NCBI GenBank assembly: GCA_021796275.1
Contig: JAJYOI010000005.1
Span: 1-61,837, forward strand
Length of the DNA: 61,837 nt
Source: Bacteroidota bacterium
GTDB lineage: Bacteria; Bacteroidota; Ignavibacteria; UBA10030; UBA8401
Reading direction: 5' to 3'
Both the position numbers and the translations under genes were made by a program. A model generated the notes under the pieces. It was not told the origin of the DNA. It made no database searches and saw nothing but the letters and a program-made list of their open reading frames with translations. Of this stretch, positions 1-61,837 are shown piece after piece; the first letter of the stretch is position 1, and each line of letters opens with the position of its first letter.

Positions 1-2
1 TC

Positions 3-3000
3 GTGCAAATTCAATCACCGAAAGGAATTGCACGCGGGCTTCAGCGCGTCGGACGTTCAGGACATCTCATCAGCGCGCAAAGCAAAGGACGAATTTATCC
101 GACGCATCGCGAAGATTTATTGGAATCAGCAGTCGTCGCAAAAGAAATGAACGCGCATGCCATCGAACATACGCATGTGCCGATGAATTGCCTCGATGTC
201 GTTGCACAGCAAATCGTTGCTATGGTAAGCGTGGAAGAATGGAATGTTGATGAATTATTCGATCTTCTCCGGCAGTCGTATTGTTATCATACGCTCACAC
301 GAAATTTACTGACAAACGTTATTCAGATGCTTGCGGGCAGATACACGAATGCAGCATTCCGGGAATTGCGTGCGCGCATTTCGTGGGACAAGGTGAGAAA
401 CACGTTATCGGCGCTCCCCAGCTCCTCTCGTCTGGCAATCACTAACAGTGGTACGATTTCCGACCGCGGCTATTTCGGCGTTTATCTCGACGATAAAAAA
501 ACGAAAATCGGCGAAGTGGATGAAGAATTTATTTACGAAAGCCGTGCGGGCGACACATTCATTCTCGGCTCCAATGTCTGGAAAATGCTCGACATTGATA
601 CCAATAAAGTCATCGTTGCGCCGGCGCCGGGCCAGCCGGCTCGAATGCCGTTCTGGCGCGGCGAAGGAATTGGCAGAACATTTGAATTAGGATTGAAGAT
701 CGGAGAGTTTCTTTCAAACGCAGAAAAATCGTTGAAGCAGCAGAGCGATTTTCTTCCACGGCTGAAAGAACACTATCCTGTTGATTCATCTTCGGCATGG
801 AATCTTCACGAGTATTTGCGGGCACAATTGGAATCCTCCGGTGCGATTCCTTCGCACACAAAACTTATCGTCGAAGGATTCCGCGATGAGATCGGCGACC
901 CGCGCATTGTAGTGCATTCCTGTTTTGGGCGCAGTGTTAACGGTTTGCTCGGCCTCGCATTGCTGCATCAACTGAAAAAGCGGATAAACATTTCCGCCGG
1001 GGGTGGATACACCTCTGGCGTAGAAGTACAAATGCTGTACAATGACGACGGCATTCTTCTCCGCTGCTCGGATGCTGAACGCCTCCCACTCGATCTTTTT
1101 TCGGAATTAACTTCGGACACGGCGCAGGAAATTGTACTCGAAGAATTAATGATGTCGCCGCTTTTCGGCGGCTTGTTCAGACAAAACGCAGAACGTGCAA
1201 TGCTTCTGCCGAAATTATTTCCCGGAAAACGAACTCCACTCTTTCTGCAGCGCCTTCGCGCGGGAGATTTATTACAAATTGCCCGGCAGTATGATGATTT
1301 CCCCATCGTGATTGAAACCGTGCGCGAAGCGTTGAACGATGCTCTCGACTTCGAACATTTCAAAGAGATCGTTCAAAAAATAGAAAAAGGAGAAATTCAG
1401 ATCCATGAGGTACAAACTGAAACACCGTCACCTTTTGCTGCCGGAGTGTTGTTTGATTTTGCCGCTGTGTACATGTACGAATGGGACAAGCCGAAAAGCG
1501 GCGCGCAAGAAACACAGCAAGCACTGAACAGGGAGCTTCTCTCCGACATCGTTGATTTCACGACAGTGAAACCGATCCTGAGAAGCGATGCCGTCAGCAA
1601 AGTTATTGATCAACTGCAATATATTGCACCGACACGTGCGGCAAGAACTCCGGAAGAACTTCTCGAAATGTTAATCCGCATCGGGGAATTGTCGCGCGAA
1701 GAAATTGCCGAACGTTCAGCAGGAAAAACGTTAACGCACGCAGTGCAGCTTCTTGCCCAACATTCTGCGTGTTCAATTACGGTAAGCGGGATTGAATACC
1801 TGATCGCATCAGAAGAGATTCCATATTACCGATCGCTCGCGCATATTTCAGCAGAGTCTTTTAAGAATCTTCCTGATGAAATCGCGGCAGCCGAAATTCC
1901 CCGTAACGACGCGCTGCAATTCATCATCCTTCGCATGCTTCGCTCGCATGGACCGCTGACAGCAGAATTTATCGCGCATCGTTATGGCATTGATGAAGAC
2001 GAATGCCGCAAAATTCTTTCCTTGCTATCGGACAAAGAGCCGCTTCAGCACGGAAAATTTTCCGGCGGCGCAGTTCACGACGAGTGGTGTTACCGTCCGA
2101 ATTTAGATCGCATTCATCGCGCTTCCATTTCTTTGCTGCGCAGAGAAATCAAGCCGGCAACAATGGCGGACTTTACGAATTTCCTTCTTCAATGGCAGCA
2201 TCGTAGTTCTTCAGCGCAGGAAATCGGCGGCTCTGCAGCGATCGAAATTATCGAGCAGCTTCAAGCACTTCCGCTTTCCGCTGAATTATGGGAACCGGAA
2301 ATTCTCCGACAGCGCATCAAACGTTACGACGCGGCAGAAATTCGCGCACTTACTTCTCGCGGTGAAGCGCACTGCGTCGGCACAAATTCCGGAAAAATTC
2401 AATGGGTTCTTCGCGGAGAAGGCGCAGCTTTTTTACCTGAAGGAAATGCCGAAACCGTGGAATCACTTTCATCTTCATCGCAAAACGTTCACACTTATTT
2501 GAAAGAAAACGGCGCATCGTTCTTGTCGGATTTGAGAGACGGAATGAACATTTCTCTTGCGGCTCTGAACAAAGCAATTGCCGAGTTATTCTGGAATGGA
2601 TTGATCACGAACGATGTCTTTGATGAAATCATGCATGTTAAACGGTTTAGAACAACCGAGGAAAATACTTTCCCTGATGAACGAATTGTTTTGACAAACC
2701 CGCGGCACAATCCGCTGAAATTCAAAGCGATGAAATCCGTCCGCGCAGCGCTGAAAACCATGCCGGGATGGAACGGACGCTGGTCGCTGACACATTCACG
2801 GAATGCCTTCGGATCGAAACTTTCGCCGGGAGAAAAAATATCGCGCCGTGCAGAGCAGTTGCTTCAGCGGTACGGCATTGTGGCGCGCGAAATTGTTAAG
2901 CGCGAAGAAAATCTTGGGCCATGGCCATTGCTCGCTATGGAATTCCAAAAGATGGAATTGCGCGGAGAAATACGCCGTGGCTATTTTATCGAAGGATTGT

Positions 3001-3449
3001 CGGGAATGCAGTTTGCGCTGCCGGCAGCGGTTGAAACTCTGCGCAATATTCGAAGCGCAGCTTCCGAGCAAACTCCTGTCGTACTCAACGCATGCGACCC
3101 GGCAAATCCGTACGGTTCGGGAATCGAACTCAACGGAGCATCGTCCAATGCTCTGCGCATGATGCGAGTTCCGTCAAATTATCTTGTGGTGCACAAAGGC
3201 ATGCCGATTGTGTGGATTGAAAATTATGGAGCGCGCGTGTCAACCATTGCCGAAACTGATATTCAATTATTGCGGCTTTGTTTGACACAGTTTGTCGAAT
3301 ATCTCCGCTCTGCGCGTTCACACGAACATGCCGCTATCACTATTGAGCATTGGAATGATCTCCGCCCGACGGAAAATCCTGCAGCAGAAATTCTTCGCTC
3401 TATCGGATTCTACCGCGACCGCGTGCAGACAATGAGGTTGGAATTATAG
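3..3449 (+). CDS. lhr: Lhr-family ATP-dependent helicase (long form with C-terminal winged-helix/AlkZ-like region), 5'-truncated by the window edge
   Basis: Helicase motif VI 'LQRVGRSGH', Lhr signatures 'LDVVAQQIVA', 'GEVDEEFIYESRAGDTFILG', 'MPFWRGE', 'ETPSPFA' and C-terminal 'LLQRYGIVARE...GEIRRGYFIEGLSGMQFA...ACDPANPYG'; frame is open to the window start. Confidence 0.9.
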   Translation: MQIQSPKGIARGLQRVGRSGHLISAQSKGRIYPTHREDLLESAVVAKEMNAHAIEHTHVPMNCLDVVAQQIVAMVSVEEWNVDELFDLLRQSYCYHTLTRNLLTNVIQMLAGRYTNAAFRELRARISWDKVRNTLSALPSSSRLAITNSGTISDRGYFGVYLDDKKTKIGEVDEEFIYESRAGDTFILGSNVWKMLDIDTNKVIVAPAPGQPARMPFWRGEGIGRTFELGLKIGEFLSNAEKSLKQQSDFLPRLKEHYPVDSSSAWNLHEYLRAQLESSGAIPSHTKLIVEGFRDEIGDPRIVVHSCFGRSVNGLLGLALLHQLKKRINISAGGGYTSGVEVQMLYNDDGILLRCSDAERLPLDLFSELTSDTAQEIVLEELMMSPLFGGLFRQNAERAMLLPKLFPGKRTPLFLQRLRAGDLLQIARQYDDFPIVIETVREALNDALDFEHFKEIVQKIEKGEIQIHEVQTETPSPFAAGVLFDFAAVYMYEWDKPKSGAQETQQALNRELLSDIVDFTTVKPILRSDAVSKVIDQLQYIAPTRAARTPEELLEMLIRIGELSREEIAERSAGKTLTHAVQLLAQHSACSITVSGIEYLIASEEIPYYRSLAHISAESFKNLPDEIAAAEIPRNDALQFIILRMLRSHGPLTAEFIAHRYGIDEDECRKILSLLSDKEPLQHGKFSGGAVHDEWCYRPNLDRIHRASISLLRREIKPATMADFTNFLLQWQHRSSSAQEIGGSAAIEIIEQLQALPLSAELWEPEILRQRIKRYDAAEIRALTSRGEAHCVGTNSGKIQWVLRGEGAAFLPEGNAETVESLSSSSQNVHTYLKENGASFLSDLRDGMNISLAALNKAIAELFWNGLITNDVFDEIMHVKRFRTTEENTFPDERIVLTNPRHNPLKFKAMKSVRAALKTMPGWNGRWSLTHSRNAFGSKLSPGEKISRRAEQLLQRYGIVAREIVKREENLGPWPLLAMEFQKMELRGEIRRGYFIEGLSGMQFALPAAVETLRNIRSAASEQTPVVLNACDPANPYGSGIELNGASSNALRMMRVPSNYLVVHKGMPIVWIENYGARVSTIAETDIQLLRLCLTQFVEYLRSARSHEHAAITIEHWNDLRPTENPAAEILRSIGFYRDRVQTMRLEL
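993..1022. repeat. 30-bp double-hairpin palindromic element, in frame in lhr (SAGGGYTSGV)
   Basis: tccgcc-ggg-ggtgga + tacacc-tct-ggcgta (two imperfect 6-3-6 palindromes); removing it gives the continuous sequence KKRINI-EVQMLYNDDG. Confidence 0.7.
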
Positions 3450-3450
3450 C

Positions 3451-3930
3451 ATGCTTCCCCATTATATCATTGACGGCTACAATCTTCTTCACGAAATTCT
3501 ACCGCTGAAAAAACTTCTCTCACATGATGCAGTCGCAGCAAGAGAGCAACTTATTGACATGATTGCACGGCTTACGATGAAAAGAAAACTCCGCTGCACG
3601 ATCGTATTCGACGGTGCTAAACCGCATGCTGGAAACTTTCCGGCAAGCAATACGCCGATTCATGTCGTGCATGCTTTCCCTGTTTCTGCCGACGAGAAAA
3701 TTCGGGAGATGATTGAAAAATCGAAAAGCCGCACATCGCTCGTCATTGTTTCTTCCGATCACGAAATTCTGAATTTTGCACGCGTTTGTTCATGCACAAC
3801 GCACACATCAAAATATTTTAAGCAGATGTTATTTGAAGAGCCGGATCACGGCGAAGAAAAGGAACAGGTGAGTCTTTCAAAAGCGCAGGTAAAGGAATGG
3901 CTGAAGATTTTTGGAGAAGAGAAACAGTAA
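3451..3930 (+). CDS. NYN domain (YacP/Rae1-like) PIN-fold ribonuclease
   Basis: 'IIDGYNL', 'IVFDG', 'SADEKI', 'IVSSD' acidic motifs; starts 1 nt after the lhr stop. Confidence 0.85.
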   Translation: MLPHYIIDGYNLLHEILPLKKLLSHDAVAAREQLIDMIARLTMKRKLRCTIVFDGAKPHAGNFPASNTPIHVVHAFPVSADEKIREMIEKSKSRTSLVIVSSDHEILNFARVCSCTTHTSKYFKQMLFEEPDHGEEKEQVSLSKAQVKEWLKIFGEEKQ

Positions 3931-3933
3931 AGG

Positions 3934-5097
3934 CTATGCGCTCGCAACTGTGGGCGATTCTTTTACGCGCGAAGATTCCATCATTGCAATAAACTTCGCA
4001 AAAAGATAATCGCTGTCGTGGGGACCGGGGGAAGCTTCGGGATGATATTGAACGCAGAACAGCGGAAGTGTTTTATGCTGAAAACCTTCAACTGTGTGAT
4101 CGTTAAGATTGATGTGCGTCAACTCCACTTTTTCGGCGTCCATCGTTTTCCACTCGACGGCAAAACCGTGATTCTGCGATGTAATTTCAATCTCATTCGT
4201 CTTCAAATTTTTCACCGGATGGTTGGCTCCGCGATGCCCGAATTTCAATTTGTACGTCTTCCCGCCAAGCGCTAACGCTAACAATTGATGACCAAGGCAA
4301 ATACCAAAAATCGGCTTCACGCCGACTAGTTTTTTTAGATTCTGAATTGCATATTTCACCGCATCCGGATCACCGGGACCATTCGAAAGAAAAATTCCAT
4401 CAGGATTCATTGCAAGAACTTGTTCGGCAGAATATGACGCCGGCACAACAGTAAGGTCACATCCATAGCTGACAAGCCGGCGTAAAATATTTCTCTTCAC
4501 ACCATAATCAAATACCACAACATTGAAACGCCGCCCATTTCGCTTCGCATCAACTTTTTGAGTCGCCAGCGCATACGTCGTACGATCAACATCATTCCAG
4601 CGGTACGGCTTCTCACACGTGACATGTTTTGCTAAATCCTGCCCCGTCATTCCTGGCGACGCCTGCGCTTTTGCAACGAGGCTTGTATCGTCTAAATCCG
4701 TTGTCGAAAGGACTCCGCGCAATGCGCCCTGTGTGCGAATCATTTTCGTCAACATGCGCGTATCAATGCCCTGAAGAGCGATGACATTATTGCGTTTCAA
4801 CCATGCGGCAAGACTTTCGTTCGCACGCCAATTGCTGAAGAAATCAAAATACTCGCGCACGAGAAATCCTGAAACCTGCGGCTTACCGGATTCAATATCT
4901 TCAAGATTAACACCGTAATTGCCAATCATCGGATACGTCATCGTGACAATCTGTCCGGCGTACGACGGGTCGGTGAGAATTTCCTGATAGCCGGTCATGC
5001 TCGTGTTGAACACAACTTCGCCGGCAATTTCTCCTTCGGCGCCGAAATTCTCTCCGGTAAAGACTATTCCATTCTCTAAAGCAAGCTTTGCGATCAT
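3934..5097 (-). CDS. carA: Carbamoyl-phosphate synthase small subunit
   Basis: 'GEVVFNTSMTGYQEILTDPSY', 'LSNGPGDP', 'GICLGHQL', 'QYHPEASPGPHD'. Confidence 0.98.
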   Translation of the reverse strand: MIAKLALENGIVFTGENFGAEGEIAGEVVFNTSMTGYQEILTDPSYAGQIVTMTYPMIGNYGVNLEDIESGKPQVSGFLVREYFDFFSNWRANESLAAWLKRNNVIALQGIDTRMLTKMIRTQGALRGVLSTTDLDDTSLVAKAQASPGMTGQDLAKHVTCEKPYRWNDVDRTTYALATQKVDAKRNGRRFNVVVFDYGVKRNILRRLVSYGCDLTVVPASYSAEQVLAMNPDGIFLSNGPGDPDAVKYAIQNLKKLVGVKPIFGICLGHQLLALALGGKTYKLKFGHRGANHPVKNLKTNEIEITSQNHGFAVEWKTMDAEKVELTHINLNDHTVEGFQHKTLPLFCVQYHPEASPGPHDSDYLFAKFIAMMESSRVKESPTVASA

Positions 5098-5132
5098 TTC
5101 TGTTTCATTTTCAAAATTATTTTTACGGAAGA

Positions 5133-5161
5133 AAAATACGAAAATGGCGATGGAGAGTCAA
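5133..5161 (-). promoter_or_regulatory. sigma70-type promoter of carA
   Basis: Minus strand TTGACT-17 bp-TATTTT; the -35 box lies 10 bp from the left end of the inserted element. Confidence 0.55.
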
Positions 5162-5171
5162 CGAACATTCC

Positions 5172-5210
5172 GGTGCTGGCTCAATTTACTCTTAAGTGGC
5201 TCAATTTCAA
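5172..5210 (+). repeat. Left terminal inverted repeat
   Basis: ggtgctggctcaatttactcttaagtggctcaatttcaa; contains TGGCTCAATTT twice, 20 bp apart; preceded by aacattcc (5164-5171). Confidence 0.8.
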
Positions 5211-5335
5211 TTTTTCTAAGTGAAAAAGAACGATAAAAAGTGAAAACGGGCACGGTTAATGAGGTTGCAATTGAAAATGGGAAATGTGATATTACTGCAC
5301 CCCATACTCGATAAACATTTGAAAGAGGTGCTCGC

Positions 5336-6886
5336 ATGTCGAAAGTTAATCTTGATGCTTTAGTACCACGAGAAGATTTTGATGCAATAGGAAATAATAG
5401 TCCGGGTGTTGTTGGAGATACAATTTCGATTTCCGATTTAACAAGTGGATATGTTTATCCATTTATTAGAAAACCCGATTTTCAACGAGAAACAAGCGAA
5501 TGGGATGCTAAGCAAATTTGTGATTTTTTAGAAAGTTTTCTTAATGGAGATTTAATTCCTGCCATCATATTATGGAGAAGTGCGTCTGGAAATTATTTTG
5601 TTATTGATGGTGCCCATAGACTTGGTGTCTTAGTTGCTTGGATTTTTAATGATTATGGGGATAAAGATATTTCTCAAAAATTTTATGACCATGATATTTC
5701 TTCAGATGAAATGTCTATTGCTGATAAAGCACGGAAAATGGTAAATCATCGAATTGGATCATTCCAAGATATTAAAAACTCCCCAAATGAAACAGCGCCT
5801 AATCCGGCATATTTGCAAAGAGCTAAAAATATGGGAGCCTATAAACTACGCGTTCAATGGGTAGAGGGTAATGCTGAAAAGGCAGAAAGTTCATTTTTTA
5901 AGATTAATCAGCAAGGCGTACCACTTAATAAAACAGAAATTAAACTTTTGGAATCCAGAAAAAAGGCTAATTGCATAGCGGCGAGAGCAATTTGGAAGGC
6001 AGGAAAGGGACATAAATTTTGGGTTGATTTTTCCGCAGAAAATCAAAGTGAAATTCAACGGCTTGCCAGCGAGATTAACAAAATATTATTTACTCCTCCA
6101 TTAAAATCGCCGGTTAAAAATCTACATTTACCAATCGCGGGAAGAATATCTGTGTCACTCCCTCTTATTTTTGATTTCATAAACATTGTTAATAATGTAC
6201 CATCCGATTTTAATAAAAAATTATTAGATGATGATAATGGAAATCAGACCATACAATATTTACGAGAAGTTAGAAAAATTGCATGGCGTATTAATAGCGT
6301 TCATCCTTCCTCGCTTGGATTAGATTCCATAGTTTATTTTTACAATACAAAGGGACAGCACAAGGCAACATCTTTTAGAGCAGTCATTGTTTGGGTTCTG
6401 GAGATGCAAAAAAATAATTCGTTCAAGGAGTTTACTAAAATTCGAGCGAATTTTGAAGAACTTCTCTTGAAGTATAATGATATGATTCAAGATATAGGAA
6501 GAAAGCTAAGACAATCAATTGATAGTTATTATGAAATAAAAGATTTCTATACAGAATGTATAAAATCTCTATCAAGAGGAAATAGTATTGATGCCGCGAT
6601 AAAAGAAGTAATTAGAACTACAAAGTTTAGTTATCTCAAAATGGAAATTCACTCAAGCGATTTCCACAACGAGGTCACAAGTGCAGTTATTAAAAGAGAA
6701 CGTAAATCTTCGGCTTTTATTAGAGAAGCATTAGAAACACGTATAAGATGTAAAATTTGTGGTGCAAGGTTACATGAAAATGCCATGCAGGTTGATCACA
6801 TTATCCGTGAAGAAGATGGGGGCTTGGGGAATGAAGAGAACGCTCAACTTACTCATCCGTTTTGCAATTCTACAATAAAAAATTAA
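5336..6886 (+). CDS. DUF262 (GmrS/ParB-Srx-like) plus C-terminal HNH endonuclease; GmrSD-like putative restriction nuclease
   Basis: DUF262 motifs 'PDFQRE..W', 'IPAIILW', 'VIDGAHRL', 'FFKINQQGVPL'; HNH 'CKICG...VDHII..EDGG.G..ENAQLTHPFCN'. Confidence 0.8.
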   Translation: MSKVNLDALVPREDFDAIGNNSPGVVGDTISISDLTSGYVYPFIRKPDFQRETSEWDAKQICDFLESFLNGDLIPAIILWRSASGNYFVIDGAHRLGVLVAWIFNDYGDKDISQKFYDHDISSDEMSIADKARKMVNHRIGSFQDIKNSPNETAPNPAYLQRAKNMGAYKLRVQWVEGNAEKAESSFFKINQQGVPLNKTEIKLLESRKKANCIAARAIWKAGKGHKFWVDFSAENQSEIQRLASEINKILFTPPLKSPVKNLHLPIAGRISVSLPLIFDFINIVNNVPSDFNKKLLDDDNGNQTIQYLREVRKIAWRINSVHPSSLGLDSIVYFYNTKGQHKATSFRAVIVWVLEMQKNNSFKEFTKIRANFEELLLKYNDMIQDIGRKLRQSIDSYYEIKDFYTECIKSLSRGNSIDAAIKEVIRTTKFSYLKMEIHSSDFHNEVTSAVIKRERKSSAFIREALETRIRCKICGARLHENAMQVDHIIREEDGGLGNEENAQLTHPFCNSTIKN

Positions 6887-7069
6887 AATTTTTCAAAGAG
6901 TCTCAAACATTTAGAAGCCGCGTTAGCATTACACTTTTTTCATTACAACTTTATGCGTATCCATGAAACAATTCGTGTTACCCCCGCAATGGAAGCGGGT
7001 ATTAGCAAACACCTTGTTTCATGGGAAGATTTCTTGGAATGGAGCGTTGAGAGCCGAATAGCGGCATAG
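6887..7069 (+). pseudogene. C-terminal fragment of an IS1-family transposase
   Basis: Translates NFSKSLKHLEAALALHFFHYNFMRIHETIRVTPAMEAGISKHLVSWEDFLEWSVESRIAA*, matching the 'FSK..ENH..A.ALHF..YNF.RIH.TLRVTPAM.AG' tail of IS1-family transposases; no start codon or DDE core. Confidence 0.8.
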
Positions 7070-7130
7070 TTTGTGCCAATATTCAATTTTTTAATTTGCT
7101 ATTCAAATATTATAGTACTAAATTTATAAT

Positions 7131-7754
7131 ATGTTAATGGAAATTAAAAAGGAAATTTCATTTCCACTGGATGTAGAAAAATCGCTTGCGATTGCCCAAA
7201 ACATCTTAAACAGATTAGAGGACAAAGAAGCGAATTTCATGTACTTATTGAAGTTGATATTTTTTGCAGATAGATACCACTTCAGAAAATATTTGCGCCC
7301 TTCGACAAGCGATAAATATTTTGCAATGAAAAGGGGCGCGGTAGCATCATATTTATATGACATTTTTAAGAATGGCACAAACGACGAAAGAATAAAAAAA
7401 ATTGGTGATTACACCGTTCAGCTCACCGGAGAACCGCAGTATCAAGAAAAATTATCGCAATCCGATATAGAGGCCATAGACTTTTCTTTCAATAATTTCG
7501 GGAAATATTCTGACATGGTTTTATCTGACATTTGTCATGCTTATCCCGAATGGAAGAAATTTGAAAAAGAATTAAATTCAAGAGATGGAAGAAAAAGCAT
7601 TCTAATGGATATGAGAGATTTTTTGGAAGATGCCGATCCAGAAGACAATATCTTTAGAAAAAATAAAATGTCCGATCCGTTTGAACCAATCCCAAAAGAA
7701 GAAAAAGAAATATTAGAAACACAATTGGTTGAAATTCACTCGCAAATCGCATGA
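7131..7754 (+). CDS. Panacea domain (DUF4065/SocA/GepA) antitoxin
   Basis: 'LLKLIFFADRYHFRKYLRPSTSDKYFAMKRGAVAS.LYD', 'LSQSDIEAID', 'LSDICHAYPEWKK' follow the DUF4065 pattern; start may be 7137. Confidence 0.8.
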   Translation: MLMEIKKEISFPLDVEKSLAIAQNILNRLEDKEANFMYLLKLIFFADRYHFRKYLRPSTSDKYFAMKRGAVASYLYDIFKNGTNDERIKKIGDYTVQLTGEPQYQEKLSQSDIEAIDFSFNNFGKYSDMVLSDICHAYPEWKKFEKELNSRDGRKSILMDMRDFLEDADPEDNIFRKNKMSDPFEPIPKEEKEILETQLVEIHSQIA

Positions 7755-8179
7755 GTCTTTCTGTTGGCGATGTTTTTTGGCTAAATAATCCCGAGGTTTC
7801 TTCTTCTAAATCCCATCTGCATATAGTCGTTGGCATTACCCAAGATAAAAGGGTTTATTATGTTTATGCTACTACGGGTAAGCGGTTCATGGAATTATTA
7901 TGCAAAAAAGCAGAGGGCAAGAAAGATACAACGAATCTATATACGCTTGTCGTCACCGATTCAACCGAATGCGCGGAACTAAGAGAAGAATCTTATATAA
8001 ACGTTAATCTATCATTTAGTAAGTCTGAATATGTTCTAACCAGACTTCGCACCTATTCACCGTGCGAGAATGTTAAAGCCGATCCAGCATTATTAAGAAA
8101 AATAGATGTTGCCCTTCTTTCCTCTCCCACCAAATCAATAGAGCTTGATACGATTGTAAGAGAGCGATTAAATCTTTAA
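7751..8179 (+). CDS. Hypothetical protein, weakly PemK/MazF-like; putative toxin partner of the Panacea protein
   Basis: ATGA overlap with the upstream gene; 'VGDVFWL...SHLHIVVG...YATT' and 'LREESYIN' echo the PemK beta-strand pattern. Confidence 0.55.
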   Translation: MSLSVGDVFWLNNPEVSSSKSHLHIVVGITQDKRVYYVYATTGKRFMELLCKKAEGKKDTTNLYTLVVTDSTECAELREESYINVNLSFSKSEYVLTRLRTYSPCENVKADPALLRKIDVALLSSPTKSIELDTIVRERLNL

Positions 8180-8198
8180 AAAACTACAAATCCTTAGT

Positions 8199-8237
8199 TT
8201 CAAACTGAGCCACTCGGCATCAAATTGAGCAAGCACC
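8199..8237 (-). repeat. Right terminal inverted repeat
   Basis: Reverse complement ggtgcttgctcaatttgatgccgagtggctcagtttgaa, 30/39 identical to the left IR; followed by aacatccc (8238-8245). Confidence 0.8.
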
Positions 8238-8280
8238 AACATCCCCGCAATGAAAAATCTTCACCATTTCTCTGCTTGAA

Positions 8281-10161
8281 TCAATGACGAACGAGAACAA
8301 TCCCCAAGTGTGTGCCGCGCGGGGTTTGCACGTGATAGAAATACAATCCATCAGGAAGAGGAAGCTGCGGAAAGTGCAACGCATGCCGCCCAGAAGAAAT
8401 TTCTGAAGAAAAGATCGTTGAAACGTTCTGCCCCAATTGATTGTAAAGTTTTAGCACAACAAGAGAAGGCTTCGCAAGTGTAACGCCGATATATGCCGGC
8501 GACAGCGCCGATAGCGCTGGTGTAACTGCCGCAAGATTTTGAAGCGGCGCGCGTTCTGGCTCCTTAGGATCGTAAAAACGAACCGCCGTAACATTCGACG
8601 GAAGGCTTTCATTCCATAATCTATCAAGTGATGTGGCAACGTACCACAATTCTGTACCGGGCGATGCAGGAAATTCGTCAACAAGCGAAGTCAAGGTGTC
8701 GGATGTTATGCAAAACAATTCCTTTGCATCGGAAGTTGTCAGATCACTTTGAGAAAACGAGCGATACATCGCAAAACGATATGCGCCGTCTCCGTCATTG
8801 GCATACAACGGAGATTCCCAATGAAGATCTACTTCTCCGCCAGTTTTTGTTGCTTTCAGGTTTTGCGGAGGCAGCGGCGGAACCGCATCTTTCCAACGCA
8901 TTGTCGGAAGCAACGCAGGATAGCTGTAGAAATTATATTTCAACGAATCTTGAAATCCATTCAAATTTCTTGTAATAGATTTCGAGCTGAAAAAAATACT
9001 TCCGCTCACATTTGAAGTTTCACGATTCAGTCTCATTTGGTTTGGCATTTGCGATGCCGACGACCAATGCGGATCTCCACGCCCGTTTCCGTTTCGATAC
9101 GCTGCCTGCCCGATATACAAATCACGTCCGAACGTGTGTTGCGCCCACCACGGTGTCAATAGATCATACGCCGCAGGCGGATTGCCGATGCTCCAGTAAA
9201 TCTGCGGCGTGACGTAATCAATCGTACCGGCACGCAGCCATTCCAATGCATCGCAGTACAATTTGTCGTATGCCTCAAAGCCATTTGTGCCGGCGCCGCC
9301 ATCCGCAATTTTATTTTTCCAAATGCCGAAGGGGCTGATGCCGAACTTCACCCACGGTTTTATAACGCTGATGCTGTCGTGAATCATGTTGACAAGAAGA
9401 TTCACATTGTCTCTTCGCCAATCGGCAAGCTTAGTAAAGCCGCGATTGTAATGAAGGAATGTCAGGCTGTCTTCGTTCGTGATCGGAGAATATGGATAAA
9501 AATAATCGTCAAAGTGGATTCCATCCACATCATACCGGCGAACGACATCAAGAATAACTTTCGTGACATACGCACGCACAGCGGGTAATCCCGGATCCAA
9601 CAGCTTCATCGAGCCAAACGTGAGAAGCCAGTCCGGATGCTGAACGGCAACATGGTTTGGCGCAAGCTGGTAGCTTCCTCTTCCCGATGAAGATTTCACG
9701 GCGCGATACGGATTGAACCACGCGTGCAATTCCATTCCGCGCTTGTGCGCTTCTTCAATGGCAAATTGCAAAGGATCCCACATGGGCGATGGCGCTTTTC
9801 CCTGTTCGCCGGTTAACCAATATGACCACGGCTCAATCGAAGAACGATACAATGCATCGCATTCGGGGCGGACTTGAAAAACGACAGCGTTAATGCCTGT
9901 AGATTTCAAATTGTCCAGAATGGAAATCAATTCTTGTTGTTGAACTGCCGGCGGTTCTCCTTTGTGCAACGGCCAATCTATATCATCAACAGTAGCGATC
10001 CACACGCCGCGGAATTCCCGCTTCGGCGGGAAAACTTCAGCATGAAGTGAACTTACAATGAACAATAAACACAACAACGTCCAATTGACGATTGCCGATT
10101 TACAATTTTCAATTTCCAATTTCTTATTACCTGTTGTCACTCGCCGTTGGCTATTGCTCAT
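8281..10161 (-). CDS. GHL10 (DUF187, YddW/DigH-like) glycoside hydrolase with FN3-like domain and degenerate T9SS-like C-terminus
   Basis: 'KREFRGVWIATV..IDWP', 'FQVRPECDALY.S.IEPWS', 'ELHAWFNPYR', 'DGIHFDDYFYPY', 'FGISPFGIW', 'PQIYW'. Confidence 0.9.
   Translation of the reverse strand: MSNSQRRVTTGNKKLEIENCKSAIVNWTLLCLLFIVSSLHAEVFPPKREFRGVWIATVDDIDWPLHKGEPPAVQQQELISILDNLKSTGINAVVFQVRPECDALYRSSIEPWSYWLTGEQGKAPSPMWDPLQFAIEEAHKRGMELHAWFNPYRAVKSSSGRGSYQLAPNHVAVQHPDWLLTFGSMKLLDPGLPAVRAYVTKVILDVVRRYDVDGIHFDDYFYPYSPITNEDSLTFLHYNRGFTKLADWRRDNVNLLVNMIHDSISVIKPWVKFGISPFGIWKNKIADGGAGTNGFEAYDKLYCDALEWLRAGTIDYVTPQIYWSIGNPPAAYDLLTPWWAQHTFGRDLYIGQAAYRNGNGRGDPHWSSASQMPNQMRLNRETSNVSGSIFFSSKSITRNLNGFQDSLKYNFYSYPALLPTMRWKDAVPPLPPQNLKATKTGGEVDLHWESPLYANDGDGAYRFAMYRSFSQSDLTTSDAKELFCITSDTLTSLVDEFPASPGTELWYVATSLDRLWNESLPSNVTAVRFYDPKEPERAPLQNLAAVTPALSALSPAYIGVTLAKPSLVVLKLYNQLGQNVSTIFSSEISSGRHALHFPQLPLPDGLYFYHVQTPRGTHLGIVLVRH
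10081..10122. repeat. Degenerate 7-bp tandem repeat (6 units) in the 5' coding region
   Basis: ccaattg acgattg ccgattt acaattt tcaattt ccaattt. Confidence 0.55.
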
Positions 10162-10170
10162 TGATAATTG

Positions 10171-12618
10171 TTATTTCTCCAACAACATTTTTTTCGCGTC
10201 AACAAACGAGCCGGATTGCAAGCGGTAAATGTATACGCCGCTCGGCAGCGCCGAAGCATTCCATTCAACCTCATACGTTCCGGAAACTCTTTGTCCATTC
10301 ACCAATGTTGCCACTTCCTGGCCGAGAACGTTATACACTTTCAATGTGACAAATCCGTAATCGGCAATCGTAAACCGTAAACGTGTCGCCGGGTTGAACG
10401 GATTCGGATAATTCTGATCAAGATGATACACCAATGGCTGCATTTCATTCCCTTGTTCAACTCCGGCTGTGCCCTGCCCGACACCGAAAAGCACAACTTT
10501 GAATGGCGAGTTCTGTGCAGTGCTGTATATTTTCAATGTATCCAGAAAAACTTTTGCTGTGTCTGGAGAAAATGCCACTGAAAAACTAAGCGTATCGCTT
10601 TTTGTCAGCGAAAGAGGAAATGTTATTGCCTGCGGCATCGAAAAAGCTTTGCTCTGGTGAACAATGGAATCCACCCGCAATGTGTTGACCGAAGAATTAC
10701 TCAGCGATACTGTTTTTGAAACCGACTGTCCGACATCAATTGTCCCGAAACCGATACCGGTTGCGCGTGCAGTCATCATTGGCGGCGGTGAATTTCCTTT
10801 CACAAAAACTTTCACCAAACTCAACGCTGAATTGTTTGGAAGGAACACAGTATCCGTGAATTGTCCGACAGCGGCGGGAGAAAAATAAACCAGAACTGCG
10901 GCACTGTCACTGACCGTTTCCGGTTTATTATCAGTTGAAGCGTGAAATGGCGCGCCTCCGGCATACGCTGAATCAAGTGTCAAAGTATTTGCTGAATGAT
11001 TGTACACAATCAACGAATCAACAGAAGCATTACCGATAGCAACATCGCCGAGATCAATCGAGAGTCTATTCATGGCAATAAACGGTTTGCCGCTTGGTGC
11101 GACATACGCCCGGCTTGCCGTGCTGCTTTCGTTCCATAATTTATCCAACGAAGTTACAATCGCTTCATATTGTGCGGAAGAAGCGGAAGCAAACGAATCC
11201 TGAAATTGTGTCGTGTCGGTCGCTGTGATTGTGCGAATGTTGCGCGGATCGGCCGCGTTAACTGCCAACAGAGAATTCACAGCGCTGTACACCACATATC
11301 GCCTCGCAGAATCTCCGTCTGCGGCAAGCGCCGGATTCTGCCACTGCAATAAAATTCCGTTTACATTTGCCGTGCCCGCAAGATTTGCCGGCGGCAACGG
11401 CGGAATGGAATCTTTCCACGTCATCGCAGGCATGAGCGTTGGGTATTTGTAGAAATTATTCTTCAACGAATCTGCAAAACCTTTCGGATTGTTGGTAACG
11501 CCGTACGCTGCCCTGAAGAAAATACTTCCCTCCGCAATGCCCGTACGATCCAACCGAATTTGATTCGGCAACTCTGACGATCCCCAATTACTATCCGTGA
11601 TGCGGTACGGTGCTTGCCCAACATACAAATGTCTGCCGTTTTTCACCGAAGCCCACCACGGCGCAAGTTTTCCATAATCTTGTCCGCCGCCAAAGGGCCA
11701 ATACAATTCGGGTCCAATGTAATCAACCCATCCTTGGGCAAGCCACGTCACAGCATCACAATACAAATCATCGTACGCACTCAGCCCGGAAACTCCTGCC
11801 GGAACTCCGCTCTTCCAAATACCAAATGGACTGATACCGAACTTCACCCACGGCTTCACGGCTTGAATGCTGTCATGAACTGCTTTGATAAGAACATTGA
11901 CATTATTTCTTCGCCAATCGCCGATATTTGTAAAGCTCCCGCGGTACAATCTCCAGCTTGCAGAATCCTGATTTGTTATGCCATTGTAGGAATAAAAATA
12001 ATCGTCCCAGTGCACACCATCAATATCGTAGCGCCGCACAACGTCAAGAATAACGCTTAAGTCGTACGCGCGCACATCGGGAATCCCGGGATCGAGCAGC
12101 CATTCGTTGCTGAATTTGAGAAGCCACTCAGGATGTTTCACTGCAACATGATTCGAAGCAAGAGTGTAACTCGGAACTCCGCTCTTTACCGTTTTCACTG
12201 CGCGGTACGGATTGAACCACGCATGCAATTCCATTCCACGCTTGTGCGCTTCGGTAATTGCAAATTGAAGCGGATCCCATAACGGGCTCGGCGCGCTGCC
12301 CTGCGCTCCGGTCAGCCAATACGACCACGGTTCGATTGATGACTGATACAGCGCATCGCATTCCGGCCGAATTTGAAAAACAACCGCGTTAATGCCGATA
12401 GCTTTCAGATTATCAAGAATGGTGATGAGCTGGCTTTGCTGGTACGATGGCGCCGCACCGCGCGCGGGCCAATCAAGGTTCGCAACGGTCGCAATCCATG
12501 CCCCGCGAAATTCACGCTTCGGAGGAACGCTTTGTGCGGATGATATTGCAAATGGCGCTGTAAGCGCCACAAAAACTACAACGAGTGTGAGAAGGAGAGG
12601 TCGTATCAAATTTTTCAT
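10171..12618 (-). CDS. GHL10 glycoside hydrolase paralog with FN3, two Ig-like (ASH/choice-of-anchor D-like) domains and a T9SS type A sorting domain
   Basis: Signal peptide; same catalytic motifs as the neighbour; C-terminal 'YHLDQNYPNPFNPATRLRFTI...LKVYNVLGQEVATLV...LPSGVYIYRL...KKMLLEK'. Confidence 0.9.
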   Translation of the reverse strand: MKNLIRPLLLTLVVVFVALTAPFAISSAQSVPPKREFRGAWIATVANLDWPARGAAPSYQQSQLITILDNLKAIGINAVVFQIRPECDALYQSSIEPWSYWLTGAQGSAPSPLWDPLQFAITEAHKRGMELHAWFNPYRAVKTVKSGVPSYTLASNHVAVKHPEWLLKFSNEWLLDPGIPDVRAYDLSVILDVVRRYDIDGVHWDDYFYSYNGITNQDSASWRLYRGSFTNIGDWRRNNVNVLIKAVHDSIQAVKPWVKFGISPFGIWKSGVPAGVSGLSAYDDLYCDAVTWLAQGWVDYIGPELYWPFGGGQDYGKLAPWWASVKNGRHLYVGQAPYRITDSNWGSSELPNQIRLDRTGIAEGSIFFRAAYGVTNNPKGFADSLKNNFYKYPTLMPAMTWKDSIPPLPPANLAGTANVNGILLQWQNPALAADGDSARRYVVYSAVNSLLAVNAADPRNIRTITATDTTQFQDSFASASSAQYEAIVTSLDKLWNESSTASRAYVAPSGKPFIAMNRLSIDLGDVAIGNASVDSLIVYNHSANTLTLDSAYAGGAPFHASTDNKPETVSDSAAVLVYFSPAAVGQFTDTVFLPNNSALSLVKVFVKGNSPPPMMTARATGIGFGTIDVGQSVSKTVSLSNSSVNTLRVDSIVHQSKAFSMPQAITFPLSLTKSDTLSFSVAFSPDTAKVFLDTLKIYSTAQNSPFKVVLFGVGQGTAGVEQGNEMQPLVYHLDQNYPNPFNPATRLRFTIADYGFVTLKVYNVLGQEVATLVNGQRVSGTYEVEWNASALPSGVYIYRLQSGSFVDAKKMLLEK

Positions 12619-12754
12619 TCGGATAGTATGTTGTGAGAGGAATGTAGTGGATTGAAAAACATATAGAACATAAATTTTCGGTCAGAATATTTGTGCGCAG
12701 AAAATTCCCTTCAACGAATTTTCAGGGATTGATGACGCGAAGGAAAATGCAACT

Positions 12755-12819
12755 GTTTAAAGCTATTCGATTGCTTTAAGTGCCGAAAGCATGACTTTGC
12801 CGCAATCGAACAGCTAAAC
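12755..12819 (-). other. Long imperfect RNA hairpin just 3' of the FadL-like gene (terminator or stabiliser candidate)
   Basis: Minus strand gtttagctgttcgattgc...gcaatcgaatagctttaaac; one position pairs as G-U only on the minus strand. Confidence 0.5.
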
Positions 12820-12822
12820 GCT

Positions 12823-14314
12823 TCAGAAGCGGTACGAAATAGTGAAGTTAATGTTGGTTGTTTTAATTGTCTCGTCGGTGCGCGACGCATCAACGCCGAT
12901 CGGCAGATATGGATCAACGTAGTTGTTGTGATATGTCTTCGTCGAACCAAACGCGATTGCTCCGTCGAGCAGAACATCATTTTGCAAAAGAATACCGACA
13001 CCGCCGGTAATTGCTGTAAGATCGTACGATGACGGATCGCCGTTAAACTTTGACGGGTCTCTGTAATATCCGGCGCGCAGGCTGATACCCGTTGCAGGGA
13101 TTTGAAACTCTGCGCCCAAATGAATATCGGTAGTCGCACGGAACGTGTTCTTCAGTGTTGAATTGGTTTTTTTCCAAATCCGGATTATTCTGCCACTGAA
13201 TTTGGCTCCAATCGGCATACTGAATATCAGCGGCAAGAAGCAATCCATTCACCGGCATGACCGAAGCGCCAACGCCGAATACCCATGGCGAAAGCACGCC
13301 GTAATTATTATCGGTCACTGTGTAGGAATATTGTGTCAGGTCGTTACCGTTCGTGTCGCGCGGAATGTAGCCGTCGTCAAAGACGCTCTGTCCGGAATTA
13401 GTATACGATTCTCGCACGGTGATTGATGTCGGAGTTTTCATTGTAAGTCCGAAGCGAGCGACATCACCGAGCCTGTACATCATACCGAACATCGCATTAA
13501 TGCCGCTTATGTCGCTGGAGACGTCCGAATCAAAATAAAATGTGTTGAATTTCAGATAGGCAGAATCCGTCGGCACCGTCGGACGCGGATCGGAATAGTA
13601 ATTGCTCGTGTCGGCTTCAACATAGTTCCGAACATAGTTGTAGCTCCCCGACAATAAATTGATTGTAATGCCGAACGACAAATCTTTTTCTACGTCGATT
13701 GCGCCAGAGAATGCCCAGTTGCCGAGGCCGCCGCTCTCCCGCGTTTCACCGCTTTGGGTGACGTTCTTCTGGATGATCGTATTGCCGGAATTATCTTCCA
13801 ACGCAACCTGAAAAGGAATGTCGTACTGAGCATTCGGATCATAGAGCGATGAAATAATTGACGACCGTGTATTGAATCCGTTGAAATCAACGACGCTCGT
13901 GAAATCTTTCACGCGGCTGTAACCAAACGCGAACACAAGGCTGCCGCGGACAGTCGGAAACGGAAAAACGAAGCCGAGATCGTTCAGGCTTGTCGCCGAA
14001 TTTTTTCCCGTTGAACTGTACGCCGGAATTCCAAGAAACTGTGCATCGTTGTTCACGGCATTATTCATAATGCCGCCGGTAATTTCGAGGCGGCGCATCT
14101 GCGCCAGACCTGCAGGATTCCAGAACACGGCGCTGTAATCATCAGCCACACCGATATAGGCATTGCCCATGCCCATTGCGCGCGATCCGACGCCGCCGCC
14201 GGTAGAAGAAAACCGCAGGGCGTCTTCAGGAACTTGCGAGAAGGAAAGTGAAAAGAGTGAAATGGTACCGAAGCACAGAATCAAAATTGTCGATTTGAAT
14301 GAAGTCGTTGTCAT
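12823..14314 (-). pseudogene. FadL/OmpP1-like outer-membrane beta-barrel, split by a +1 frameshift in an A7 run (could be a sequencing error)
   Basis: Start MTTTSFK at 14314; 'EDALRFS...GSRAMGMGNAYIGVADDYSAVFWNPAGLA'; removing one T at 13167-13173 joins 'NNPDLEK' to 'TNSTLKNTFRATTDIHLGAEF...TISYRF', giving 496 aa ending in Phe. Confidence 0.8.
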
Positions 14315-14360
14315 ATATATTCCCGGATTTCCAAGTTGAAAACCACGCCAGCGGCGTGTG

Positions 14361-14957
14361 TTATTTCCCGCTTCCGCGTGTTGACCCGGTTTTTCGGGTT
14401 GTACCGGAAGAATCGCTGCCGGAACGCTGACGCTCCTGCGGCTGAGCTGGCTGCGCAGTTTGTTGAGGCTGCTGCGACGCCGATGATGCATTGCCTGTTG
14501 CAGGAGCGGATGACGATCCGCCCGATGGCGCCTGCGGTGCCGGCGATGCACTTGTTCCTCCGCGTGTTTCTCCAACACGGCGGCGCGGCGCTTTTGAGTT
14601 TCCGTTCGATGGCTGAGATGCGGCTGAAGCAGGAAGTGGCGGCGGCGCATACACATTGTACCACCACGGAATGCTTGTGTACGGATTTCGCCAGCCGTAC
14701 GGATCCACAATCATTCCATGCACAGAGTGAACACCGAGCGATTGCATCTCGTCATAGCGGTCGTCTAATTCAGATTGAGAATGACAGGAAAGGCAATTCG
14801 AGCCGTAATTTAATTCCGCGGCAGAAGCGCCGCCGGAAAAATATTCATTGCTGTCATTGGCGGACTCCACGCTTGACGGCGTCATGATCACGGTGTAACA
14901 TCCGCTCAACAAAAGTGCCGTTCCGACAAGAGATCCAACTATCAATGATGGTTTCAT
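14361..14957 (-). CDS. Lipoprotein with one CxxCH motif and a low-complexity C-terminal tail
   Basis: Lipobox LLLSG-C, 'NCLSCHSQ', Ser/Gln/Gly/Pro-rich tail. Confidence 0.75.
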   Translation of the reverse strand: MKPSLIVGSLVGTALLLSGCYTVIMTPSSVESANDSNEYFSGGASAAELNYGSNCLSCHSQSELDDRYDEMQSLGVHSVHGMIVDPYGWRNPYTSIPWWYNVYAPPPLPASAASQPSNGNSKAPRRRVGETRGGTSASPAPQAPSGGSSSAPATGNASSASQQPQQTAQPAQPQERQRSGSDSSGTTRKTGSTRGSGK

Positions 14958-15073
14958 GAGTACTCAGAATAAAAGCATTTCACAACTAATGATTCATTTT
15001 CCGTCTTCTCAATCTTTGACGGAACAAACCGGCAAAATGTTTAACGCCTTGAAGCTCAAACTTGCGAAAGAGG

Positions 15074-15100
15074 TAGACTCCACCTCACAGGTGGAGTCTA
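15074..15100 (-). terminator. Perfect 12-bp hairpin, probable terminator or processing site
   Basis: tagactccacct-cac-aggtggagtcta, 9 nt after the stop at 15110; only a weak U tract. Confidence 0.55.
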
Positions 15101-15109
15101 TCTGATCAT

Positions 15110-16144
15110 TTACCGTCTTCGTCCGCGTGGCGCAGGTGCGCTTTCTCCACCGCCGCCGCCTCGGCTTTCACCGCCACCGCTTCGTGTACGTGGTGCTGAA
15201 TATGACGGCGGCGCACTGCGCTGCGGTGGTTGTGAATTGCTCGGTGGACTGTAACGGTATTGCGGTTGGCGTGTTCGTGCTGTTCTTTGCGGCCCACGAT
15301 TTTGATCCGGCGGATTTGACTGCCTGCCGCTTTGCGTTGCACGTGTCCGCTGCTGCGGCTGACTGCTTCGTGCAGCTTGTCCGTTATCTCCATTATTTCG
15401 TGAACGAGCAGCCGGCGTTGAAACTGATCCGCGTCCTGAACGTGCATTATCTTGTGCCAACCGGTCCCACCACGGCGTCTGACGCGTTCGCGGTGCTTGA
15501 GCTTGTGTTGAGGTTGAACCGGTCGTTGTGGTTCCTGAAACTGTTGTTGTACGATGCCGATAATCTCCCGAAGAGGTACCGACATTCGAACTTGCCGCGC
15601 CTGCAGCCGGAGCCGTGGCGTAAACGCCGCGGGTCATTCCGCCGCCGCGTGTACTGCCAAATGTGCGCGTTCTACCAACCGATCCATTCCCTGTATAAGC
15701 AGAGTATGGATATCCGTAGTAGCCACCGTAATAACCATAATTACCGTAGTACGGATAATAAGGATTATACGGTTGATACCAATATGGATTGTAGTAGTTT
15801 ACGGGATACCATGGATTATACCATGTTGAATACCACGGATCGTATGGATCGTAGTAACTGCGCCAGCCGACCCACCCGTAACTGTATGGGTAGTAAAAAT
15901 CAAATGCGAGATTATAGCGCCACGCACGATAGCCATCATCATCGAAATAATTGTTGATGACCGTCTGCCCGCTCTGAGATGTTGTATCGCTCACTGTCGT
16001 TCCATCCGCAGAGTAATCATAACCTGAATTGTTCTGTGCATTATCATTGTCGCTCATGGTCGCCATTTCAGTGTAGCAACCGCTCACTGCCGCAGCAAGA
16101 GTGAATATTCCTGCTGTCAAAAGGCTTCGCCATAATGTTTTCAT
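15110..16144 (-). CDS. Lipoprotein with a Tyr/Trp/Pro/Gly-rich core and disordered Arg/Ser/Gln-rich tail
   Basis: Lipobox AVSG-C; 'YYDPYDPWYSTWYNPWYPVNYYNPYWY' core; aaggagg SD upstream. Confidence 0.8.
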   Translation of the reverse strand: MKTLWRSLLTAGIFTLAAAVSGCYTEMATMSDNDNAQNNSGYDYSADGTTVSDTTSQSGQTVINNYFDDDGYRAWRYNLAFDFYYPYSYGWVGWRSYYDPYDPWYSTWYNPWYPVNYYNPYWYQPYNPYYPYYGNYGYYGGYYGYPYSAYTGNGSVGRTRTFGSTRGGGMTRGVYATAPAAGAASSNVGTSSGDYRHRTTTVSGTTTTGSTSTQAQAPRTRQTPWWDRLAQDNARSGRGSVSTPAARSRNNGDNGQAARSSQPQQRTRATQSGRQSNPPDQNRGPQRTARTRQPQYRYSPPSNSQPPQRSAPPSYSAPRTRSGGGESRGGGGGESAPAPRGRRR

Positions 16145-16231
16145 TTTCCTATCCTCCTTTCAAAGAGGTAAAACTTGTTTCTCGTACTGCTACAACACTT
16201 CACTGTTCTTTTTCATTCCCGAATGTATGCG

Positions 16232-16996
16232 CTACAACGTGCGCACATACTCAACTTTCAACGTTCTATTTCCAATTGTGACAATATCCTGATTCTTTGC
16301 CAAATTCTTCAAATCGAAGCCAAGCGTAAATCCGTTTCCCCATGACCAGCGGATTCCGGCATTTAAATAGCCTTTCCCTTTTCCTACTGCCCGGGCACCG
16401 GTGTCGTTAAATCCAAAGTCATATTCACACAGAAATGAAATATCAGAACCAAACGATTTTTCTGCGCCAACGAACACATCCGGGTTTTTGTTGCCGTCAT
16501 CCCGTTCCATACTCAGGTTTACGCCGCCATGCAGACTTAAGTTTCCAAAGAGCGAATAATTTTTGCTCGCAACTGCATAGATTCCGCGAGACTTGATCGT
16601 GAATCTATTTGTACTGTCAATGTAGCTTTCTTTTCCCTGCGAATCAAATCCGAGCGCAATCGCCGGCATGGCAACAGTCTCATCGAACAGCCGGAATTTG
16701 ATCATCACACCGGGAAGCCGCTGCCAATTCACTTGATCGGAGCCGATAATTCCTGTGCCGCCGTACGAAATTCCGAAATTCAATCGGTCAAGCGCGCCAG
16801 CGGAAAGCGCAATCATCAAACCGCCCTGCTGAAACATGTCAATATCCATTCCGAATGAACCGCGTTTCAGCAATCCGGCAGTCGGCGTATCAATGACCCA
16901 ACGAGGTTCAACATTCGCATTGTCACCGGCAGAAATCTGTCCAAAGAGCGAAGAATTCAAGAGCATCACCAACATTATCGTTATGACTTTTTTCAC
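16232..16996 (-). CDS. YjbH-like outer-membrane beta-barrel protein
   Basis: Signal peptide, 'VIDTPTAGLL..GSF', alternating beta strands, 'LNAGIRWSW..GFTLGFDLKNL'; GTG start with aaggag SD. Confidence 0.7.
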   Translation of the reverse strand: MKKVITIMLVMLLNSSLFGQISAGDNANVEPRWVIDTPTAGLLKRGSFGMDIDMFQQGGLMIALSAGALDRLNFGISYGGTGIIGSDQVNWQRLPGVMIKFRLFDETVAMPAIALGFDSQGKESYIDSTNRFTIKSRGIYAVASKNYSLFGNLSLHGGVNLSMERDDGNKNPDVFVGAEKSFGSDISFLCEYDFGFNDTGARAVGKGKGYLNAGIRWSWGNGFTLGFDLKNLAKNQDIVTIGNRTLKVEYVRTL

Positions 16997-17014
16997 TTGA
17001 TTCTCCTTGTACTG

Positions 17015-17041
17015 TTAGACTAATTCAGTTTAACGAAGTTT
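17015..17041 (-). promoter_or_regulatory. Candidate sigmaE (ECF)-type promoter of the YjbH-like gene
   Basis: Minus strand AAACTT-16 bp-TCTAA, close to the GAACTT-N16-TCTAA consensus. Confidence 0.45.
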
Positions 17042-17081
17042 ACCATTGCAGTCAATTAAATTCGATTAATTTTCCAACTTT

Positions 17082-18533
17082 TCAGGCTTTTTTCCATGAA
17101 GTGCCGTCTTTGGTATCTTCTAAAACAACGCCGAGCGCTTTTAAGCGGTCACGGATTTTGTCGGAAAGCAGCCAAAATTTATTTTCGCGCGCTTCTTTCC
17201 TTGCGGCGAGAAGCAATTCTACCAACTGTGGTTCAATCATTCCATCAGTTTGCAATTGGGACGAAGCTGCTTTTTCACCAAACAAGCCAAGAATGTTGAC
17301 GCCATAATCGGTGAAAAATGTCTCGATCTGATGCAGCGATTCAAGTGAAATCCCATTTGGCTGTGCAAGAAGATCATTCACTGCGCGTGAAAGATCGAAG
17401 AGCGCCGCAATTGCCTGCGGAGTATTAAAGTCGTCGTCCATCGCTTCGGTGAATCGTTTACGATATTCTGCAAGGTCAAAAAGGGTTCCTTTACCGTTCT
17501 TTCCTTTTTTGATTTCTACACGAACACGTTGAACGGTATTCTGCAATTTCTCCAGCCCTTTTCCTGCCGCTTCAATTGCCTGCTCGCTGAAGTCTAATGT
17601 GCTTCGGTAATGGCTTTGCAGGATGAAAAATCGGATCACCAGCGGATCGAATTTCTTGAATGCGTCTTTCAGCGTAACAAAATTGCCAAGCGATTTTCCC
17701 ATTTTCTGGCCATTCACCGTCACCATATTATTGTGAAGCCAGTATTTTACAAACGGCTTGCCGGTTGAGCATTCGCTTTGTGCAATTTCACATTCGTGAT
17801 GCGGAAATTGATTCTCAATTCCGCCGCCGTGAATATCGAAGCTTTCCCCCAAATACTTCATTGACATGGACGAGCATTCAAGATGCCAGCCGGGATAGCC
17901 GCTGCCCCACGGGCTTGGCCACTGCATAATATGTTCCGGTTCCGCTTTTTTCCACAATGCAAAATCAGCGGGATGTCTTTTTTCCGACTTTACTTCAATA
18001 CGCGCTCCCGATTCCATTTCTTCGACATTGCGCCCGGAAAGTTTTCCGTACTCCGAAAACTTGTGGACATCAAAATAGACAGAACTATTCACTTCGTACG
18101 CGTAGCCGCCCGCAAGCAATTTTTTCACCATTTCGATCTGTTCAATGATGTGTCCGGTTGCGTGTGGAGAAATATCGGGACGTTGAATACCGAGCGCATC
18201 CATATCTTCGAAATAACTTCGCGTGTATAATTCCACTACTTGCATCGGATGAACACGGTCAAGTTTCGATTGCTTTTCAATCTTGTCTTCGCCCTGATCG
18301 GCATCGTCGGTGAGATGACCGACATCGGTAATGTTCTGCACGTACAAAACTTTGTAGCCGAGAAACCGAAGATAGCGAACAATGACATCGAACGACACAT
18401 AACTTTTCGCGTGACCAATATGTGAATCGCCGTACACTGTTGGTCCGCAAACATACATCCCAACGCGCCCCTCATGAATCGGTTTGAATGTTTCTTTTTG
18501 TCGTGCGAGTGTATTGTAGATTTGTAGGGGCAT
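17082..18533 (-). CDS. cysS: Cysteine--tRNA ligase
   Basis: 'YVCGPTVY..SHIGHA', 'DFALWK', 'PGWHLECS', 'FPHHECE', 'KMGKSLGN'. Confidence 0.98.
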   Translation of the reverse strand: MPLQIYNTLARQKETFKPIHEGRVGMYVCGPTVYGDSHIGHAKSYVSFDVIVRYLRFLGYKVLYVQNITDVGHLTDDADQGEDKIEKQSKLDRVHPMQVVELYTRSYFEDMDALGIQRPDISPHATGHIIEQIEMVKKLLAGGYAYEVNSSVYFDVHKFSEYGKLSGRNVEEMESGARIEVKSEKRHPADFALWKKAEPEHIMQWPSPWGSGYPGWHLECSSMSMKYLGESFDIHGGGIENQFPHHECEIAQSECSTGKPFVKYWLHNNMVTVNGQKMGKSLGNFVTLKDAFKKFDPLVIRFFILQSHYRSTLDFSEQAIEAAGKGLEKLQNTVQRVRVEIKKGKNGKGTLFDLAEYRKRFTEAMDDDFNTPQAIAALFDLSRAVNDLLAQPNGISLESLHQIETFFTDYGVNILGLFGEKAASSQLQTDGMIEPQLVELLLAARKEARENKFWLLSDKIRDRLKALGVVLEDTKDGTSWKKA

Positions 18534-18535
18534 AG

Positions 18536-20290
18536 CTATTTCATTCCCATCAGTTCACGTGCACCTTTCAATCCGGCTTCAGTCACTTCAGCACCGCTCA
18601 TCAATTTTGCAATTTCATGGACGCGTTCTTCAACGGAAAGTTTATGAAGCCGGGTCGTTGTCCGCTTTCCGTTTTCGATTTTCTCAACGGCAAAATGCGT
18701 GTCCGCAAGGCCGGCAATCTGCGGCAAATGCGTAATGGCGATGATCTGCGGAATTACCGCAAGCTTCTTCAAGCTCATGCCGACAGCTTGCCCGATTCTG
18801 CCGCTGACGCCGGTATCAATTTCATCGAAGATCATCAACGGCACGCGGTCGGATTGTGCGAGCGTTGATTTCAGCGCGAGCATTACGCGCGAAACTTCAC
18901 CGCCCGAGGCGACTTTTGCCAGCGGCTTCACATCTTCGCCGGCATTCGTTGAGAGATAAAATTCTACATTATCAACGCCGTGCAAGGTCGCCGCGAAATA
19001 TTCATTGCCGATCTTCAGCGCATCGTCGGGAATCTCGCCATCATTCTTCGCCCGCTCGATTTTCTTTTGCTCAATGTGCACTGAAAATTTTCCATTGGTA
19101 ATGCCAAGTTCGGCAAGCGAAGCGAGGATTGATTTTTCAATTTTTTTCACAGCTTCAACTCGCTTCGCCGAGAGCTTCTGCGCACGCTCTGAACATACAC
19201 TGCGCTGTTTTTGAATTGCAGCGGCAATCTTTGACAACTCGCTCTCAAAATTTTCAGCTAAAGAAAATTCTTCTCCAATGTTCTTCCGGTGTTCAATCAC
19301 GGTACCGAGCGAGCCGCCGTATTTCTTCTTCAATAAAATCAATTTTCCGAGGCGGTCACGCAGCATTTCCAAACGCTCGGGATTGAATTCAATTTTCTCC
19401 TTGTACTCGTGAAGAAATTTCGACAACTCCTCTACAATAATTTCCGCCGATTTTACTTCTCCGACAGAATCCGAAAACGCTGTATCAATTCCATTTAACA
19501 TTTCAAGTTGTTTTGATGCATGACCGAGCTGGTCGTGAAGTGAATTTTCACCGTCGTACATCATACCATAGAGCTGCGATGTCAACTCAAAAAGCTTCTC
19601 CGCATTTTCAAGCTTCTTCAACTCCGATTCGATTTGTTCTTCCTCATTTTCCTGCGGATTGACGGCGTCAATTTCGGTCATCTGAAATTCAAACAGACTT
19701 TTTTTCTCTTTAAGCTGTTGTTCTTTCTCGTGCAATTCACGCTTCGTGGCGCACAACTGCAAAAGTTCGCGGTACACCTTTTGATATTCCTCTAACAGCG
19801 GTCCGAGATTCCCGAAGTCGTCAAGAAAATCCACATGTGTTTCTGCGCGAAGAAGCGACTGGTGATCATGCTGACCATGAAGATCAATGAGCGCGTCGCC
19901 GATTTCCTTCAAGAGCGAAAGCGGCGCAGGCGTATCGTTGACAAAACACCGGCTTTGACCTTTCGCGGAAATTTCACGCCGGACAATCAGCTCGTCAGAC
20001 ACATCGTAGTCATTCTGTTTCAACAGCGAGGCAATCTTCTCAGCCATAGGCTGATCAGCCTTCGGCTGAGGCGCGCCGGAAACAACGAACACTCCTTCAA
20101 CAACGGCTTTCTCTTCTCCCTTGCGGACAACATCCGTGCTTGCACGTTCACCCAACAAAAGGCTGAGCGCATCAATCAAAATAGATTTTCCTGCGCCCGT
20201 TTCGCCCGTGATGATATTCAGTCCGCGCTCAAATTCGACAGAAATTTCTTCGATGAGCGCATAATTTTTGATGAAAAGAGACTTCAGCAT
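18536..20290 (-). CDS. recN: DNA repair protein RecN
   Basis: Walker A 'TGETGAGKS', 'HGQHDHQSL', 'VASGGEVSR', 'IFDEIDTGVSG', 'ITHLPQIA'. Confidence 0.97.
   Translation of the reverse strand: MLKSLFIKNYALIEEISVEFERGLNIITGETGAGKSILIDALSLLLGERASTDVVRKGEEKAVVEGVFVVSGAPQPKADQPMAEKIASLLKQNDYDVSDELIVRREISAKGQSRCFVNDTPAPLSLLKEIGDALIDLHGQHDHQSLLRAETHVDFLDDFGNLGPLLEEYQKVYRELLQLCATKRELHEKEQQLKEKKSLFEFQMTEIDAVNPQENEEEQIESELKKLENAEKLFELTSQLYGMMYDGENSLHDQLGHASKQLEMLNGIDTAFSDSVGEVKSAEIIVEELSKFLHEYKEKIEFNPERLEMLRDRLGKLILLKKKYGGSLGTVIEHRKNIGEEFSLAENFESELSKIAAAIQKQRSVCSERAQKLSAKRVEAVKKIEKSILASLAELGITNGKFSVHIEQKKIERAKNDGEIPDDALKIGNEYFAATLHGVDNVEFYLSTNAGEDVKPLAKVASGGEVSRVMLALKSTLAQSDRVPLMIFDEIDTGVSGRIGQAVGMSLKKLAVIPQIIAITHLPQIAGLADTHFAVEKIENGKRTTTRLHKLSVEERVHEIAKLMSGAEVTEAGLKGARELMGMK
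20040..20069. repeat. 30-bp double-hairpin palindromic element, in frame in recN (QPKADQPMAE)
   Basis: tcagcc-ata-ggctga + tcagcc-ttc-ggctga, two perfect 6-3-6 palindromes. Confidence 0.8.
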
Positions 20291-20433
20291 GGATGCAAAT
20301 TACACGGATTTTTAGAGAGATTCAAGGAAAACTGAGTATTGGCTTGACCTTCCAGAGGTAATTTTCTACTTTGGACAAGTTAAATCTTTGATTACTGCTC
20401 TCGATTTAATGCTTTCACGGAGAGGAACATATC

Positions 20434-20907
20434 ATGGTATTCATAATCATTTTCGCTTATGCAATCCTGTTTGGAGGTGTCACTTCTCTTGCTGCTAAGT
20501 CTCGCAACAGAGATCCTTTAACTTGGTTTTGGATTGGATTTGTCTTTGGAATTTTCGGCTTGATTGCAGTCTTGGTTATGCAAGATGGCAAAGAAGATGA
20601 TCAGTGGCCAACACAGCATTATTCAACAACATCTACAAGTCATAAACCACTGACAAAAAAATGCCCTGACTGCGCAGAGGAAATTAAATATGAAGCCAAA
20701 GTTTGCCACTTTTGTGGAAAACGATTTGATGAACAACAAAAAACTGTAACGGAGCCTATTCCAATGAAATCCATGACTAACAAAGAACCATCGTCCAATA
20801 AATCAGTAAGACTTAAAACCACTCGTTGTCCAAAATGCTACACAATGAATTATCGCGATGCCATGTTTTGTTCGGCTTGCGGCGCTTCAATCAATAACGA
20901 CGATTAA
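20434..20907 (+). CDS. Membrane protein with two zinc-ribbon domains
   Basis: Two hydrophobic N-terminal helices; 'CPDCAEEIKYEAKVCHFCG' and 'CPKCYTMNYRDAMFCSACG'; own promoter TTGACC-17-TACTTT (20344-20372) and gagg SD. Confidence 0.75.
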   Translation: MVFIIIFAYAILFGGVTSLAAKSRNRDPLTWFWIGFVFGIFGLIAVLVMQDGKEDDQWPTQHYSTTSTSHKPLTKKCPDCAEEIKYEAKVCHFCGKRFDEQQKTVTEPIPMKSMTNKEPSSNKSVRLKTTRCPKCYTMNYRDAMFCSACGASINNDD

Positions 20908-20954
20908 AAATTGAGCAACCGGATTGCTGAAGCCATATCACCCAAGGAGAATAT

Positions 20955-22442
20955 TTACAACACCGCCATCACTGACACACCGACAATCGCGCACACCCAA
21001 TTCACAATATCATTGTTAATCCAGCGAACGCCGCGAACCAGCGAAGTTTCTTTTTCACAATGCCGTTTTTTTTCTGTCACTTTCCCGCACATGACACAGC
21101 GATACTGCGCTTGAATTGTTGCGCCAAGAAAACTATCGGCGAGCGATCCTGCAATTCCCGAAAGGACGACGAACACAACGAGCCGCACATCAAGACCATA
21201 CCAAAAACTTCCGCTCAACGCAATCAGAAACGCACCGCATGCACCGCCGACAATTCCGGCAAGCGACACGCCGCCGCTTGTTCCGGTTTCAACACGCTTC
21301 ATTGTGAGAATTGAACGCGGTGAGGCGTGCGCCAGCACACCGATTTCCGTTCCCCATGTATCGGCAGTCACTGCGGCAAGCGATGCAAGATACAACGGAT
21401 ACCAAAACTCATTTGATGGAGCAACGTACCAGCACAGCATCAACATTCCTGTAACGCCGCCGTTCGCGGCAACTTGTCCGGCATCGCGCGTATCGGATTT
21501 TTCAAACAACAAGTCAAATGCAGATTTTCGTTTCTTTCCAAATTTTGAAAGCAGGCTCGACGCAACAAAAAAAGTGAGAATTGGGACTGTCCATTGCCAG
21601 CCGCCGATGCCGAAAATAATTGTCGCCAGCAAAAATGTCGCTGCCGAACCGCTCGGCTTCAGAAAATGAAATCGAAGCGAAACAACGGCAATCGTCGCGG
21701 CAAGAAAAATGCCCAGCAATAATTGTCCGGCATGATGATGCGGCAACGGTGTCAGTAAAAAATGGAGGATGAACGCCGCGGCAAGCGGAACGGTGAGATT
21801 ATCAAATCCTTTCGACGAAATCGCTTCCCACATCGTGGCAAACGACGCGACTGCAAACCCGGCAAGAACAAGAAACCCGATATTTGAAATTGCAGTCAAC
21901 GGATTGAAACGGAGCGCAAGCACTACGACGAGAAATGTTGCAACAAACATTGTGACGGATCCTTCGAGCGATTTTTTATCGCTCGTCAGAAAATAATTGT
22001 GAGGCGATGAAAGATTTCCGCCGACAATCGCAGCGGCGGCATCGCTGATTGCGAGCACGAGAATGGAAATCGAAATGATTGCCGGAGTTTCGTTCCAAAA
22101 CAAGAGAACAAGGATAAGAAATGCCAGCGGATAATAGACCGTGCCGTACGAGCGGCGATTTGTTCCATGCATTCCTTTCAACAAATCGAATCGTTCCGCC
22201 GCAAAATTGACAATAATAAAAATGAGAGCAAGAAGAATTGCCGGAATGCCTGAATTGAACAATTGAGGTGCAAAATAGATCAAAACGCCAGTGAGAATAT
22301 GAACGAGCTTTCGGGTTACTTCTGGAGATCTGTTGAATTTTTTTCTGACCAATTCAGCGGCAGCAATGAACAGCGCAATACCCGAAAGAAGAACAGCGAA
22401 GAGCATCCACTCAGAAAAACCGGGCGGGAAAAATAATTTCAT
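20955..22442 (-). CDS. Phytol/dolichol kinase-like domain fused to DUF92 (TMEM19) membrane protein
   Basis: 'TRKLVHILTG', 'SDAAAAIVG', 'KKSLEGS', 'GFDNLTVP'; DUF92 'RDAGQVAANGG', 'ADTWGTEIG', 'GTSGGVS', 'DSFLGATIQ'. Confidence 0.85.
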   Translation of the reverse strand: MKLFFPPGFSEWMLFAVLLSGIALFIAAAELVRKKFNRSPEVTRKLVHILTGVLIYFAPQLFNSGIPAILLALIFIIVNFAAERFDLLKGMHGTNRRSYGTVYYPLAFLILVLLFWNETPAIISISILVLAISDAAAAIVGGNLSSPHNYFLTSDKKSLEGSVTMFVATFLVVVLALRFNPLTAISNIGFLVLAGFAVASFATMWEAISSKGFDNLTVPLAAAFILHFLLTPLPHHHAGQLLLGIFLAATIAVVSLRFHFLKPSGSAATFLLATIIFGIGGWQWTVPILTFFVASSLLSKFGKKRKSAFDLLFEKSDTRDAGQVAANGGVTGMLMLCWYVAPSNEFWYPLYLASLAAVTADTWGTEIGVLAHASPRSILTMKRVETGTSGGVSLAGIVGGACGAFLIALSGSFWYGLDVRLVVFVVLSGIAGSLADSFLGATIQAQYRCVMCGKVTEKKRHCEKETSLVRGVRWINNDIVNWVCAIVGVSVMAVL

Positions 22443-22448
22443 CTGTGG

Positions 22449-23489
22449 TCAAGCCGGGATAGAAGTCGAACGCACCGAACGCGAGCCGGCAATTTCAAAC
22501 AGCAAGATATCCATCACGACATGCGGATCGCCGGAAGAAGTTTTCAATTGTTCGTCGGCGCGCGTGAGTGTCAGCAGTGCGTCTTCAACAGCGCTGCGTG
22601 AATAATGTTTCAAATGTTCGAGATATTCTTTGAGGAAATAGGGGTGAACGCCCACTTTTTTTGCCATTTCTGCCGGTATCACACGTTCTGCATTCAGTTG
22701 ATGCAGGCGCCATAAAATGCCAAAGTGACGGGCAAGCATCGCTACCATGCCCGCCGGCGCTTCGCCGACATCTATCATGCGTGCACAAATGCTCAACGCT
22801 TTCGAAAGATTTTTTTCTCCGACGGCGCGAGTCAGCTCGAATATTGAAAACTCCCGCGACATACCGACAATAGATTGGACGTCGCTTGTTTCAATCTTAG
22901 CCTTCGAGCCTACAGCGATGAACAGTTTTTCAAGCTCATTATTCAATTCACGCAATGACGTACCAACATACGTGAGAAGTATTTCTGCCGCTTCGGGCGC
23001 AATGTGTGTCCCTATTGCTGCGGCGCGCCTTTGTACCCATGATGGAATTTCGTATTCGCGCAGCGGCACCACTTCGCCGCCGATTGCGTGCTGTTTCAAA
23101 TAAGCATAGACCTTCTTGCGCATATCAACTTTTGCGGCAGCAAGAAACAAGCTTGTGGAAGGCGAAGGGTGTTCGATGTACGACAAGAACGGATCGAGTT
23201 CCGTCGTGCGTTCAAAATCGCGCACGATAACAACGCGCCGCTCTCCCATCATCGGAAACGACGACGCAAGGGAAACGATATCTTTCCCTTCAATATCGTT
23301 GCCATGGATAATATCAAGATTGAATTGGCGCGAAGCGGAATCGACGGCGTTGGCAACAAGCGCATCCGCAACTTCGTCAATCAGAAAATCTTCCTGTCCA
23401 TAGAAAAAATACAGCGGCGCAAATTTGTGATTCCTGATATCATCAAGAATCATGTCGAGAGGAATTTTTTCTTTCGAGGTCTTTGCCAT
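22449..23489 (-). CDS. holA: DNA polymerase III delta subunit
   Basis: 'YFFYGQEDFLID', 'FNLDI.HG', 'SFPMMGERRVVIV', 'NELEKL'; ATG at 23489 preferred over the TTG at 23510. Confidence 0.92.
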   Translation of the reverse strand: MAKTSKEKIPLDMILDDIRNHKFAPLYFFYGQEDFLIDEVADALVANAVDSASRQFNLDIIHGNDIEGKDIVSLASSFPMMGERRVVIVRDFERTTELDPFLSYIEHPSPSTSLFLAAAKVDMRKKVYAYLKQHAIGGEVVPLREYEIPSWVQRRAAAIGTHIAPEAAEILLTYVGTSLRELNNELEKLFIAVGSKAKIETSDVQSIVGMSREFSIFELTRAVGEKNLSKALSICARMIDVGEAPAGMVAMLARHFGILWRLHQLNAERVIPAEMAKKVGVHPYFLKEYLEHLKHYSRSAVEDALLTLTRADEQLKTSSGDPHVVMDILLFEIAGSRSVRSTSIPA

Positions 23490-23510
23490 AGAGCTAACGC
23501 CAGACGGCAA

Positions 23511-24209
23511 TCACTTTACGTACACTTTTTTCATCACCACCGGCGTTAAAGGATTGTCGCGTTGGTCGCGGGGAACCGCAACGATCTTATCCACGACATC
23601 CATGCCGTCAACAACTTTTCCGAACACGGTATATTGTCCGTCAAGAAAATGCGCCGGGGCAACGGTGATGTAGAATTGGCTTCCGTTCGAGCGGCGTTCG
23701 GGGTTCACCGCATCACCCTGACGCGCGGCAGCAACAACGCCGCGGTCATGCGGCACACCAATCTCTGCTTCAATCGTGTAACCGGGACCGCCCAAGCCGT
23801 CGTTCGAGCGGTCGTTGTCTTTCGAATTCGGATCGCCGCCCTGAATCATGAACCCGGGAATGACGCGGTGAAATGTTGTACCGTTATAAAATCCTTCCCG
23901 TGCAAGCTTTCGGAAATTCGCGGAATGTTTCGGCGCTTTGTCATCGAATAATTGAATGGTGATGGTGCCCATCGTCGTTTCAATGACAACAAAGCCTTTT
24001 TCTTTTTCCGCAGTCTTTGACTCGGTTTTCGATTTATTGTCTGTTTTCGCCACAGCTTTTTTAGCCTTCAATGTTTTTGATTTCTTTTGCGCCGGTTTGT
24101 CTGCCGTCTGTTTGGCAGAAGGCGCATCCGCCTTTGGCGGAGTTAACTGTGAATTTGCCGCCGTCGTCAGAATCAGCAGTACACACAGCACGGCAGAAAT
24201 ATATTTCAT
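23511..24209 (-). CDS. Exported cyclophilin-type peptidyl-prolyl isomerase
   Basis: 'FYNGTTFHRVIPGFMIQGGDP', 'GSQFYI', 'LDGQYTVFGKVVDGMDVVDKI'; signal peptide and Lys-rich linker. Confidence 0.93.
   Translation of the reverse strand: MKYISAVLCVLLILTTAANSQLTPPKADAPSAKQTADKPAQKKSKTLKAKKAVAKTDNKSKTESKTAEKEKGFVVIETTMGTITIQLFDDKAPKHSANFRKLAREGFYNGTTFHRVIPGFMIQGGDPNSKDNDRSNDGLGGPGYTIEAEIGVPHDRGVVAAARQGDAVNPERRSNGSQFYITVAPAHFLDGQYTVFGKVVDGMDVVDKIVAVPRDQRDNPLTPVVMKKVYVK
24112..24141. repeat. 30-bp double-hairpin element, partly degenerate, in frame in the cyclophilin gene (PPKADAPSAK)
   Basis: Perfect tccgcc-ttt-ggcgga (24127-24141) next to the degenerate unit ttggca-gaa-ggcgca. Confidence 0.55.
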
Positions 24210-24235
24210 TATTATTTTTCTCCTTGCTCACTTCG

Positions 24236-24919
24236 TTAAAAATAGTAGGTTAACCCGAATATCAAGCCAACGGAGAATAGAGACAACGATGCAGCGAATC
24301 CTTGATTCTGAAGCGCAGCGCCATGATCGTCTTTCACCGTTCCCAAAAATTCCCAGCGCATATCTCCGGCAACGTAACCATAAAGATGTTCGTCAAATGC
24401 CGTCTGGCCAACTGCCTCTAATTTTACGCCGATACCTTTTGCATGGTACTGTGAAGTTCCACCGTACACAGCATTGGTGGCCGTCACGGTGCCCAGATGA
24501 TATCCCGCACCGCCGCCGAGCTTCACAAAATACCCTTTTCCCAGAATAACATACTGAGCAATCAACGTCGGCATTGTCACATTGTAAAGCAGATTGGAAA
24601 TTCCCGCGGCGTTCGATGCGAAATTGTATGACTTGAAGAGATATGCATATTCAACCTTTGCTCCCCATTCATCGCTTACCGGAAATTCACACGCACCAAA
24701 AAAATCTACCGCTGTCGCAAAATCGCTCGCACGGTCTGTCGAATAAGAAAACGAATTAATGTAATTCACCATGCCGGGATCGGCTGCGACATTGATGCCC
24801 ATTCCGGCGGCAAGCGCAAAACTGTTGGAATGTTCCGCCGGCACAATGGTTTGCGCCCAGACACACAACGGAATGACTGTTGCGAAAAAAGAAAAAAATA
24901 ATCGCGCTGTACTTTTCAT
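24236..24919 (-). CDS. Outer-membrane beta-barrel protein, function unknown
   Basis: Signal peptide, alternating strands, C-terminal 'FGLTYYF'. Confidence 0.7.
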   Translation of the reverse strand: MKSTARLFFSFFATVIPLCVWAQTIVPAEHSNSFALAAGMGINVAADPGMVNYINSFSYSTDRASDFATAVDFFGACEFPVSDEWGAKVEYAYLFKSYNFASNAAGISNLLYNVTMPTLIAQYVILGKGYFVKLGGGAGYHLGTVTATNAVYGGTSQYHAKGIGVKLEAVGQTAFDEHLYGYVAGDMRWEFLGTVKDDHGAALQNQGFAASLSLFSVGLIFGLTYYF

Positions 24920-24953
24920 AATATTGAACAACCGCCGCTTTCTGCGGACAGGA

Positions 24954-27134
24954 TCACACCTCTATCGGCAGTCCTGTTTCAAGCGACTCAAGAATTCTAA
25001 AAGTTGCCCGCGTCGTTGCTGCCAGGCTTTCAAAAGAAACAAGATCGCGCCCGCTGTGTATCGCCTCGACGAACTCCTCTACTTCGATCTTATGACCTTT
25101 CTCAATTACGGACGATTCGTGCACTTTTCGCGTACCGCCTTCAAACAATTCCAGCCGGGTGAAGTTGTCGAGGATTGCCGTTTTTCCGCCGGCATACATT
25201 TCAATATATTCTTTCGATACGGCGGCATCGCCGTTTGCAAGATAGGTAACGATGCCGACCGAGCCGTTTGAAAACTGAAGAGTGATTGCAACATTGTCAG
25301 ATTGCGTGCGGTTTCCTTTCAACGAAAGCGATTGTGCAAAAACTTTTACCGGCAGCGCGCCGGTAAGAAATTGAATCGTGTCAATAAAATGGCACACTTC
25401 TCCGATAATTCTTCCGCCGCCTTCAATCGGATCCTGCGTCCAGTGCTCTTTCGGAAGGAATCCCGCATTAACCCGGTAGGATACCAGCATCGGCTCACTA
25501 ACGTTGGCGAAAAATGCTTTCGCTTTTCGCACTGCCGGAGAGAAGCGGCGATTGAAACCGACAAGAAACCTGAGGCTTGCATGTTTCAACGATGCATTGT
25601 ACGCTTTCACCACGGCATCAAGTTCGGTATCGTTCAGCGCAAGCGGCTTTTCAACAAAGACATGTTTATTATGTTTGATCGCTTGTACGCACAATGGTGC
25701 ATGCAAGTTGTGCCGTGTTGCAATGAACACAGCGTCAATCGAACCCGATGCATAAATTTCTTTTGAATCGGTGGTTGCAAATTCAAAACCAAATTGGCGG
25801 GCGGCATTCTTCGCATTCAATCCGCTGCCGGTGCACACTCCTTTGAGCGTGACATTCTTGCCGGCAAGGTGCGGCAGAAGCGATGCCTGCGCAAAATTTC
25901 CGGCACCGATAAATCCGATCGAAAGCGCGCCTGCTTTTCCTGCAGGTAACGTCACAGCAATTTTCTTCACGGCTTCACGCTTTCCCTCTTGTCTGTTTTC
26001 TTTTTGGCGGAGCGGATATTCAATGAGCACGCCCAAATAACGTTCGCCGGATTTCCCAGTGATAAGTTGATACGCTTTCATTGCATCATCAATCGGAAAA
26101 GTATGTGTCGTCAACTTTTGCACGTTTACTTTTTTCTGCTGAACAAGCCGGAGAAATTCTTCCATGTTGCGTTTCTCCGTCCAACGGACGTACCCGATAG
26201 GATAATCAGATCCCTTTTCTTCGTACGAATGGTCATACCGTCCGGGTCCGTACGAGCGCGATAGGCAAAAATCCAATTCCTTCATGTAATACGGCGCACG
26301 CGGAAGCGTGATACCGACATCGCCGACAAGCACAACTCTTCCTTTGTCGCGGCTCAACTCGCCAGCCAACTGTACCGGATCGCTGCTCTTCGTTGCCGCG
26401 GTGATGATCACTGCATCCGCACCATAACCCTGAGTGAATGATTGCACATCTTTGATGATAGAAACCGATGCGCGGCTGTACGCAACATCGGCGCCGAGTG
26501 ATTTTGCAAGTGCCGTGGCATGCTTGTCAATATCAACACCGATAACGCAGCAGCCGGCTGCTTTCAATATCTGCACCGTCAATTGTCCAACCAAGCCTAA
26601 TCCGATGACGACAATTGTTTCGCCAAGCGTTGGTGCCGCCTGACGAACGCCTTGAAGTGCGATTGCACCGACGGTGGTATAGGCAGCATCCTGCAGTGCA
26701 ACAGCCGGCGGAATTTTTGCGCAAAGGTTTTTGGGAACGAAAATCAATTCCGCGTGCGATGCATAGCCGCCGCCTGCGCAAGCCACACGATCGCCGGGAA
26801 CAAAATCTTCAATGTCGTTTGCCACGGCAAGAACACTGCCGGCAGAGCTGTACCCCATCGCTCCGTACGCTTCCATTTTTGTCATTACTTTCTTGTACGT
26901 TGCGAAAACGCCCTGCTGTTTCATTTGCCGCAGCACAACTTTTACCATCTCAGGATTTGATTTCACTTTCGCCAGCATTCCCTCCTGCCGTTTTTGCACG
27001 GATGAGCGTTCAGTACCGGCACTGATAAGCGAGAAATGGTTTCGGACAATCACGCCGCCGCCGCGCAGCATGGAATCCGGAACTTCATCAATGTGCATTG
27101 TTCCCTTTTTTGATTCGATGGCAACCTGTTTCAT
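24954..27134 (-). CDS. Bi-domain oxidoreductase (MDR/Zn-ADH-like plus Gfo/Idh/MocA)
   Basis: 'SLISAGTE', 'GLGLVGQ', 'SRSYGPGRYD..YEEKG.DYPIGYVRWTE.RNM', second domain 'IGAGNFA', 'VEKPLA', 'VGFNRRFSP'. Confidence 0.9.
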   Translation of the reverse strand: MKQVAIESKKGTMHIDEVPDSMLRGGGVIVRNHFSLISAGTERSSVQKRQEGMLAKVKSNPEMVKVVLRQMKQQGVFATYKKVMTKMEAYGAMGYSSAGSVLAVANDIEDFVPGDRVACAGGGYASHAELIFVPKNLCAKIPPAVALQDAAYTTVGAIALQGVRQAAPTLGETIVVIGLGLVGQLTVQILKAAGCCVIGVDIDKHATALAKSLGADVAYSRASVSIIKDVQSFTQGYGADAVIITAATKSSDPVQLAGELSRDKGRVVLVGDVGITLPRAPYYMKELDFCLSRSYGPGRYDHSYEEKGSDYPIGYVRWTEKRNMEEFLRLVQQKKVNVQKLTTHTFPIDDAMKAYQLITGKSGERYLGVLIEYPLRQKENRQEGKREAVKKIAVTLPAGKAGALSIGFIGAGNFAQASLLPHLAGKNVTLKGVCTGSGLNAKNAARQFGFEFATTDSKEIYASGSIDAVFIATRHNLHAPLCVQAIKHNKHVFVEKPLALNDTELDAVVKAYNASLKHASLRFLVGFNRRFSPAVRKAKAFFANVSEPMLVSYRVNAGFLPKEHWTQDPIEGGGRIIGEVCHFIDTIQFLTGALPVKVFAQSLSLKGNRTQSDNVAITLQFSNGSVGIVTYLANGDAAVSKEYIEMYAGGKTAILDNFTRLELFEGGTRKVHESSVIEKGHKIEVEEFVEAIHSGRDLVSFESLAATTRATFRILESLETGLPIEV

Positions 27135-27167
27135 GGCCGTATCATCTTTCTCTGTTGTTGAACAGCA

Positions 27168-28181
27168 CTACACTTCTTCTCTGACAACTTCTGAAACGCG
27201 GACCTGGTCACGCAAGAAATAATATAGACCGATTACCGTTGTCACAATAAAACCTGATTCATGCGTCAGCACCGAGTAACTCAGCGCCGTCACCGGGTCA
27301 ATACCGAATAAATGTACGAGAGCGTACGACGTGAACGAGTGGTAGGTTCCGAAGCCGCTCGGCGTTGGAAAAACAAATGCCACCGTCGAGACCACCATCA
27401 AAATTGTTGCTGAACCGAAACCGAGTGCGTGCGTTTCCATCACGTGATACGCGCCAAACGGAATGTACATTGCCAGCGTATACAATCCCCAAATCACAAA
27501 ACTTGTTACAATGATCATAAAAAATTTCCCGGGATGATTGGCAATGGAAAATCCGGAGGCAAACAAAGAAAATTGTGCGTCGATCTTTTCCCGGAATCGT
27601 GCGGGAAGAATTACCGTGAGTCGTTTTACCATCGCAAAAAAAGCTTCCGCCTTGAAAAATACCACAACCAGCATCACAAACAATGCAACAACTGCAAAAA
27701 GAAAAACCGGTTCCAGCGATGCGAACGACGGAAATAATTCTCCGAACGAACGGGAATTCACAAAAAGCATCACCAGCAATATCATGAAAAATGTAATCAT
27801 GTCGAGAATACGCTCGATGACCACAGTGCCGAGCGCGGCAGATTTCGAAATTCCTTCAAGATTTCCCAGCACGTACGGGCGGACAACTTCGCCGACACGC
27901 GGCAAAACATTGTTCACCATATAGCCGATCATCACCGCAGAAAATGAATTTCGCAGGCTGACTTTTTCTTTCACCGGATATAACAAATATTGCCATCGCC
28001 ACGCGCGTGCAAGATGACTCAGGATAGTCACTACAGCCAGCAAAACGATCCATGTCCAGTTCACGTTCACGAGCGAATTCCACAGCGCACTCAACTTGAC
28101 GCCGCGAAATGCAAGGTACATGAACAGCACGGTTAGTACAAAGCTGATGCCATATCGAAGAAACGATTGAGATTTTTTCAT
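27168..28181 (-). CDS. Lysylphosphatidylglycerol synthase TM-domain (UPF0104 flippase-like) protein
   Basis: 'RAWRWQYLL', 'GYMVNNVLPRVGEVVR', 'GTVVIERILD', 'PTPSGFGTYH'. Confidence 0.88.
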   Translation of the reverse strand: MKKSQSFLRYGISFVLTVLFMYLAFRGVKLSALWNSLVNVNWTWIVLLAVVTILSHLARAWRWQYLLYPVKEKVSLRNSFSAVMIGYMVNNVLPRVGEVVRPYVLGNLEGISKSAALGTVVIERILDMITFFMILLVMLFVNSRSFGELFPSFASLEPVFLFAVVALFVMLVVVFFKAEAFFAMVKRLTVILPARFREKIDAQFSLFASGFSIANHPGKFFMIIVTSFVIWGLYTLAMYIPFGAYHVMETHALGFGSATILMVVSTVAFVFPTPSGFGTYHSFTSYALVHLFGIDPVTALSYSVLTHESGFIVTTVIGLYYFLRDQVRVSEVVREEV

Positions 28182-28192
28182 ACGGCGGAATG

Positions 28193-28900
28193 CTATTCGT
28201 GGCGGGCTTTTGCTTTGAGCGCGCGAAGATCAACAACCTGCACGCCGTTGGGAACGGTAAACGAAAAGACACTATCAGCAACGCCGTTGTTGATTGTCAG
28301 TGAATGAATGGTGTACACACTCTGCGTTTCGTTCATATCAATATATTCGACTTTCCGAATGCTCCAATCTTTTTCCGAGACCCAAATTTTCAGCGACGTC
28401 ACCATGGCGGCGGACGGTGTTCCTTTGCGCGGAATAAGCTTCAGCACATAGCGTGCGTTCGTTGAAGGCAAATTCTCATTAAGAAACACGGCGTAAAAAT
28501 CTGTCGGAACGCTGAAAAGAAATTTATCCGGCGAAAAAGTTTTCGCATTTTCTTTGTATGTATCAATCAACACCTGACGATTAATCGGCGAATACGCCCA
28601 CACCGTTTTCCCATCGGTGATGATAGTTTGTTGATCGGTTTGAATGCGATATTTATTATCTTTCTTCATTTGAAGTTCGCCGGAAAGTGACTGCTGAACA
28701 TTTGTGTATTTGAATTTCACTTGCTCGGTGAACGTTGCAGACGCATCGTCTATTTTGGAATACGCCTCACGGACTTTCTCCAGCACTTGTGCCGGCTCCA
28801 AAGCCGTCTGCGTGAGGGCAGAGGAAGAAAGCGTCAATGCCATCGCACCAATGATTGAATATGAACGCAGTGACATTTTGTGTATTGTGTACATGTTCAT
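28193..28900 (-). CDS. lolA: Outer-membrane lipoprotein carrier LolA-like protein
   Basis: Signal peptide; 'KYRI...QTIITDGKTVWAYSP..RQVLI', 'FSFTVPNGVQVVDLR'; ATGA-coupled to ftsK. Confidence 0.85.
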   Translation of the reverse strand: MNMYTIHKMSLRSYSIIGAMALTLSSSALTQTALEPAQVLEKVREAYSKIDDASATFTEQVKFKYTNVQQSLSGELQMKKDNKYRIQTDQQTIITDGKTVWAYSPINRQVLIDTYKENAKTFSPDKFLFSVPTDFYAVFLNENLPSTNARYVLKLIPRKGTPSAAMVTSLKIWVSEKDWSIRKVEYIDMNETQSVYTIHSLTINNGVADSVFSFTVPNGVQVVDLRALKAKARHE

Positions 28901-31353
28901 TGACTTTTCAAAATGGCTTCCAACTCCGCTTCGCTTTCGACCAGCACTTCGCGGGCTTTACTTCCATCAAATGGACCAACGATACCGGTCGCTTCAAGTT
29001 CATCCACCAAACGTGCAGCGCGCGAGTAGCCGATCTTCAAACGGCGCTGCAATAACGACACCGAGCCTTGTTGATGACGAACGATCGTCCGCGCAGCTTC
29101 TTCAAATAATTCATCACGCTCGCCTCCGCTTGCGGTCAACGCAGCGCGCTGTTTATCCAGCACAGACGGCAATTCAAACGGACGGCTGTATCCTTTTTGC
29201 TTGCCGATATGTTCGACAATGGCTTCAACTTCATCGGTCGAAATAAATGCATTTTGAATGCGCACAGGCTTCGGACTGCCGGACGGAAGATACAGCATAT
29301 CGCCGTTGCCGAGCAATTGTTCTGCGCCGTTCATATCAAGAATCGTACGCGAATCAATTTTTGACGAAACCTGATATGCGAGGCGTGCCGGAAAATTTGC
29401 TTTGATGACGCCGGTGATAACATCCACCGAAGGACGCTGCGTTGCAAGAACGAGATGGATACCCACAGCACGCGCAAGTTGTGCGAGCCGTGCAATCGGT
29501 TCTTCAACTTCCCGCGCAGCGGTGATCATGAGATCGGCAAGCTCGTCAATCACCACAACGAGGTACGGCAGTTTATGGTGTTTGATCGTATCGGTATCTT
29601 TTAGTTTTCCCGCCTCGACACGCTCGTTGTAATCTGCAATATTGCGCACGCCGGCATGAGCGAGGCGATCGTACCGCTGCTCCATTTCCAACTCCGCCGC
29701 CTTCAACGCAAGCACGGCATTTTGCGGTGTCGTAAGAATTTCTTCGTCAACATCTTTCGACACAGCAAGAAAATGGTGCTTTAATTTTCTGTACAAACTC
29801 AGTTCGATTTTTTTCGGATCGATAATCAGGAATTTCACTTCGGAAGGATGCAGCCGATAGATCAGACTTGTCAGGATCGTATTAATGCCGACCGATTTTC
29901 CCGAACCTGTTGAACCGGCAATGAGCAAGTGCGGCATTTTCGTAAGATCGTCAATGTACACTTCGCCGGAAATTGTTTTCCCCATCGCAAGAGGAAGTGC
30001 AGCTTTTGCATCGCGAAATTTTGTTGAATTGATGATGCTGCGAATGGTCACGATCTGCGGCCTGTTGTTTGGAATTTCGACGCCGACAGTTCCGCGCCCG
30101 GGAATCGGCGCTTCAATGCGAATTCCTTTTGCCTGCATTGCAAGCGCCAAATCATTAGAGAGCGCCGTGATTTTCGAAATCTTTACGCCGGTCGCGGGAA
30201 CAAGTTCATAGAGCGTTACGACCGGTCCCGGCGTTACGCTCACACTGGCAACTTCTACATCAAAATCCGCAAGCTTTGCGCGAAGAAGTTCGGCATTTGC
30301 TTTCAACTCGTTGTCATCAATAGTTTCACTCTGGCGTTTCGCGTCGAGCAATTCAACTGAAGGAAAAACATAATCAATTTCTTCATCCTGAACGTCGCGT
30401 TCATCAAGTGTAACTTCTTCTTCCTCTTTATCGCTTGCTGTTTTTTTAATGTCAAGCTGTAAATCCCTTTGGGATTGAAGATCGGAACTCTGGTCATCGG
30501 CGAATTCGGTCGGTTCCTCGTCTTCTTCAGGGGGAATCTCCTCAGGCGCCGCGCGTTTGATCTTCGGCGAAAGCAAAGCGAGTGCAGACTGCTCCGCTGA
30601 TTCCGTGTCGGGTCGTTTGACGGCGATAGATTTTTTTTCTTCGGCGCGGCGGCTGCGCGCATCTTTCCACCCGTTTATTTTAGCCCCAAGCATTGAAACA
30701 CCGGAAGCGAAAATATTTTTTATCCGCTCCGAGGTCACATGCAAATCAAGATCGAACGCAAGCACTGCCGTGATAAACAGCAGCGATACGGTAAGAATTA
30801 AACCGCCTGCGACGCCAATCAACTGTTTCAGAATTGTAGAAAGGAATGCGCCGGCAAGTCCGCTCCACTGCGGCGGAAGAACGTCGGACAATCCGGCAAA
30901 CCTGAGAAATCCGAACAGCGTCGCACCGAGAATACTGATCACGATGACGTAATTTGTGAAGTAGGTCAGTTTGCGGAGATCGCCGCGGCGCAAGGTTGTC
31001 CATCCCCACGCAACCATAAGAAACGGAAGAAAGAAAATGAAATAACCGACGGTCGAGTTGATTAAGCCGCTCGACACCATCGCGCCGAGCAAACCGAGCC
31101 AATTTGTCGTGCTGTTTGCTTTTGCCTGAATCAGCACATCGTTTGTAAAAATTCTCGAAAGGCTTGACAACGGAATATCACCGTTCGCCTCATCGCCCGG
31201 AGAATAGGAAACAAGACTGAGCAACACCAACACGCCGCAGATCATCAAAAGAAATGACGCGATTTGCCAGCCGCGTTTTCCGCGGGATGGCTTTCCATTC
31301 GTTTTTCTTCGGCGCGATGCGGAACGATCAGCAGTAAAAATAGAATCTTCCAT
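28897..31353 (-). CDS. ftsK: DNA translocase FtsK
   Basis: N-terminal TM domain; 'MPHLLIAGSTGSGKSV', 'IDELADLM', 'ATQRPSVDVITG', gamma domain 'SLLQRRLKIGYSRAARL'. Confidence 0.97.
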   Translation of the reverse strand: MEDSIFTADRSASRRRKTNGKPSRGKRGWQIASFLLMICGVLVLLSLVSYSPGDEANGDIPLSSLSRIFTNDVLIQAKANSTTNWLGLLGAMVSSGLINSTVGYFIFFLPFLMVAWGWTTLRRGDLRKLTYFTNYVIVISILGATLFGFLRFAGLSDVLPPQWSGLAGAFLSTILKQLIGVAGGLILTVSLLFITAVLAFDLDLHVTSERIKNIFASGVSMLGAKINGWKDARSRRAEEKKSIAVKRPDTESAEQSALALLSPKIKRAAPEEIPPEEDEEPTEFADDQSSDLQSQRDLQLDIKKTASDKEEEEVTLDERDVQDEEIDYVFPSVELLDAKRQSETIDDNELKANAELLRAKLADFDVEVASVSVTPGPVVTLYELVPATGVKISKITALSNDLALAMQAKGIRIEAPIPGRGTVGVEIPNNRPQIVTIRSIINSTKFRDAKAALPLAMGKTISGEVYIDDLTKMPHLLIAGSTGSGKSVGINTILTSLIYRLHPSEVKFLIIDPKKIELSLYRKLKHHFLAVSKDVDEEILTTPQNAVLALKAAELEMEQRYDRLAHAGVRNIADYNERVEAGKLKDTDTIKHHKLPYLVVVIDELADLMITAAREVEEPIARLAQLARAVGIHLVLATQRPSVDVITGVIKANFPARLAYQVSSKIDSRTILDMNGAEQLLGNGDMLYLPSGSPKPVRIQNAFISTDEVEAIVEHIGKQKGYSRPFELPSVLDKQRAALTASGGERDELFEEAARTIVRHQQGSVSLLQRRLKIGYSRAARLVDELEATGIVGPFDGSKAREVLVESEAELEAILKSQ

Positions 31354-31395
31354 TGAGCGAAGCTATTCCTTCGAAACTGGAGTTTTGAAGAACAT

Positions 31396-32163
31396 TCAAT
31401 CAGGCTTGGCTTCCGTCACGGCGGCTGTTTTCGTTTCCTCTTTCTTCAGCTTAATGACATTGCCTGCCAAAATCGGAAGTACCGGAATTGAATCGATCTC
31501 GACGCACAGCTTTAAATCATCTTCAAATCCGATACCGGAAAGATATCTTCCATGGTCGCAGCTTTTGATCATCTTCAAAAGATTTTTATTGTACGTCTTA
31601 TAGAGAACGTGTGCTGTAACAGCGGCGTCGTTCAATTCAAGCATTAACGAATCACGCTCCGATAATAATTTAACAATCATGCCGGCGCACACCGCATCTT
31701 CAAGCGAAAAGAGCGACTGCTTTCCGGCACAGACGATGGAAAAATCTTCGCCGACTTCCATCATGAAATCAGCGACAAGCGAAATATTGTTGAAGCAAGC
31801 AACCGCCATATTTTTTGCATGACGGGCGCGCACCATTGCGACAGAGCCGTTGGTCGTGCATAAAATGATGGATTTTCCTTTGACAGCTTCTTCCGTGTAT
31901 TCGCTCGGAGAATTTCCGAGATTGAAGCCGTCAATCATTTTCCCGTTGCGCTCGCCGCCGCGAAGAACAACATCGCCAAAAAGATTGCCGGAAACTTTTA
32001 CGGCAGATTCAACGGTGCTGACAGGAATTATCTCACGCGCGCCGTTACGGAGCGCCGCAACTATCGTACTGCTCGCGCGAAGGACATCAATGACGATGAC
32101 ATTTTTTTCGCGCAACTGCATTTCATCCACCTGAACAGGTGAAAAGTAGACGTCTATTTTCAT
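31396..32163 (-). CDS. comB: 2-phosphosulfolactate phosphatase family protein
   Basis: 'VIDVLRASSTI', 'GERNG..IDGFNLGNSP.EY', 'TTNG', 'SLEDAVCAG'. Confidence 0.9.
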   Translation of the reverse strand: MKIDVYFSPVQVDEMQLREKNVIVIDVLRASSTIVAALRNGAREIIPVSTVESAVKVSGNLFGDVVLRGGERNGKMIDGFNLGNSPSEYTEEAVKGKSIILCTTNGSVAMVRARHAKNMAVACFNNISLVADFMMEVGEDFSIVCAGKQSLFSLEDAVCAGMIVKLLSERDSLMLELNDAAVTAHVLYKTYNKNLLKMIKSCDHGRYLSGIGFEDDLKLCVEIDSIPVLPILAGNVIKLKKEETKTAAVTEAKPD

Positions 32164-32184
32164 GTGCGAATCCCCACGAGATTG

Positions 32185-33264
32185 TTATTTGTGCAAAAAT
32201 GGAAACGCAACGATTTTTGCCTCCGTTAATGATCCACGAATATCAATGGCAACGGTGTTGCCGGTAACGGCGTGTTCGGCGGCAACATATCCCATCGCAA
32301 TTCCTTGTTCAAGCGATGGAGAAAATGTTCCGCTTGTTACCGCACCGACCTTATTGCCATTGGCCTGAACTGCGTAGCCGTGCCGTGCAACTGTTTTGCC
32401 CGGCAGCGCCATACCGACTAATTTTCTTTTGACGCCTTCCGCTTTTACTTTTTCCAGCACAGGTTTGCTGATAAACTCTCCCTTTGAAAGTTTTGTGATC
32501 CAGCCAAGTCCTGCTTCGAGCGTATTTGTCGTTTGATCAATATCGTTGCCGTAAAGGCAATAGCCCATTTCGAGCCGAAGCGTGTCACGCGCCCCAAGTC
32601 CTATCGGCGCTATTTCAAATTCTTTGCCCGCATCGAATACTGCAGTCCATATTTTCTCTGCATGCTCTGACGAAAAATAAATTTCAAATCCCGGTTCACC
32701 GGTATAACCGGTCCGTGAAATAATCATCTCAACGCCCGCGCAAGTTCCTTTTGCGAAATGATAGTATTCTATAGAAGCTAAATTCACCGGCGTCAATTTT
32801 TGCAGCGTGCGTTCTGCTTTCGGCCCTTGAATTGCAAGAAGCGCAGTTGCGTCGCTTTCATTTCTCAATTCAACATCGGGAAGCAAATGATTGTTCATCC
32901 ATTGAAAATCTTTGTCGATGTTCGACGCATTGACGACAACCATAAAATGATTTTCGCCAAGCTTATACACCAACAGGTCATCAACAATACCGCCGTCGTC
33001 GTAACACATTGCGGAATACTGTGCCCGTCCCGGTACAAGTTTCGCGACGTCGTTCACCGTAATTTTCTGAAGAAACGCCAACGCATTAGTTCCCTTCACA
33101 AGGAACTCGCCCATGTGTGAAACATCAAACACTCCGACTGATGAGCGAACTTTTTTATGCTCGGCAATAATGCTTGTGTACTGCACCGGCATTTCGTAAC
33201 CGCCGAACGGAACGATCTTCGCGCCCATGTGCTGATGCTGCGTATAGAACGGCGTGCGTTTCAT
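32185..33264 (-). CDS. gcvT: Glycine cleavage system aminomethyltransferase T
   Basis: Start MKRTPF at 33264; 'FDVSHMGE', '[11 protein letters not shown]', '[17 protein letters not shown]'. Confidence 0.96.
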
Positions 33265-33932
33265 TTTTTCACACCCTTTGTCGCCTCTGGTGCCATCTTC
33301 GATTTCCAATCGGAAAGAAATTTTTCCAAACCAATATCAGTAAGCGGATGCTTGATGAGCTGTTCAATTACTTTGAACGGCATCGTGCAAATATCTGCGC
33401 CCATCATTGCCGCTTCGATCACATGCAGCGGATGACGCACGCTCGCCACGAGAACCTGCGTATCGTAGCCGTAGTTATGATAAATGGTAACGATCTGTCC
33501 GACAATCTCCATGCCGTTATGGCTGATGTCGTCAAGCCTGCCGACAAACGGACTGATGAAGTACGCACCGGCTTTGGCAGCGAGCAGCGCTTGATTGGCA
33601 GAAAAGCAGAGCGTAACATTCGTACGAATACCTTCCGCCTTTAATGCTTTTACTGCTTTCAATCCTTCTTTAATAAGAGGTACTTTCACAACAATGTTGT
33701 CGTGAATTTTTGCCAGCTCGCGCCCTTCTTTCATGATGCCGTTAAAATCAGTCGAAACAACTTCAGCGCTGATCGGCCCCTTGACAACGGCGCAGATTTC
33801 TTTCAACAGCGGAACAAATTCTTTTCCTTCTTTCGCAACCAAACTCGGATTTGTTGTCACGCCATCAAGCACACCGAGATCGTTTGCTTCCTTAATTTCG
33901 GCGAGGTTCGCCGTGTCAATAAAAAACTTCAT
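33261..33932 (-). CDS. tal: Transaldolase (TalC/MipB short form, often annotated fsa)
   Basis: Start MKFFIDTAN at 33932; 'GVTTNPSL', 'ISAEV' (Glu) and 'SPFVGR' (Phe) indicate transaldolase rather than F6P aldolase. Confidence 0.9.
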
Positions 33933-33942
33933 TACACATTCC

Positions 33943-35574
33943 TCATTGTTTATATTCTGCAGTAATATCTTTTCCGGTTTTGCGAGAGATGAATTGGAAT
34001 TCATCGATAGCAAGCGTTTTGTCCTCTTCCAGTTTGACAAGAACAAAAAATCGCCACATGATTTTGCGAAGGCGATTGAATGTTCCTTCCGTCAAATACT
34101 GCGCCAAACTCGGATGAACATGAAGGGTAAGCCGGGTTTCATGCGATTCAGATTTGAAGCGGCGTATCCAGCGTTCGATTTGGCTTACAATGGTCGTCTT
34201 CGATTGAATTAATCCGCTGCCGCCGCATACCGGACACGGTTCGGTGAAACTGTGAATGATACTCTGCCGAACGCGTTGACGCGTTATCTGCATCAAGCAG
34301 AATTCCGTCAACGGTAGCACCGTAACTTTTGCACGGTCCTTGCGGAATTCGCGTTTCACTTCATCGTAGATTTTCTTCCTGTTCTTTTCATCCTCCATAT
34401 CGATGAAATCAATGACGATAATTCCTCCCAAATCCCGGAGTCGAATCTGACGGCAGATTTCACGTGCCGCTTCAAGATCGGTGCGCAGAGAATTCAATTC
34501 CTGTTCCTGTTTCGCTGCGTAGCGTCCGCTGTTTACATCGATAACTGTCATCGCTTCAGTATGATCAAGAATGATGTAGCCGCCGCTTTTCAACCACACT
34601 TTGCGCGCAAGTGTCGTTGCAATTTCTTTTTCCACACCGTTGGCGTCGAAAATCGGTTCGCGGCGATTGTACAGTTCGATCTTCTCAACCATGTTCGGTG
34701 AAAACATCTTTACATAGGCTTTGATTTCCTTGTAGAGTTTTTTGCTGTCGACGACAACGCGCTCAACGTCTTCGCGAAAAAGATCGCGAATGACACTCGA
34801 CGTGGTCGCCATATCTTTATAGAGCAAGGCGGGAGCGTTTTCTTCCTTGACAGTTTTTTCGATCGCGTGCCATGTATTCAACAGCGCCTCAAGATCCTGC
34901 AAGAGAAGTTTTTCGTCCTGATTTTCTGCGTTTGTGCGGACAATAACGCCGAACGTCGGCGGTAAAATGCTGCGCACTAATTTTCGTAAACGGCGCTTCT
35001 CTTTAAAGCTCGAGATTTTTTTTGAAACGCCGATCTTCCCATCGAATGGCAACAGAACAAGAAATCTTCCCGGCAAAGAAACTTCCGATGTAACGCGCAC
35101 TCCTTTTTTTCCAACCGGTTCTTTTGTAATCTGAACAATAATATCCTGCCCTTTCACAAGATTGACGTGCGGGCGCGGCCGCCGGTCGCGGCGATCCGCA
35201 GGCTTTGCAGGAGGCGCTTCAACACTGACGGCAGCTCCATTGTTGGGTGAAGATTGTTGCGGGAAGGTACCTTGAGACTCTTCGTCTGCTTCATCAGTAT
35301 CAACTTCGGTATCATCTTCAAGAAGGGAATTATAATCGCTCAGCGAGGCGCCGATATCGGAAAAATGCAGGAAGGCATCTTGTTGCAACCCGATGTCAAT
35401 AAACGATGCCTGAATTCCCGGCATTACTTTAGCAACTTTCCCCACATAAATATCGCCGACCATCCGTTCCTTTTCAGGAGATTCAACGAACAGCTCAACA
35501 AGCTTGCCGTCTTCCGTTATCGCAATACGGATTTCTTTTTCAGAGGTAGCGTTAATGATAATTTCTTTTTTCAT
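33943..35574 (-). CDS. Rne/Rng family ribonuclease (RNase E/G)
   Basis: S1 'FIDIG...DAFLH', 'VQITKEP..KKG.RVT', 'TVIDVNSG', '[18 protein letters not shown]', 'CPVCGG.G'. Confidence 0.95.
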
Positions 35575-35816
35575 TCGAACATTCTCAATTCCTCAAAGTG
35601 TCGTGAAATCGGTTGAACCATGAGTGATGGTTTGCTTTCTGATGCCGGGCGGCTCCCTCAGCACACCCGAAAACTTTCTGGCAGGAAAAAACACCCCAGC
35701 TGCACAACGAAATATTCTTCTTGCACCCTCAGCAATGAACAACCGACAAAAAGCTGATTGTTGAGATGGTAGAATTGAGGAGTCATTCCGCCTTTCTCAA
35801 TAATTTAGAATGGTAG

Positions 35817-35845
35817 AAGGTACAAAAAATACCATTGGCTTGCAA
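35817..35845 (-). promoter_or_regulatory. sigma70-type promoter of the RNase E/G operon (implies a ~235-nt leader)
   Basis: Minus strand TTGCAA-17 bp-TACCTT. Confidence 0.5.
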
Positions 35846-35883
35846 GAAATTTTACTTTGTGCAATGCAACAGGCACAATAAAA

Positions 35884-35981
35884 AGGTCAAGCTGGCTGTA
35901 TCACACTTTCAGATGCGGGCCGTTGCTTCCTTCCGGACCTGGCGGGGTTGGGCAGCTTACAGTTGTACAGTGCTTGACCTC
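35884..35981 (-). ncRNA. ffs: Signal recognition particle RNA (small, 4.5S type)
   Basis: Minus strand contains 'gccaggtccggaaggaagcaacgg' (domain IV with GGAA loop) closed by the terminal helix aggtcaagc/gcttgacct. Confidence 0.92.
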
Positions 35982-36007
35982 ATTTACCGAATTGATTTCT
36001 CTTGACT

Positions 36008-36036
36008 AAGATACGAAAGTATTGCGTATGAGGCAA
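36008..36036 (-). promoter_or_regulatory. sigma70-type promoter of ffs
   Basis: Minus strand TTGCCT-17 bp-TATCTT. Confidence 0.55.
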
Positions 36037-36261
36037 GATTTTCTCCCAAAAGAAGGTTGTTCGGATAGAAAGGAAATCCACGATAGAACTATCAAAGCAC
36101 AAACGCAATTACTTTTCTTTCCAACACATTATGACCTTTAACATTACACGCACTGTCTTTGCACACTGTAACTTATTTTTGTGCTCGGATTGAACAGCCG
36201 CCAACGTTTTATTATATTGAAAGCCAAAGCTTGCACGAGAATATTTCTTGAAAGAAAATAT

Positions 36262-37083
36262 ATGAGAACTTCAACTCAAAATAGTGTTGAAAACGACGAG
36301 GCATTGAAAAGAAAGGTTCGCGACTACTGGAACGAACACCCATGTGGAACACAATTCAATAATCTAGAGTGGGGTTCAAAAGAATTTTTTGATCAGGTCG
36401 AGCAGTTTCGTTTTGCAACACAGCCGTTTATGTATGAATTGGCAGAGTTCAAGCAACATAATGGCGAAAAAGTTTTGGAAATTGGCTGCGGACTTGGGAC
36501 GGATTTAATCCAATTTGCTCGCAACGGTGCAGACACAACGGGAATAGACCTTACGCCCCAAAGCATAGAACTTTTAAAGAAAAGATTCTTGCTTGAACAA
36601 CTGCATGTCAATGCACAGGTGGCAGATGCTGAAAACCTTCCTTTCGAAAACGAGTCATTCGATTTGGTCTATTCATTTGGCGTCCTTCATCATACTCCAA
36701 ACACACAAAAAGCAATAGATGAAGCATATCGCGTTCTGAAACCAAATGGTAAAATCATAGTGATGCTGTATCATAAAAACTCTTTCCACGTGCGGTTTGG
36801 TGCACCGCTCTATTCTTTTTGGCAAGCAGCAAACAGAAAAACCAAAGTTCGACAAACTTCTGTGTTAAAAGAGTGGATCCGAATATACGACGGTGAAAGC
36901 AATCCCCTGGGTAAAGCCTATTCAAAGAAAGAATTCGAACAAATGTTTTCCCTTTTTAAAAACAGAAGATACAGTGTGTACGATTCTTATAGGCGGCGAT
37001 TTCCCAAAGTGATTAATGCAATCAACCAAAGTTTCTTTGCCTCACACTTTGGCTTTTGGCTTGTTGTAAAAGCCGCAAAATAA
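36262..37083 (+). CDS. Class I SAM-dependent methyltransferase
   Basis: 'VLEIGCGLGTD', 'DAENLPFENESFDLVYSFGVLHH', 'RVLKPNG'; ATG at 36262 preferred. Confidence 0.88.
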   Translation: MRTSTQNSVENDEALKRKVRDYWNEHPCGTQFNNLEWGSKEFFDQVEQFRFATQPFMYELAEFKQHNGEKVLEIGCGLGTDLIQFARNGADTTGIDLTPQSIELLKKRFLLEQLHVNAQVADAENLPFENESFDLVYSFGVLHHTPNTQKAIDEAYRVLKPNGKIIVMLYHKNSFHVRFGAPLYSFWQAANRKTKVRQTSVLKEWIRIYDGESNPLGKAYSKKEFEQMFSLFKNRRYSVYDSYRRRFPKVINAINQSFFASHFGFWLVVKAAK

Positions 37084-37108
37084 TTGCAGTATTCCGACCG
37101 GCTAAAAA

Positions 37109-37612
37109 ATGTTATCTGCCTTACTACGATCACGTTTAAAAAAAATCAAACTCCTTGCCACTGACGTTGACGGTGTTCTTACGGACGGCGGGATGTACTA
37201 TTCTGAAAACGGTAACGAGTTAAAAAGATTCAATGTGCGCGATGGAATGGGCATGGTCATTCTCCGTAATGCCGGCATCCGCGTTGCAATCATTACCAGC
37301 GAAGATACAGAAGTAGTGCGCCGACGAGCAGAGAAATTGAAAGTCACAGATTTATTCTTAGGCGCAAAGGACAAAGTCGCGGCAATGGAAAAACTGCTCA
37401 AGCGCCATGCACTCTCGTGGAATGACGTCGCTTATATTGGTGATGACCTCAATGATCATGAACTCCTCAAACGTGTCGGTTTTGCGGCAACTCCAGCCGA
37501 TGGTACAGAACAGAACAAAGCAATTGCTCATTACATCACAAAGAAAAAAGGCGGAGAGGGCTGCGTAAGAGAAATCTGCGATTTGCTGCTTGAACTTCAC
37601 CCGTCTCGCTGA
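37109..37612 (+). CDS. KdsC/YrbI-family HAD phosphatase
   Basis: 'DVDGVLTDG', 'KRFNVRDG.G', 'YIGDDLND', 'GGEGCVRE'. Confidence 0.88.
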   Translation: MLSALLRSRLKKIKLLATDVDGVLTDGGMYYSENGNELKRFNVRDGMGMVILRNAGIRVAIITSEDTEVVRRRAEKLKVTDLFLGAKDKVAAMEKLLKRHALSWNDVAYIGDDLNDHELLKRVGFAATPADGTEQNKAIAHYITKKKGGEGCVREICDLLLELHPSR

Positions 37613-37717
37613 ATCTCATCTCTTTAATTACTGTTTGTAAATTCATGGCGCTTTTCGTATTATCTCTGAAGTAGTTGGCTTTCTTATCAAAGATTAAAGT
37701 TACTTCGTACAAAAAAT

Positions 37718-39703
37718 ATGTGCGGCATTTGCGGGATTCTTAATTACGGAAGTTCATCTCAACCAGTCTCTGAATCGCTGCTAAAAAAAATGAGCGATAC
37801 GATTCTTCATCGCGGACCTGATGATAGTGGTGCATATCTTTCCCCAAAACGTAATCTCGGTTTTGGGTTTCGGCGACTTGCTATTGTTGACCTCTCTCCT
37901 GCTGGACACCAACCGATGAGTTCATCTGATGGGAAAATAACCATCATATTCAACGGCGAGATTTATAATCATCTTATCATCAGAAAAGAGCTTGAACGAA
38001 GCGGTTACCGTTATCGTTCGCGATCTGACACAGAAACTATTCTCTATGCATACCAAGAATACGGACTTGATTTCGTTCACAAACTCCTCGGTATGTTTGC
38101 CATTGCGTTATGGGACGAAGACAAACAGCAGCTTGTATTGGTCCGCGATAGAATTGGCGTGAAACCATTGTACTATACATTTGCAGATGGATATTTAGTT
38201 TTCGGTTCAGAAATCAAAGCGCTCCTTCAACATCCTTCTGTACATCGTGAATTGAATGAAGAAGCGATGAATCACTACCTCACCTTCCTCATTCCTCCCG
38301 CCCCGCTGACAATGTTCAAGAACATTTTCAAATTGGAAGCGGGACATCGCATGGTGGTAAATGCCGACGGAACATTTCACGATGAGCAATATTGGGATCC
38401 GGTTCCAATGGGAGAACAACCGTCAATTGACTTTAATGGAAACCCAGTTTCGCGTTCGCCCCTCCTTGATCCAGATTATTCGATGACAGAAGAATCATGC
38501 GTTCAAACAATTCGAACGCTGCTTAAGCAGTCTATTAAAGATAGAATGATGAGCGACGTACCTTTCGGAGTATTTTTAAGCGGAGGAATTGATTCCAGCA
38601 CAAATGTGGCGCTCATGGCGGAATTGATGAATCGTCCTGTAGATACTTTCTCGGTTGGAATAAAAGACCTCGAGAAGTACAACGAAATGGGCTACGCACG
38701 GCAGATTGCAAAAGAATTCAAGACAAATCATCATGAAATTATTATTGATCACAAAGATGCATTTGACTTTCTTCCGAAGTTGATTTATCACCAAGACGAG
38801 CCGCTCGCCGACCCAGTGTGCATTCCGTTGTATTTCGTATCAAAGCTTGCACGCAACAGCGGCGCCATCGTTGTTCAAGTCGGTGAGGGGAGCGATGAAC
38901 AATTCGCCGGGTATGTTTCGATGATGCGCGAATTAAGGTTTTATAACACGCTATGGAAATCATATAAAATCTTACCACATTTTGTTCAGGAGACAATTTT
39001 CAAAGCTGCTTCTGTCGCATTAGAGAAAAGGCACTCATATCTTGCACTGGAGTATATTAGAAAAGCGGCCGCGGGAGATGAATTGTTTTGGGGAGGAGCA
39101 ATCAATTTCACCGAGATGCATAAAAAGCACCTTCTGAATGGTCGCAACTCAAACAGCAGAACTTCGTCTCACGTTTTTGCAAAACAATGGCACCGTAACC
39201 TGCTCGAACATGATCCCCATGCAGATTATTTAAAGAGAATGATCTATTTAGAGTTCAAAAACCGCTTGCCCGAACTTTTACTGATGCGTGTAGATAAAGT
39301 CTCGATGGCAACGTCGGTCGAGGCACGGGTTCCGTTTCTGGACCATCGCATGGTGGAATTCTCGATGCGAATTCCTAGTGCGTTAAAAATCAAAAACGGT
39401 GTAACAAAATATATTTTAAAAAAAGCTGTAGAAGGAATTATCCCTCGCAATATTATTTACAGGAAGAAACAAGGGTTTGCGGCACCGGTCAGCGAGTGGT
39501 TGAGAAATGAGTGGGCAAGTTTTGCAGAAGAAAAATTGATAAACTCTAGAATTTCTCGTGAAGGTTATTTCAATAAGACGTATCTTCATTCTCTCATTGA
39601 AAACCATAAATTGCATAAAGCAGAGTCAGGGCAAAATCTTTGGAACCTGCTTAACCTAACGTTGTGGCATGAACAATGGATAGAAGGCAAGGATATCGTA
39701 TGA
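37718..39703 (+). CDS. asnB: Asparagine synthase (glutamine-hydrolysing)-family amidotransferase 1
   Basis: 'MCGICG', 'HRGPDD', 'FNGEIYN', 'LSGGIDSS', 'EARVPFLD'; upstream TTGTAA-17-TATTAT. Confidence 0.92.
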   Translation: MCGICGILNYGSSSQPVSESLLKKMSDTILHRGPDDSGAYLSPKRNLGFGFRRLAIVDLSPAGHQPMSSSDGKITIIFNGEIYNHLIIRKELERSGYRYRSRSDTETILYAYQEYGLDFVHKLLGMFAIALWDEDKQQLVLVRDRIGVKPLYYTFADGYLVFGSEIKALLQHPSVHRELNEEAMNHYLTFLIPPAPLTMFKNIFKLEAGHRMVVNADGTFHDEQYWDPVPMGEQPSIDFNGNPVSRSPLLDPDYSMTEESCVQTIRTLLKQSIKDRMMSDVPFGVFLSGGIDSSTNVALMAELMNRPVDTFSVGIKDLEKYNEMGYARQIAKEFKTNHHEIIIDHKDAFDFLPKLIYHQDEPLADPVCIPLYFVSKLARNSGAIVVQVGEGSDEQFAGYVSMMRELRFYNTLWKSYKILPHFVQETIFKAASVALEKRHSYLALEYIRKAAAGDELFWGGAINFTEMHKKHLLNGRNSNSRTSSHVFAKQWHRNLLEHDPHADYLKRMIYLEFKNRLPELLLMRVDKVSMATSVEARVPFLDHRMVEFSMRIPSALKIKNGVTKYILKKAVEGIIPRNIIYRKKQGFAAPVSEWLRNEWASFAEEKLINSRISREGYFNKTYLHSLIENHKLHKAESGQNLWNLLNLTLWHEQWIEGKDIV

Positions 39704-39954
39704 TCGAACGCGATGATGAAATTTTAGGTGGCGGGTACGAAATCTCTGAAATGCTCATCCGTGTGGCACACAGTTAGGAAAGGCATACACGCGAAATGAA
39801 ATCCGTCGTATGTTCAGAAACTTTGTAAATTTACAGGTGATGATCGTTGATCTGTACCGTCGAAAACCGCTGAAAGTGTTCAAACATTCAACTTGACACT
39901 TACTGCACCTTGGTGAAGATTTTAAGTTGTCATCAAGAGATCAAAAGGAATACC

Positions 39955-40977
39955 ATGAATCGAACAAAATTTGCCATTGTTGGTTGCGGCAGAATCGCTG
40001 AGCGACACGCTCAGTACATTAGCAACTTGGCAACACTTGTTGCTGTGTGCGATGTTAAACAAGAACGTGCATCTGCCTTCTCGAAACGCTATGGGTGTCA
40101 ACCGTATACGGATCTCGACGAACTTCTTTCGAAGGAGAAGAATGTTGATGTCATCTCCGTGTGCACACCAAACGGTTTGCACGCCGAACATTCCATCAAG
40201 GCCCTGAAAGCCGGCAAGCACGTACTTTGTGAAAAGCCGATGGCTATCACCTCCAAGGATTGTGATGCCATGATTCGAGAAGCGGAGAAAGCACAACGTC
40301 GGTTGTTCATTGTGAAGCAAAACCGATTCAATCCCCCTATCGTTGCGTTGAAGAAGGTGATCGATGAAGGCTGGCTGGGAAAAATTGTGGACGTCCAACT
40401 TAATTGTTACTGGAACAGGGATGCCGCGTATTATAAGCAGTCAGATTGGAAGGGAACGAAAAAACTTGACGGCGGCACACTCTACACTCAATTCAGCCAT
40501 TTCATCGACCTCCTGTACTGGTTTGTTGGTGACGTGAAGTCGGTCCAGGCTTCTCTCGCCAATACTCTTCACTCTGGGATCATCGAATTTGAAGACACGG
40601 GCATCGTCTTGTTGAAGTTTGCTAATGGAGCGCTCGGGACAATCAATTATACCGTCAACAGTTACAAAAAAAATATGGAGGGATCGATTACGGTTTTTGG
40701 TGAAAAAGGAACGGTGAAGGTCGGTGGACAATATTTGAACGTACTCGAGTACCAGCACATCGACGGTTACCAAATTAAAGACATGCCTGAGTCCGCGCCC
40801 GCGAATGATTACGGCTTCTATCAGGGTTCAATGTCGAATCACGACAAGGTATATGCGAATGTCATCGATGTGCTCCTGAAAAACGCCTCAATTGCAACAA
40901 GTGGATCTGAGGGCCAGAAGACCGTTGGAATCATTGAACGAATTTATGCAAGCGCAAGGGACGGAAAGGAAAAATGA
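39955..40977 (+). CDS. Gfo/Idh/MocA oxidoreductase, WbpB/WlbA-like nucleotide-sugar 3-dehydrogenase
   Basis: 'VGCGRIA.RH', 'CTPNGLHA', 'CEKPMA', 'VKQNRFNP', 'NMEGSIT'. Confidence 0.85.
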
Positions 40978-41573
40978 GCTACAAAATCTTTCCAAACGTT
41001 CAAATTGGCAAAAACGCCGTCATTGAGAACTTTGTCATCATTGGAGAACCCCCGCGTGACAGGAACGAAGGTGAGCTTCCGACAGTCATTGGAGATGGGG
41101 CGATTATCCGGTCTCATACCGTGATTTATGCTGGTAATAAGATCGGCAATAATTTCCAGACAGGCCATCACACCCTTGTCCGTGAAGAAAACACGATCGG
41201 CAACAATGTCAGCATAGGATCATCGTCAGTCATCGAACATCATGTAAAGATTGGTAATGGAGTACGGATTCACACTCAGGCATTTGTGCCTGAAGAATCC
41301 ATTCTGGAAGATGGCTGTTGGATTGGTCCGAACGTCGTAATCACAAATGCCACGTACCCACTTTCACCGAACGTGAAAAAGACTCTCAAGGGTGCGGTTG
41401 TGCAGAAAAGAGCGAAAATCGGTGCCAATGCTACATTGCTTCCAGGGGTGACTATTGGCGAAAACGCGCTCGTGGGTGCGGGAGCAGTCGTTACAAAAGA
41501 TGTCCCGCCAGGTAAAGTTGTGGCGGGAAATCCAGCCATAATTATTAATGACATTTCAGACCTGCCATACTGA
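40974..41573 (+). CDS. Hexapeptide-repeat N-acetyltransferase, WbpD/WlbB-like
   Basis: Left-handed beta-helix repeats; '[11 protein letters not shown]', '[13 protein letters not shown]', 'VVAGNPA'. Confidence 0.85.
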
Positions 41574-41578
41574 GTCCC

Positions 41579-43885
41579 ATGAAAATTCCCCTCGTAGATC
41601 TTAAAACCCAATATATTTCCATTAAAGACGAAATAGATAGCGCGATCCACAGTGTTTTGGATCGGACCGACTTCATTTCGGGGACTGAAGTAGGTAAATT
41701 TGAATCCGCGTTTGCGGAATTCTGCGGAGTGCGTCATGCAATCGGCGTGGCAAATGGTACGGACGCAATTCACATTGCGTTGCGTGCATGCGGAATCGGG
41801 AAAGGAGACGAAGTTCTCACTGCTGTCAATACCTTTATCGCATCGTCGGAAGCGATAACAGCGACTGGCGCGAGAGTTGTTTTCGTCGACAATGATCCTC
41901 AAACGTACACAATCGATCCGTATGAGATCGAAAGTAAAATAACCTCGAGAACCAAAGCGATCTTGCCCGTTCACCTTTATGGCCAACCTGCGGATATGGA
42001 CATGATTCTTCAAATTGCGAAAAAACACAATTTGATCGTCGTCGAAGATGCGGCTCAGTCCCACGGTGCAACACATAAAGGCAGAAGTGTAGGAAGCATT
42101 GGTACGCTGGCATGCTTCAGTTTCTATCCGGGAAAGAATCTTGGTGCGTATGGCGACGCAGGAGCAATTACGACCAATGATGACGAACTAGCGGCACGAG
42201 TACGCATGATTGCCAATCACGGGCGCCTGGAAAAATATGAACACAAAATAGAAGGATACAACAGCAGGCTCGACACTCTTCAAGCGGCAGTTCTTGCTGT
42301 AAAACTTCGGCATCTGCACAAGTGGACAGAGCAGCGCAAGGAAGTTGCACGGCGCTACACGAAGTTGCTCGGAGATGTGGCGGGCATTGCCGTGCCTGTG
42401 ATTCATAAAGACTGTACACACGTCTTTCACCTCTACGTAGTACGTGTTGCAAATCGGGATTCCATTCAGAAGCACCTCAAGGATAAAGGGATCGCTACCG
42501 GAATTCACTATCCCATTCCTCTTCACCAGCAACGAGCCTATAATTATCTCGGGTTCAAGAAAGGATCCTTTCCCGTTGCCGAAGGCTATGCCGAGCAGTT
42601 GTTGAGCTTGCCCATGTACCCGGAACTGACAGATGCCCAAATTGCATTCGTGGCAGATACTCTGATTGAAGCCTGTGAAAAAGAAACTAATGCCCCCAAA
42701 CGAATATCTACACATCACCGCGAGCCCCTATTGCAGGGAAGAGATATTATTGTTCTGACACTTTCTGAATGGGAGGGGCCGCGCCGAATTCGGCAACATT
42801 TGACTGAAGAATTAATTAGAAAAGGGAACAGGGTCCTCTTCGTTGAAGCTCATTTCACTCTGGCAAAACTCTTCAGAAGTTGGGATTTCAATCGACTCTT
42901 TAAGTTTCGAGAAGGATATCGTGAGATCAAGAAAGGGCTCTACTTACTTGCTGCTCAACCGTTTTTACCGGGTGGTGAATTTTCCCCTCTGGTAAGTCGG
43001 TTTAACTGGTGGGTAGCAAAATTCCTCGTGCGCAAGGGTCTAAAGCAGTTAGGCTTTAGCAATCCTGTTCTCTGGATTTATGCTTATAATGCCTCTTCCG
43101 CCGTACACAAATTCGGCGAACAACTATCTCTCTATCTATGTAACGATGCATTTGCTCAACTCTACAGAAACAAATTCCTCAGGCAAAGAGTGACGACTAT
43201 TGAAAAACATTTGATGTCTCGCGTCGACGCAGTTGTCACGGTTTCAGAAAAACTCACCGAAGAAAAGAAACCGTTTGCAAAAAAAATTGCCACGATTCAT
43301 CATGGAGTTGACTTTCACTTGTTTTCAGGTTCCGTTAAACCGATCGAAATGCTCACGTATCCGCGGCCCCTCCTAGGATATTCTGGTGTGATTCGGCATA
43401 TCATAGACCTCGACCTTCTTGAATACTTGGCTGTTCAAAACCCGAAATGGGTAATTGTAATGATTGGTCCCGTGACGGAAAGTCGAAAGGAATATTATGA
43501 CAAAGTCCGACGTCTTGAATCTCTGCCCAACGTACATTTTCTTGGACCGAAATCGCCTCAGGATTTACCCGGCTACCTCAGCCAATTTGATATCTGCCTG
43601 CTTCCTTACACGAGAGGCGAAGTCTCATCCTATTATTCTTCTCCATTGAAGTTTTTCGAGTATCTTGCAACTGGAAAGCCTGTTGTCTCCACTGTTGGTC
43701 CATATGCGTTCGATAACGACATCGTGAGCAATGCAGATGACTACAGTGGATTTGCTGATGCTGTCGCATCGGCTCTTAAGAAAAATTCATTGAGTGCTAT
43801 CCGAAAACGAAAATCGCTGGCGCGGGACAACAGCTGGGAAATGCGGTTCTATGACATAGATGCATTTCTCAAACATATTACATAA
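41579..43885 (+). CDS. DegT/DnrJ/EryC1/StrS aminotransferase fused to a GT-B (GT4/TuaH-like) glycosyltransferase
   Basis: First ~370 aa: 'VEDAAQSHG', '[15 protein letters not shown]', '[10 protein letters not shown]'; rest: 'RQHL...GNRVLFVE', 'HGVDF', 'FLGPK', '[17 protein letters not shown]'. Confidence 0.85.
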
Positions 43886-43923
43886 CAACAATGAAGCAGG
43901 GCTCAATTTTAACATTTTGAATT

Positions 43924-45267
43924 ATGGGCATTCTTAGCAAACGATACCTTCATACGCTCGCATCGAATGTCGTTCTGAAATTCGTAATCGGCTTGATCAT
44001 CGGAATCGTGACGGCACGCGCGCTGGGACCTGAGGGGAGAGGGGAGTACAATTTGTACGTGCTTGCCATTACGCTTGCCACGACGCTGTTAAGCTTTGGT
44101 ATTTCCGGCTCGAATACCTATTTCATTGCAAGCAAACAGTACAACGAACGCCAACTTTTTTATGCTTCGAGTTTCCTCGCGATTCTCCTCGGCATTCTTA
44201 GCCTACTGCTGATAGTTATCCTCAATCAGTTAGGATGGCTATCGTTGATACTGCCGTTTAAAAAATTCAACATGACTATCGTTCTTTCCCTTTGTGTTAT
44301 TCCGATTGCGTTCTTCAACGTCTTTGCACAAGGAATTCTTGTCGGACAGCAAAAAATTATGCTGAACAACTATTTGAATGTGGGGATACAGGGGCTGCTT
44401 GCCGTTGCATTTGCGGCATTATATTTCCTCGACGCGTTGGATGTAACAGCGACAGTTTCCTTCTACGCATTAAGTCAGGTTGCACTCTGCATATTAATCG
44501 TTTGGACATCATGGCCTGCCGGTCTGCCGACATTTGCATGGTCTCTCGGCTCTCACGGCTATCGCAGGCTGTTAAAATTTTCCTCTACTCTTCATCTCGG
44601 CAATCTAACGCAGTTTTTCAACTACCGATTGGATGCATACATTGTAAATTATTTTTTGGGCACTGCTGCAGTTGGGCAGTACGGCATTTCTGCCACACTC
44701 GCTGAGACGCTCTGGCTCATTTCGAATTCGATGGCGACAGTGCTGCTCCCTACACTTTCCTCGAAGCACGCACAATCGAAAGAAATTGCCGTAAAAGCGG
44801 CAGTGGCGACGTTTTGTCTTTCATTGCTCGGCGGCATTGTCGCATTCTTTCTCGGACCGTTATTGATTCCGATTCTGTTCGGTCGGCAGTTTGCTGACGC
44901 GATTCTTCCGTTTCAAATCTTAATTCCCGGTATCGTCGTGCTTTCCATCAGTAACGTGCTTGCCACATACGTTACGGGAATTGGAAAGCCGGGAATTAAC
45001 GCTGCCATCGCGTTCGTTTCCTTTCTGTTTACGCTCTTTTTTGATATTTTACTCATCCCGCAATATGGAATTCCAGGCGCGGCAACGGCTTCAACGATTT
45101 CCTATGCGGTCACTACAGTCTTGACGATTTTTTATTTCGCGCGCGTGTCGAGTATCAATCTCCAATCTTGGTTCAACATTACCCGCACAATGCGTTCGGA
45201 TGTTCAATCCGCACAAGCTCGGGCATTCGCGTTACTGAAACGTTCCGGAGGACAAAGAAGCACGTGA
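43924..45267 (+). CDS. Wzx-type polysaccharide flippase
   Basis: About 12 TM segments; 'ARALGPEGRG.Y', 'NYRLD', 'AVGQY'. Confidence 0.85.
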   Translation: MGILSKRYLHTLASNVVLKFVIGLIIGIVTARALGPEGRGEYNLYVLAITLATTLLSFGISGSNTYFIASKQYNERQLFYASSFLAILLGILSLLLIVILNQLGWLSLILPFKKFNMTIVLSLCVIPIAFFNVFAQGILVGQQKIMLNNYLNVGIQGLLAVAFAALYFLDALDVTATVSFYALSQVALCILIVWTSWPAGLPTFAWSLGSHGYRRLLKFSSTLHLGNLTQFFNYRLDAYIVNYFLGTAAVGQYGISATLAETLWLISNSMATVLLPTLSSKHAQSKEIAVKAAVATFCLSLLGGIVAFFLGPLLIPILFGRQFADAILPFQILIPGIVVLSISNVLATYVTGIGKPGINAAIAFVSFLFTLFFDILLIPQYGIPGAATASTISYAVTTVLTIFYFARVSSINLQSWFNITRTMRSDVQSAQARAFALLKRSGGQRST

Positions 45268-45893
45268 AGAGTTATATCAAGTTGTTCACTGAACGCCCAG
45301 CCTACTTTGCAGAGCGACTATATTTCGAGCGGTATCATGGTTCATCCACGGGACAGATTCTCGAGATCGGTTGCAGCGTGGGACATTTTATGAAGTACGG
45401 AGCCGACAAGAAGGTTGGAATCGATTATGACCTCGATGCGTTGATGGTAGCAAGGAAGAAAGGCTATAATGTTGCTCAGTGCGATATCCAACGCGGATTG
45501 TGTTTCGAGGACAACACGTTTTCCTCTATTGATTGCCAGCACGTCATTGAACACGTCGAGAATCCATTGTATGTCATGAGCGAGTGTCTGCGGGTGTTGA
45601 AACCGAGGGGAAAAGCGGTCATCGTCACACCAAATGTTCAATCCCTTGGTTTTGAATTCTACGTCGACTACACGCATATTCGACCATTTACAAAAACAAG
45701 TCTTGAGCGAATTGCTTACGATGCTGGATTTTCTCGATTCACTGTCGAATACATGTATACAGGATTACCCATGTCAAAGTTGCTTTACAGAAAAGGTTTA
45801 CTTTCGGTGACAACTGCCTTGCGGATTCAGGCAATGTGTCACAGTCTTGGCATGAGGATCAAAGACACATTGGTTCTTGTTGCTGAGAAATAA
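45264..45893 (+). CDS. Class I SAM-dependent methyltransferase
   Basis: GTG start overlapping the wzx stop (GTGA); 'ILEIGCSVG', 'HVIEHV', 'RVLKP.G', 'DYTH'. Confidence 0.8.
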   Translation: MKSYIKLFTERPAYFAERLYFERYHGSSTGQILEIGCSVGHFMKYGADKKVGIDYDLDALMVARKKGYNVAQCDIQRGLCFEDNTFSSIDCQHVIEHVENPLYVMSECLRVLKPRGKAVIVTPNVQSLGFEFYVDYTHIRPFTKTSLERIAYDAGFSRFTVEYMYTGLPMSKLLYRKGLLSVTTALRIQAMCHSLGMRIKDTLVLVAEK

Positions 45894-45895
45894 CG

Positions 45896-46921
45896 ATGGC
45901 TGACAAAATCCTTATTATATGTCCGGGTCATCGTTCAACCTTCGTACGGCTCGATGCAGAAACTCTCTCCAGTCTTTATCCAATAGAAGTGCTTGGAATT
46001 GACCAGTTTTCGCGACCAAAGATTATCACCGTTCCGATAGTTATTCTAGGAAAATTTCTGCGCGAACGAATTGTTGCAGTCGTTATGTGGTTTTCTGTCC
46101 CTCATCTCGCACCTTTTATCGTCATTCTTTCGAAACTCTTTCGAAAAAAAATATTCGTTTTCACCGGTGGTTATGATATTGCGTTTGTTCCTGAAATCCG
46201 TTGGGGTGAGATGCAGAGTGGATGGAAACGCTTCTTGCAGCGATTCGCTCTTAATCATGTTGATAGGGTGTTCACTTTTTCCGATTTCTCAAAAAAAGAT
46301 GCCGCAAAGTATTCACATACAGTTCCGACAACTACACTCTACCAAGGGGTCGATACAACTTGGTTCAAGCCGGGTCGAGAGAAACGGATGATGGTTATTA
46401 CGACGTGCGTGGAAATCAACACATCGACGATCATACAAAAAGGAATCGAGTCGGTGGTAGAAAGTGCTCGTCGCTTACCTCAGTATGAATTCGTGGTCAT
46501 TGGACAAGTCGTTGCTCACGATAGAATTGCAGAAAACTTGGTCAGTTCTGCTCCCCAAAATGTCACATTTACACAACGCTATATCTCAGATGAGAAACTT
46601 CTCAGGTATTACCAACAAGCAAAAGTATATGTGCAAGTTTCTGCTCACGAAGGATTTGGGATCGCGTGTGCGGAAGCCATGGCATGTATGTGTGTGCCAG
46701 TCGGCACATTTAATACTTCGTTACCGGAAGTCATTGGGGATACAGGATTTCTTGTGAAATTTGCCGATTTGGATGCAACTGTTGAGGCTATCGAAAAGGC
46801 AATGGCTTCGACGAGTCTTGGGACAAGGGCAAGGCAAAGAGTTGTCAAGCTCTTTGATATGAGAATTCGAAGTGAGCGGCTTAAATCTGAGTTTCTAAAA
46901 CTTTTACAATCAAAATTCTAG
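45896..46921 (+). CDS. Glycosyltransferase family 4
   Basis: 'QGVDT', 'QKG', 'HEGFGIACAEAMAC'. Confidence 0.88.
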   Translation: MADKILIICPGHRSTFVRLDAETLSSLYPIEVLGIDQFSRPKIITVPIVILGKFLRERIVAVVMWFSVPHLAPFIVILSKLFRKKIFVFTGGYDIAFVPEIRWGEMQSGWKRFLQRFALNHVDRVFTFSDFSKKDAAKYSHTVPTTTLYQGVDTTWFKPGREKRMMVITTCVEINTSTIIQKGIESVVESARRLPQYEFVVIGQVVAHDRIAENLVSSAPQNVTFTQRYISDEKLLRYYQQAKVYVQVSAHEGFGIACAEAMACMCVPVGTFNTSLPEVIGDTGFLVKFADLDATVEAIEKAMASTSLGTRARQRVVKLFDMRIRSERLKSEFLKLLQSKF

Positions 46922-46927
46922 GCCTGT

Positions 46928-48901
46928 ATGTGTGGTATTACCGGTATAGTCTCAAACGTGGAAAATCGATGCGATCCCCGCTTGCTTGTAAGAATGACCA
47001 ACAGCATCAGGCACCGCGGTCCGGATGACGAGGGCTTCCTGCTTGTCAATTCGACAAGCGGCCTCATAGAACAGCGTCGGGGCGACGATACAATACCCGA
47101 AATCCGAGTCCCCCATCTCCTCGAAACCCGAATAGACAAAAAACCAAACGTTGCACTCGGATGGCGGCGGCTCAGCATCATTGATTTGTCTCCCATGGGG
47201 CACCAACCTATGTCCAATGCTGATGGATCACTCTGGGTGATCTTCAATGGGGAAGTCTACAATTACCTAGAGCTGAGAGACGAACTCAAAGGTAAGGGGC
47301 ACACCTTCCGCACGCAGTGTGACACGGAAGTAATCCTTGAAGCATATTCAGAATGGGGCGCCGACTGTCTCCACCATTTCAACGGGATGTGGGCAATCGC
47401 ACTGTGGGATAACCGAACGAGACGATTATTCTGTGCACGGGATCGGTTCGGCGTCAAGCCTTTCTACTATGTATGGGACGGAACAACATTTGCGTTCGCT
47501 TCAGAAATCAAGGCGCTTCTGGAATTGCCGTGGGTGCCTCGGCGGGCAAATGACAATATGGTATTTGATTATCTTATCCATCGGGTTTTGGATCATACTG
47601 GACAAACGTTTTTTCAAGACATACATCAGTTGCAACCGGGTCATGTCATTCTGGCTGATACGAACAGCATCACAATTGATCGGTACTATGAACTGCGCTA
47701 CTGTGATGAACTTGGCGCTTTTGACGAAACGCAAGCCGGCAAATACGCTCTGGAATTTAGAGAACAATTTACTGATGCGGTTCGTCTGCGCCTTCGTTCA
47801 GATGTGGCCATCGGAAGCTGTTTGAGCGGTGGTTTAGACTCATCCTCCATCGTGTGTACGGCCAACACGTTGATATCTGAACAGGGATTTGCATGTCAGT
47901 CCACGATTGGCGACCGGCAGAAAACGTTCACCGCCACGTACGACTTGCTCGGGTACAGCGAAAATGCGTTCGTGGAAAAAGTCATTCAACGCACGAATGC
48001 CGCACCACATTTCACCAAGCCGACAGCAAAAGGACTATGGAGCGATCTTCCGCAATTTCTTCGCTCCAATGATGAACCGATGATTTCCACTTCGATGTAC
48101 GCGCAGTGGAATGTCATGAAACTTGCAGCCCAAAACGGAATTAAGGTCTTGCTGGATGGACAAGGTGCCGATGAGCTTCTTGCCGGCTACCGAAGATGGC
48201 ATGCTCCGATTTTTCACGCAGAACTGCTGCGCCGTGGAAGATTCTCAGAATTCGTACGTGAGATCGCCGCGAGTTCAGACCTCAATCGTGAATCAAGAAT
48301 CGGACACCTCCTCTTTGCCTGCCAAAAGATGTTCAAGAACTTGATCCCCGGAAGATTCCAATACCGTTTTATCATTCCATCAGAGTTGGTGAGACAGGAA
48401 TTCATCCAACGTGCACACACGTCGGTGGAAAAGAATGATACAACCCTCCAGAGACGTCTTTGGCAAGACGAGACTCTCTACAATTTGCAGCAACTTCTGC
48501 ATTACGAAGATCGCAATTCAATGCACTTTTCGATCGAAGCGAGAGTACCGTTTGTCGACTATCGTCTTGTAGAATTTGCCATGAGCGTTCCAGCGATCTA
48601 CAAAATCCACCAAGGTTGGTCAAAGTACATTTTGCGGAGAGCAATGGATGGAGTCCTACCGGAGGATATCCGATGGCGACGTGACAAAATGGGATTCGTG
48701 ACACCGGAGACCGAATGGGAAGCAGAACTCCTGCCGCTGTTTCTGGACCAGCTACGGAGCGAGAAATTTCGTTCGTCACGGTATGTTGACGATGCTCAGC
48801 TTTTGCACAGGCTTAGCACTTCATCAAAGAATCTGAAGAGTTACGACGTGTGGCGCTTCATCAATCTTGAACTGTGGATGAGACTCTTTAATGTCGTGTG
48901 A
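46928..48901 (+). CDS. asnB: Asparagine synthase-family amidotransferase 2
   Basis: 'MCGITG', 'HRGPDDEG', 'LSGGLDSS', 'LDGQGADE', 'YEDRNSM..SIEARVPF'. Confidence 0.92.
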   Translation: MCGITGIVSNVENRCDPRLLVRMTNSIRHRGPDDEGFLLVNSTSGLIEQRRGDDTIPEIRVPHLLETRIDKKPNVALGWRRLSIIDLSPMGHQPMSNADGSLWVIFNGEVYNYLELRDELKGKGHTFRTQCDTEVILEAYSEWGADCLHHFNGMWAIALWDNRTRRLFCARDRFGVKPFYYVWDGTTFAFASEIKALLELPWVPRRANDNMVFDYLIHRVLDHTGQTFFQDIHQLQPGHVILADTNSITIDRYYELRYCDELGAFDETQAGKYALEFREQFTDAVRLRLRSDVAIGSCLSGGLDSSSIVCTANTLISEQGFACQSTIGDRQKTFTATYDLLGYSENAFVEKVIQRTNAAPHFTKPTAKGLWSDLPQFLRSNDEPMISTSMYAQWNVMKLAAQNGIKVLLDGQGADELLAGYRRWHAPIFHAELLRRGRFSEFVREIAASSDLNRESRIGHLLFACQKMFKNLIPGRFQYRFIIPSELVRQEFIQRAHTSVEKNDTTLQRRLWQDETLYNLQQLLHYEDRNSMHFSIEARVPFVDYRLVEFAMSVPAIYKIHQGWSKYILRRAMDGVLPEDIRWRRDKMGFVTPETEWEAELLPLFLDQLRSEKFRSSRYVDDAQLLHRLSTSSKNLKSYDVWRFINLELWMRLFNVV

Positions 48902-49099
48902 ACAGTAACCACAATGTGTATAATGATCGGACAAAGTATTGAGGTGAAAGTAAAAAAAAGCGGAGAAGGGCCATAACTTTCACCGGCGAACATTTGAATG
49001 CGCCTGTTCCTGATGGACCGCCTTTGAATACAATAACATAAACGAAAAAACTATTAGAATGAAAATTGCCTGATCATCCGAAGTTTCAGTGAAAACATA

Positions 49100-51091
49100 A
49101 TGGTTAAACTACTCTTGAAAATTCTGTTACGTTATTGGAAGCTTGGCGAGAATAGAATTTTGCGACCGATACTATGGAACAGCTGGTTGATGGCAAGGCT
49201 CGTCAGCATCAAAGATCAGGAATTTATCGAAGTGTGTGGGTTGAACGAATCTCCGGTGGATTTCGTCAAGTCGATGCACAAACAACTACACCTGCGGTTT
49301 TTTTTCCATCCATTAAACAAAAAAGATTTTTTCCTGACGCTCCTTACATCAACACAATCCAAAGATGAAATTCTTGCAGAAGCACAGGATGTTCTAGAAA
49401 ACAAATTTGAAACGTTGGGCTCAGGGAAAATATTTCTTGGCGAAACAATCAACTGGCAAAAAGATTTCAAAAGCAAAAAAGAATGGCCGCTTGAATCTTC
49501 GGAAACGTTGGATCTTCTGGATTTGAATAACCATTCCGATGTTAAGGTGCCATGGGAATTAAGCAGATTTCATCAAGTGTGGTGGCTTGGCAAAGCGTAC
49601 TGGCTTACACAAAATGAAAAATATGCGCTAAAGTTCAGATCACTCATTGAAGACTGGATCGAAAACAATCCCGTTGGCTATGGAATCAATTGGGCAATTG
49701 CAATGGAGGCGGCGATTCGTTCGTGGAACTGGATCGCGGGGTATTATTTTTTCTGTGAATCCAAGTCTCTATCAAATGAATTCTGGATGAAATTTTTCAA
49801 GAGCTTGTTTATTCATGGAAGATTTACTGAATTTCATTTGGAGGCTTCGTGGCAAAATGGAAATCATTACCTCGCTGATGTTTCAGGATTAATCGCTCTG
49901 GGGATTTTTTTCCAGCACATTGATTTTGGAAAACGATGGCTTAATTTCGGTACAAAATCGCTCATTGCAGAAATGGAACGGCAAGTGTATTTAGACGGCG
50001 TGGATTACGAAAAGTCTACCTCGTATCATCGCCTTGTTCTTGAACTGTTCTATACATCAACAATTTTGTGTCTGCACAATAACTTTCAATTCCCTTCTAC
50101 ATACATGAAACGCCTTGAGCGTATGTTCGACTTCGTACAAGCATACACGCGGCCCGATGGCTCCATTCCGCTTATGGGCGATGCTGATGATGGAAGGCTT
50201 TTTCGTTTTATGATGAATGATAATGTGAATGATCATCGTCATACGCTTTCTATCGGTGCGATACTTTTTCAGCGAAGCGACTTCAAACATGCAGCAAAAA
50301 AACTTTCTCAAGATGCTTTCTGGCTTTTGGGAACCGAAGGATTCGAAAAGTATCAGATGTTAAAAAATGTACCTTACTTACCGCATTCACAGGCATTCGA
50401 ACACGGCGGATTTTACATCATGCAAAATGAGAATGTCCAACTTTTTGTAGATGCCGGTGACATCGGCATGAACGGGCGCGGCGGGCACGGACACAACGAT
50501 ACTTTGAGTTTTGAGCTATGGATAAATAGTGAACCTTTGATTGTTGACTCAGGAACATATGCCTACACATTCGATACTGCTGCCCGACAGGAATTCCGAA
50601 GCACAAAAGCACATAACACCGTCGTTGCTGACGGCAAGGAAATTGCTGAATTTATAGGTTTGTGGGCCATTAAAAAGGATAAAACTAATCCGCGTGTGAT
50701 TCAATGGGAAACCTCTGAATCCGCTGATTTATTGGAAGCCGAACATCACGGCTACGCTCCGATAATTCACCGAAGAAAATTCTGTCTGAAAAAAAGAGTG
50801 CCAGAGTTGGAAATCATTGATACACTGGAAGGAGACGGTGCACATACAATCGAAAGCTTTTTGCACTTCTCCCCAGAAATTACTCTTGAACTTCTTGACA
50901 AACAACGGGCAATTGTTCATACTTCACAGTCATCGTATCACGTCATTGCAAACGCTGGTGAATTCTCTATTAAAAAAACGTTGTTCTCTCAAAGCTATGG
51001 CATAAGGAACCACAATGAAACATTGTGCTTACGGCTTAATATGCAATCACATTGTTCGATAACGTTTAATATTGGCCAGGGAAATTCATGA
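49100..51091 (+). CDS. Heparinase II/III family protein
   Basis: 'DVKVPWELSRF', 'NHYLAD', 'E.STSYH', 'GDADDG', 'GHGHND.LSF', 'FRST.AHNT'. Confidence 0.88.
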   Translation: MVKLLLKILLRYWKLGENRILRPILWNSWLMARLVSIKDQEFIEVCGLNESPVDFVKSMHKQLHLRFFFHPLNKKDFFLTLLTSTQSKDEILAEAQDVLENKFETLGSGKIFLGETINWQKDFKSKKEWPLESSETLDLLDLNNHSDVKVPWELSRFHQVWWLGKAYWLTQNEKYALKFRSLIEDWIENNPVGYGINWAIAMEAAIRSWNWIAGYYFFCESKSLSNEFWMKFFKSLFIHGRFTEFHLEASWQNGNHYLADVSGLIALGIFFQHIDFGKRWLNFGTKSLIAEMERQVYLDGVDYEKSTSYHRLVLELFYTSTILCLHNNFQFPSTYMKRLERMFDFVQAYTRPDGSIPLMGDADDGRLFRFMMNDNVNDHRHTLSIGAILFQRSDFKHAAKKLSQDAFWLLGTEGFEKYQMLKNVPYLPHSQAFEHGGFYIMQNENVQLFVDAGDIGMNGRGGHGHNDTLSFELWINSEPLIVDSGTYAYTFDTAARQEFRSTKAHNTVVADGKEIAEFIGLWAIKKDKTNPRVIQWETSESADLLEAEHHGYAPIIHRRKFCLKKRVPELEIIDTLEGDGAHTIESFLHFSPEITLELLDKQRAIVHTSQSSYHVIANAGEFSIKKTLFSQSYGIRNHNETLCLRLNMQSHCSITFNIGQGNS

Positions 51092-52431
51092 AACAATTTC
51101 AAAGAACTGTATTTATTTTCCTCTCGGCATTGATTTTTCGCTCGTTCTTTGTAGCAATTTTCCCGGGACCAAACTATTTTTCTGGAATTACCGATTCGTT
51201 CGTAGAAGTTGCCCAGAATATCATCAACGGCAGAGGCGCTGTCACTTACGTGGATATTGCACCACTCTCATCACACACTTCCAACTTTGTCTACGCGCCA
51301 TTTTATCACCGTCCCTTTGGATATGTTGTGTTCGTTCTTTTTCCGCTTTTGCTCTCATCGAATCTTATTATCATTCAAATCCTTCAATCCGTAATAGCGG
51401 GATTTTCATCGATTCTCGTTTACGCCCTTGCAAAAAAAATCACATCACATAATTATGCGGTTATGGCGGCATATCTTTATGCACTCTGGCCGTTGAGTGC
51501 ACGATTTGAAATTTCTGTTTTACCGGATGCACTTGTGTCGTTCTTTCTTCTCCTAACAATATGGTGCTTGCTAAAAAATCTCGAGGAAGAAAAACCGCTC
51601 GTGTGGAATTTATTAGCGGGGATATCTAACGGTATCGCTGTATTAATGCGACCTGAAATTGCATTACTTCCTTTTTTTCTGCTGGGGGCTTTCTTTGTGC
51701 TAAAACAAACCAGATCTCTTATTAAAAAAATAATACTTTTCGCCGCAGGTATGTTGCTCGTCATCATTCCTCAAACCGTTCAGAATTATCGCGCTTCAGA
51801 AGGACATATTATTCCGCTTGGAATCGGCAATGGACTCAGCATGTGGGAAGGAATCAGCCAATTCGGCAACAAATTCGGTACTGTGTTCGGAGATGAGCAC
51901 ACGGCCGAACATGAAGGATATGAAAATTGGGGATTCCCGAACGGCGTGAAACGCGACCAACAGCGGTTTCAAGAAGCGGTAGATATAATCGTGTCACATC
52001 CAATATGGTATGCGGGAGTGATGGCTGAACGCATTCCTGTTCTTCTGACACCAGATTGGATAATGACGCGCAAATTCACCCCATCACTTAAAGAATATCT
52101 TGATGAATCGCCAAACAGAACAATGCTGACTTTTTTTGCTGCTTACTCAGTCTCGACAGCCATTCGTGTACTGCTCATCATGCTGCAATATGCATCGCTC
52201 GTATTGGCATTATATGGTTTTATTAGAAGCGGCTCTCGGCAATTGCTTTGGTTCCCCGCGTGCCTTATTTTCTATTACGTTGTTATTCACATTCCAACAA
52301 ACACTGAAGCACGATATTTTTATCCTGCTATTCCTTTCGTGCTAATTTTGGCTGCTGAAGGATTAAGACAATTCAGAGAAAATAACCGACAAGAGATTGC
52401 TCTAATAAAAAATGAGAGTGAATTTAAATAA
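51088..52431 (+). CDS. GT-C (GT39/PMT/ArnT-like) membrane glycosyltransferase
   Basis: Multi-TM; 'HRPFGY', 'LMRP', 'EARYFYP'. Confidence 0.7.
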   Translation: MKQFQRTVFIFLSALIFRSFFVAIFPGPNYFSGITDSFVEVAQNIINGRGAVTYVDIAPLSSHTSNFVYAPFYHRPFGYVVFVLFPLLLSSNLIIIQILQSVIAGFSSILVYALAKKITSHNYAVMAAYLYALWPLSARFEISVLPDALVSFFLLLTIWCLLKNLEEEKPLVWNLLAGISNGIAVLMRPEIALLPFFLLGAFFVLKQTRSLIKKIILFAAGMLLVIIPQTVQNYRASEGHIIPLGIGNGLSMWEGISQFGNKFGTVFGDEHTAEHEGYENWGFPNGVKRDQQRFQEAVDIIVSHPIWYAGVMAERIPVLLTPDWIMTRKFTPSLKEYLDESPNRTMLTFFAAYSVSTAIRVLLIMLQYASLVLALYGFIRSGSRQLLWFPACLIFYYVVIHIPTNTEARYFYPAIPFVLILAAEGLRQFRENNRQEIALIKNESEFK

Positions 52432-53413
52432 ATTAATGCGAGCGCCGATGAAACAAAAAAGGCTTACAAAACCGACAAAGCAAAGGTTGCTTTCTATAGT
52501 CATCCCTATTTATAATGAAGCAGAAACCATCCCAATTTTATATGAGCAACTTACACAAGTATGCGAAAGACTACCGCTTGCATATGAAATCATATTTGTG
52601 AACGATGGCAGCCAAGATCACTCTTTGACCTTACTTAAAGAATTGTCAAACAACGACAACCGCATTCGTATTATTGACCTTGCGAGAAACTTCGGCCACC
52701 AAGTCGCTATTTCTGCCGGAATCGATCATACCGCTGGAGACGTAGTTGTGTTAATGGATGGTGATTTACAGGATCCGCCAGAAATGATCTCAACATTCAT
52801 CAAAAGATGGAACGAAGGGTTCGAGGTCGTTTATGCGGTACGGAAAAAGCGCAAGGAAAGCCTTTTGAAGCGAATTGCTTATTTAGTTTTCTATCGAATT
52901 TTGAGAAAAATTTCATCAGTTGAGATTCCTCTTGATTCCGGGGATTTTTCCTTGATGGATCGAAGAGTTGTGAATACGCTTCGTGCAATGCCCGAACGCA
53001 ATAGATTCATACGTGGAATCCGAAGTTGGGTTGGATTTCATCAATGCGGTGTCGAATATGAGCGCAACAAACGATACGCCGGTGAAGTTAAATACACGTT
53101 CTCAAAATTATTACGTTTAGCAACAGATGGAATTTTTGCCTTCTCTTATTTGCCATTACGAGTCGCAACGTATCTGGGACTTACGGTAGCCGCCACGAGC
53201 TTTTTACTGGCCGTTTTCTATCTCATAGAAAAGATTTTTTCCAACATTGATACAAAAGGCTGGGCATCAACAATTATCATTATTCTTTTTCTCGGCGGGG
53301 TTCAGCTACTTACAATCGGCATTATGGGAGAATATGTTGGCAGAATTTATGATGAAGTAAAACAACGCCCGCTGTACGTCGTCAATGAAAAAATTGGCTG
53401 GATGAAAAAGTAG
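52412..53413 (+). CDS. GT2 polyprenol-phosphate glycosyltransferase (GtrB/ArnC-like)
   Basis: 'PIYNEAE', 'VNDGS.D', 'RNFGHQ.A', 'MDGDLQDPPE', two C-terminal TMs, 'GEYVGRIY.EVK.RP'; true start may be 52436 or 52448. Confidence 0.9.
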   Translation: MRVNLNKLMRAPMKQKRLTKPTKQRLLSIVIPIYNEAETIPILYEQLTQVCERLPLAYEIIFVNDGSQDHSLTLLKELSNNDNRIRIIDLARNFGHQVAISAGIDHTAGDVVVLMDGDLQDPPEMISTFIKRWNEGFEVVYAVRKKRKESLLKRIAYLVFYRILRKISSVEIPLDSGDFSLMDRRVVNTLRAMPERNRFIRGIRSWVGFHQCGVEYERNKRYAGEVKYTFSKLLRLATDGIFAFSYLPLRVATYLGLTVAATSFLLAVFYLIEKIFSNIDTKGWASTIIIILFLGGVQLLTIGIMGEYVGRIYDEVKQRPLYVVNEKIGWMKK

Positions 53414-53416
53414 TTT

Positions 53417-54145
53417 ATGAACGAACAATTGTATGATCATTTTTTCAAGGTTGAAGAACAACACTGGTGGTTTGTTGCACGAAAGAATATCTTAATTGCA
53501 TTGCTGAAACCGTGGCTTCCCAATTCTGCTTATATTCTTGATGTCGGCTGCGGCACCGGAGCATTCTTAAAAGAACTCTCTTCTTCTCATCACGTGTACG
53601 GCATGGATTTTTCCGAACTTGCTATTGAATATTGTCACAAGCGCAAATTATACAATACCTATGTTGCGGATTTCTCGACATTCCCACACCCCGAACTAAA
53701 GTTTGATCTCATTTCCTTTCTTGACGTTATCGAGCATATTGATAATGATGTCGCTATTTTGTTAGAAGCCAAAAGGCATCTTTCGGAAAACGGAAGACTC
53801 CTGATAACTGTTCCCGCATATCAATTCTTGTGGTCTCGTCACGATGAGATCAATCACCACAAACGGCGATATACATCTGGTTTACTTAAGAAATCTGTAA
53901 CTGCTGCTGGTTTTTCTATTGAAAAGCTTTCTTATTTCAACTCCATACTTTTCCCCCTTGCGCTTGTCGGCAGATTAGCAGAAAAAGTTGTATCTTGGCA
54001 CGGCAAACTCTCGCCTGAGTTTGCTGTACCGCCCGCCCCCTTGAATAGTATCTTGAATATAACATTTTCTTCTGAGCAATATTGGTTACGCAATTTTAAT
54101 ATCCCATTTGGACTTTCAGTGCTCTGCATTGCTAAAAGAATGTAA
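53417..54145 (+). CDS. Class I SAM-dependent methyltransferase
   Basis: 'E..HWWF.AR', 'LDVGCGTG', 'DVIEHI', 'TVPA...LWS.HD..NHHKRRY'. Confidence 0.88.
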
Positions 54146-54190
54146 AAGCGTCGGCGGATGCCTGGCTTACCTGGGAGCACCAAAAATATA

Positions 54191-54219
54191 TTGACTATCA
54201 ATCGCTTCTTCTGTATATT
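54191..54219 (+). promoter_or_regulatory. sigma70-type promoter of the BMC shell genes
   Basis: TTGACT-17 bp-TATATT. Confidence 0.6.
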
Positions 54220-54270
54220 GCTCCCACTTCATTAAGTTCATCATTTTTCTTCATATCATCTGGAGATACC

Positions 54271-54567
54271 ATGTCAGATATTTCACTCGACGCACTTGGA
54301 ATGGTCGAAACCAAAGGTTTGGTCGGCGCCATCGAAGCTGCTGACGCAATGGTCAAAGCAGCAAAAGTCACGCTCATCGGAAAAGAACAAATCGGCGGAG
54401 GCTATGTAACGGTGATGGTGCGCGGCGATGTCGGTGCCGTAAAAGCCGCAACCGATGCTGGAGCAGCCGCGGCTCAACGCGTTGGTGAACTCGTGTCTGT
54501 CCACGTCATTCCGCGTCCACACAGCGACGTTGAATTGATTCTCCCGAAACGGCCGGTAACAAAATAA
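54271..54567 (+). CDS. Bacterial microcompartment hexamer shell protein (EutM/PduA-like BMC-H)
   Basis: '[25 protein letters not shown]...[22 protein letters not shown]...VHVIPRPH'. Confidence 0.95.
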
Positions 54568-54612
54568 CCCGCCGCATTTCTCCGGAAACTGCTGCATTAC
54601 AATAGTATTATT

Positions 54613-55146
54613 ATGATTGATTTTGCCTTCGGCATGGTAGAAACCAAAGGGCTTATCGGTGCCATTGAAGCGGCGGATGCGATGGCCAAAGCTGCCAACG
54701 TTCAACTGGTAGGAAAAGAACGCACAGATCCGGCGATGATTACTGTAAAGATCATCGGCGAAACGGCTGCAGTTCGCTCCGCAGTTGAAGCGGGTGCAGC
54801 TGCCGCTCAGCGCGTCGGACAATTAATTTCAAAGCACGTCATTCCTCGTCCGGCAGAAGGCATCGAAGAATTGATTTTTGCAAAATCATTTCTTTCCGAA
54901 AAAGAAGTTGCTGAACTGACTAATTCAGTACAAGAGTCTGTTGATTCTGCAACAACACCGGAAGAATTCACGACCCCGACAGCTCGGACACGCGAGGAGT
55001 TTATCGCACAGCTTTCTGAAATGACCGTTCATCAGTTGCGTTCTTACGCACGAACGATCAGCGGGCTGACAATCCACGGACGCGAAATTTCACGGGCAAA
55101 TAAGGAACAACTGCTTGACGAGCTTGTCAAAGTAACGTTTCAATAG
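54613..55146 (+). CDS. BMC-H shell protein with a C-terminal helical extension
   Basis: BMC domain in the first ~85 aa, acidic linker, then 'LSEMTVHQLRSYAR...GREISRANKEQLL'. Confidence 0.9.
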   Translation: MIDFAFGMVETKGLIGAIEAADAMAKAANVQLVGKERTDPAMITVKIIGETAAVRSAVEAGAAAAQRVGQLISKHVIPRPAEGIEELIFAKSFLSEKEVAELTNSVQESVDSATTPEEFTTPTARTREEFIAQLSEMTVHQLRSYARTISGLTIHGREISRANKEQLLDELVKVTFQ

Positions 55147-55262
55147 CAATGCGGCTTTTTGAATTCATTTTTTCTTGCTCCATCGTTTCGTCAAGGTAAC
55201 GATGGAGTTTTTTGTTCCGCTGTACGGAATGGCGCCTGCGGCGCTCATTTCTGAATTCCACA

Positions 55263-56180
55263 ATGAAGAAGCGGCGCTTTCATATTATTTTTTTTTCAAC
55301 CTTCTTCGCCATTCTGCTTTGGGCGTCGATCAATATGACATACGATTATCAAAGCACGGTGTCGATCCCATTAGTGTTGGAAAACATGAAATCGACGCGC
55401 GCGCTTGCACAACCGGTGCCGGAAGCGTTAAATATCAAAGTGCGCGGAACAGGCTGGCAATTGATTACGCTGTATTTTTCGCCGGACGAAAAATATTTAC
55501 TGGACGTTTCAAGCATTTCTAACCGCTACTCATTTCTCACAAATCAAGATATTGCAGAACGGTTTGCTGTTCCGCATGGTATAAGCGTTGTAGAAATCAA
55601 ACCGGAAACTGTTACTGTAGCTCTCGATGAGAAGCTTACAAAAAGGGTACCGTTGATTCCTGTAACAATGCTTGATTTTCGTGAAGGCTACAATATTTCA
55701 GGAGGCATGAAGCTTGTGCCGGATAGTATTGAGATCACCGGCGCCCGATCGAGAATTGATCGCATCACAGAATGGCCAACGGCGATCACGCGGCTTTCCG
55801 AACTCCGCTCGGCAGTCAATATACAAGTTGCCGTTGCTGATTCACCTCAGGTTGATATTGCTGTCTCACCACATTCAGTGACATTGCAATTCGATGTTGA
55901 ATTAACAGCAGAGAAAATCTTTAAAGGTATCGCAGTCGATTTGAATCAGGTTCCTGAAAACCGGGCAGTTGTTCTTCTTCCGCCAAAAATTGATGTTACC
56001 ATCCGGGGCGGCGTTGAGCAAATCGCAAAGATTGATCAAAGTAATGTGTCGGCATATGTAGATTATCGCACGATTCTTCTTGATACCACTGGCGCAGTGC
56101 AGCCAACAATTGTCTATCCAAAAGAAGTAAACGTTATTGGTATCTCGCCGCCAAAAATTCAATATGTTATCCGGAAATAA
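55263..56180 (+). CDS. YbbR/CdaR-like domain membrane protein
   Basis: 'FFAILLW' N-terminal TM, repeated 'P..V.V' YbbR-like modules; ATG at 55263 preferred. Confidence 0.75.
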   Translation: MKKRRFHIIFFSTFFAILLWASINMTYDYQSTVSIPLVLENMKSTRALAQPVPEALNIKVRGTGWQLITLYFSPDEKYLLDVSSISNRYSFLTNQDIAERFAVPHGISVVEIKPETVTVALDEKLTKRVPLIPVTMLDFREGYNISGGMKLVPDSIEITGARSRIDRITEWPTAITRLSELRSAVNIQVAVADSPQVDIAVSPHSVTLQFDVELTAEKIFKGIAVDLNQVPENRAVVLLPPKIDVTIRGGVEQIAKIDQSNVSAYVDYRTILLDTTGAVQPTIVYPKEVNVIGISPPKIQYVIRK

Positions 56181-56217
56181 AAAGCCCGATCCGCTTTAGC
56201 AGACCGGGCTTTTTTTT
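56179..56217. terminator. Bidirectional intrinsic terminator
   Basis: aaaaagcccg...cgggctttttttt between convergent genes. Confidence 0.8.
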
Positions 56218-56232
56218 CACATCTCTCACGGT

Positions 56233-57921
56233 TTAGAAAGGTTTGCTCAGCCTGAGGAAAACGCTGACGGGTTGTGCTTCATCGGTTCTCCACGCAAAAC
56301 CAAGCCGCACATTGTCATCCCAGCCCAAAGCAAATCCCAGATCGGATTTCAATTGTGAAGAGCCGATATTGCTAAATCCTTCAAAAATACTTTTTGATGA
56401 TGCAACAGTTTCTACGGCGCCGGCATCAAAGAACAGAATAAAATTAAAACTTGATGGCCATGGAAGCACATCATCCATTAAATGTCCGTCAAGCATATAT
56501 TCCACATTGCCAAGCACCATTCTGTTTCCTCCAAATTCTTTGAAACCATATGCCGGCAGCGTGTTTGCACCGCCAATTTCAAATGATTTCTGAATGATAT
56601 TGTCGCCTTCTAAAGATCCGACTCGCAGGCGCACATTCAAATTATCATACCCGGAAATCGGCTGAAACCTTCGGACATCAAAAATCACTTGAGAGAAATT
56701 AAAATCACCTTTGAGCGCGTCGCCGCCTTTTTCTCCGCTGACAAAAATATTCCAGCCAATAGAATGTCGCCGCCGCTGTTCAAGTGTGCTGATACCTAAC
56801 GATCCGCGAACGCTGCGCATGAATCCTTCATCGACAGCAGGATTGGTGCGGAAAGAATAACTTTGCCGAAAAATTGACCAGTTCGTTCCATTCAGCAGCG
56901 ATGAATATTTATCAACAATGTATTCGAGCATTAACTGAGTTGAAAGTTTTTTTTCTTTAGTGTAACGCGCTACATGAACAGATGCTCCTTGGCGCGTGTA
57001 ATAATCACGATAATCTTCATGCCAGAGAAGCGCTACCGCGTTGTTCTCCGCCAATCCCATGATCCATTCATCTTTCGTAGCGGTTGTATTGTGACCTTCA
57101 AGTCCGATTTCATACAGAGCATTCTCGGTAGCAAACTGCCGATCTAATCCGAGGTTCGCTCTCCAGCGGTGAATCCTAAATCCATAACCAACAGACCCGT
57201 AGCCGGAAATCGGTTTGCTTCCATCCCAATAAAATTTCTTTTCGGAACCGAGCCCCAGAAAGAAACCTTCAACGCGATTGTAACGGAAAATAAAATTATC
57301 GGAAAGCGTCTGTTCGTCAAGCCAAAGATCGTTGAATGTGCGGCTGCTCCGCGGCCTCCGTGAAGACCATGAATATCCGGCGTCGCTTGCAGAAGATTTT
57401 TCTTCCATATAACCGCCGATTTCTCCATGGCTTTCTTTTGTGACTTTTCCATTGATCGCGCGCGCATTTCCGGAAATCTTTCCGCCGTCCTTCACAATAA
57501 TGTTGCCGTTAATGACAAGCGCATCTCCGTTAACAACGCCGAAAACTGTCAGTGTCCCTCCTTTGACAACAATATTACCGTCAATTTTATCGTCGGTACC
57601 AATCTCCGTATTGCCGTTAAAAGTAATTGCCCCGTCTTTTCCACTCTCAATATTCTTTGTCGAATCGTCTTCATCGCTCTCGGCGGAATGATCAGGACGC
57701 AATCTGCTTTCTTCGGTAAATTGCTCGGCGCGCGATTCGATTCCTTGAAGAAGTTCATCAACAAACGAACTGATATCCTGCTGGTCGAACGCGGTTCGAA
57801 AATATTCCGTGGCGGCTGTCGAATCAGAACCGCATCCGTCATTCGTTTTAGAAGCGGAAAATGCAGTTGCAGTTCCGGCCATTGCGGCACTAAATGCGAA
57901 AATCGTAAAATAACGTTTCAT
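56233..57921 (-). CDS. Omp85/BamA-TamA-like outer-membrane protein with an N-terminal beta-helical (bactofilin-like) domain
   Basis: 'GNIVVKGG.L.V.G.V.GD' repeats; 'RYNRVEG', 'GG..TLP.Y.FKEFGGNR...N.EY', 'FFDAG', C-terminal Phe. Confidence 0.7.
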   Translation of the reverse strand: MKRYFTIFAFSAAMAGTATAFSASKTNDGCGSDSTAATEYFRTAFDQQDISSFVDELLQGIESRAEQFTEESRLRPDHSAESDEDDSTKNIESGKDGAITFNGNTEIGTDDKIDGNIVVKGGTLTVFGVVNGDALVINGNIIVKDGGKISGNARAINGKVTKESHGEIGGYMEEKSSASDAGYSWSSRRPRSSRTFNDLWLDEQTLSDNFIFRYNRVEGFFLGLGSEKKFYWDGSKPISGYGSVGYGFRIHRWRANLGLDRQFATENALYEIGLEGHNTTATKDEWIMGLAENNAVALLWHEDYRDYYTRQGASVHVARYTKEKKLSTQLMLEYIVDKYSSLLNGTNWSIFRQSYSFRTNPAVDEGFMRSVRGSLGISTLEQRRRHSIGWNIFVSGEKGGDALKGDFNFSQVIFDVRRFQPISGYDNLNVRLRVGSLEGDNIIQKSFEIGGANTLPAYGFKEFGGNRMVLGNVEYMLDGHLMDDVLPWPSSFNFILFFDAGAVETVASSKSIFEGFSNIGSSQLKSDLGFALGWDDNVRLGFAWRTDEAQPVSVFLRLSKPF

Positions 57922-57972
57922 AGCGCACCTAAAAACAATGAGAATGAAGAAGAGAATTGCCTTGTTCTATCC

Positions 57973-57998
57973 TACGACACCGGTTTCCAAAAGTTGCA
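57973..57998 (-). promoter_or_regulatory. Candidate sigmaW-like (ECF) promoter of the Omp85-like gene
   Basis: Minus strand TGCAAC-16 bp-CGTA versus the TGAAAC-N16-CGTA consensus. Confidence 0.45.
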
Positions 57999-58069
57999 TG
58001 TCCTGCAGTATAACTTGATTCTCTCTGCTTTTTTTATAGCTTTACTGGTGAATTTTTTTTGACAACTCT

Positions 58070-58801
58070 ATGAAACTTTCTATTAACATTGACCATATTG
58101 CCACGTTACGGCAGGCACGCCGGGGTGATGAACCCGATCCGGTTGCTGCTGCCGTTCTTTGCGAGCTTGCCGGTGCGCACGGAATCGTATGTCACTTGCG
58201 CGAAGATCGGCGGCATATTAATGACCGCGATGTTCGGCTTCTCCGTCAAACAATCAAAACCAAATTGGATTTGGAAATGGCGGCAACAGAAGAGATTATT
58301 TCGATTGCACTCGATATTGTTCCTGATCTCGTAACACTTGTACCGGAAAAGCGCCAGGAATTAACGACCGAAGGCGGCTTAAACGTGACTGAACATAAGA
58401 AACATCTCTCCACAGTCATTGAACGTTTCCATGCCAAGAACATCTCTGTCAGTCTTTTTGTTGACCCGGAAAAATCACAACTTGACGCTGCGGCAGAGAT
58501 TCATTCGGATATGGTTGAGCTTCACACCGGAGAATACGCTAATGCGCGCAATGAGGCAGAACGCGCCCCGCTGCTTCTCAAAATTCAATCAATGGCAGAA
58601 TATGGGAAAAAACTCGGAATGCGAGTCAATGCTGGTCACGGTTTGAATTATTGGAATGTGGAACCTGTTGCTTCGATCGCTACAATTGATGAGATGAGTA
58701 TCGGCCACGCAGTTATTTCTCGCGCGGTGCTTGTCGGACTGGAGCGAGCCGTGAAGGAAATGTTGGAATTAATAACACGTACACGTCAAGCGCCCATCTG
58801 A
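58070..58801 (+). CDS. pdxJ: Pyridoxine 5'-phosphate synthase
   Basis: '[12 protein letters not shown]', 'HLREDRRHI', '[13 protein letters not shown]', 'ELHTG.YA', 'NAGHGL'. Confidence 0.97.
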
Positions 58802-59376
58802 AGTTTACGAATCTCGTCCCGTAATTTTGCTGCTTTTTCGTAATCCTCTTTTTCAATAGCTTCTTTCAACGACGCCTGCAACTGCTCCAGTTTGGACACA
58901 TGCTTTTTCACTGTTTCAGCAGGTTTGGTTTTTGCGATGTCTGACGAATCCTCTTCCTCTTCAGGAATAATTCCCGCTTCTGCCATCACAGAATCCGCCA
59001 CAAAAATCGGCGCACCGAAGCGCACCGCAAGCGCAATCGCATCGCTTGGACGAGAATCGACTTCTTGGGGCGCTGAACTTCCTTCAAGATTTATTTTCGC
59101 GTAAAATGTCCCGTCGCGAAGTTCGTTAATACAAACATCCTGAATAGACGCTCCAAACGTATCAATGATATTTCTCAGTAAGTCGTGCGTCAACGGTCGC
59201 GGCGGCTTGATTCCTTCCATTTCAATCGCTATCGCCTGAGCTTCAAATCCGCCAATAATAATCGGCAGGCGGCGATTGCCCGAAATTTCTTTCAAGATCA
59301 GTGCATACGCGCCGCCACTCGACGGGCTTGTTGACAATCCTAAGATATCAACTTGAACTTTCTCCACAACGACCAT
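58786..59376 (-). CDS. Bifunctional nuclease family (DUF151) protein with a C-terminal UVR domain
   Basis: '[13 protein letters not shown]', 'RPLTHDL', '[11 protein letters not shown]', '[16 protein letters not shown]'. Confidence 0.9.
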
Positions 59377-59438
59377 TCCTCTCGAACATTTTTGCTGACC
59401 GCTTTCCGTACGTATATTATCAAAACTATTACATCTTG

Positions 59439-60413
59439 TCAACGGTTCAGCGCTTTTTTCAACTCGGCGGTGAGAGCCGGCACAATCTCGAACGCATCGC
59501 CAACAATGCCGTAATCGGCAACGGAAAATATCGGCGCATCTTTATCTTTGTTGATTGCGACAATATATTTCGATGACGACATTCCTGCGAGATGCTGCAC
59601 CGCTCCGGAAATAGCAACAGCAATGTATAACGATGGCGAAACAGTTTTTCCTGTTTGTCCAACCTGTTCATCATGCGGACGCCAACCCGCATCTACCACC
59701 GCACGCGAAGCGCCGACCGCCGCACCTAGCGACGCGGCAAGTTCTTCAACCATTGAAAAATTTTCGGGTGCTTTCAATCCACGCCCGCCTGAAACAATGA
59801 TATCAGCTTCGGCAACATCTTTCTTTCCGCCCGCGATTTTGATTTCTTTTACCACAGCACCAAAATCAGTTTCGCTCAATGCAATTTCATTCTTCTCAAC
59901 AACAGCAGTGCTTTCTGCAGGAGTTCCGGCTGAAAAAACATTCGGGCGAAGCGTGAACAACTTTATCGCTGAACGAACTGTTACTTCAACAAACGCTTTT
60001 CCTGCATACACCGGACGCGTCGCAATTACCGTTCCATTCTCAACTCGGAGCGCAGTGCAATCTGCCGCAAGACCGGCATCAAGTTTTACCGCAACGCGCG
60101 GAGCGAAATCTTTTCCCATTGCGCTTGCCGGAAAGAAAAGCATATCGGCAGCTTCTGCACGGGCAACTTCAGCGGCAATCTTAGCAAATGCCGTGGTCGA
60201 ATAATTCTCTAATCGTGCATCTTCTACGACCAACACTTTTGCGGCGCCATACGCGCCTAATTGCGGAGCAATCGGAGAAACATTCCCTCCGATCACCAGA
60301 GCATTGCATTCAGCGCCAAGTTGGTCGGCAATCGTGCGCGCCGCCCGAGCAACTTCAAATGCGGTTTTCTTAAACTGATTATTTCTTTGTTCAGCAAAAG
60401 CAATGATTTTCAT
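59439..60413 (-). CDS. etfA: Electron transfer flavoprotein alpha subunit
   Basis: 'VSGGRG', 'GASRAVVDAGW', 'QVGQTGK.V.P.LYIA..ISGA.QH.AGM'. Confidence 0.95.
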   Translation of the reverse strand: MKIIAFAEQRNNQFKKTAFEVARAARTIADQLGAECNALVIGGNVSPIAPQLGAYGAAKVLVVEDARLENYSTTAFAKIAAEVARAEAADMLFFPASAMGKDFAPRVAVKLDAGLAADCTALRVENGTVIATRPVYAGKAFVEVTVRSAIKLFTLRPNVFSAGTPAESTAVVEKNEIALSETDFGAVVKEIKIAGGKKDVAEADIIVSGGRGLKAPENFSMVEELAASLGAAVGASRAVVDAGWRPHDEQVGQTGKTVSPSLYIAVAISGAVQHLAGMSSSKYIVAINKDKDAPIFSVADYGIVGDAFEIVPALTAELKKALNR

Positions 60414-60450
60414 CGTTGGTTTTCTCTCTGTTCATCTTTGAAATTTCAGT

Positions 60451-61197
60451 TCAGATTACTTTCGCTTCCTCGTGCAGTAATCGAACAAGTTCAGGCACAG
60501 CAGAAGCATCGGTGCCGACAATTTTTCCGGGATTTTTTGCCGGTGGTTTGCGCATCGTCAGCACTTCTACTTTAGATTCAACAGGTGCAACTGCACGTTC
60601 TTCGATAACTTTTCGCTTCGCATCCATAATTCCTTTTAATGATGGATATCGCGGCTGGTTCAATCCTTTCTGCGCCATTACGACCGCTGGCAATTTTGCA
60701 TGAACAATTTCACGTCCGCCTTCAATTTCCCGTTCGGCAACAACGGCGCCATCGTTGATCTCCAGTTTCACGACAACAGAAATTGACGGCATGTTCAGCA
60801 TTTCTGCAACGAGTGAACCGACCTGCCCGTTATCATAATCAATTGATTGTTTGCCAAGCAAAATGATATCAGGTGAAAGTTCTTTCGCAAAATCCGCAAG
60901 CGAGCGCGCAACGGCAAATGAATCGTGAGGCGAGGCATCTTTCAACAGCACGGCTTTATCGCAGCCCATTGCCAGCGCTTTGCGAAGCGTTTCTTTGTTG
61001 GCATCTCCGCCGAGCGAAACGACAACGACTTCGCCAGTAAACTTCTCGCGAAGTTTCAATCCTTCTTCAACTGCAAATTCGTCGTACGGACTGAGCATAT
61101 AATTGATACCCGCTGGATCAATCATCTTGCCATCGGCACCCACTTTCACTTTCGTTTCAGTATCAGGAACATGATTGACAAAGACAAGAATTTTCAT
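60451..61197 (-). CDS. etfB: Electron transfer flavoprotein beta subunit
   Basis: 'VPDTET', 'PYDEFAVEE', 'ALAMG.D', 'GKQSIDYD', 'REIEGG', 'PRYPS'. Confidence 0.95.
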   Translation of the reverse strand: MKILVFVNHVPDTETKVKVGADGKMIDPAGINYMLSPYDEFAVEEGLKLREKFTGEVVVVSLGGDANKETLRKALAMGCDKAVLLKDASPHDSFAVARSLADFAKELSPDIILLGKQSIDYDNGQVGSLVAEMLNMPSISVVVKLEINDGAVVAEREIEGGREIVHAKLPAVVMAQKGLNQPRYPSLKGIMDAKRKVIEERAVAPVESKVEVLTMRKPPAKNPGKIVGTDASAVPELVRLLHEEAKVI

Positions 61198-61200
61198 CGC

Positions 61201-61836
61201 TCAGCCTCTCAATAGTGTTTGAAGCGTTGACAAAAAAACGCTGTTTTCCTCTTCTGTTCCAACATTCACACGCAACGTACGTTCCATCATCGGATACGAA
61301 CTGACGTCACGAACAAGCACGTTACGGTCAAAAAGCTTTTGAAATAATGCTCCGGCTTCATGCGGCGTTCGGAAGATAAAAAAATTCGAATCCGAAGGAA
61401 AAACTTCTACAGAATCCATCGCGCGAAGAGCATTCCACAGCGTCGTCTTTTGCTTTTTGATGAGCGCGATGCGTTCGTTCACGACATCACCGTGCTTCAG
61501 GAGAGTCATTGCTGTTGCGGCGGAAAAATCATTCACTGTAAATGGAATTTTCGGTTTAAGCAATTCAGTGCACAATCCCGGATTCGTAAGAAGATATCCG
61601 ATGCGAAGTCCCGCCATGCTGAATGCTTTGGAAAAAGTCCGCAGCACAATCAAATTATCGTACCTGCTCAACAATGATTGCACGCTTGGTTTTTCGGAAA
61701 ACTCAATATACGCTTCGTCAACAATGACCAATGAAGAGTTTAATTTTAGAATCTCTTCAACATCGCTGACAGACATTGACTGCCCTGTCGGACTATTGGG
61801 CGATACAAGAACAATGACTGATGGTTTCTCGCGGAG
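61201..61836 (-). CDS. hisC: Histidinol-phosphate aminotransferase, 5'-truncated by the window edge
   Basis: Frame is open past the listed ATG ('SPNSPTG'); 'VDEAY.EF', 'RTFSKAFS.AGLRIGY', 'LRV.VGT.EEN'. Confidence 0.9.
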   Translation of the reverse strand, partial: LREKPSVIVLVSPNSPTGQSMSVSDVEEILKLNSSLVIVDEAYIEFSEKPSVQSLLSRYDNLIVLRTFSKAFSMAGLRIGYLLTNPGLCTELLKPKIPFTVNDFSAATAMTLLKHGDVVNERIALIKKQKTTLWNALRAMDSVEVFPSDSNFFIFRTPHEAGALFQKLFDRNVLVRDVSSYPMMERTLRVNVGTEEENSVFLSTLQTLLRG

Positions 61837-61837
61837 C

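Follow-up and report, generated by a model that had tools for sequence, protein, structure and literature searches.

The window, the whole 61,837-nt stretch of DNA that was analysed, carries three 30-bp double hairpins, each within a protein-coding gene. The host genes and the three copies are listed below.

3..3449, plus strand: Lhr-type helicase gene (ORF with translation), 5' end truncated by the start of the window; host
993..1022: lhr copy, a decayed doublet within lhr, encoding SAGGGYTSGV in element frame 0
18536..20290, minus strand: recN (ORF), with homologues annotated at source as DNA repair protein RecN; host
20040..20069: recN copy, an intact doublet within recN, encoding QPKADQPMAE on the minus strand in element frame 2
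23511..24209, minus strand: ORF for a putative secreted cyclophilin-type peptidyl-prolyl isomerase, the name coming from the first reading of the sequence; host
24112..24141: cyclophilin copy, a half-decayed doublet in the linker after the signal peptide, encoding PPKADAPSAK on the minus strand in element frame 2

The Lhr-type ORF matches the solved Lhr helicases 7lhl (E 3e-66) and 5v9x (E 1e-62), and orthologues of the cyclophilin-type isomerase are present in all five relatives searched. The three peptides are those given in the original prediction, which also had the copies using different frames; the lhr copy does use another frame, while the recN and cyclophilin copies are read in one and the same frame of the element.

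All three sites are members of one repeat family. The original prediction placed the same double hairpin, with the approximate consensus TCNGCC-nnn-GGCNGA, at each of them; the coordinates are correct, but only the recN copy is intact, consisting of two perfect 6-3-6 palindromes (0 + 0 arm mismatches). The lhr copy has one arm mismatch in each 15-nt half, and its second half, TACACC/GGCGTA, departs from the consensus; its first hairpin is still perfect in the closer relative G001. In the cyclophilin copy, 24127-24141 is a perfect hairpin, and 24112-24126 has three mismatches among its six arm pairs, with the inner arm TGCGCC of the coding strand kept and the outer arm decayed. All three nevertheless score as family members (lhr 19.1 bits, recN 47.6 bits, cyclophilin 26.0 bits) on a weight matrix derived from 76 doublets of contigs other than that of the window.

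The family is large in the genome carrying the window (G000), as predicted, with copies about 100-fold in excess of shuffled or simulated sequence. Perfect hairpins abut in 38 pairs, where five dinucleotide shuffles give 0-2, and 87 doublets are found by rule. The weight matrix finds 112 sites above 12 bits where simulation gives 0.67, and no site of at least 18 bits occurs in three simulated genomes. Of 160 perfect family units, 115 abut a partner hairpin.

The unit is a 15-nt hairpin, T-S-N-G-C-C / R-R-A / G-G-C-N-S-A (6-3-6), and the element consists of two units joined head to head with zero spacer. This joining makes the first loop purine-rich and ending in A and the second pyrimidine-rich and starting with T, and its symmetry means that the two DNA strands read nearly alike. 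The loop order is constant, with A at position 9 and T at position 22 each in 66 of the 76 doublets. Each unit opens with TC or TG and closes with GA or CA, and the profile has no GTAG or CGTC tetranucleotide. The ends of the element are sharp, since information content is at background within 2-4 nt beyond either end. Watson-Crick pairing within the hairpins reaches 93.6%, whereas only 70.5% of positions would pair in a single long hairpin. The covariation of arm variants noticed in the window is seen genome-wide: pairing at the variable arm positions is 94.5%, and shuffling lowers it to 59.9%. Between the two units, arm types assort independently (the same in 35 doublets, 34.1 expected).

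Orthologous genes show what the host sequences look like when the element is missing. The 30 nt (10 residues) of Lhr and RecN are present in G000 and G001 and absent in the sister species G002 and three other genera. In lhr there is an exact 30-nt/10-residue gap at CATT-GAAG (the hyphen marks the junction) in G002 and two other genera. The Lhr sequence with the element removed, described earlier as clean, is identical to what orthologues have. The recN gene of G002 has an exact 30-nt gap at CTTT-GGTG, and the ten residues are absent from 29 of 32 aligned RecN homologues. At the cyclophilin locus the element is missing from the linker in G002-G005, and in G001 a different doublet is found 9 nt beyond this site. 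The proposal that such copies sit in tolerant loops also fits the structures. The RecN insert falls in loop 72-80 of the predicted structure, which has pLDDT <50 and lies between a strand (61-69) and a helix (81-92), and the Lhr insert corresponds to a 10-residue gap against the solved structures PDB 7lhl and 5v9x.

Beyond the window, 14 further G000 doublets were examined and orthologous flanks were recovered for nine; six of these have clean empty sites in G002 and three lie in non-aligning regions. None of eight empty/filled site pairs has a target duplication, and the flanks are not complementary to one another beyond composition. Comparison with orthologues shows that the copies entered as clean 30-nt blocks and duplicated no target sequence. 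The preferred insertion site resembles CNTT-GANG. The junction is C-A (T-G on the other strand) in 45 of 86 copies, and TT-GA is found at the junction of 16 copies where 1.2 are expected. This preference is equal in intergenic (18/34) and genic (23/42) copies and shows no coding-strand bias.

The same comparison dates most insertions to a time after the split from G002 and before the split from G001. Among the copies tested, four are intact in both G000 and G001, and two more are 15-nt singlets in G001. At two sites a 15-nt singlet in G001 corresponds to a doublet in G000 and an empty site in G002. No recN form lacking the element was found among the contigs of the one DNA run that holds the region; with copies shared with G001 and the contigs of this one run as the material, there is no evidence of current activity.

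Of the 87 doublets, 42 lie within genes and 11 at their edges; the other 34 are in intergenic DNA, where the density of copies is about six times higher; gene calls were made by a crude dicodon score on ORFs, so these totals are approximate, above all near N-termini. In-gene copies are read in frames 2, 1 and 0 in 32, 5 and 5 cases, and those in gene interiors in 19, 0 and 4 cases, in stop-free frames only. All frame-0 copies have stop-free arms. The encoded peptides are mostly [Q/P]PKAD[Q/P/E]PxA[E/Q], with QPKADQPxAE predominating among interior copies, and stop-free TCCGCC arms give SAxGGSAxGG. Pfam domains of unrelated families were found in 35 of 39 host ORFs, and hosts include RecN, Lhr, RNase III, RlmN, D-Tyr-tRNA deacylase and ribosomal protein L17. 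In 11 of the 87 copies the TGA/TCA of the element is the stop codon of a gene. Intergenic copies lie in 3 convergent, 7 divergent and 18 tandem gaps, roughly in proportion to intergenic length, and favour neither gene 3' ends nor convergent gaps. This spread over many unrelated genes and intergenic DNA supports the reading as a mobile element given in the original prediction.

The element is found in 27 of 61 relatives, patchily and mostly within one order; the other 34 have no match, and a reversed control pattern gives no match. A sample of the phylum contains 13 element-bearing genomes among 27 of that order; of the 35 taken from the remaining orders of the class one carries the element, as does one of the 189 that represent other classes. 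Twelve element loci lie on IMG/VR viral contigs.

No mobilising enzyme linked to the element was identified in the genome. It had been suggested that a REP-associated transposase flanked by such hairpins might be found; Y1 and RAYT genes are indeed present, but none is flanked by these hairpins. There are four Y1 genes, one RAYT-like and three IS200-like. The RAYT-like gene, on contig C66, reaches 82.7 bits against NF047646, whose cut-off is 80, and is flanked by GTAGCCGC-type hairpins, a GTAG-type REP unlike the element. One doublet lies 114 nt upstream of it, within the loop of a GTAGCCGC-type hairpin. This gene was rejected as the cognate enzyme because its flanking repeats differ and its orthologues do not track the element. 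The three IS200-like genes, all above the NF033573 cut-off, were rejected as the source of the hairpins, since each is flanked by other, GC-rich hairpins. Across 28 genomes, homologues of three of the four Y1 genes do not track the element. The Y1 gene on contig C144 is present in G001 and absent in G002, and its homologues occur in 9 of 15 element-bearing and 4 of 13 element-free genomes, a weak trend only. Among the 61 relatives the element count correlates with the Y1 count (rho 0.53) and with the GIY-YIG count (rho 0.62); since the latter two are themselves correlated (rho 0.65), both may merely reflect the richness of a genome in mobile DNA.

Taken together, the three sites are probably copies of a lineage-restricted, non-autonomous 30-bp mobile DNA element. 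The distribution of copies suggests that insertion would be roughly random, with harmful copies then purged by selection, and that survivors in genes would be those that keep the frame, are free of stops, encode a hydrophilic loop and sit in loops, linkers or termini. Copies would then decay by point mutation, and some may lose 15 nt between repeated arms to become single hairpins. The weakest step is mobilisation, for which a putative trans-acting enzyme would recognise the small hairpins while the DNA is single-stranded or extruded. As a first and tentative guess, this enzyme would be a Y1 HUH transposase of the IS200/IS605 or RAYT kind. The independent assortment of arm types counts against the mobile 30-bp element, as straightforward duplication of entire doublets from a handful of master copies predicts otherwise. 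It would be explained, together with the ever-complementary arms, if the mobile unit were the 15-nt hairpin with one arm templating the other, tied to GIY-YIG/tRNA-fragment cassettes and not to a Y1 transposase. This version is unlikely, but if true it would amount to a novel form of minimal selfish DNA, able to reside within proteins in either orientation by virtue of its length, symmetry and open frames.

An unlikely alternative is that the palindromes belong to small stand-alone GIY-YIG nuclease genes adjoining tRNA genes, and that the copies across the genome are off-target events. The nuclease might cut loop-like TTGA or TTCGAA, with the doublet marking or blocking the cut site, or it might itself drive the doublet to spread. 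All small GIY-YIG loci that were inspected in G000 adjoin tRNA genes and tRNA fragments, and these fragments have palindromic inserts in their D-, anticodon- or T-loops. The inserts include two family doublets (C47:127, C87:374) and one single unit (C87:1444), the remainder being different hairpins, among them a 22-nt mini-doublet of like design. The arrangement recurs in two other families of the order (G053:C101, G034:C248). Doublets are present in 11 of 11 genomes with at least 10 GIY-YIG matches and in 4 of 26 with four or fewer, in keeping with the correlation of the two counts, which however is confounded with Y1 counts. The tRNA fragments hold only about 3-4 of the 112 copies, and one T-loop copy (C130:26376) is on a contig without a GIY-YIG match. 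In other genomes doublets and GIY-YIG genes are mostly far apart, among the matches listed. The fragments may be mere neutral sinks with a preferred TT-GA or TTC-GAA site, and GIY-YIG enzymes are known to act as hydrolytic nucleases rather than in strand transfer.

Host functions proposed for REP sequences include binding a DNA-structuring protein, stabilising mRNA and acting as a terminator, and it is possible, though improbable, that the element is kept for one of these and was spread by selection rather than selfish copying. The hairpin is maintained through compensatory arm variants, the family is both old and widely distributed in the order, and some copies supply a stop codon. However, the placement of intergenic copies (3/7/18) shows no leaning to gene 3' ends or convergent gaps, orthologous copies decay freely between G000 and G001, 34 of the 61 relatives do without the element, and about half of the copies lie within unrelated genes. 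It is very improbable that there is no DNA element at all, and that the repeats are a peptide linker under selection, or a motif for uptake or recognition that point mutation built up. The peptide xPKADxPxAx does recur in many proteins, and uptake sequences of other bacteria also occur within genes; but 34 of the 87 copies are intergenic, in frame 0 the same DNA yields another peptide, the differences between orthologues are clean 30-nt blocks and not substitutions, and a typical uptake sequence has far more copies than about 100.

The mobile 30-bp element can be compared with several known systems. IS200/IS605-type elements have hairpins at both ends, make no target duplication and have a short preferred adjacent sequence. 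The element and the miniature derivatives of that group share these traits, but it has neither cargo nor inter-hairpin sequence, its target preference spans both flanks, and no TnpA gene with matching hairpins was found in the genome. It differs from a classical MITE, which combines terminal inverted repeats with a target-site duplication, in lacking such duplications at the eight empty/filled pairs. Mitochondrial double-hairpin elements, GC clusters and palindromic repeats are also tiny, spread in the genome and sometimes enter coding regions; these are organellar, have different sequences and are mostly longer, and no relationship is implied.

REP/REPIN sequences, which are mobilised by RAYTs, likewise consist of short GC-rich hairpin units in inverted pairs with many dispersed copies, are patchy between related genomes and keep their hairpins via compensatory changes. 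The units of the element are only 15 nt and abut without a spacer, and they lack the GTAG/CGTC head. Unlike REP/REPIN, which are mainly extragenic and near gene 3' ends, about half of the copies are in or at genes, without 3'-end preference, and the RAYT-like gene of this genome carries a different, GTAG-type REP. Intragenic GTAG/CGTC REP dimers are described in Opitutus terrae, Rickettsia conorii and others (Di Nocera et al. 2013, PMC3733652), a paper whose main text does not mention Ignavibacteria. As given there, these dimers, with 1-2 bp spacers, are similarly translated in ORFs that include DNA repair genes, and their ends supply stop codons; they encode 20-30 residues with the tags, as against ten residues and no tag here.

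The likeness to Rickettsia palindromic elements (RPEs) drawn in the original prediction, with a much shorter length here, is apt. RPEs, as described in the MITE review PMC10969869, are palindromes of about 150 bp found in frame in many unrelated genes of Rickettsia with a conserved, tolerated peptide. The present element shares in-frame insertion into many unrelated genes whose orthologues are shorter; it is 30 bp long, alike on both strands and found in Ignavibacteria-like Bacteroidota, and is set apart from RPE-1 to RPE-10 (about 100-150 bp) by length. It is among the smallest repeats shown by orthologue comparison to be inserted in frame into many housekeeping proteins, and provides a natural map of sites that tolerate ten extra residues in host proteins. 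For annotation, it explains recurrent 10-residue indels and contig breaks in metagenome-assembled genomes of the group. How tiny palindromes move can be put as concrete, testable questions about which enzyme mobilises them and how they connect with tRNA loops and small GIY-YIG genes. The element is best regarded as a very small variant on REPIN-like and RPE-like palindromes, extending the REP/RPE type to an Ignavibacteria-like lineage with features undescribed for either, namely the lack of a spacer and of a GTAG/CGTC tag, near-identical strands, and a defined insertion site free of target-site duplication.

The 30-nt element, a doublet of two abutting 15-nt hairpin units, lies within three genes of the window, which is contig C60 of the draft genome G000 (3.30 Mb, 150 contigs, 46.6% G+C).

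Element copies and host ORFs in the window
3-3449, plus strand, Lhr-type helicase ORF, 5'-truncated
993-1022, lhr copy, one arm mismatch per half
18536-20290, minus strand, recN ORF
20040-20069, recN copy, both 15-nt halves perfect 6-3-6 palindromes
23511-24209, minus strand, secreted cyclophilin-type isomerase ORF
24112-24141, cyclophilin copy, half 24127-24141 perfect, the other half with mismatches at 3 of 6 arm positions

Reading the window sequence finds all three copies exactly where the original prediction placed them; its description of two abutting 6-3-6 palindromes applies in full to recN only. The coding strand of the cyclophilin copy reads TCCGCC-AAA-GGCGGA and then TGCGCC-TTC-tGCcaA, and this copy is therefore a doublet with a decayed last arm. 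With 76 doublets from contigs other than the window as its training set, a weight matrix scores the lhr, recN and cyclophilin copies at 19.1, 47.6 and 26.0 bits, and a scan with it gave no fourth doublet in the window. Three first-order Markov simulations of G000 produced no site at or above 18 bits.

The three copies belong to a large family, as had been predicted. Among all perfect 6-3-6 palindromes in G000 the prominent arms are TCAGCC (74), TCCGCC (52), TGCGCC (12), TCAGAC (11) and TGAGCC (11). Five dinucleotide-preserving shuffles gave 0, 1, 1, 0 and 2 abutting perfect pairs, whereas G000 has 38. Of the 160 perfect family units, 115 directly adjoin a hairpin of five or more pairs. A loose rule yields 87 doublets, and the weight matrix gives 112 sites above 12 bits, compared with a mean of 0.67 in the three simulations.

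The doublet profile has sharp ends at 30 nt. Each unit consists of an arm T-(C or G)-N-G-C-C, three loop nucleotides and an arm G-G-C-N-(G or C)-A. Among 76 doublets, 66 have a first loop with a final A (typically AAA, GAA, AGA) and 66 a second loop with an initial T (TTT, TCT, TTC); therefore the doublet is made of two opposed units with no spacer, and its strands are nearly alike. Watson-Crick pairing holds at 93.6% of positions within the hairpins, and the variable positions 2/14 and 3/13 are paired in 94.5% of cases versus 59.9% with shuffled partners, in agreement with the suggestion that arms co-vary and that structure is conserved rather than sequence. Pairing as one 30-nt hairpin reaches only 70.5%, and DNA energy parameters give a two-hairpin fold for 63 of 85 distinct copies. 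Within a doublet, the arm type of one unit is statistically independent of that of the other (same in 35, 34.1 expected). G000 also has 49 "solo" perfect units. Most are the remains of doublets in which the other unit has decayed or contains an indel, and their loops follow the orientation rule of the doublets; no cargo-bearing parent element was seen in G000.

Orthologues in five relatives, two sister genomes of the same genus (G001 and G002) and one genome from each of three other genera (G003-G005), show the element to be an insertion. Lhr and RecN carry it in G001 and have a gap of exactly ten residues in G002 and the other genera, where a gap of about that size had been anticipated. The empty site in G002 reads atcttt/ggtgca for recN, with exactly 30 nt absent, and aacatt/gaagtg for lhr (slashes mark the insertion point). 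The ten RecN residues are absent from 29 of 32 RecN homologues in a large protein collection, and the ten-residue Lhr insert has no counterpart in two solved Lhr structures, where the alignment leaves a gap. By the names their sources carry, close RecN homologues put G000 among Ignavibacteria-like Bacteroidota. A similarity search with RecN for related loci returned distant relatives only, at no more than 45% identity. The RecN insert maps to a loop that joins strand 61-69 to helix 81-92 in an AlphaFold model (mean pLDDT 78.9, below 50 in this loop), in line with the predicted loop location. A metagenomic RecN homologue (P0005, 92% identical) has other extra residues, LTGSST and MGHS..LG, in this same loop. 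In the one DNA run with coverage here, a contig 93% alike continues through the recN copy with no gap, loose contig ends at 20040 resemble other copies of the repeat, and no element-free recN form occurs among its contigs, which cannot reveal rare variants.

The first lhr hairpin is still perfect in G001, so the G000 copy decayed after these two genomes split. In G001 the cyclophilin linker has another doublet, with TCAGCC and TGAACT arms, at a site 9 nt further on; G002-G005 have none. These sequences suggest that two insertions occurred separately in a single tolerant linker. This lysine-rich linker, which follows the signal peptide, varies in length among close relatives (L008, L009). One contig of DNA run X1 skips 24003-24141 in the linker, and the end of the skip is exactly the element boundary.

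Fourteen G000 doublets on other contigs formed a further test set, and orthologous flanks were recovered for nine. Six of these have a clean empty site in G002 and three a non-aligning region. Four are filled in G001, and two are a single 15-nt unit there. Most insertions, as dated by the two sister genomes, therefore occurred between the G002 split and the G001 split. The two singlet sites are the G001 orthologues of C138:6626 and C132:8365 (L110, L148), both empty in G002. They are best read as deletions between repeated arms, which would also account for the solo hairpins. In the G001 orthologue of C138:11826 (L110/L114), one hairpin departs from its G000 counterpart by one disruptive change and by two double changes that are compensatory, T-A to C-G and C-G to T-A.

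Target duplication is absent at all eight empty/filled pairs. T and a pyrimidine precede the element in 50 of 86 copies (background 13.8%), a purine and A follow it in 40 of 86, the junction dinucleotide is C/A (equal to T/G) in 45 of 86, and TT/GA is found at 16 junctions where 1.2 are expected. Oriented on T/G, the consensus is C-N-T-T/G-A-N-G, to which the lhr and recN empty sites conform. The preference is equal in intergenic (18/34) and genic (23/42) copies and shows no link to the coding strand, so it is a property of insertion and not of protein selection. Insertion into hairpin loops is rejected as a general rule, since the flanks of the 86 copies are not complementary (mean 2.79 of 10, versus 2.91 shuffled) and contiguous runs are shorter than expected. 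Three striking loop insertions do exist: in the loop of a REP, in the T- and D-loops of tRNAs, and at the apex of a 140-nt repeat.

Rough heuristic gene calls (2657 ORFs, 90.7% coding) place 42 of the 87 doublets inside ORFs, 11 over an ORF end and 34 in intergenic DNA, corresponding to about 111 copies per Mb intergenic and 18 per Mb coding. In the 11 ORF-end doublets the element's TGA or TCA forms the stop codon of the gene. The intergenic copies show no preference for gene 3' ends and are spread roughly in proportion to intergenic length. In-gene copies are mostly in reading frame 2 (32, with 5 each in frames 1 and 0), as are interior copies, defined as at least 40 residues from the N-terminus and at least 15 from the C-terminus (19, 0 and 4 in frames 2, 1 and 0). 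Since the element is symmetric, frame 2 gives [Q/P]PKAD[Q/P/E]PxA[E/Q] in either orientation. All frame-0 copies have stop-free TCCGCC-type arms. All five frame-1 copies lie within 30 residues of the called start and so may precede the true start. Pfam domains of unrelated families were found in 35 of 39 other host ORFs, including RNase III, RlmN, D-Tyr-tRNA deacylase, ribosomal protein L17, polyprenyl synthase, peptidases, glycosyltransferases and transporters, and these 39 show no enrichment in DNA-repair genes. In the phosphoglycerate kinase ORF the copy is at codon 0 and is probably upstream of the true start.

A strict doublet pattern was matched in 27 of 61 relatives, samples that are not independent of one another and whose individual copy positions were listed in part; a reversed control pattern was matched in none. 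G000 has the most matches (38), followed by G001 (18); G002 has 5. When the phylum was sampled evenly, 13 of 27 genomes of the order had the family, compared with 1 of 35 from the remaining orders of the class and 1 of 189 from outside the class. The one genome from another class, G081, contains 14 doublets, of which several are perfect 30-nt palindromes. Twelve IMG/VR viral-contig loci (L194-L205) also carry the element, most of them AT-rich with the usual TT(Y)/(R)AA flanks. The G081 and viral copies hint at horizontal spread, and the patchy distribution fits bursts, loss and some such spread. Identical doublet pairs in other genomes proved to be tandem duplications, one a 140-nt repeat and the others GIY-YIG/tRNA modules; one pair flanks unrelated small genes. 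The 140-nt tandem repeat is intergenic in G033 (C9, L137:1135-2119; seven copies, 96% identity), and every copy includes a longer imperfect inverted repeat whose apex holds a family doublet. A 2.5-kb interval between two identical doublets in G053 (C143:37577-40105, L134) contains small genes for a DUF2283 protein, a Uma2-family endonuclease and a nucleotidyltransferase/HepT-like pair.

G000 has four genes for PF01797-type HUH (Y1) transposases, and none is flanked by doublet-type hairpins. The original prediction looked for a REP-associated tyrosine transposase (RAYT) between such hairpins; the 159-aa C66 protein passes the NCBIfam RAYT model (82.7 bits, cut-off 80), and its gene has GTAG-headed REP-like hairpins instead (GTAGCCGCGACC...GGTCGCGG). 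The cluster at this locus (C66:31850-32500, L101:1150-2100) contains 7 of the 10 GTAGCCGCRACC sites of G000, and the locus is a small classical REP/RAYT locus. A doublet 114 nt upstream of the gene is inserted in the loop of one GTAG-headed hairpin. The other three Y1 genes are each flanked by their own GC-rich hairpin pair, such as ACCCCATGCT with AGCATGGGGT or CCATCCCGAC with GTCGGGATGG, which suggests several separate small hairpin families in G000.

Y1 types of G000 in 28 genomes (15 element-bearing, 13 element-free)
C118:41505-41975 (L098), IS200-like; at least 50% identity in 8/15 bearing and 8/13 element-free; best 34% in G001, no match at E <= 1e-10 in G002
C144:19523-19978 (L099), IS200-like; E <= 1e-30 in 9/15 bearing and 4/13 element-free; 79% in G001, absent from G002
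C38:37884-38330 (L100), IS200-like; at least 70% identity in 1/15 bearing and 2/13 element-free; absent from G001 and G002
C66, RAYT type; at least 46% identity in 4/15 bearing and 2/13 element-free; close orthologue absent from G001, present in G002

These single-gene tests in 28 genomes do not single out a mobiliser among the four. The C144 type, also found in G081, is the sole type compatible within the genus, and its trend is weak. Among the 61 relatives the doublet is absent in 10 of 11 genomes with no PF01797 match and present in 26 of 50 with one.

A rival to Y1, and also a lead, is that the doublet is tied to small GIY-YIG genes at tRNA fragments. These genes are stand-alone and encode about 90-125 aa; in two other genomes they are flanked by identical doublet pairs. 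Every small GIY-YIG locus inspected in G000 adjoins tRNA genes and tRNA fragments with palindromic inserts in their loops, and the same arrangement is seen in G053 (C101, L135) and G034 (C248, L136).

GIY-YIG/tRNA loci of G000
C47:1-420 (L217)
C87:1-2200 (L211)
C128:4800-5600 (L212)
C138:29360-29840 (L213)

Inserts in the tRNA fragments near G000 GIY-YIG genes
Family doublet in the D-loop of a tRNA-Ser 5' fragment, and another in the T-loop of its 3' fragment
Single unit replacing a D-loop
Another hairpin in a T-loop
16-17-nt palindromes replacing anticodon arms
22-nt mini-doublet, built in the same way, in an anticodon loop, TCCCAAAGGGA/TTCCTTTGGAA

Contigs C47 and C87 appear joined through one small GIY-YIG gene. 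Doublet counts in the 61 relatives correlate with GIY-YIG counts (rho 0.62), but also with Y1 counts (rho 0.53), and neither correlation is specific, since GIY-YIG and Y1 counts correlate with each other (rho 0.65). Moreover, tRNA fragments hold only 3-4 of the 112 copies, one of them on a contig with no GIY-YIG match. The T-loop (TTC/GAA) and the Ser D-loop (TTG/AA) contain the preferred site, so the fragments may be just neutral sinks.

The compared genomes show that a 30-nt palindromic block has been inserted without duplication at CNTT/GANG-like sites at many loci, and that its copies decay later. Insertion would be near random, with genic copies then filtered by selection on frame and peptide. 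An enzyme supplied in trans might move the block by recognising small hairpins, in DNA that is single-stranded or extruded; a Y1 HUH transposase is a first guess for this enzyme and a GIY-YIG nuclease a second. Neither the independent assortment of arm types nor the compensatory double changes in G001 are accounted for by this mechanism.

Searches by words, junction strings and peptides, with subscription journals and supplementary files outside their scope, found no published description of the doublet family; the strings matched primers only. In-frame palindromic repeats are already known. Rickettsia palindromic elements of about 150 bp are such repeats (PMC10969869), as are the intragenic GTAG/CGTC REP dimers of Opitutus and Rickettsia, which encode 20-30 residues and are often in repair genes (PMC3733652). 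The doublet family falls outside the defining tests of both. It lacks the GTAG or CGTC head of REP/REPIN, the flanking RAYT and the preference for gene 3' ends, and it differs from the Rickettsia elements in being 30 bp and not 100-150 bp. The predicted analogy to the latter holds for the way of working, which the doublet shares with them and with intragenic REP dimers as an in-frame palindromic repeat.

Follow-up and report, generated by a model that had tools for sequence, protein, structure and literature searches.

The classical insertion sequence IS1 is about 0.8 kb long, its proteins InsA and InsAB' are produced by frameshifting, and the terminal inverted repeats of its family start with GGT according to the ISfinder rule. 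Insertion sequence derivatives that bear passenger genes are called transporter IS, or tIS (PMC9330008), and those in which IS ends surround passenger genes without a transposase are called mobile insertion cassettes, or MIC; the MIC papers considered here deal mostly with quinolone resistance. Toxin-antitoxin pairs built into Tn3-family transposons are attributed to Lima-Mendez et al. 2020 in PMC8832971. That paper (Kurata et al. 2022) reports validated pairs of PanA with PemK/MazF-like toxins, among them two validated MazF/PemK-like PanT toxins visible only by HHpred, and PanAT loci that are often near transposases. In the type IV restriction enzymes GmrSD and BrxU, as described in PMC4619093, PMC4437046 and PMC8565348, an N-terminal DUF262 domain and a C-terminal His-Me-finger nuclease are joined in one chain of about 500-600 aa.

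The locus described here lies between carA and a GHL10 gene in a stretch of 61,837 nucleotides from a Bacteroidota bacterium, which as a whole we call the window. Positions 5172-8237 very probably constitute a non-autonomous, transposase-deleted derivative of an IS1-family element with passenger genes; in ISfinder terms its intact relatives are transporter IS, and the window copy is a mobile insertion cassette. The functions given for all genes on the element are predictions. The features are as follows.

3934-5097, minus strand: carA, flanking host gene outside the element, with a promoter-like site at 5161-5133
5164-5171, no strand: target-site duplication, left copy, aacattcc; empty-site homology in genome G002 reaches 5167
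5172-5210, plus strand: left inverted repeat, outer block GGTGCTGGCTCAATTT and inner block AGTGGCTCAATTTCAA
5211-5335, plus strand: leader from the left repeat to the nuclease gene, presumed promoter region
5336-6886, plus strand: predicted DUF262 (ParB-like NTPase) and HNH nuclease, 516 aa, GmrSD-like (Pfam)
6887-7069, plus strand: IS1-family transposase remnant, last 60 codons and stop (C-terminal alignment to intact transposases)
7102-7130, plus strand: promoter-like TTCAAA-17-TATAAT upstream of the antitoxin gene (consensus match only)
7131-7754, plus strand: predicted PanA (SocA/Panacea, DUF4065) antitoxin, 207 aa (Pfam PF13274)
7751-8179, plus strand: putative toxin (PanT), 142 aa, MazF/PemK-like fold (AlphaFold2 model, Foldseek)
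8199-8237, minus strand: right inverted repeat, read inward as outer block GGTGCTTGCTCAATTT and inner block AGTGGCTCAGTTTGAA
8238-8245, no strand: target-site duplication, right copy, aacatccc
8281-10161, minus strand: GHL10 glycosyl-hydrolase-like protein gene, flanking host gene outside the element

Boundaries and lineage of the element

The initial annotation, made from the sequence alone, had described 39-bp imperfect inverted repeats, flanking 8-bp direct repeats and an AT-rich interior, and all three descriptions stood. The arms at 5172-5210 and 8199-8237, 39 nt each, are complementary at 30 of 39 positions (77%) and form the longest inverted repeat found in 5000-8500; when the sequence was shuffled 60 times with its dinucleotides preserved, the best 39-nt repeat had 24.4 matches on average and never more than 26, and 0/60 shuffles had 30. 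The direct repeats adjoin the inverted repeats without a gap and are identical at 7 of 8 positions; by simple arithmetic, two fixed 8-mers would agree this well or better with a probability of about 4e-4. The imperfection of the window's duplication (7/8) counts against our main explanation. G+C content was 0.30-0.39 in the interior of the element vs 0.44-0.53 in the flanks. Both repeat blocks are conserved in an alignment of 15 repeats from 12 elements, and in the window both blocks of both repeats are intact except for a single deviating base in the right outer block. An Rfam search over 4900-8500 returned nothing at E of 0.1 or less.

Insertion of an ancestral element in the carA-GHL10 spacer produced the 8-bp duplication. 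The empty site that had been predicted between these two genes was found in the same-genus genome G002, where carA and the GHL10 gene are adjacent and the insert is absent; homology to the window ends at 5167 and restarts by 8278, but the right edge is not base-exact, the interval from the duplication to the GHL10 stop being 11 nt in G002 vs 40 nt in the window. The spacing of 10 bp that had been noted between the element and the carA −35 box was also correct, in that a minus-strand TTGACT-17-TATTTT at 5161-5133 begins 10 nt from the repeat; the promoter itself, however, is a consensus match only, and 13 such sites occur in the region vs 12.0 expected from shuffles. In a DNA run that possibly comes from the source sample, one contig of 3295 nt at depth 12 covers 5068-8362 exactly; the flanks are present at about 56-fold in contigs with 7 and 11 differences, which end at 5097 and 8333, and a contig joining across the element was not found in that run. 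Two RNA runs of the same study had nothing that matched on the stretch.

Sister elements with near-identical two-part repeats, found in related genomes and metagenome contigs, carry intact IS1 transposases of 279-315 aa, so that the repeats do occur in association with IS1-family transposases. The sister transposases pass Pfam DDE_Tnp_IS1 (PF03400) with 29-32 bits (cut-off 24.1) and reach 69 bits with NCBIfam transpos_IS1, which is under its cut-off of 100; plasmid homologs of the transposase bear the annotation IS1 family transposase. All 15 aligned repeats have GGT at their outer ends, and the 8-bp duplications are perfect in seven of nine complete elements (G075, G062, G051, G108 and three in G073) and match at 7 of 8 positions in the window element and G246. 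These separate insertions with their duplications, and the one empty site, would be indirect signs of transposition activity. The family assignment that the initial annotation had based on GGT repeats and 8-bp duplications agrees with these data; its proposal that the repeats would lead to an intact transposase donor and to sister elements was borne out in relatives and metagenomes but not in the source assembly, where neither was found.

In three sisters (G246, G051 and L205) the left repeat is followed by the DUF262-HNH gene, a small HTH gene and the transposase gene, in that order. The G246 element (L172, 3965-8076) carries DUF262-HNH, HTH_17, a 315-aa transposase and ORFs of 180 and 135 aa, and over window positions 5171-5563 the same part of this intact element is 68% identical; the G051 element carries DUF262-HNH, HTH, a 281-aa transposase and the right repeat, with the perfect duplication atacaggc. 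Intact relatives run from the left repeat through DUF262-HNH, a small HTH_17 gene, an IS1 transposase in a single ORF and a small module that varies to the right repeat. G075 and G062 hold other passengers between perfect duplications (gggaattt and tacacagg, respectively); G108, with the perfect duplication atctatcc and repeats of another subtype, is missing most of its transposase gene and has a remnant of only 55% identity, and L206/L207 are likewise short of most of the gene. The metagenome loci with the same two-part repeats are L195, L205, L206/L207, L210 and L213. The metagenome scan with the repeat pattern yielded 26 loci, 11 with IS-type ends (10 with GGT, L210 with GGA); the other 15, lying in tandem or other repeat-motif contexts, were rejected as IS ends, as was the sole locus with the two-part pattern in viral contigs, which consists of tandem repeats of the motif. 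A scan of the genome collection with a 16-nt repeat pattern, which proved too short, gave at least 119 loci, and among the matches listed none exceeded 14 of the next 28 repeat bases.

The predicted toxin-antitoxin pair and the cargo slots

The earlier identification of a Panacea gene and a DUF262-HNH gene was reproduced with Pfam. PanA scored 75.9 bits with PF13274 (SocA_Panacea, cut-off 25.7) and 22.5 bits with NCBIfam SocA_antitoxin, so far under the cut-off of 190 that it is not a SocA equivalog. The start of the 142-aa ORF overlaps the antitoxin stop by 4 nt, and the pair is kept in all three genomes that have the toxin family (the window's own, G635 and G424) among the 401 searched. This family is rare, with three proteins including that of the window in a word-based search and 15 representatives at E of 0.001 or less among 1.84 billion. 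The window toxin had no match in Pfam, including PemK_toxin (PF02452), or in PADLOC; PemK_toxin was touched by only 1 of 14 family members (E 0.006), and searches of the toxin against NCBIfam and PDB sequences gave no useful match. A profile of the family found only designed helical repeats among PDB sequences, which we rejected as spurious. The AlphaFold2 model of the toxin (pLDDT 93) matches a MazF/CcdB-type fold. In Foldseek it had 35 matches in the PDB at E of 0.001 or less, of which those listed were MazF-type except for the CptIN type III entry 4rmo; the top matches were MazF chains, with E about 1e-4 and TM values of 0.56 (by query) and 0.67-0.71 (by target). The structural neighbours of the toxin in the ESM Atlas are PemK clusters, and alignment of the family with PemK domains by hhalign gave a probability of 51% and an E of 1.5e-4. 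PanA and the 142-aa MazF-fold protein would form a type II toxin-antitoxin pair, in which PanA would neutralise the RNase toxin by binding; the pair would stabilise the element, cause abortive infection, or both.

In the sisters, the slot that follows the transposase gene, ahead of the right repeat, is occupied by different small modules: HicA-like plus DUF6941 in L213, an NYN protein in L206 whose full length matches PADLOC HEC-09 (E 1.9e-45), and a HEPN-like protein (ESM Atlas) in G246. The cargo of G073 comprises XRE with an M78 peptidase, and NYN. Orphan pairs also occur as cargo, one common to G075 and L195 (170 and 189 aa) and others in G062 (147 and 180 aa) and G108 (167 and 150 aa); BLASTP found no similarity between the 135/180-aa pair of G246 and the 150/167-aa pair of G108. 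A locus considered as a second PanAT cargo, L215, was rejected, its PanA-like protein being not significantly similar to the window PanA and under the Pfam cut-off. The notion of a cargo shuttle, put forward in the initial annotation, fits sisters that hold other cargo in the same slots. We infer from the compared sequences that the lineage consists of carriers that swap conflict-gene modules at two fixed slots flanking the transposase gene. A broader proposal, which we regard as evenly balanced between right and wrong, is that across the order this IS1 lineage is a minimal two-slot carrier, whose left slot often holds a GmrSD-like nuclease, probably read from an IS promoter, and whose right slot swaps toxin-antitoxin or defence modules; copies would time and again shed the transposase and end as fixed cassettes, and the orphan pairs in the slots would be new systems that can be found by position alone.

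The PanA-toxin pair might instead be an addiction module that serves the element by penalising its loss, without protection from phage, a reading that we consider plausible if somewhat short of probable. Small toxin-antitoxin-like modules (HicA-like, HEPN-like, and NYN beside DUF433) recur by the right repeat of sisters, the pair is still intact in a copy that has no transposase, and addiction roles and the nearness of PanAT to transposases are discussed by Kurata et al. 2022 (PMC8832971), with Lima-Mendez 2020 cited for Tn3. The effect of addiction would be weak, however, for a single chromosomal copy unable to excise, and addiction is compatible with defence, the present evidence fitting either role.

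The upstream nuclease gene and the loss of the transposase gene

Our main reading, that of a transposase-deleted IS1 derivative, draws on the remnant at 6887-7069. It had been described as the last 60 or so codons of an IS1-type transposase, and its 60 residues indeed proved 77-83% identical to the C-termini of intact IS1-family transposases, the highest value being that to the best intact one; by itself the remnant had no Pfam match. Its homology to the G246 transposase begins at residue 252 of the latter, and what the window copy lacks in comparison with intact relatives is the HTH gene together with some 255 codons from the start of the transposase gene, about 1.05 kb in all. As read from these alignments, the window copy is the product of an internal deletion of about 1.05 kb, which may have used a short TTT(T/C)TCA microhomology; the copy has kept both two-part repeats and all three passenger genes intact.

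A cognate transposase supplied in trans could in principle move such an element. In the source assembly (91% complete, 150 contigs) no IS1 transposase was found, PF03400 giving zero matches and the G246 transposase matching the remnant only, and because of this the element is probably immobile, and most likely fixed, in its source; a second copy of the repeats was likewise not found. An assembly in 150 contigs is fragmented, and repeats may be unassembled in it. That the element is still mobile in the source, moved in trans by an IS1 transposase on an unassembled repeat or a plasmid, is in our judgment unlikely: the intact repeat blocks (one base of the right outer block excepted), the state of the assembly and the existence of transposase-less relatives with perfect duplications, such as G108, would allow it, but the failure of the assembly to yield either a second repeat copy or a transposase, and the substitution that the window's duplication already bears, argue for a fixed copy.

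The nuclease scored 66.7 bits with Pfam GmrSD_N (DUF262, PF03235; cut-off 33.2) and 28.9 bits with HNH (PF01844), and 14 homologs have the motifs KP.FQR..W, IDG.HR, C..C, DH, N and H..CN without variation. Full-length identity to the gene in the same position in G246 is 39%, the identity to the DUF262-HNH of G051 is 71-78%, and a homolog on a Burkholderia glumae plasmid (36% identical) adjoins a CBASS operon. The Pfam search found no DUF1524 (GmrD) domain in its C-terminus and PF01844 HNH instead, and because of this C-terminus the protein, GmrSD-like by its predicted domains, is not filed as a GmrSD member. Searches of NCBIfam and PDB sequences gave no useful match, and PADLOC, with which the initial annotation had proposed to look for a defence system, recognised none on the element, the sole match being a weak, domain-level one to NsnA (E 6.6e-9). 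The protein would be an NTP-dependent GmrSD-like nuclease whose most likely function, to judge from its sequence, is type IV (modification-dependent) restriction.

Across the intact elements compared, the predicted DUF262-HNH gene is a recurrent passenger upstream of the transposase gene. It seems improbable to us that it is an accessory part of transposition (one that makes or processes DNA breaks, for example), transcribed together with the transposase from a left-end promoter, and not cargo. Its position would suit such a role: in G246, G051 and L205 it follows immediately on the left repeat, ahead of the HTH and transposase genes and in the same orientation as they, two transposase-deleted elements (the window copy and G108) have it there too, and in the order it is beside an IS1 transposase or remnant in four of six genomes that bear a homolog; the distinct repeat subtype and 55% remnant of G108 moreover imply that the link between nuclease and IS1 is either ancient or of multiple origin. 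Many elements of this lineage do without the nuclease gene, however (G075, G062, the three in G073 and, as far as they were fetched, L195 and L213), and its family is a very large one of stand-alone genes for about 515 aa (among 7999 candidates scored, 3477 cluster representatives had an E of 1e-20 or less). In a phylum-wide sample, an IS1 transposase lay within the 1.5-kb flanks in 0/7 other homolog-bearing genomes, and plasmid homologs adjoin CBASS or a Tn3 transposase, not IS1. That the repeats resemble each other by chance, with the AT-rich segment having come by another route, for example through homologous replacement of a spacer that is variable in the genus (empty in G002, occupied by a TonB-dependent receptor gene in G001), is scarcely credible given that the shuffles never attain the observed repeat, that the same two-part repeats elsewhere bound intact IS1 elements with 8-bp duplications, and that a transposase remnant lies inside.

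Significance and comparison with known systems

Known carriers of defence and toxin-antitoxin genes include prophages, integrative elements, integrons and Tn7- and Tn3-type transposons. Here conflict genes ride an IS1-type insertion sequence, a vehicle close to the smallest possible size, with different modules in the same slots from copy to copy. We found no description of IS1-family elements with restriction-like or toxin-antitoxin cargo in a search outside which lay most subscription journals and ISfinder/TnPedia. Should this pattern hold, new small conflict systems could be sought cheaply with the lineage's cargo slots as bait, and the window copy would document a route from such a cassette to a fixed chromosomal gene set.

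The DUF262 motif in the nuclease family of the window is DG(A/S)HR, and that of GmrSD is DGQQR. Like GmrSD and BrxU, the window protein is predicted to be a single chain with an N-terminal DUF262 and a C-terminal His-Me-finger nuclease; unlike them, it ends in a canonical HNH (PF01844) and not DUF1524, and it has no sequence match to a solved structure. The resemblance to PanAT lies in the two-gene operon of a PanA-domain antitoxin and a small toxin with a modelled MazF fold, and with respect to MazF the toxin family has His-Pro-His in place of the conserved Arg-Pro (hhalign). As in the toxin-antitoxin transposons of the Tn3 family described in PMC8832971, the pair sits inside a transposable element beside the transposition module; the transposase family and the scale are different.

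With single-ORF IS1 elements the lineage shares the DDE_Tnp_IS1 transposase, the GGT start of the repeats and the 8-bp duplications. Unlike classical IS1, its elements have two-part repeats and a transposase in one ORF of 279-315 aa, and they are larger (2.4-4.5 kb) because the transposase gene has passenger genes to its left and to its right. The sisters fit the definition of tIS, and the window copy fits that of MIC, having IS-type repeats with a duplication, passenger genes and no functional transposase. It differs from the MIC in the papers considered, which mostly concern quinolone resistance, in that its predicted cargo consists of conflict genes, and it differs further in retaining a 60-codon remnant of the transposase gene, so that its tIS origin can be read directly.

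Structure and insertion site of the element

The inverted repeats at window positions 5172-5210 and 8199-8237 (39 nt, 30/39 complementary) were the longest between 5000 and 8500; in 60 dinucleotide-preserving shuffles of this region the best 39-nt inverted repeat had a mean of 24.4 matches and a maximum of 26. Abutting the arms on the outside were the 8-mers aacattcc and aacatccc, and the G+C content was 0.30-0.39 in the element versus 0.44-0.53 in the flanks. The initial annotation had read 5164-8245 as an IS1-like element that has lost its transposase and carries conflict genes; its repeats, direct repeats, AT-rich interior, ORFs and transposase remnant were all found again. The feature is real, and that reading of it is supported. 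The genes, whose functions within the element are all predicted, were as follows.

Genes of the element and its flanks
3934-5097, minus strand: carA, flanking
5336-6886: GmrSD_N (DUF262) and HNH protein, 516 aa
6887-7069: transposase remnant between the nuclease and Panacea genes, 60 codons ending ...HYNFMRIHETIRVTPAMEAGI... and a stop
7131-7754: SocA/Panacea protein, 207 aa
7751-8179: 142-aa ORF, its start overlapping the antitoxin stop in a shared ATGA
8281-10161, minus strand: GHL10 glycosyl-hydrolase-like gene, flanking

A carA promoter-like site, TTGACT-17-TATTTT at 5161..5133, lies 10 nt off the left repeat; as the scan yielded 13 such sites against 12.0 expected, we treat it as a consensus match only.

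When window 3900-10200 was searched against 30 relatives, the predicted empty site was found in a genome of the same genus (G002), in which carA and GHL10 matches lay on one contig with 11 nt and no insert between them. Homology of its left flank ended at window 5167, four bases inside the left direct repeat, and that of its right flank restarted by 8278. Because the distance from the right direct repeat to the GHL10 stop is 40 nt in the window versus 11 nt in G002, the left boundary is good to a few bases and the right one only to about 40 nt. In a second genome of the genus (G001; L028 2667-4889, G001:C41) a 740-aa TonB-dependent-receptor-like gene fills the carA-GHL10 spacer, which makes this spacer a variable spot in the genus. 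In X1, the one DNA sequencing run that covers the stretch, the element-bearing contig had a depth of 12; flanks 4900-5097 and 8333-8500 were also covered by ~56-fold contigs with 7 and 11 differences, ending at 5097 and 8333. A more abundant relative with other spacer content probably shares the sample.

An IS1-family lineage and its truncated copies

The 60-residue remnant matched translated DNA in 69 of the 277 genomes of the order (E<=1e-5; the window's own genome counted), and the best matches, at 77-83% identity, corresponded to the C-terminal ends of open frames 283-350 aa long. The window's repeats recurred around these transposase genes in related genomes (G numbers; L numbers are loci fetched). 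When 15 repeats, drawn from 12 elements, were aligned, the outer GGT and the inner GTGGCTCA..TT proved invariant, the consensus being GGTACTGGCTCAATTT, ~8 variable nt, then AGTGGCTCAGTTTGAA. The proposed IS1-family origin of the repeats is borne out, since the same repeats bound intact transposases that pass Pfam DDE_Tnp_IS1 (29-32 bits; cut-off 24.1). Homologs of the sister transposases on plasmids share no more than 43% identity with them and bear the annotation 'IS1 family transposase'. The NCBIfam IS1 model gave 69 bits, under its cut-off of 100. In a scan of metagenomes the two-part pattern turned up at 26 loci, 11 of them with IS-type ends. ISfinder has IS1-family members up to ~4.6 kb.

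Complete sister elements and their 8-bp duplications
G246 (L172), 3965-8076: 4112 bp; aaatagac / gaatagac (7/8)
G075 (L173), 216-3621: 3406 bp; gggaattt, perfect
G062 (L174), 4751-7589: 2839 bp; tacacagg, perfect
G051 (L189 and L175), split over two contigs; atacaggc, perfect
G073 (L243), 503-4735: 4233 bp; aaatttct, perfect
G073 (L244), 1757-5766: 4010 bp; caacattc, perfect
G073 (L245), 450-4936: 4487 bp; gcgaaacg, perfect
G108 (L188), other repeat subtype: ~3.1 kb; atctatcc, perfect

The three G073 elements were only 70-76% identical in DNA. Directly after the duplication of the 4.2-kb element lay a gene-less, MITE-like piece of 239 bp bounded by inverted repeats (L243 4744-4982), and directly after that of a second element a further left-type repeat (L245 from 4945), an arrangement suggesting that elements inserted in tandem or that sites adjoining an existing end are preferred. 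Every repeat carried two copies of GGCTCA(A/G)TTT (window 5172-5210 and 8199-8237; L174 4751-4809 and 7531-7589; L189 ~1005-1055), whose starts were 19-20 nt apart in most elements but 31 nt apart at the left end of G051 and 40 nt apart at either end of G062. Such spacings approximate whole helical turns, as if two putative transposase-binding sites had to face the same side of the DNA. Short tandem direct repeats of GTGGCTCA(A/G)TTT also occurred without an IS1 end in metagenome loci L194, L196, L197/L200, L199/L209, L203 and L211 and likewise in viral contig L216, and may be iteron-like sites to which a related DNA-binding protein attaches.

Three elements (G246, G051 and metagenome L205) had the order left repeat, DUF262-HNH gene, gene for an HTH_17 protein (66-77 aa), transposase gene, and window 5171-5563 could be aligned to the left end of the G246 element. 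Relative to these three, the HTH gene is missing from the window, as are transposase residues 1 to ~251-255; transposase homology begins at G246 residue 252, window 6875, and the missing segment, measured on G051, is ~1.05 kb. The window junction reads ...AAAAATTAAAATTTTTCAAAGAG..., and its G051 counterparts are ATATTTTTCATTT just past the HNH stop and, at the equivalent point of the transposase gene, GCTTTCTCAAAG; from this comparison, it is possible that the window copy arose through microhomology-mediated deletion. Neither a further repeat copy nor an IS1 transposase was found in the 91%-complete assembly of the window's own genome (3.30 Mb, 150 contigs).

Truncated transposase genes
Window, 6887-7069: starts at ~residue 252
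G108 (L188), 4786-4959: decayed; from ~residue 244, directly after DUF262-HNH, then two ORFs
L206/L207, L206 1179-1391: residues 245-315 only; whole element 2361 bp
L210, 1717-1860: residues 268-315
L213, 435-842: residues 179-315
G145 (L177), 5231-5614: residues ~174-305

All six truncated copies retained the C-terminal end of the gene. This could reflect selection for sequence adjoining the right-hand cargo or ascertainment bias, to which the count is subject, since a C-terminal query was used and the right-hand repeat was the starting point for most loci.

Cargo slots and the DUF262-HNH nuclease

Sister elements with other cargo had been predicted, and they were found, with the cargo at the same two slots flanking the transposase gene.

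Right slot (from the transposase stop to the right repeat)
Window: PanA and 142-aa ORF
G246: 180-aa and 135-aa ORFs, opposite strand
G075: 170 and 189 aa
G062: 147 and 180 aa
G108: 167 and 150 aa
L213: DUF6941, HicA-like (24.2 bits, below cut-off 27) and weak UPF0150-like proteins
L206: NYN protein matching PADLOC HEC-09 full length (E 1.9e-45)
G073/L244: NYN protein

Left slot
Five elements: DUF262-HNH
G062 and G075: 128-145-aa protein, weak HARE-HTH match; 46% identical to each other
G073/L245: XRE-HTH and M78 peptidase
L206: HTH_66/DUF433

The right slots of G051, L205 and G129 held no cargo, the transposase gene ending ~40-115 bp from the repeat. The G075 right-hand pair recurred in L195 (56-62% identical). 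Several left-slot genes were orphans, and most cargo proteins had no match in Pfam, NCBIfam or PADLOC. The G246 135-aa protein fell among HEPN clusters in the ESM Atlas (feature score 0.97), with a structural TM of 0.78 to a cluster whose members carry PF05168 in 58% of cases; we regard this HEPN assignment as a lead only. A 943-aa N6-adenine methylase / Eco57I-like gene, likely a fused restriction-modification enzyme, lies 118 bp from the G075 element (L173 3739-6570, G075:C33), so the surroundings of this element may be a defence neighbourhood.

The window nuclease was 71-78% identical to that of G051 and 39% identical over its full length to that of G246. In the otherwise intact G051 element the nuclease gene (L189 2-912, G051:C32) has in-frame stops in its first 320 codons (2 TAA in one matched piece, 1 TAA in another). 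Decay of this passenger seems to be under way there, with the G051 transposase frame still open. Homologs occurred in six of the 277 genomes of the order (E<=1e-10), four of which had an IS1 transposase or remnant after the homolog, an association that would also be seen if the protein were an accessory factor of transposition and not cargo. The other two (G176, 73% identical, and G023, 47%) had neither transposase nor repeats nearby. In the even phylum sample the homolog was present in 8 of 401 genomes, and the fetched 1.5-kb flanks contained no IS1 transposase in any of the seven besides the window's. The family, typically 513-517 aa, spans many phyla under the names DUF262, GmrSD-domain or HNH protein (3477 cluster representatives at E<=1e-20 among 7999 candidates scored). 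Among plasmid homologs (36-38% identical), one, on an Enterobacter plasmid, adjoins a Tn3 transposase, and a 36%-identical one adjoins a CBASS-type operon with DncV-like cyclase, ThiF-family and MPN-family genes (L242 3089-6590, Burkholderia glumae plasmid NZ_CP023207.1). In view of the size of the stand-alone family and of the neighbours of its members in the phylum sample and on plasmids, we read the nuclease as a captured stand-alone gene and consider the accessory-factor explanation quite improbable.

KP.FQR.T..W, F.IDG.HR, C472/C475, D487-H488, N502 and H507..C510-N511 were invariant in 14 homologs, and for this reason the window copy looks functional. Like GmrSD, it joins a DUF262 NTPase to a His-Me-finger nuclease; unlike GmrSD, it lacks the DUF1524 domain, and we therefore class it only as GmrSD-like. 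PADLOC recognised no defence system here; its sole hit, to NsnA of Menshen (E 6.6e-9), was at the level of a domain.

The Panacea pair and comparison with known systems

The window PanA is, by its sequence, clearly a Panacea-domain protein. The family of its 142-aa partner is rare: a word-based search found 3 proteins in 5.8 billion, including the window's own, and an exhaustive HMMER search of 1.84 billion yielded 15 representatives (E<=0.001). It was present in 3 of 401 genomes of the phylum sample, each time directly downstream of, and overlapping, a PanA gene. An AlphaFold2 model built on a 14-sequence alignment (mean pLDDT 93.0, pTM 0.87) gave 35 Foldseek matches in the PDB at E<=0.001 (TM 0.56 by query, up to 0.71 by target); among the matches listed, all but one were MazF-type toxin entries (among them MazF of B. 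subtilis, S. aureus, M. tuberculosis and E. coli), the other being a CptIN type III toxin entry. In hhalign the family aligned with 13 bona fide PemK domains of relatives over 99 columns (51% probability, E 1.5e-4), and PemK clusters were among its ESM Atlas structural neighbours. Pfam PemK_toxin did not match the window protein and touched one of 14 family members. The modelled fold predicts that the partner is a MazF-fold, putative PanT toxin. Kurata et al. (2022; PMC8832971) demonstrated direct binding between PanA antitoxins and their toxins, validated two PanT toxins whose similarity to MazF only HHpred had revealed, and noted that transposases are often found near PanAT loci.

Literature titles and abstracts (ISfinder/TnPedia and most subscription journals being outside this scope) gave nothing on point for IS1 with passengers, transporter IS, defence or toxin-antitoxin cargo on IS, or DUF262 with insertion sequences. 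The main interest of the element lies in a pattern seen across its lineage, exchangeable conflict modules carried by a minimal transposon, and in the rare PanT family of MazF fold. Tn3-family transposons are already known to contain toxin-antitoxin pairs, from work cited in PMC8832971. By the definition given in PMC9330008, the intact sisters match the ISfinder notion of a transporter IS. The window copy matches a mobile insertion cassette.
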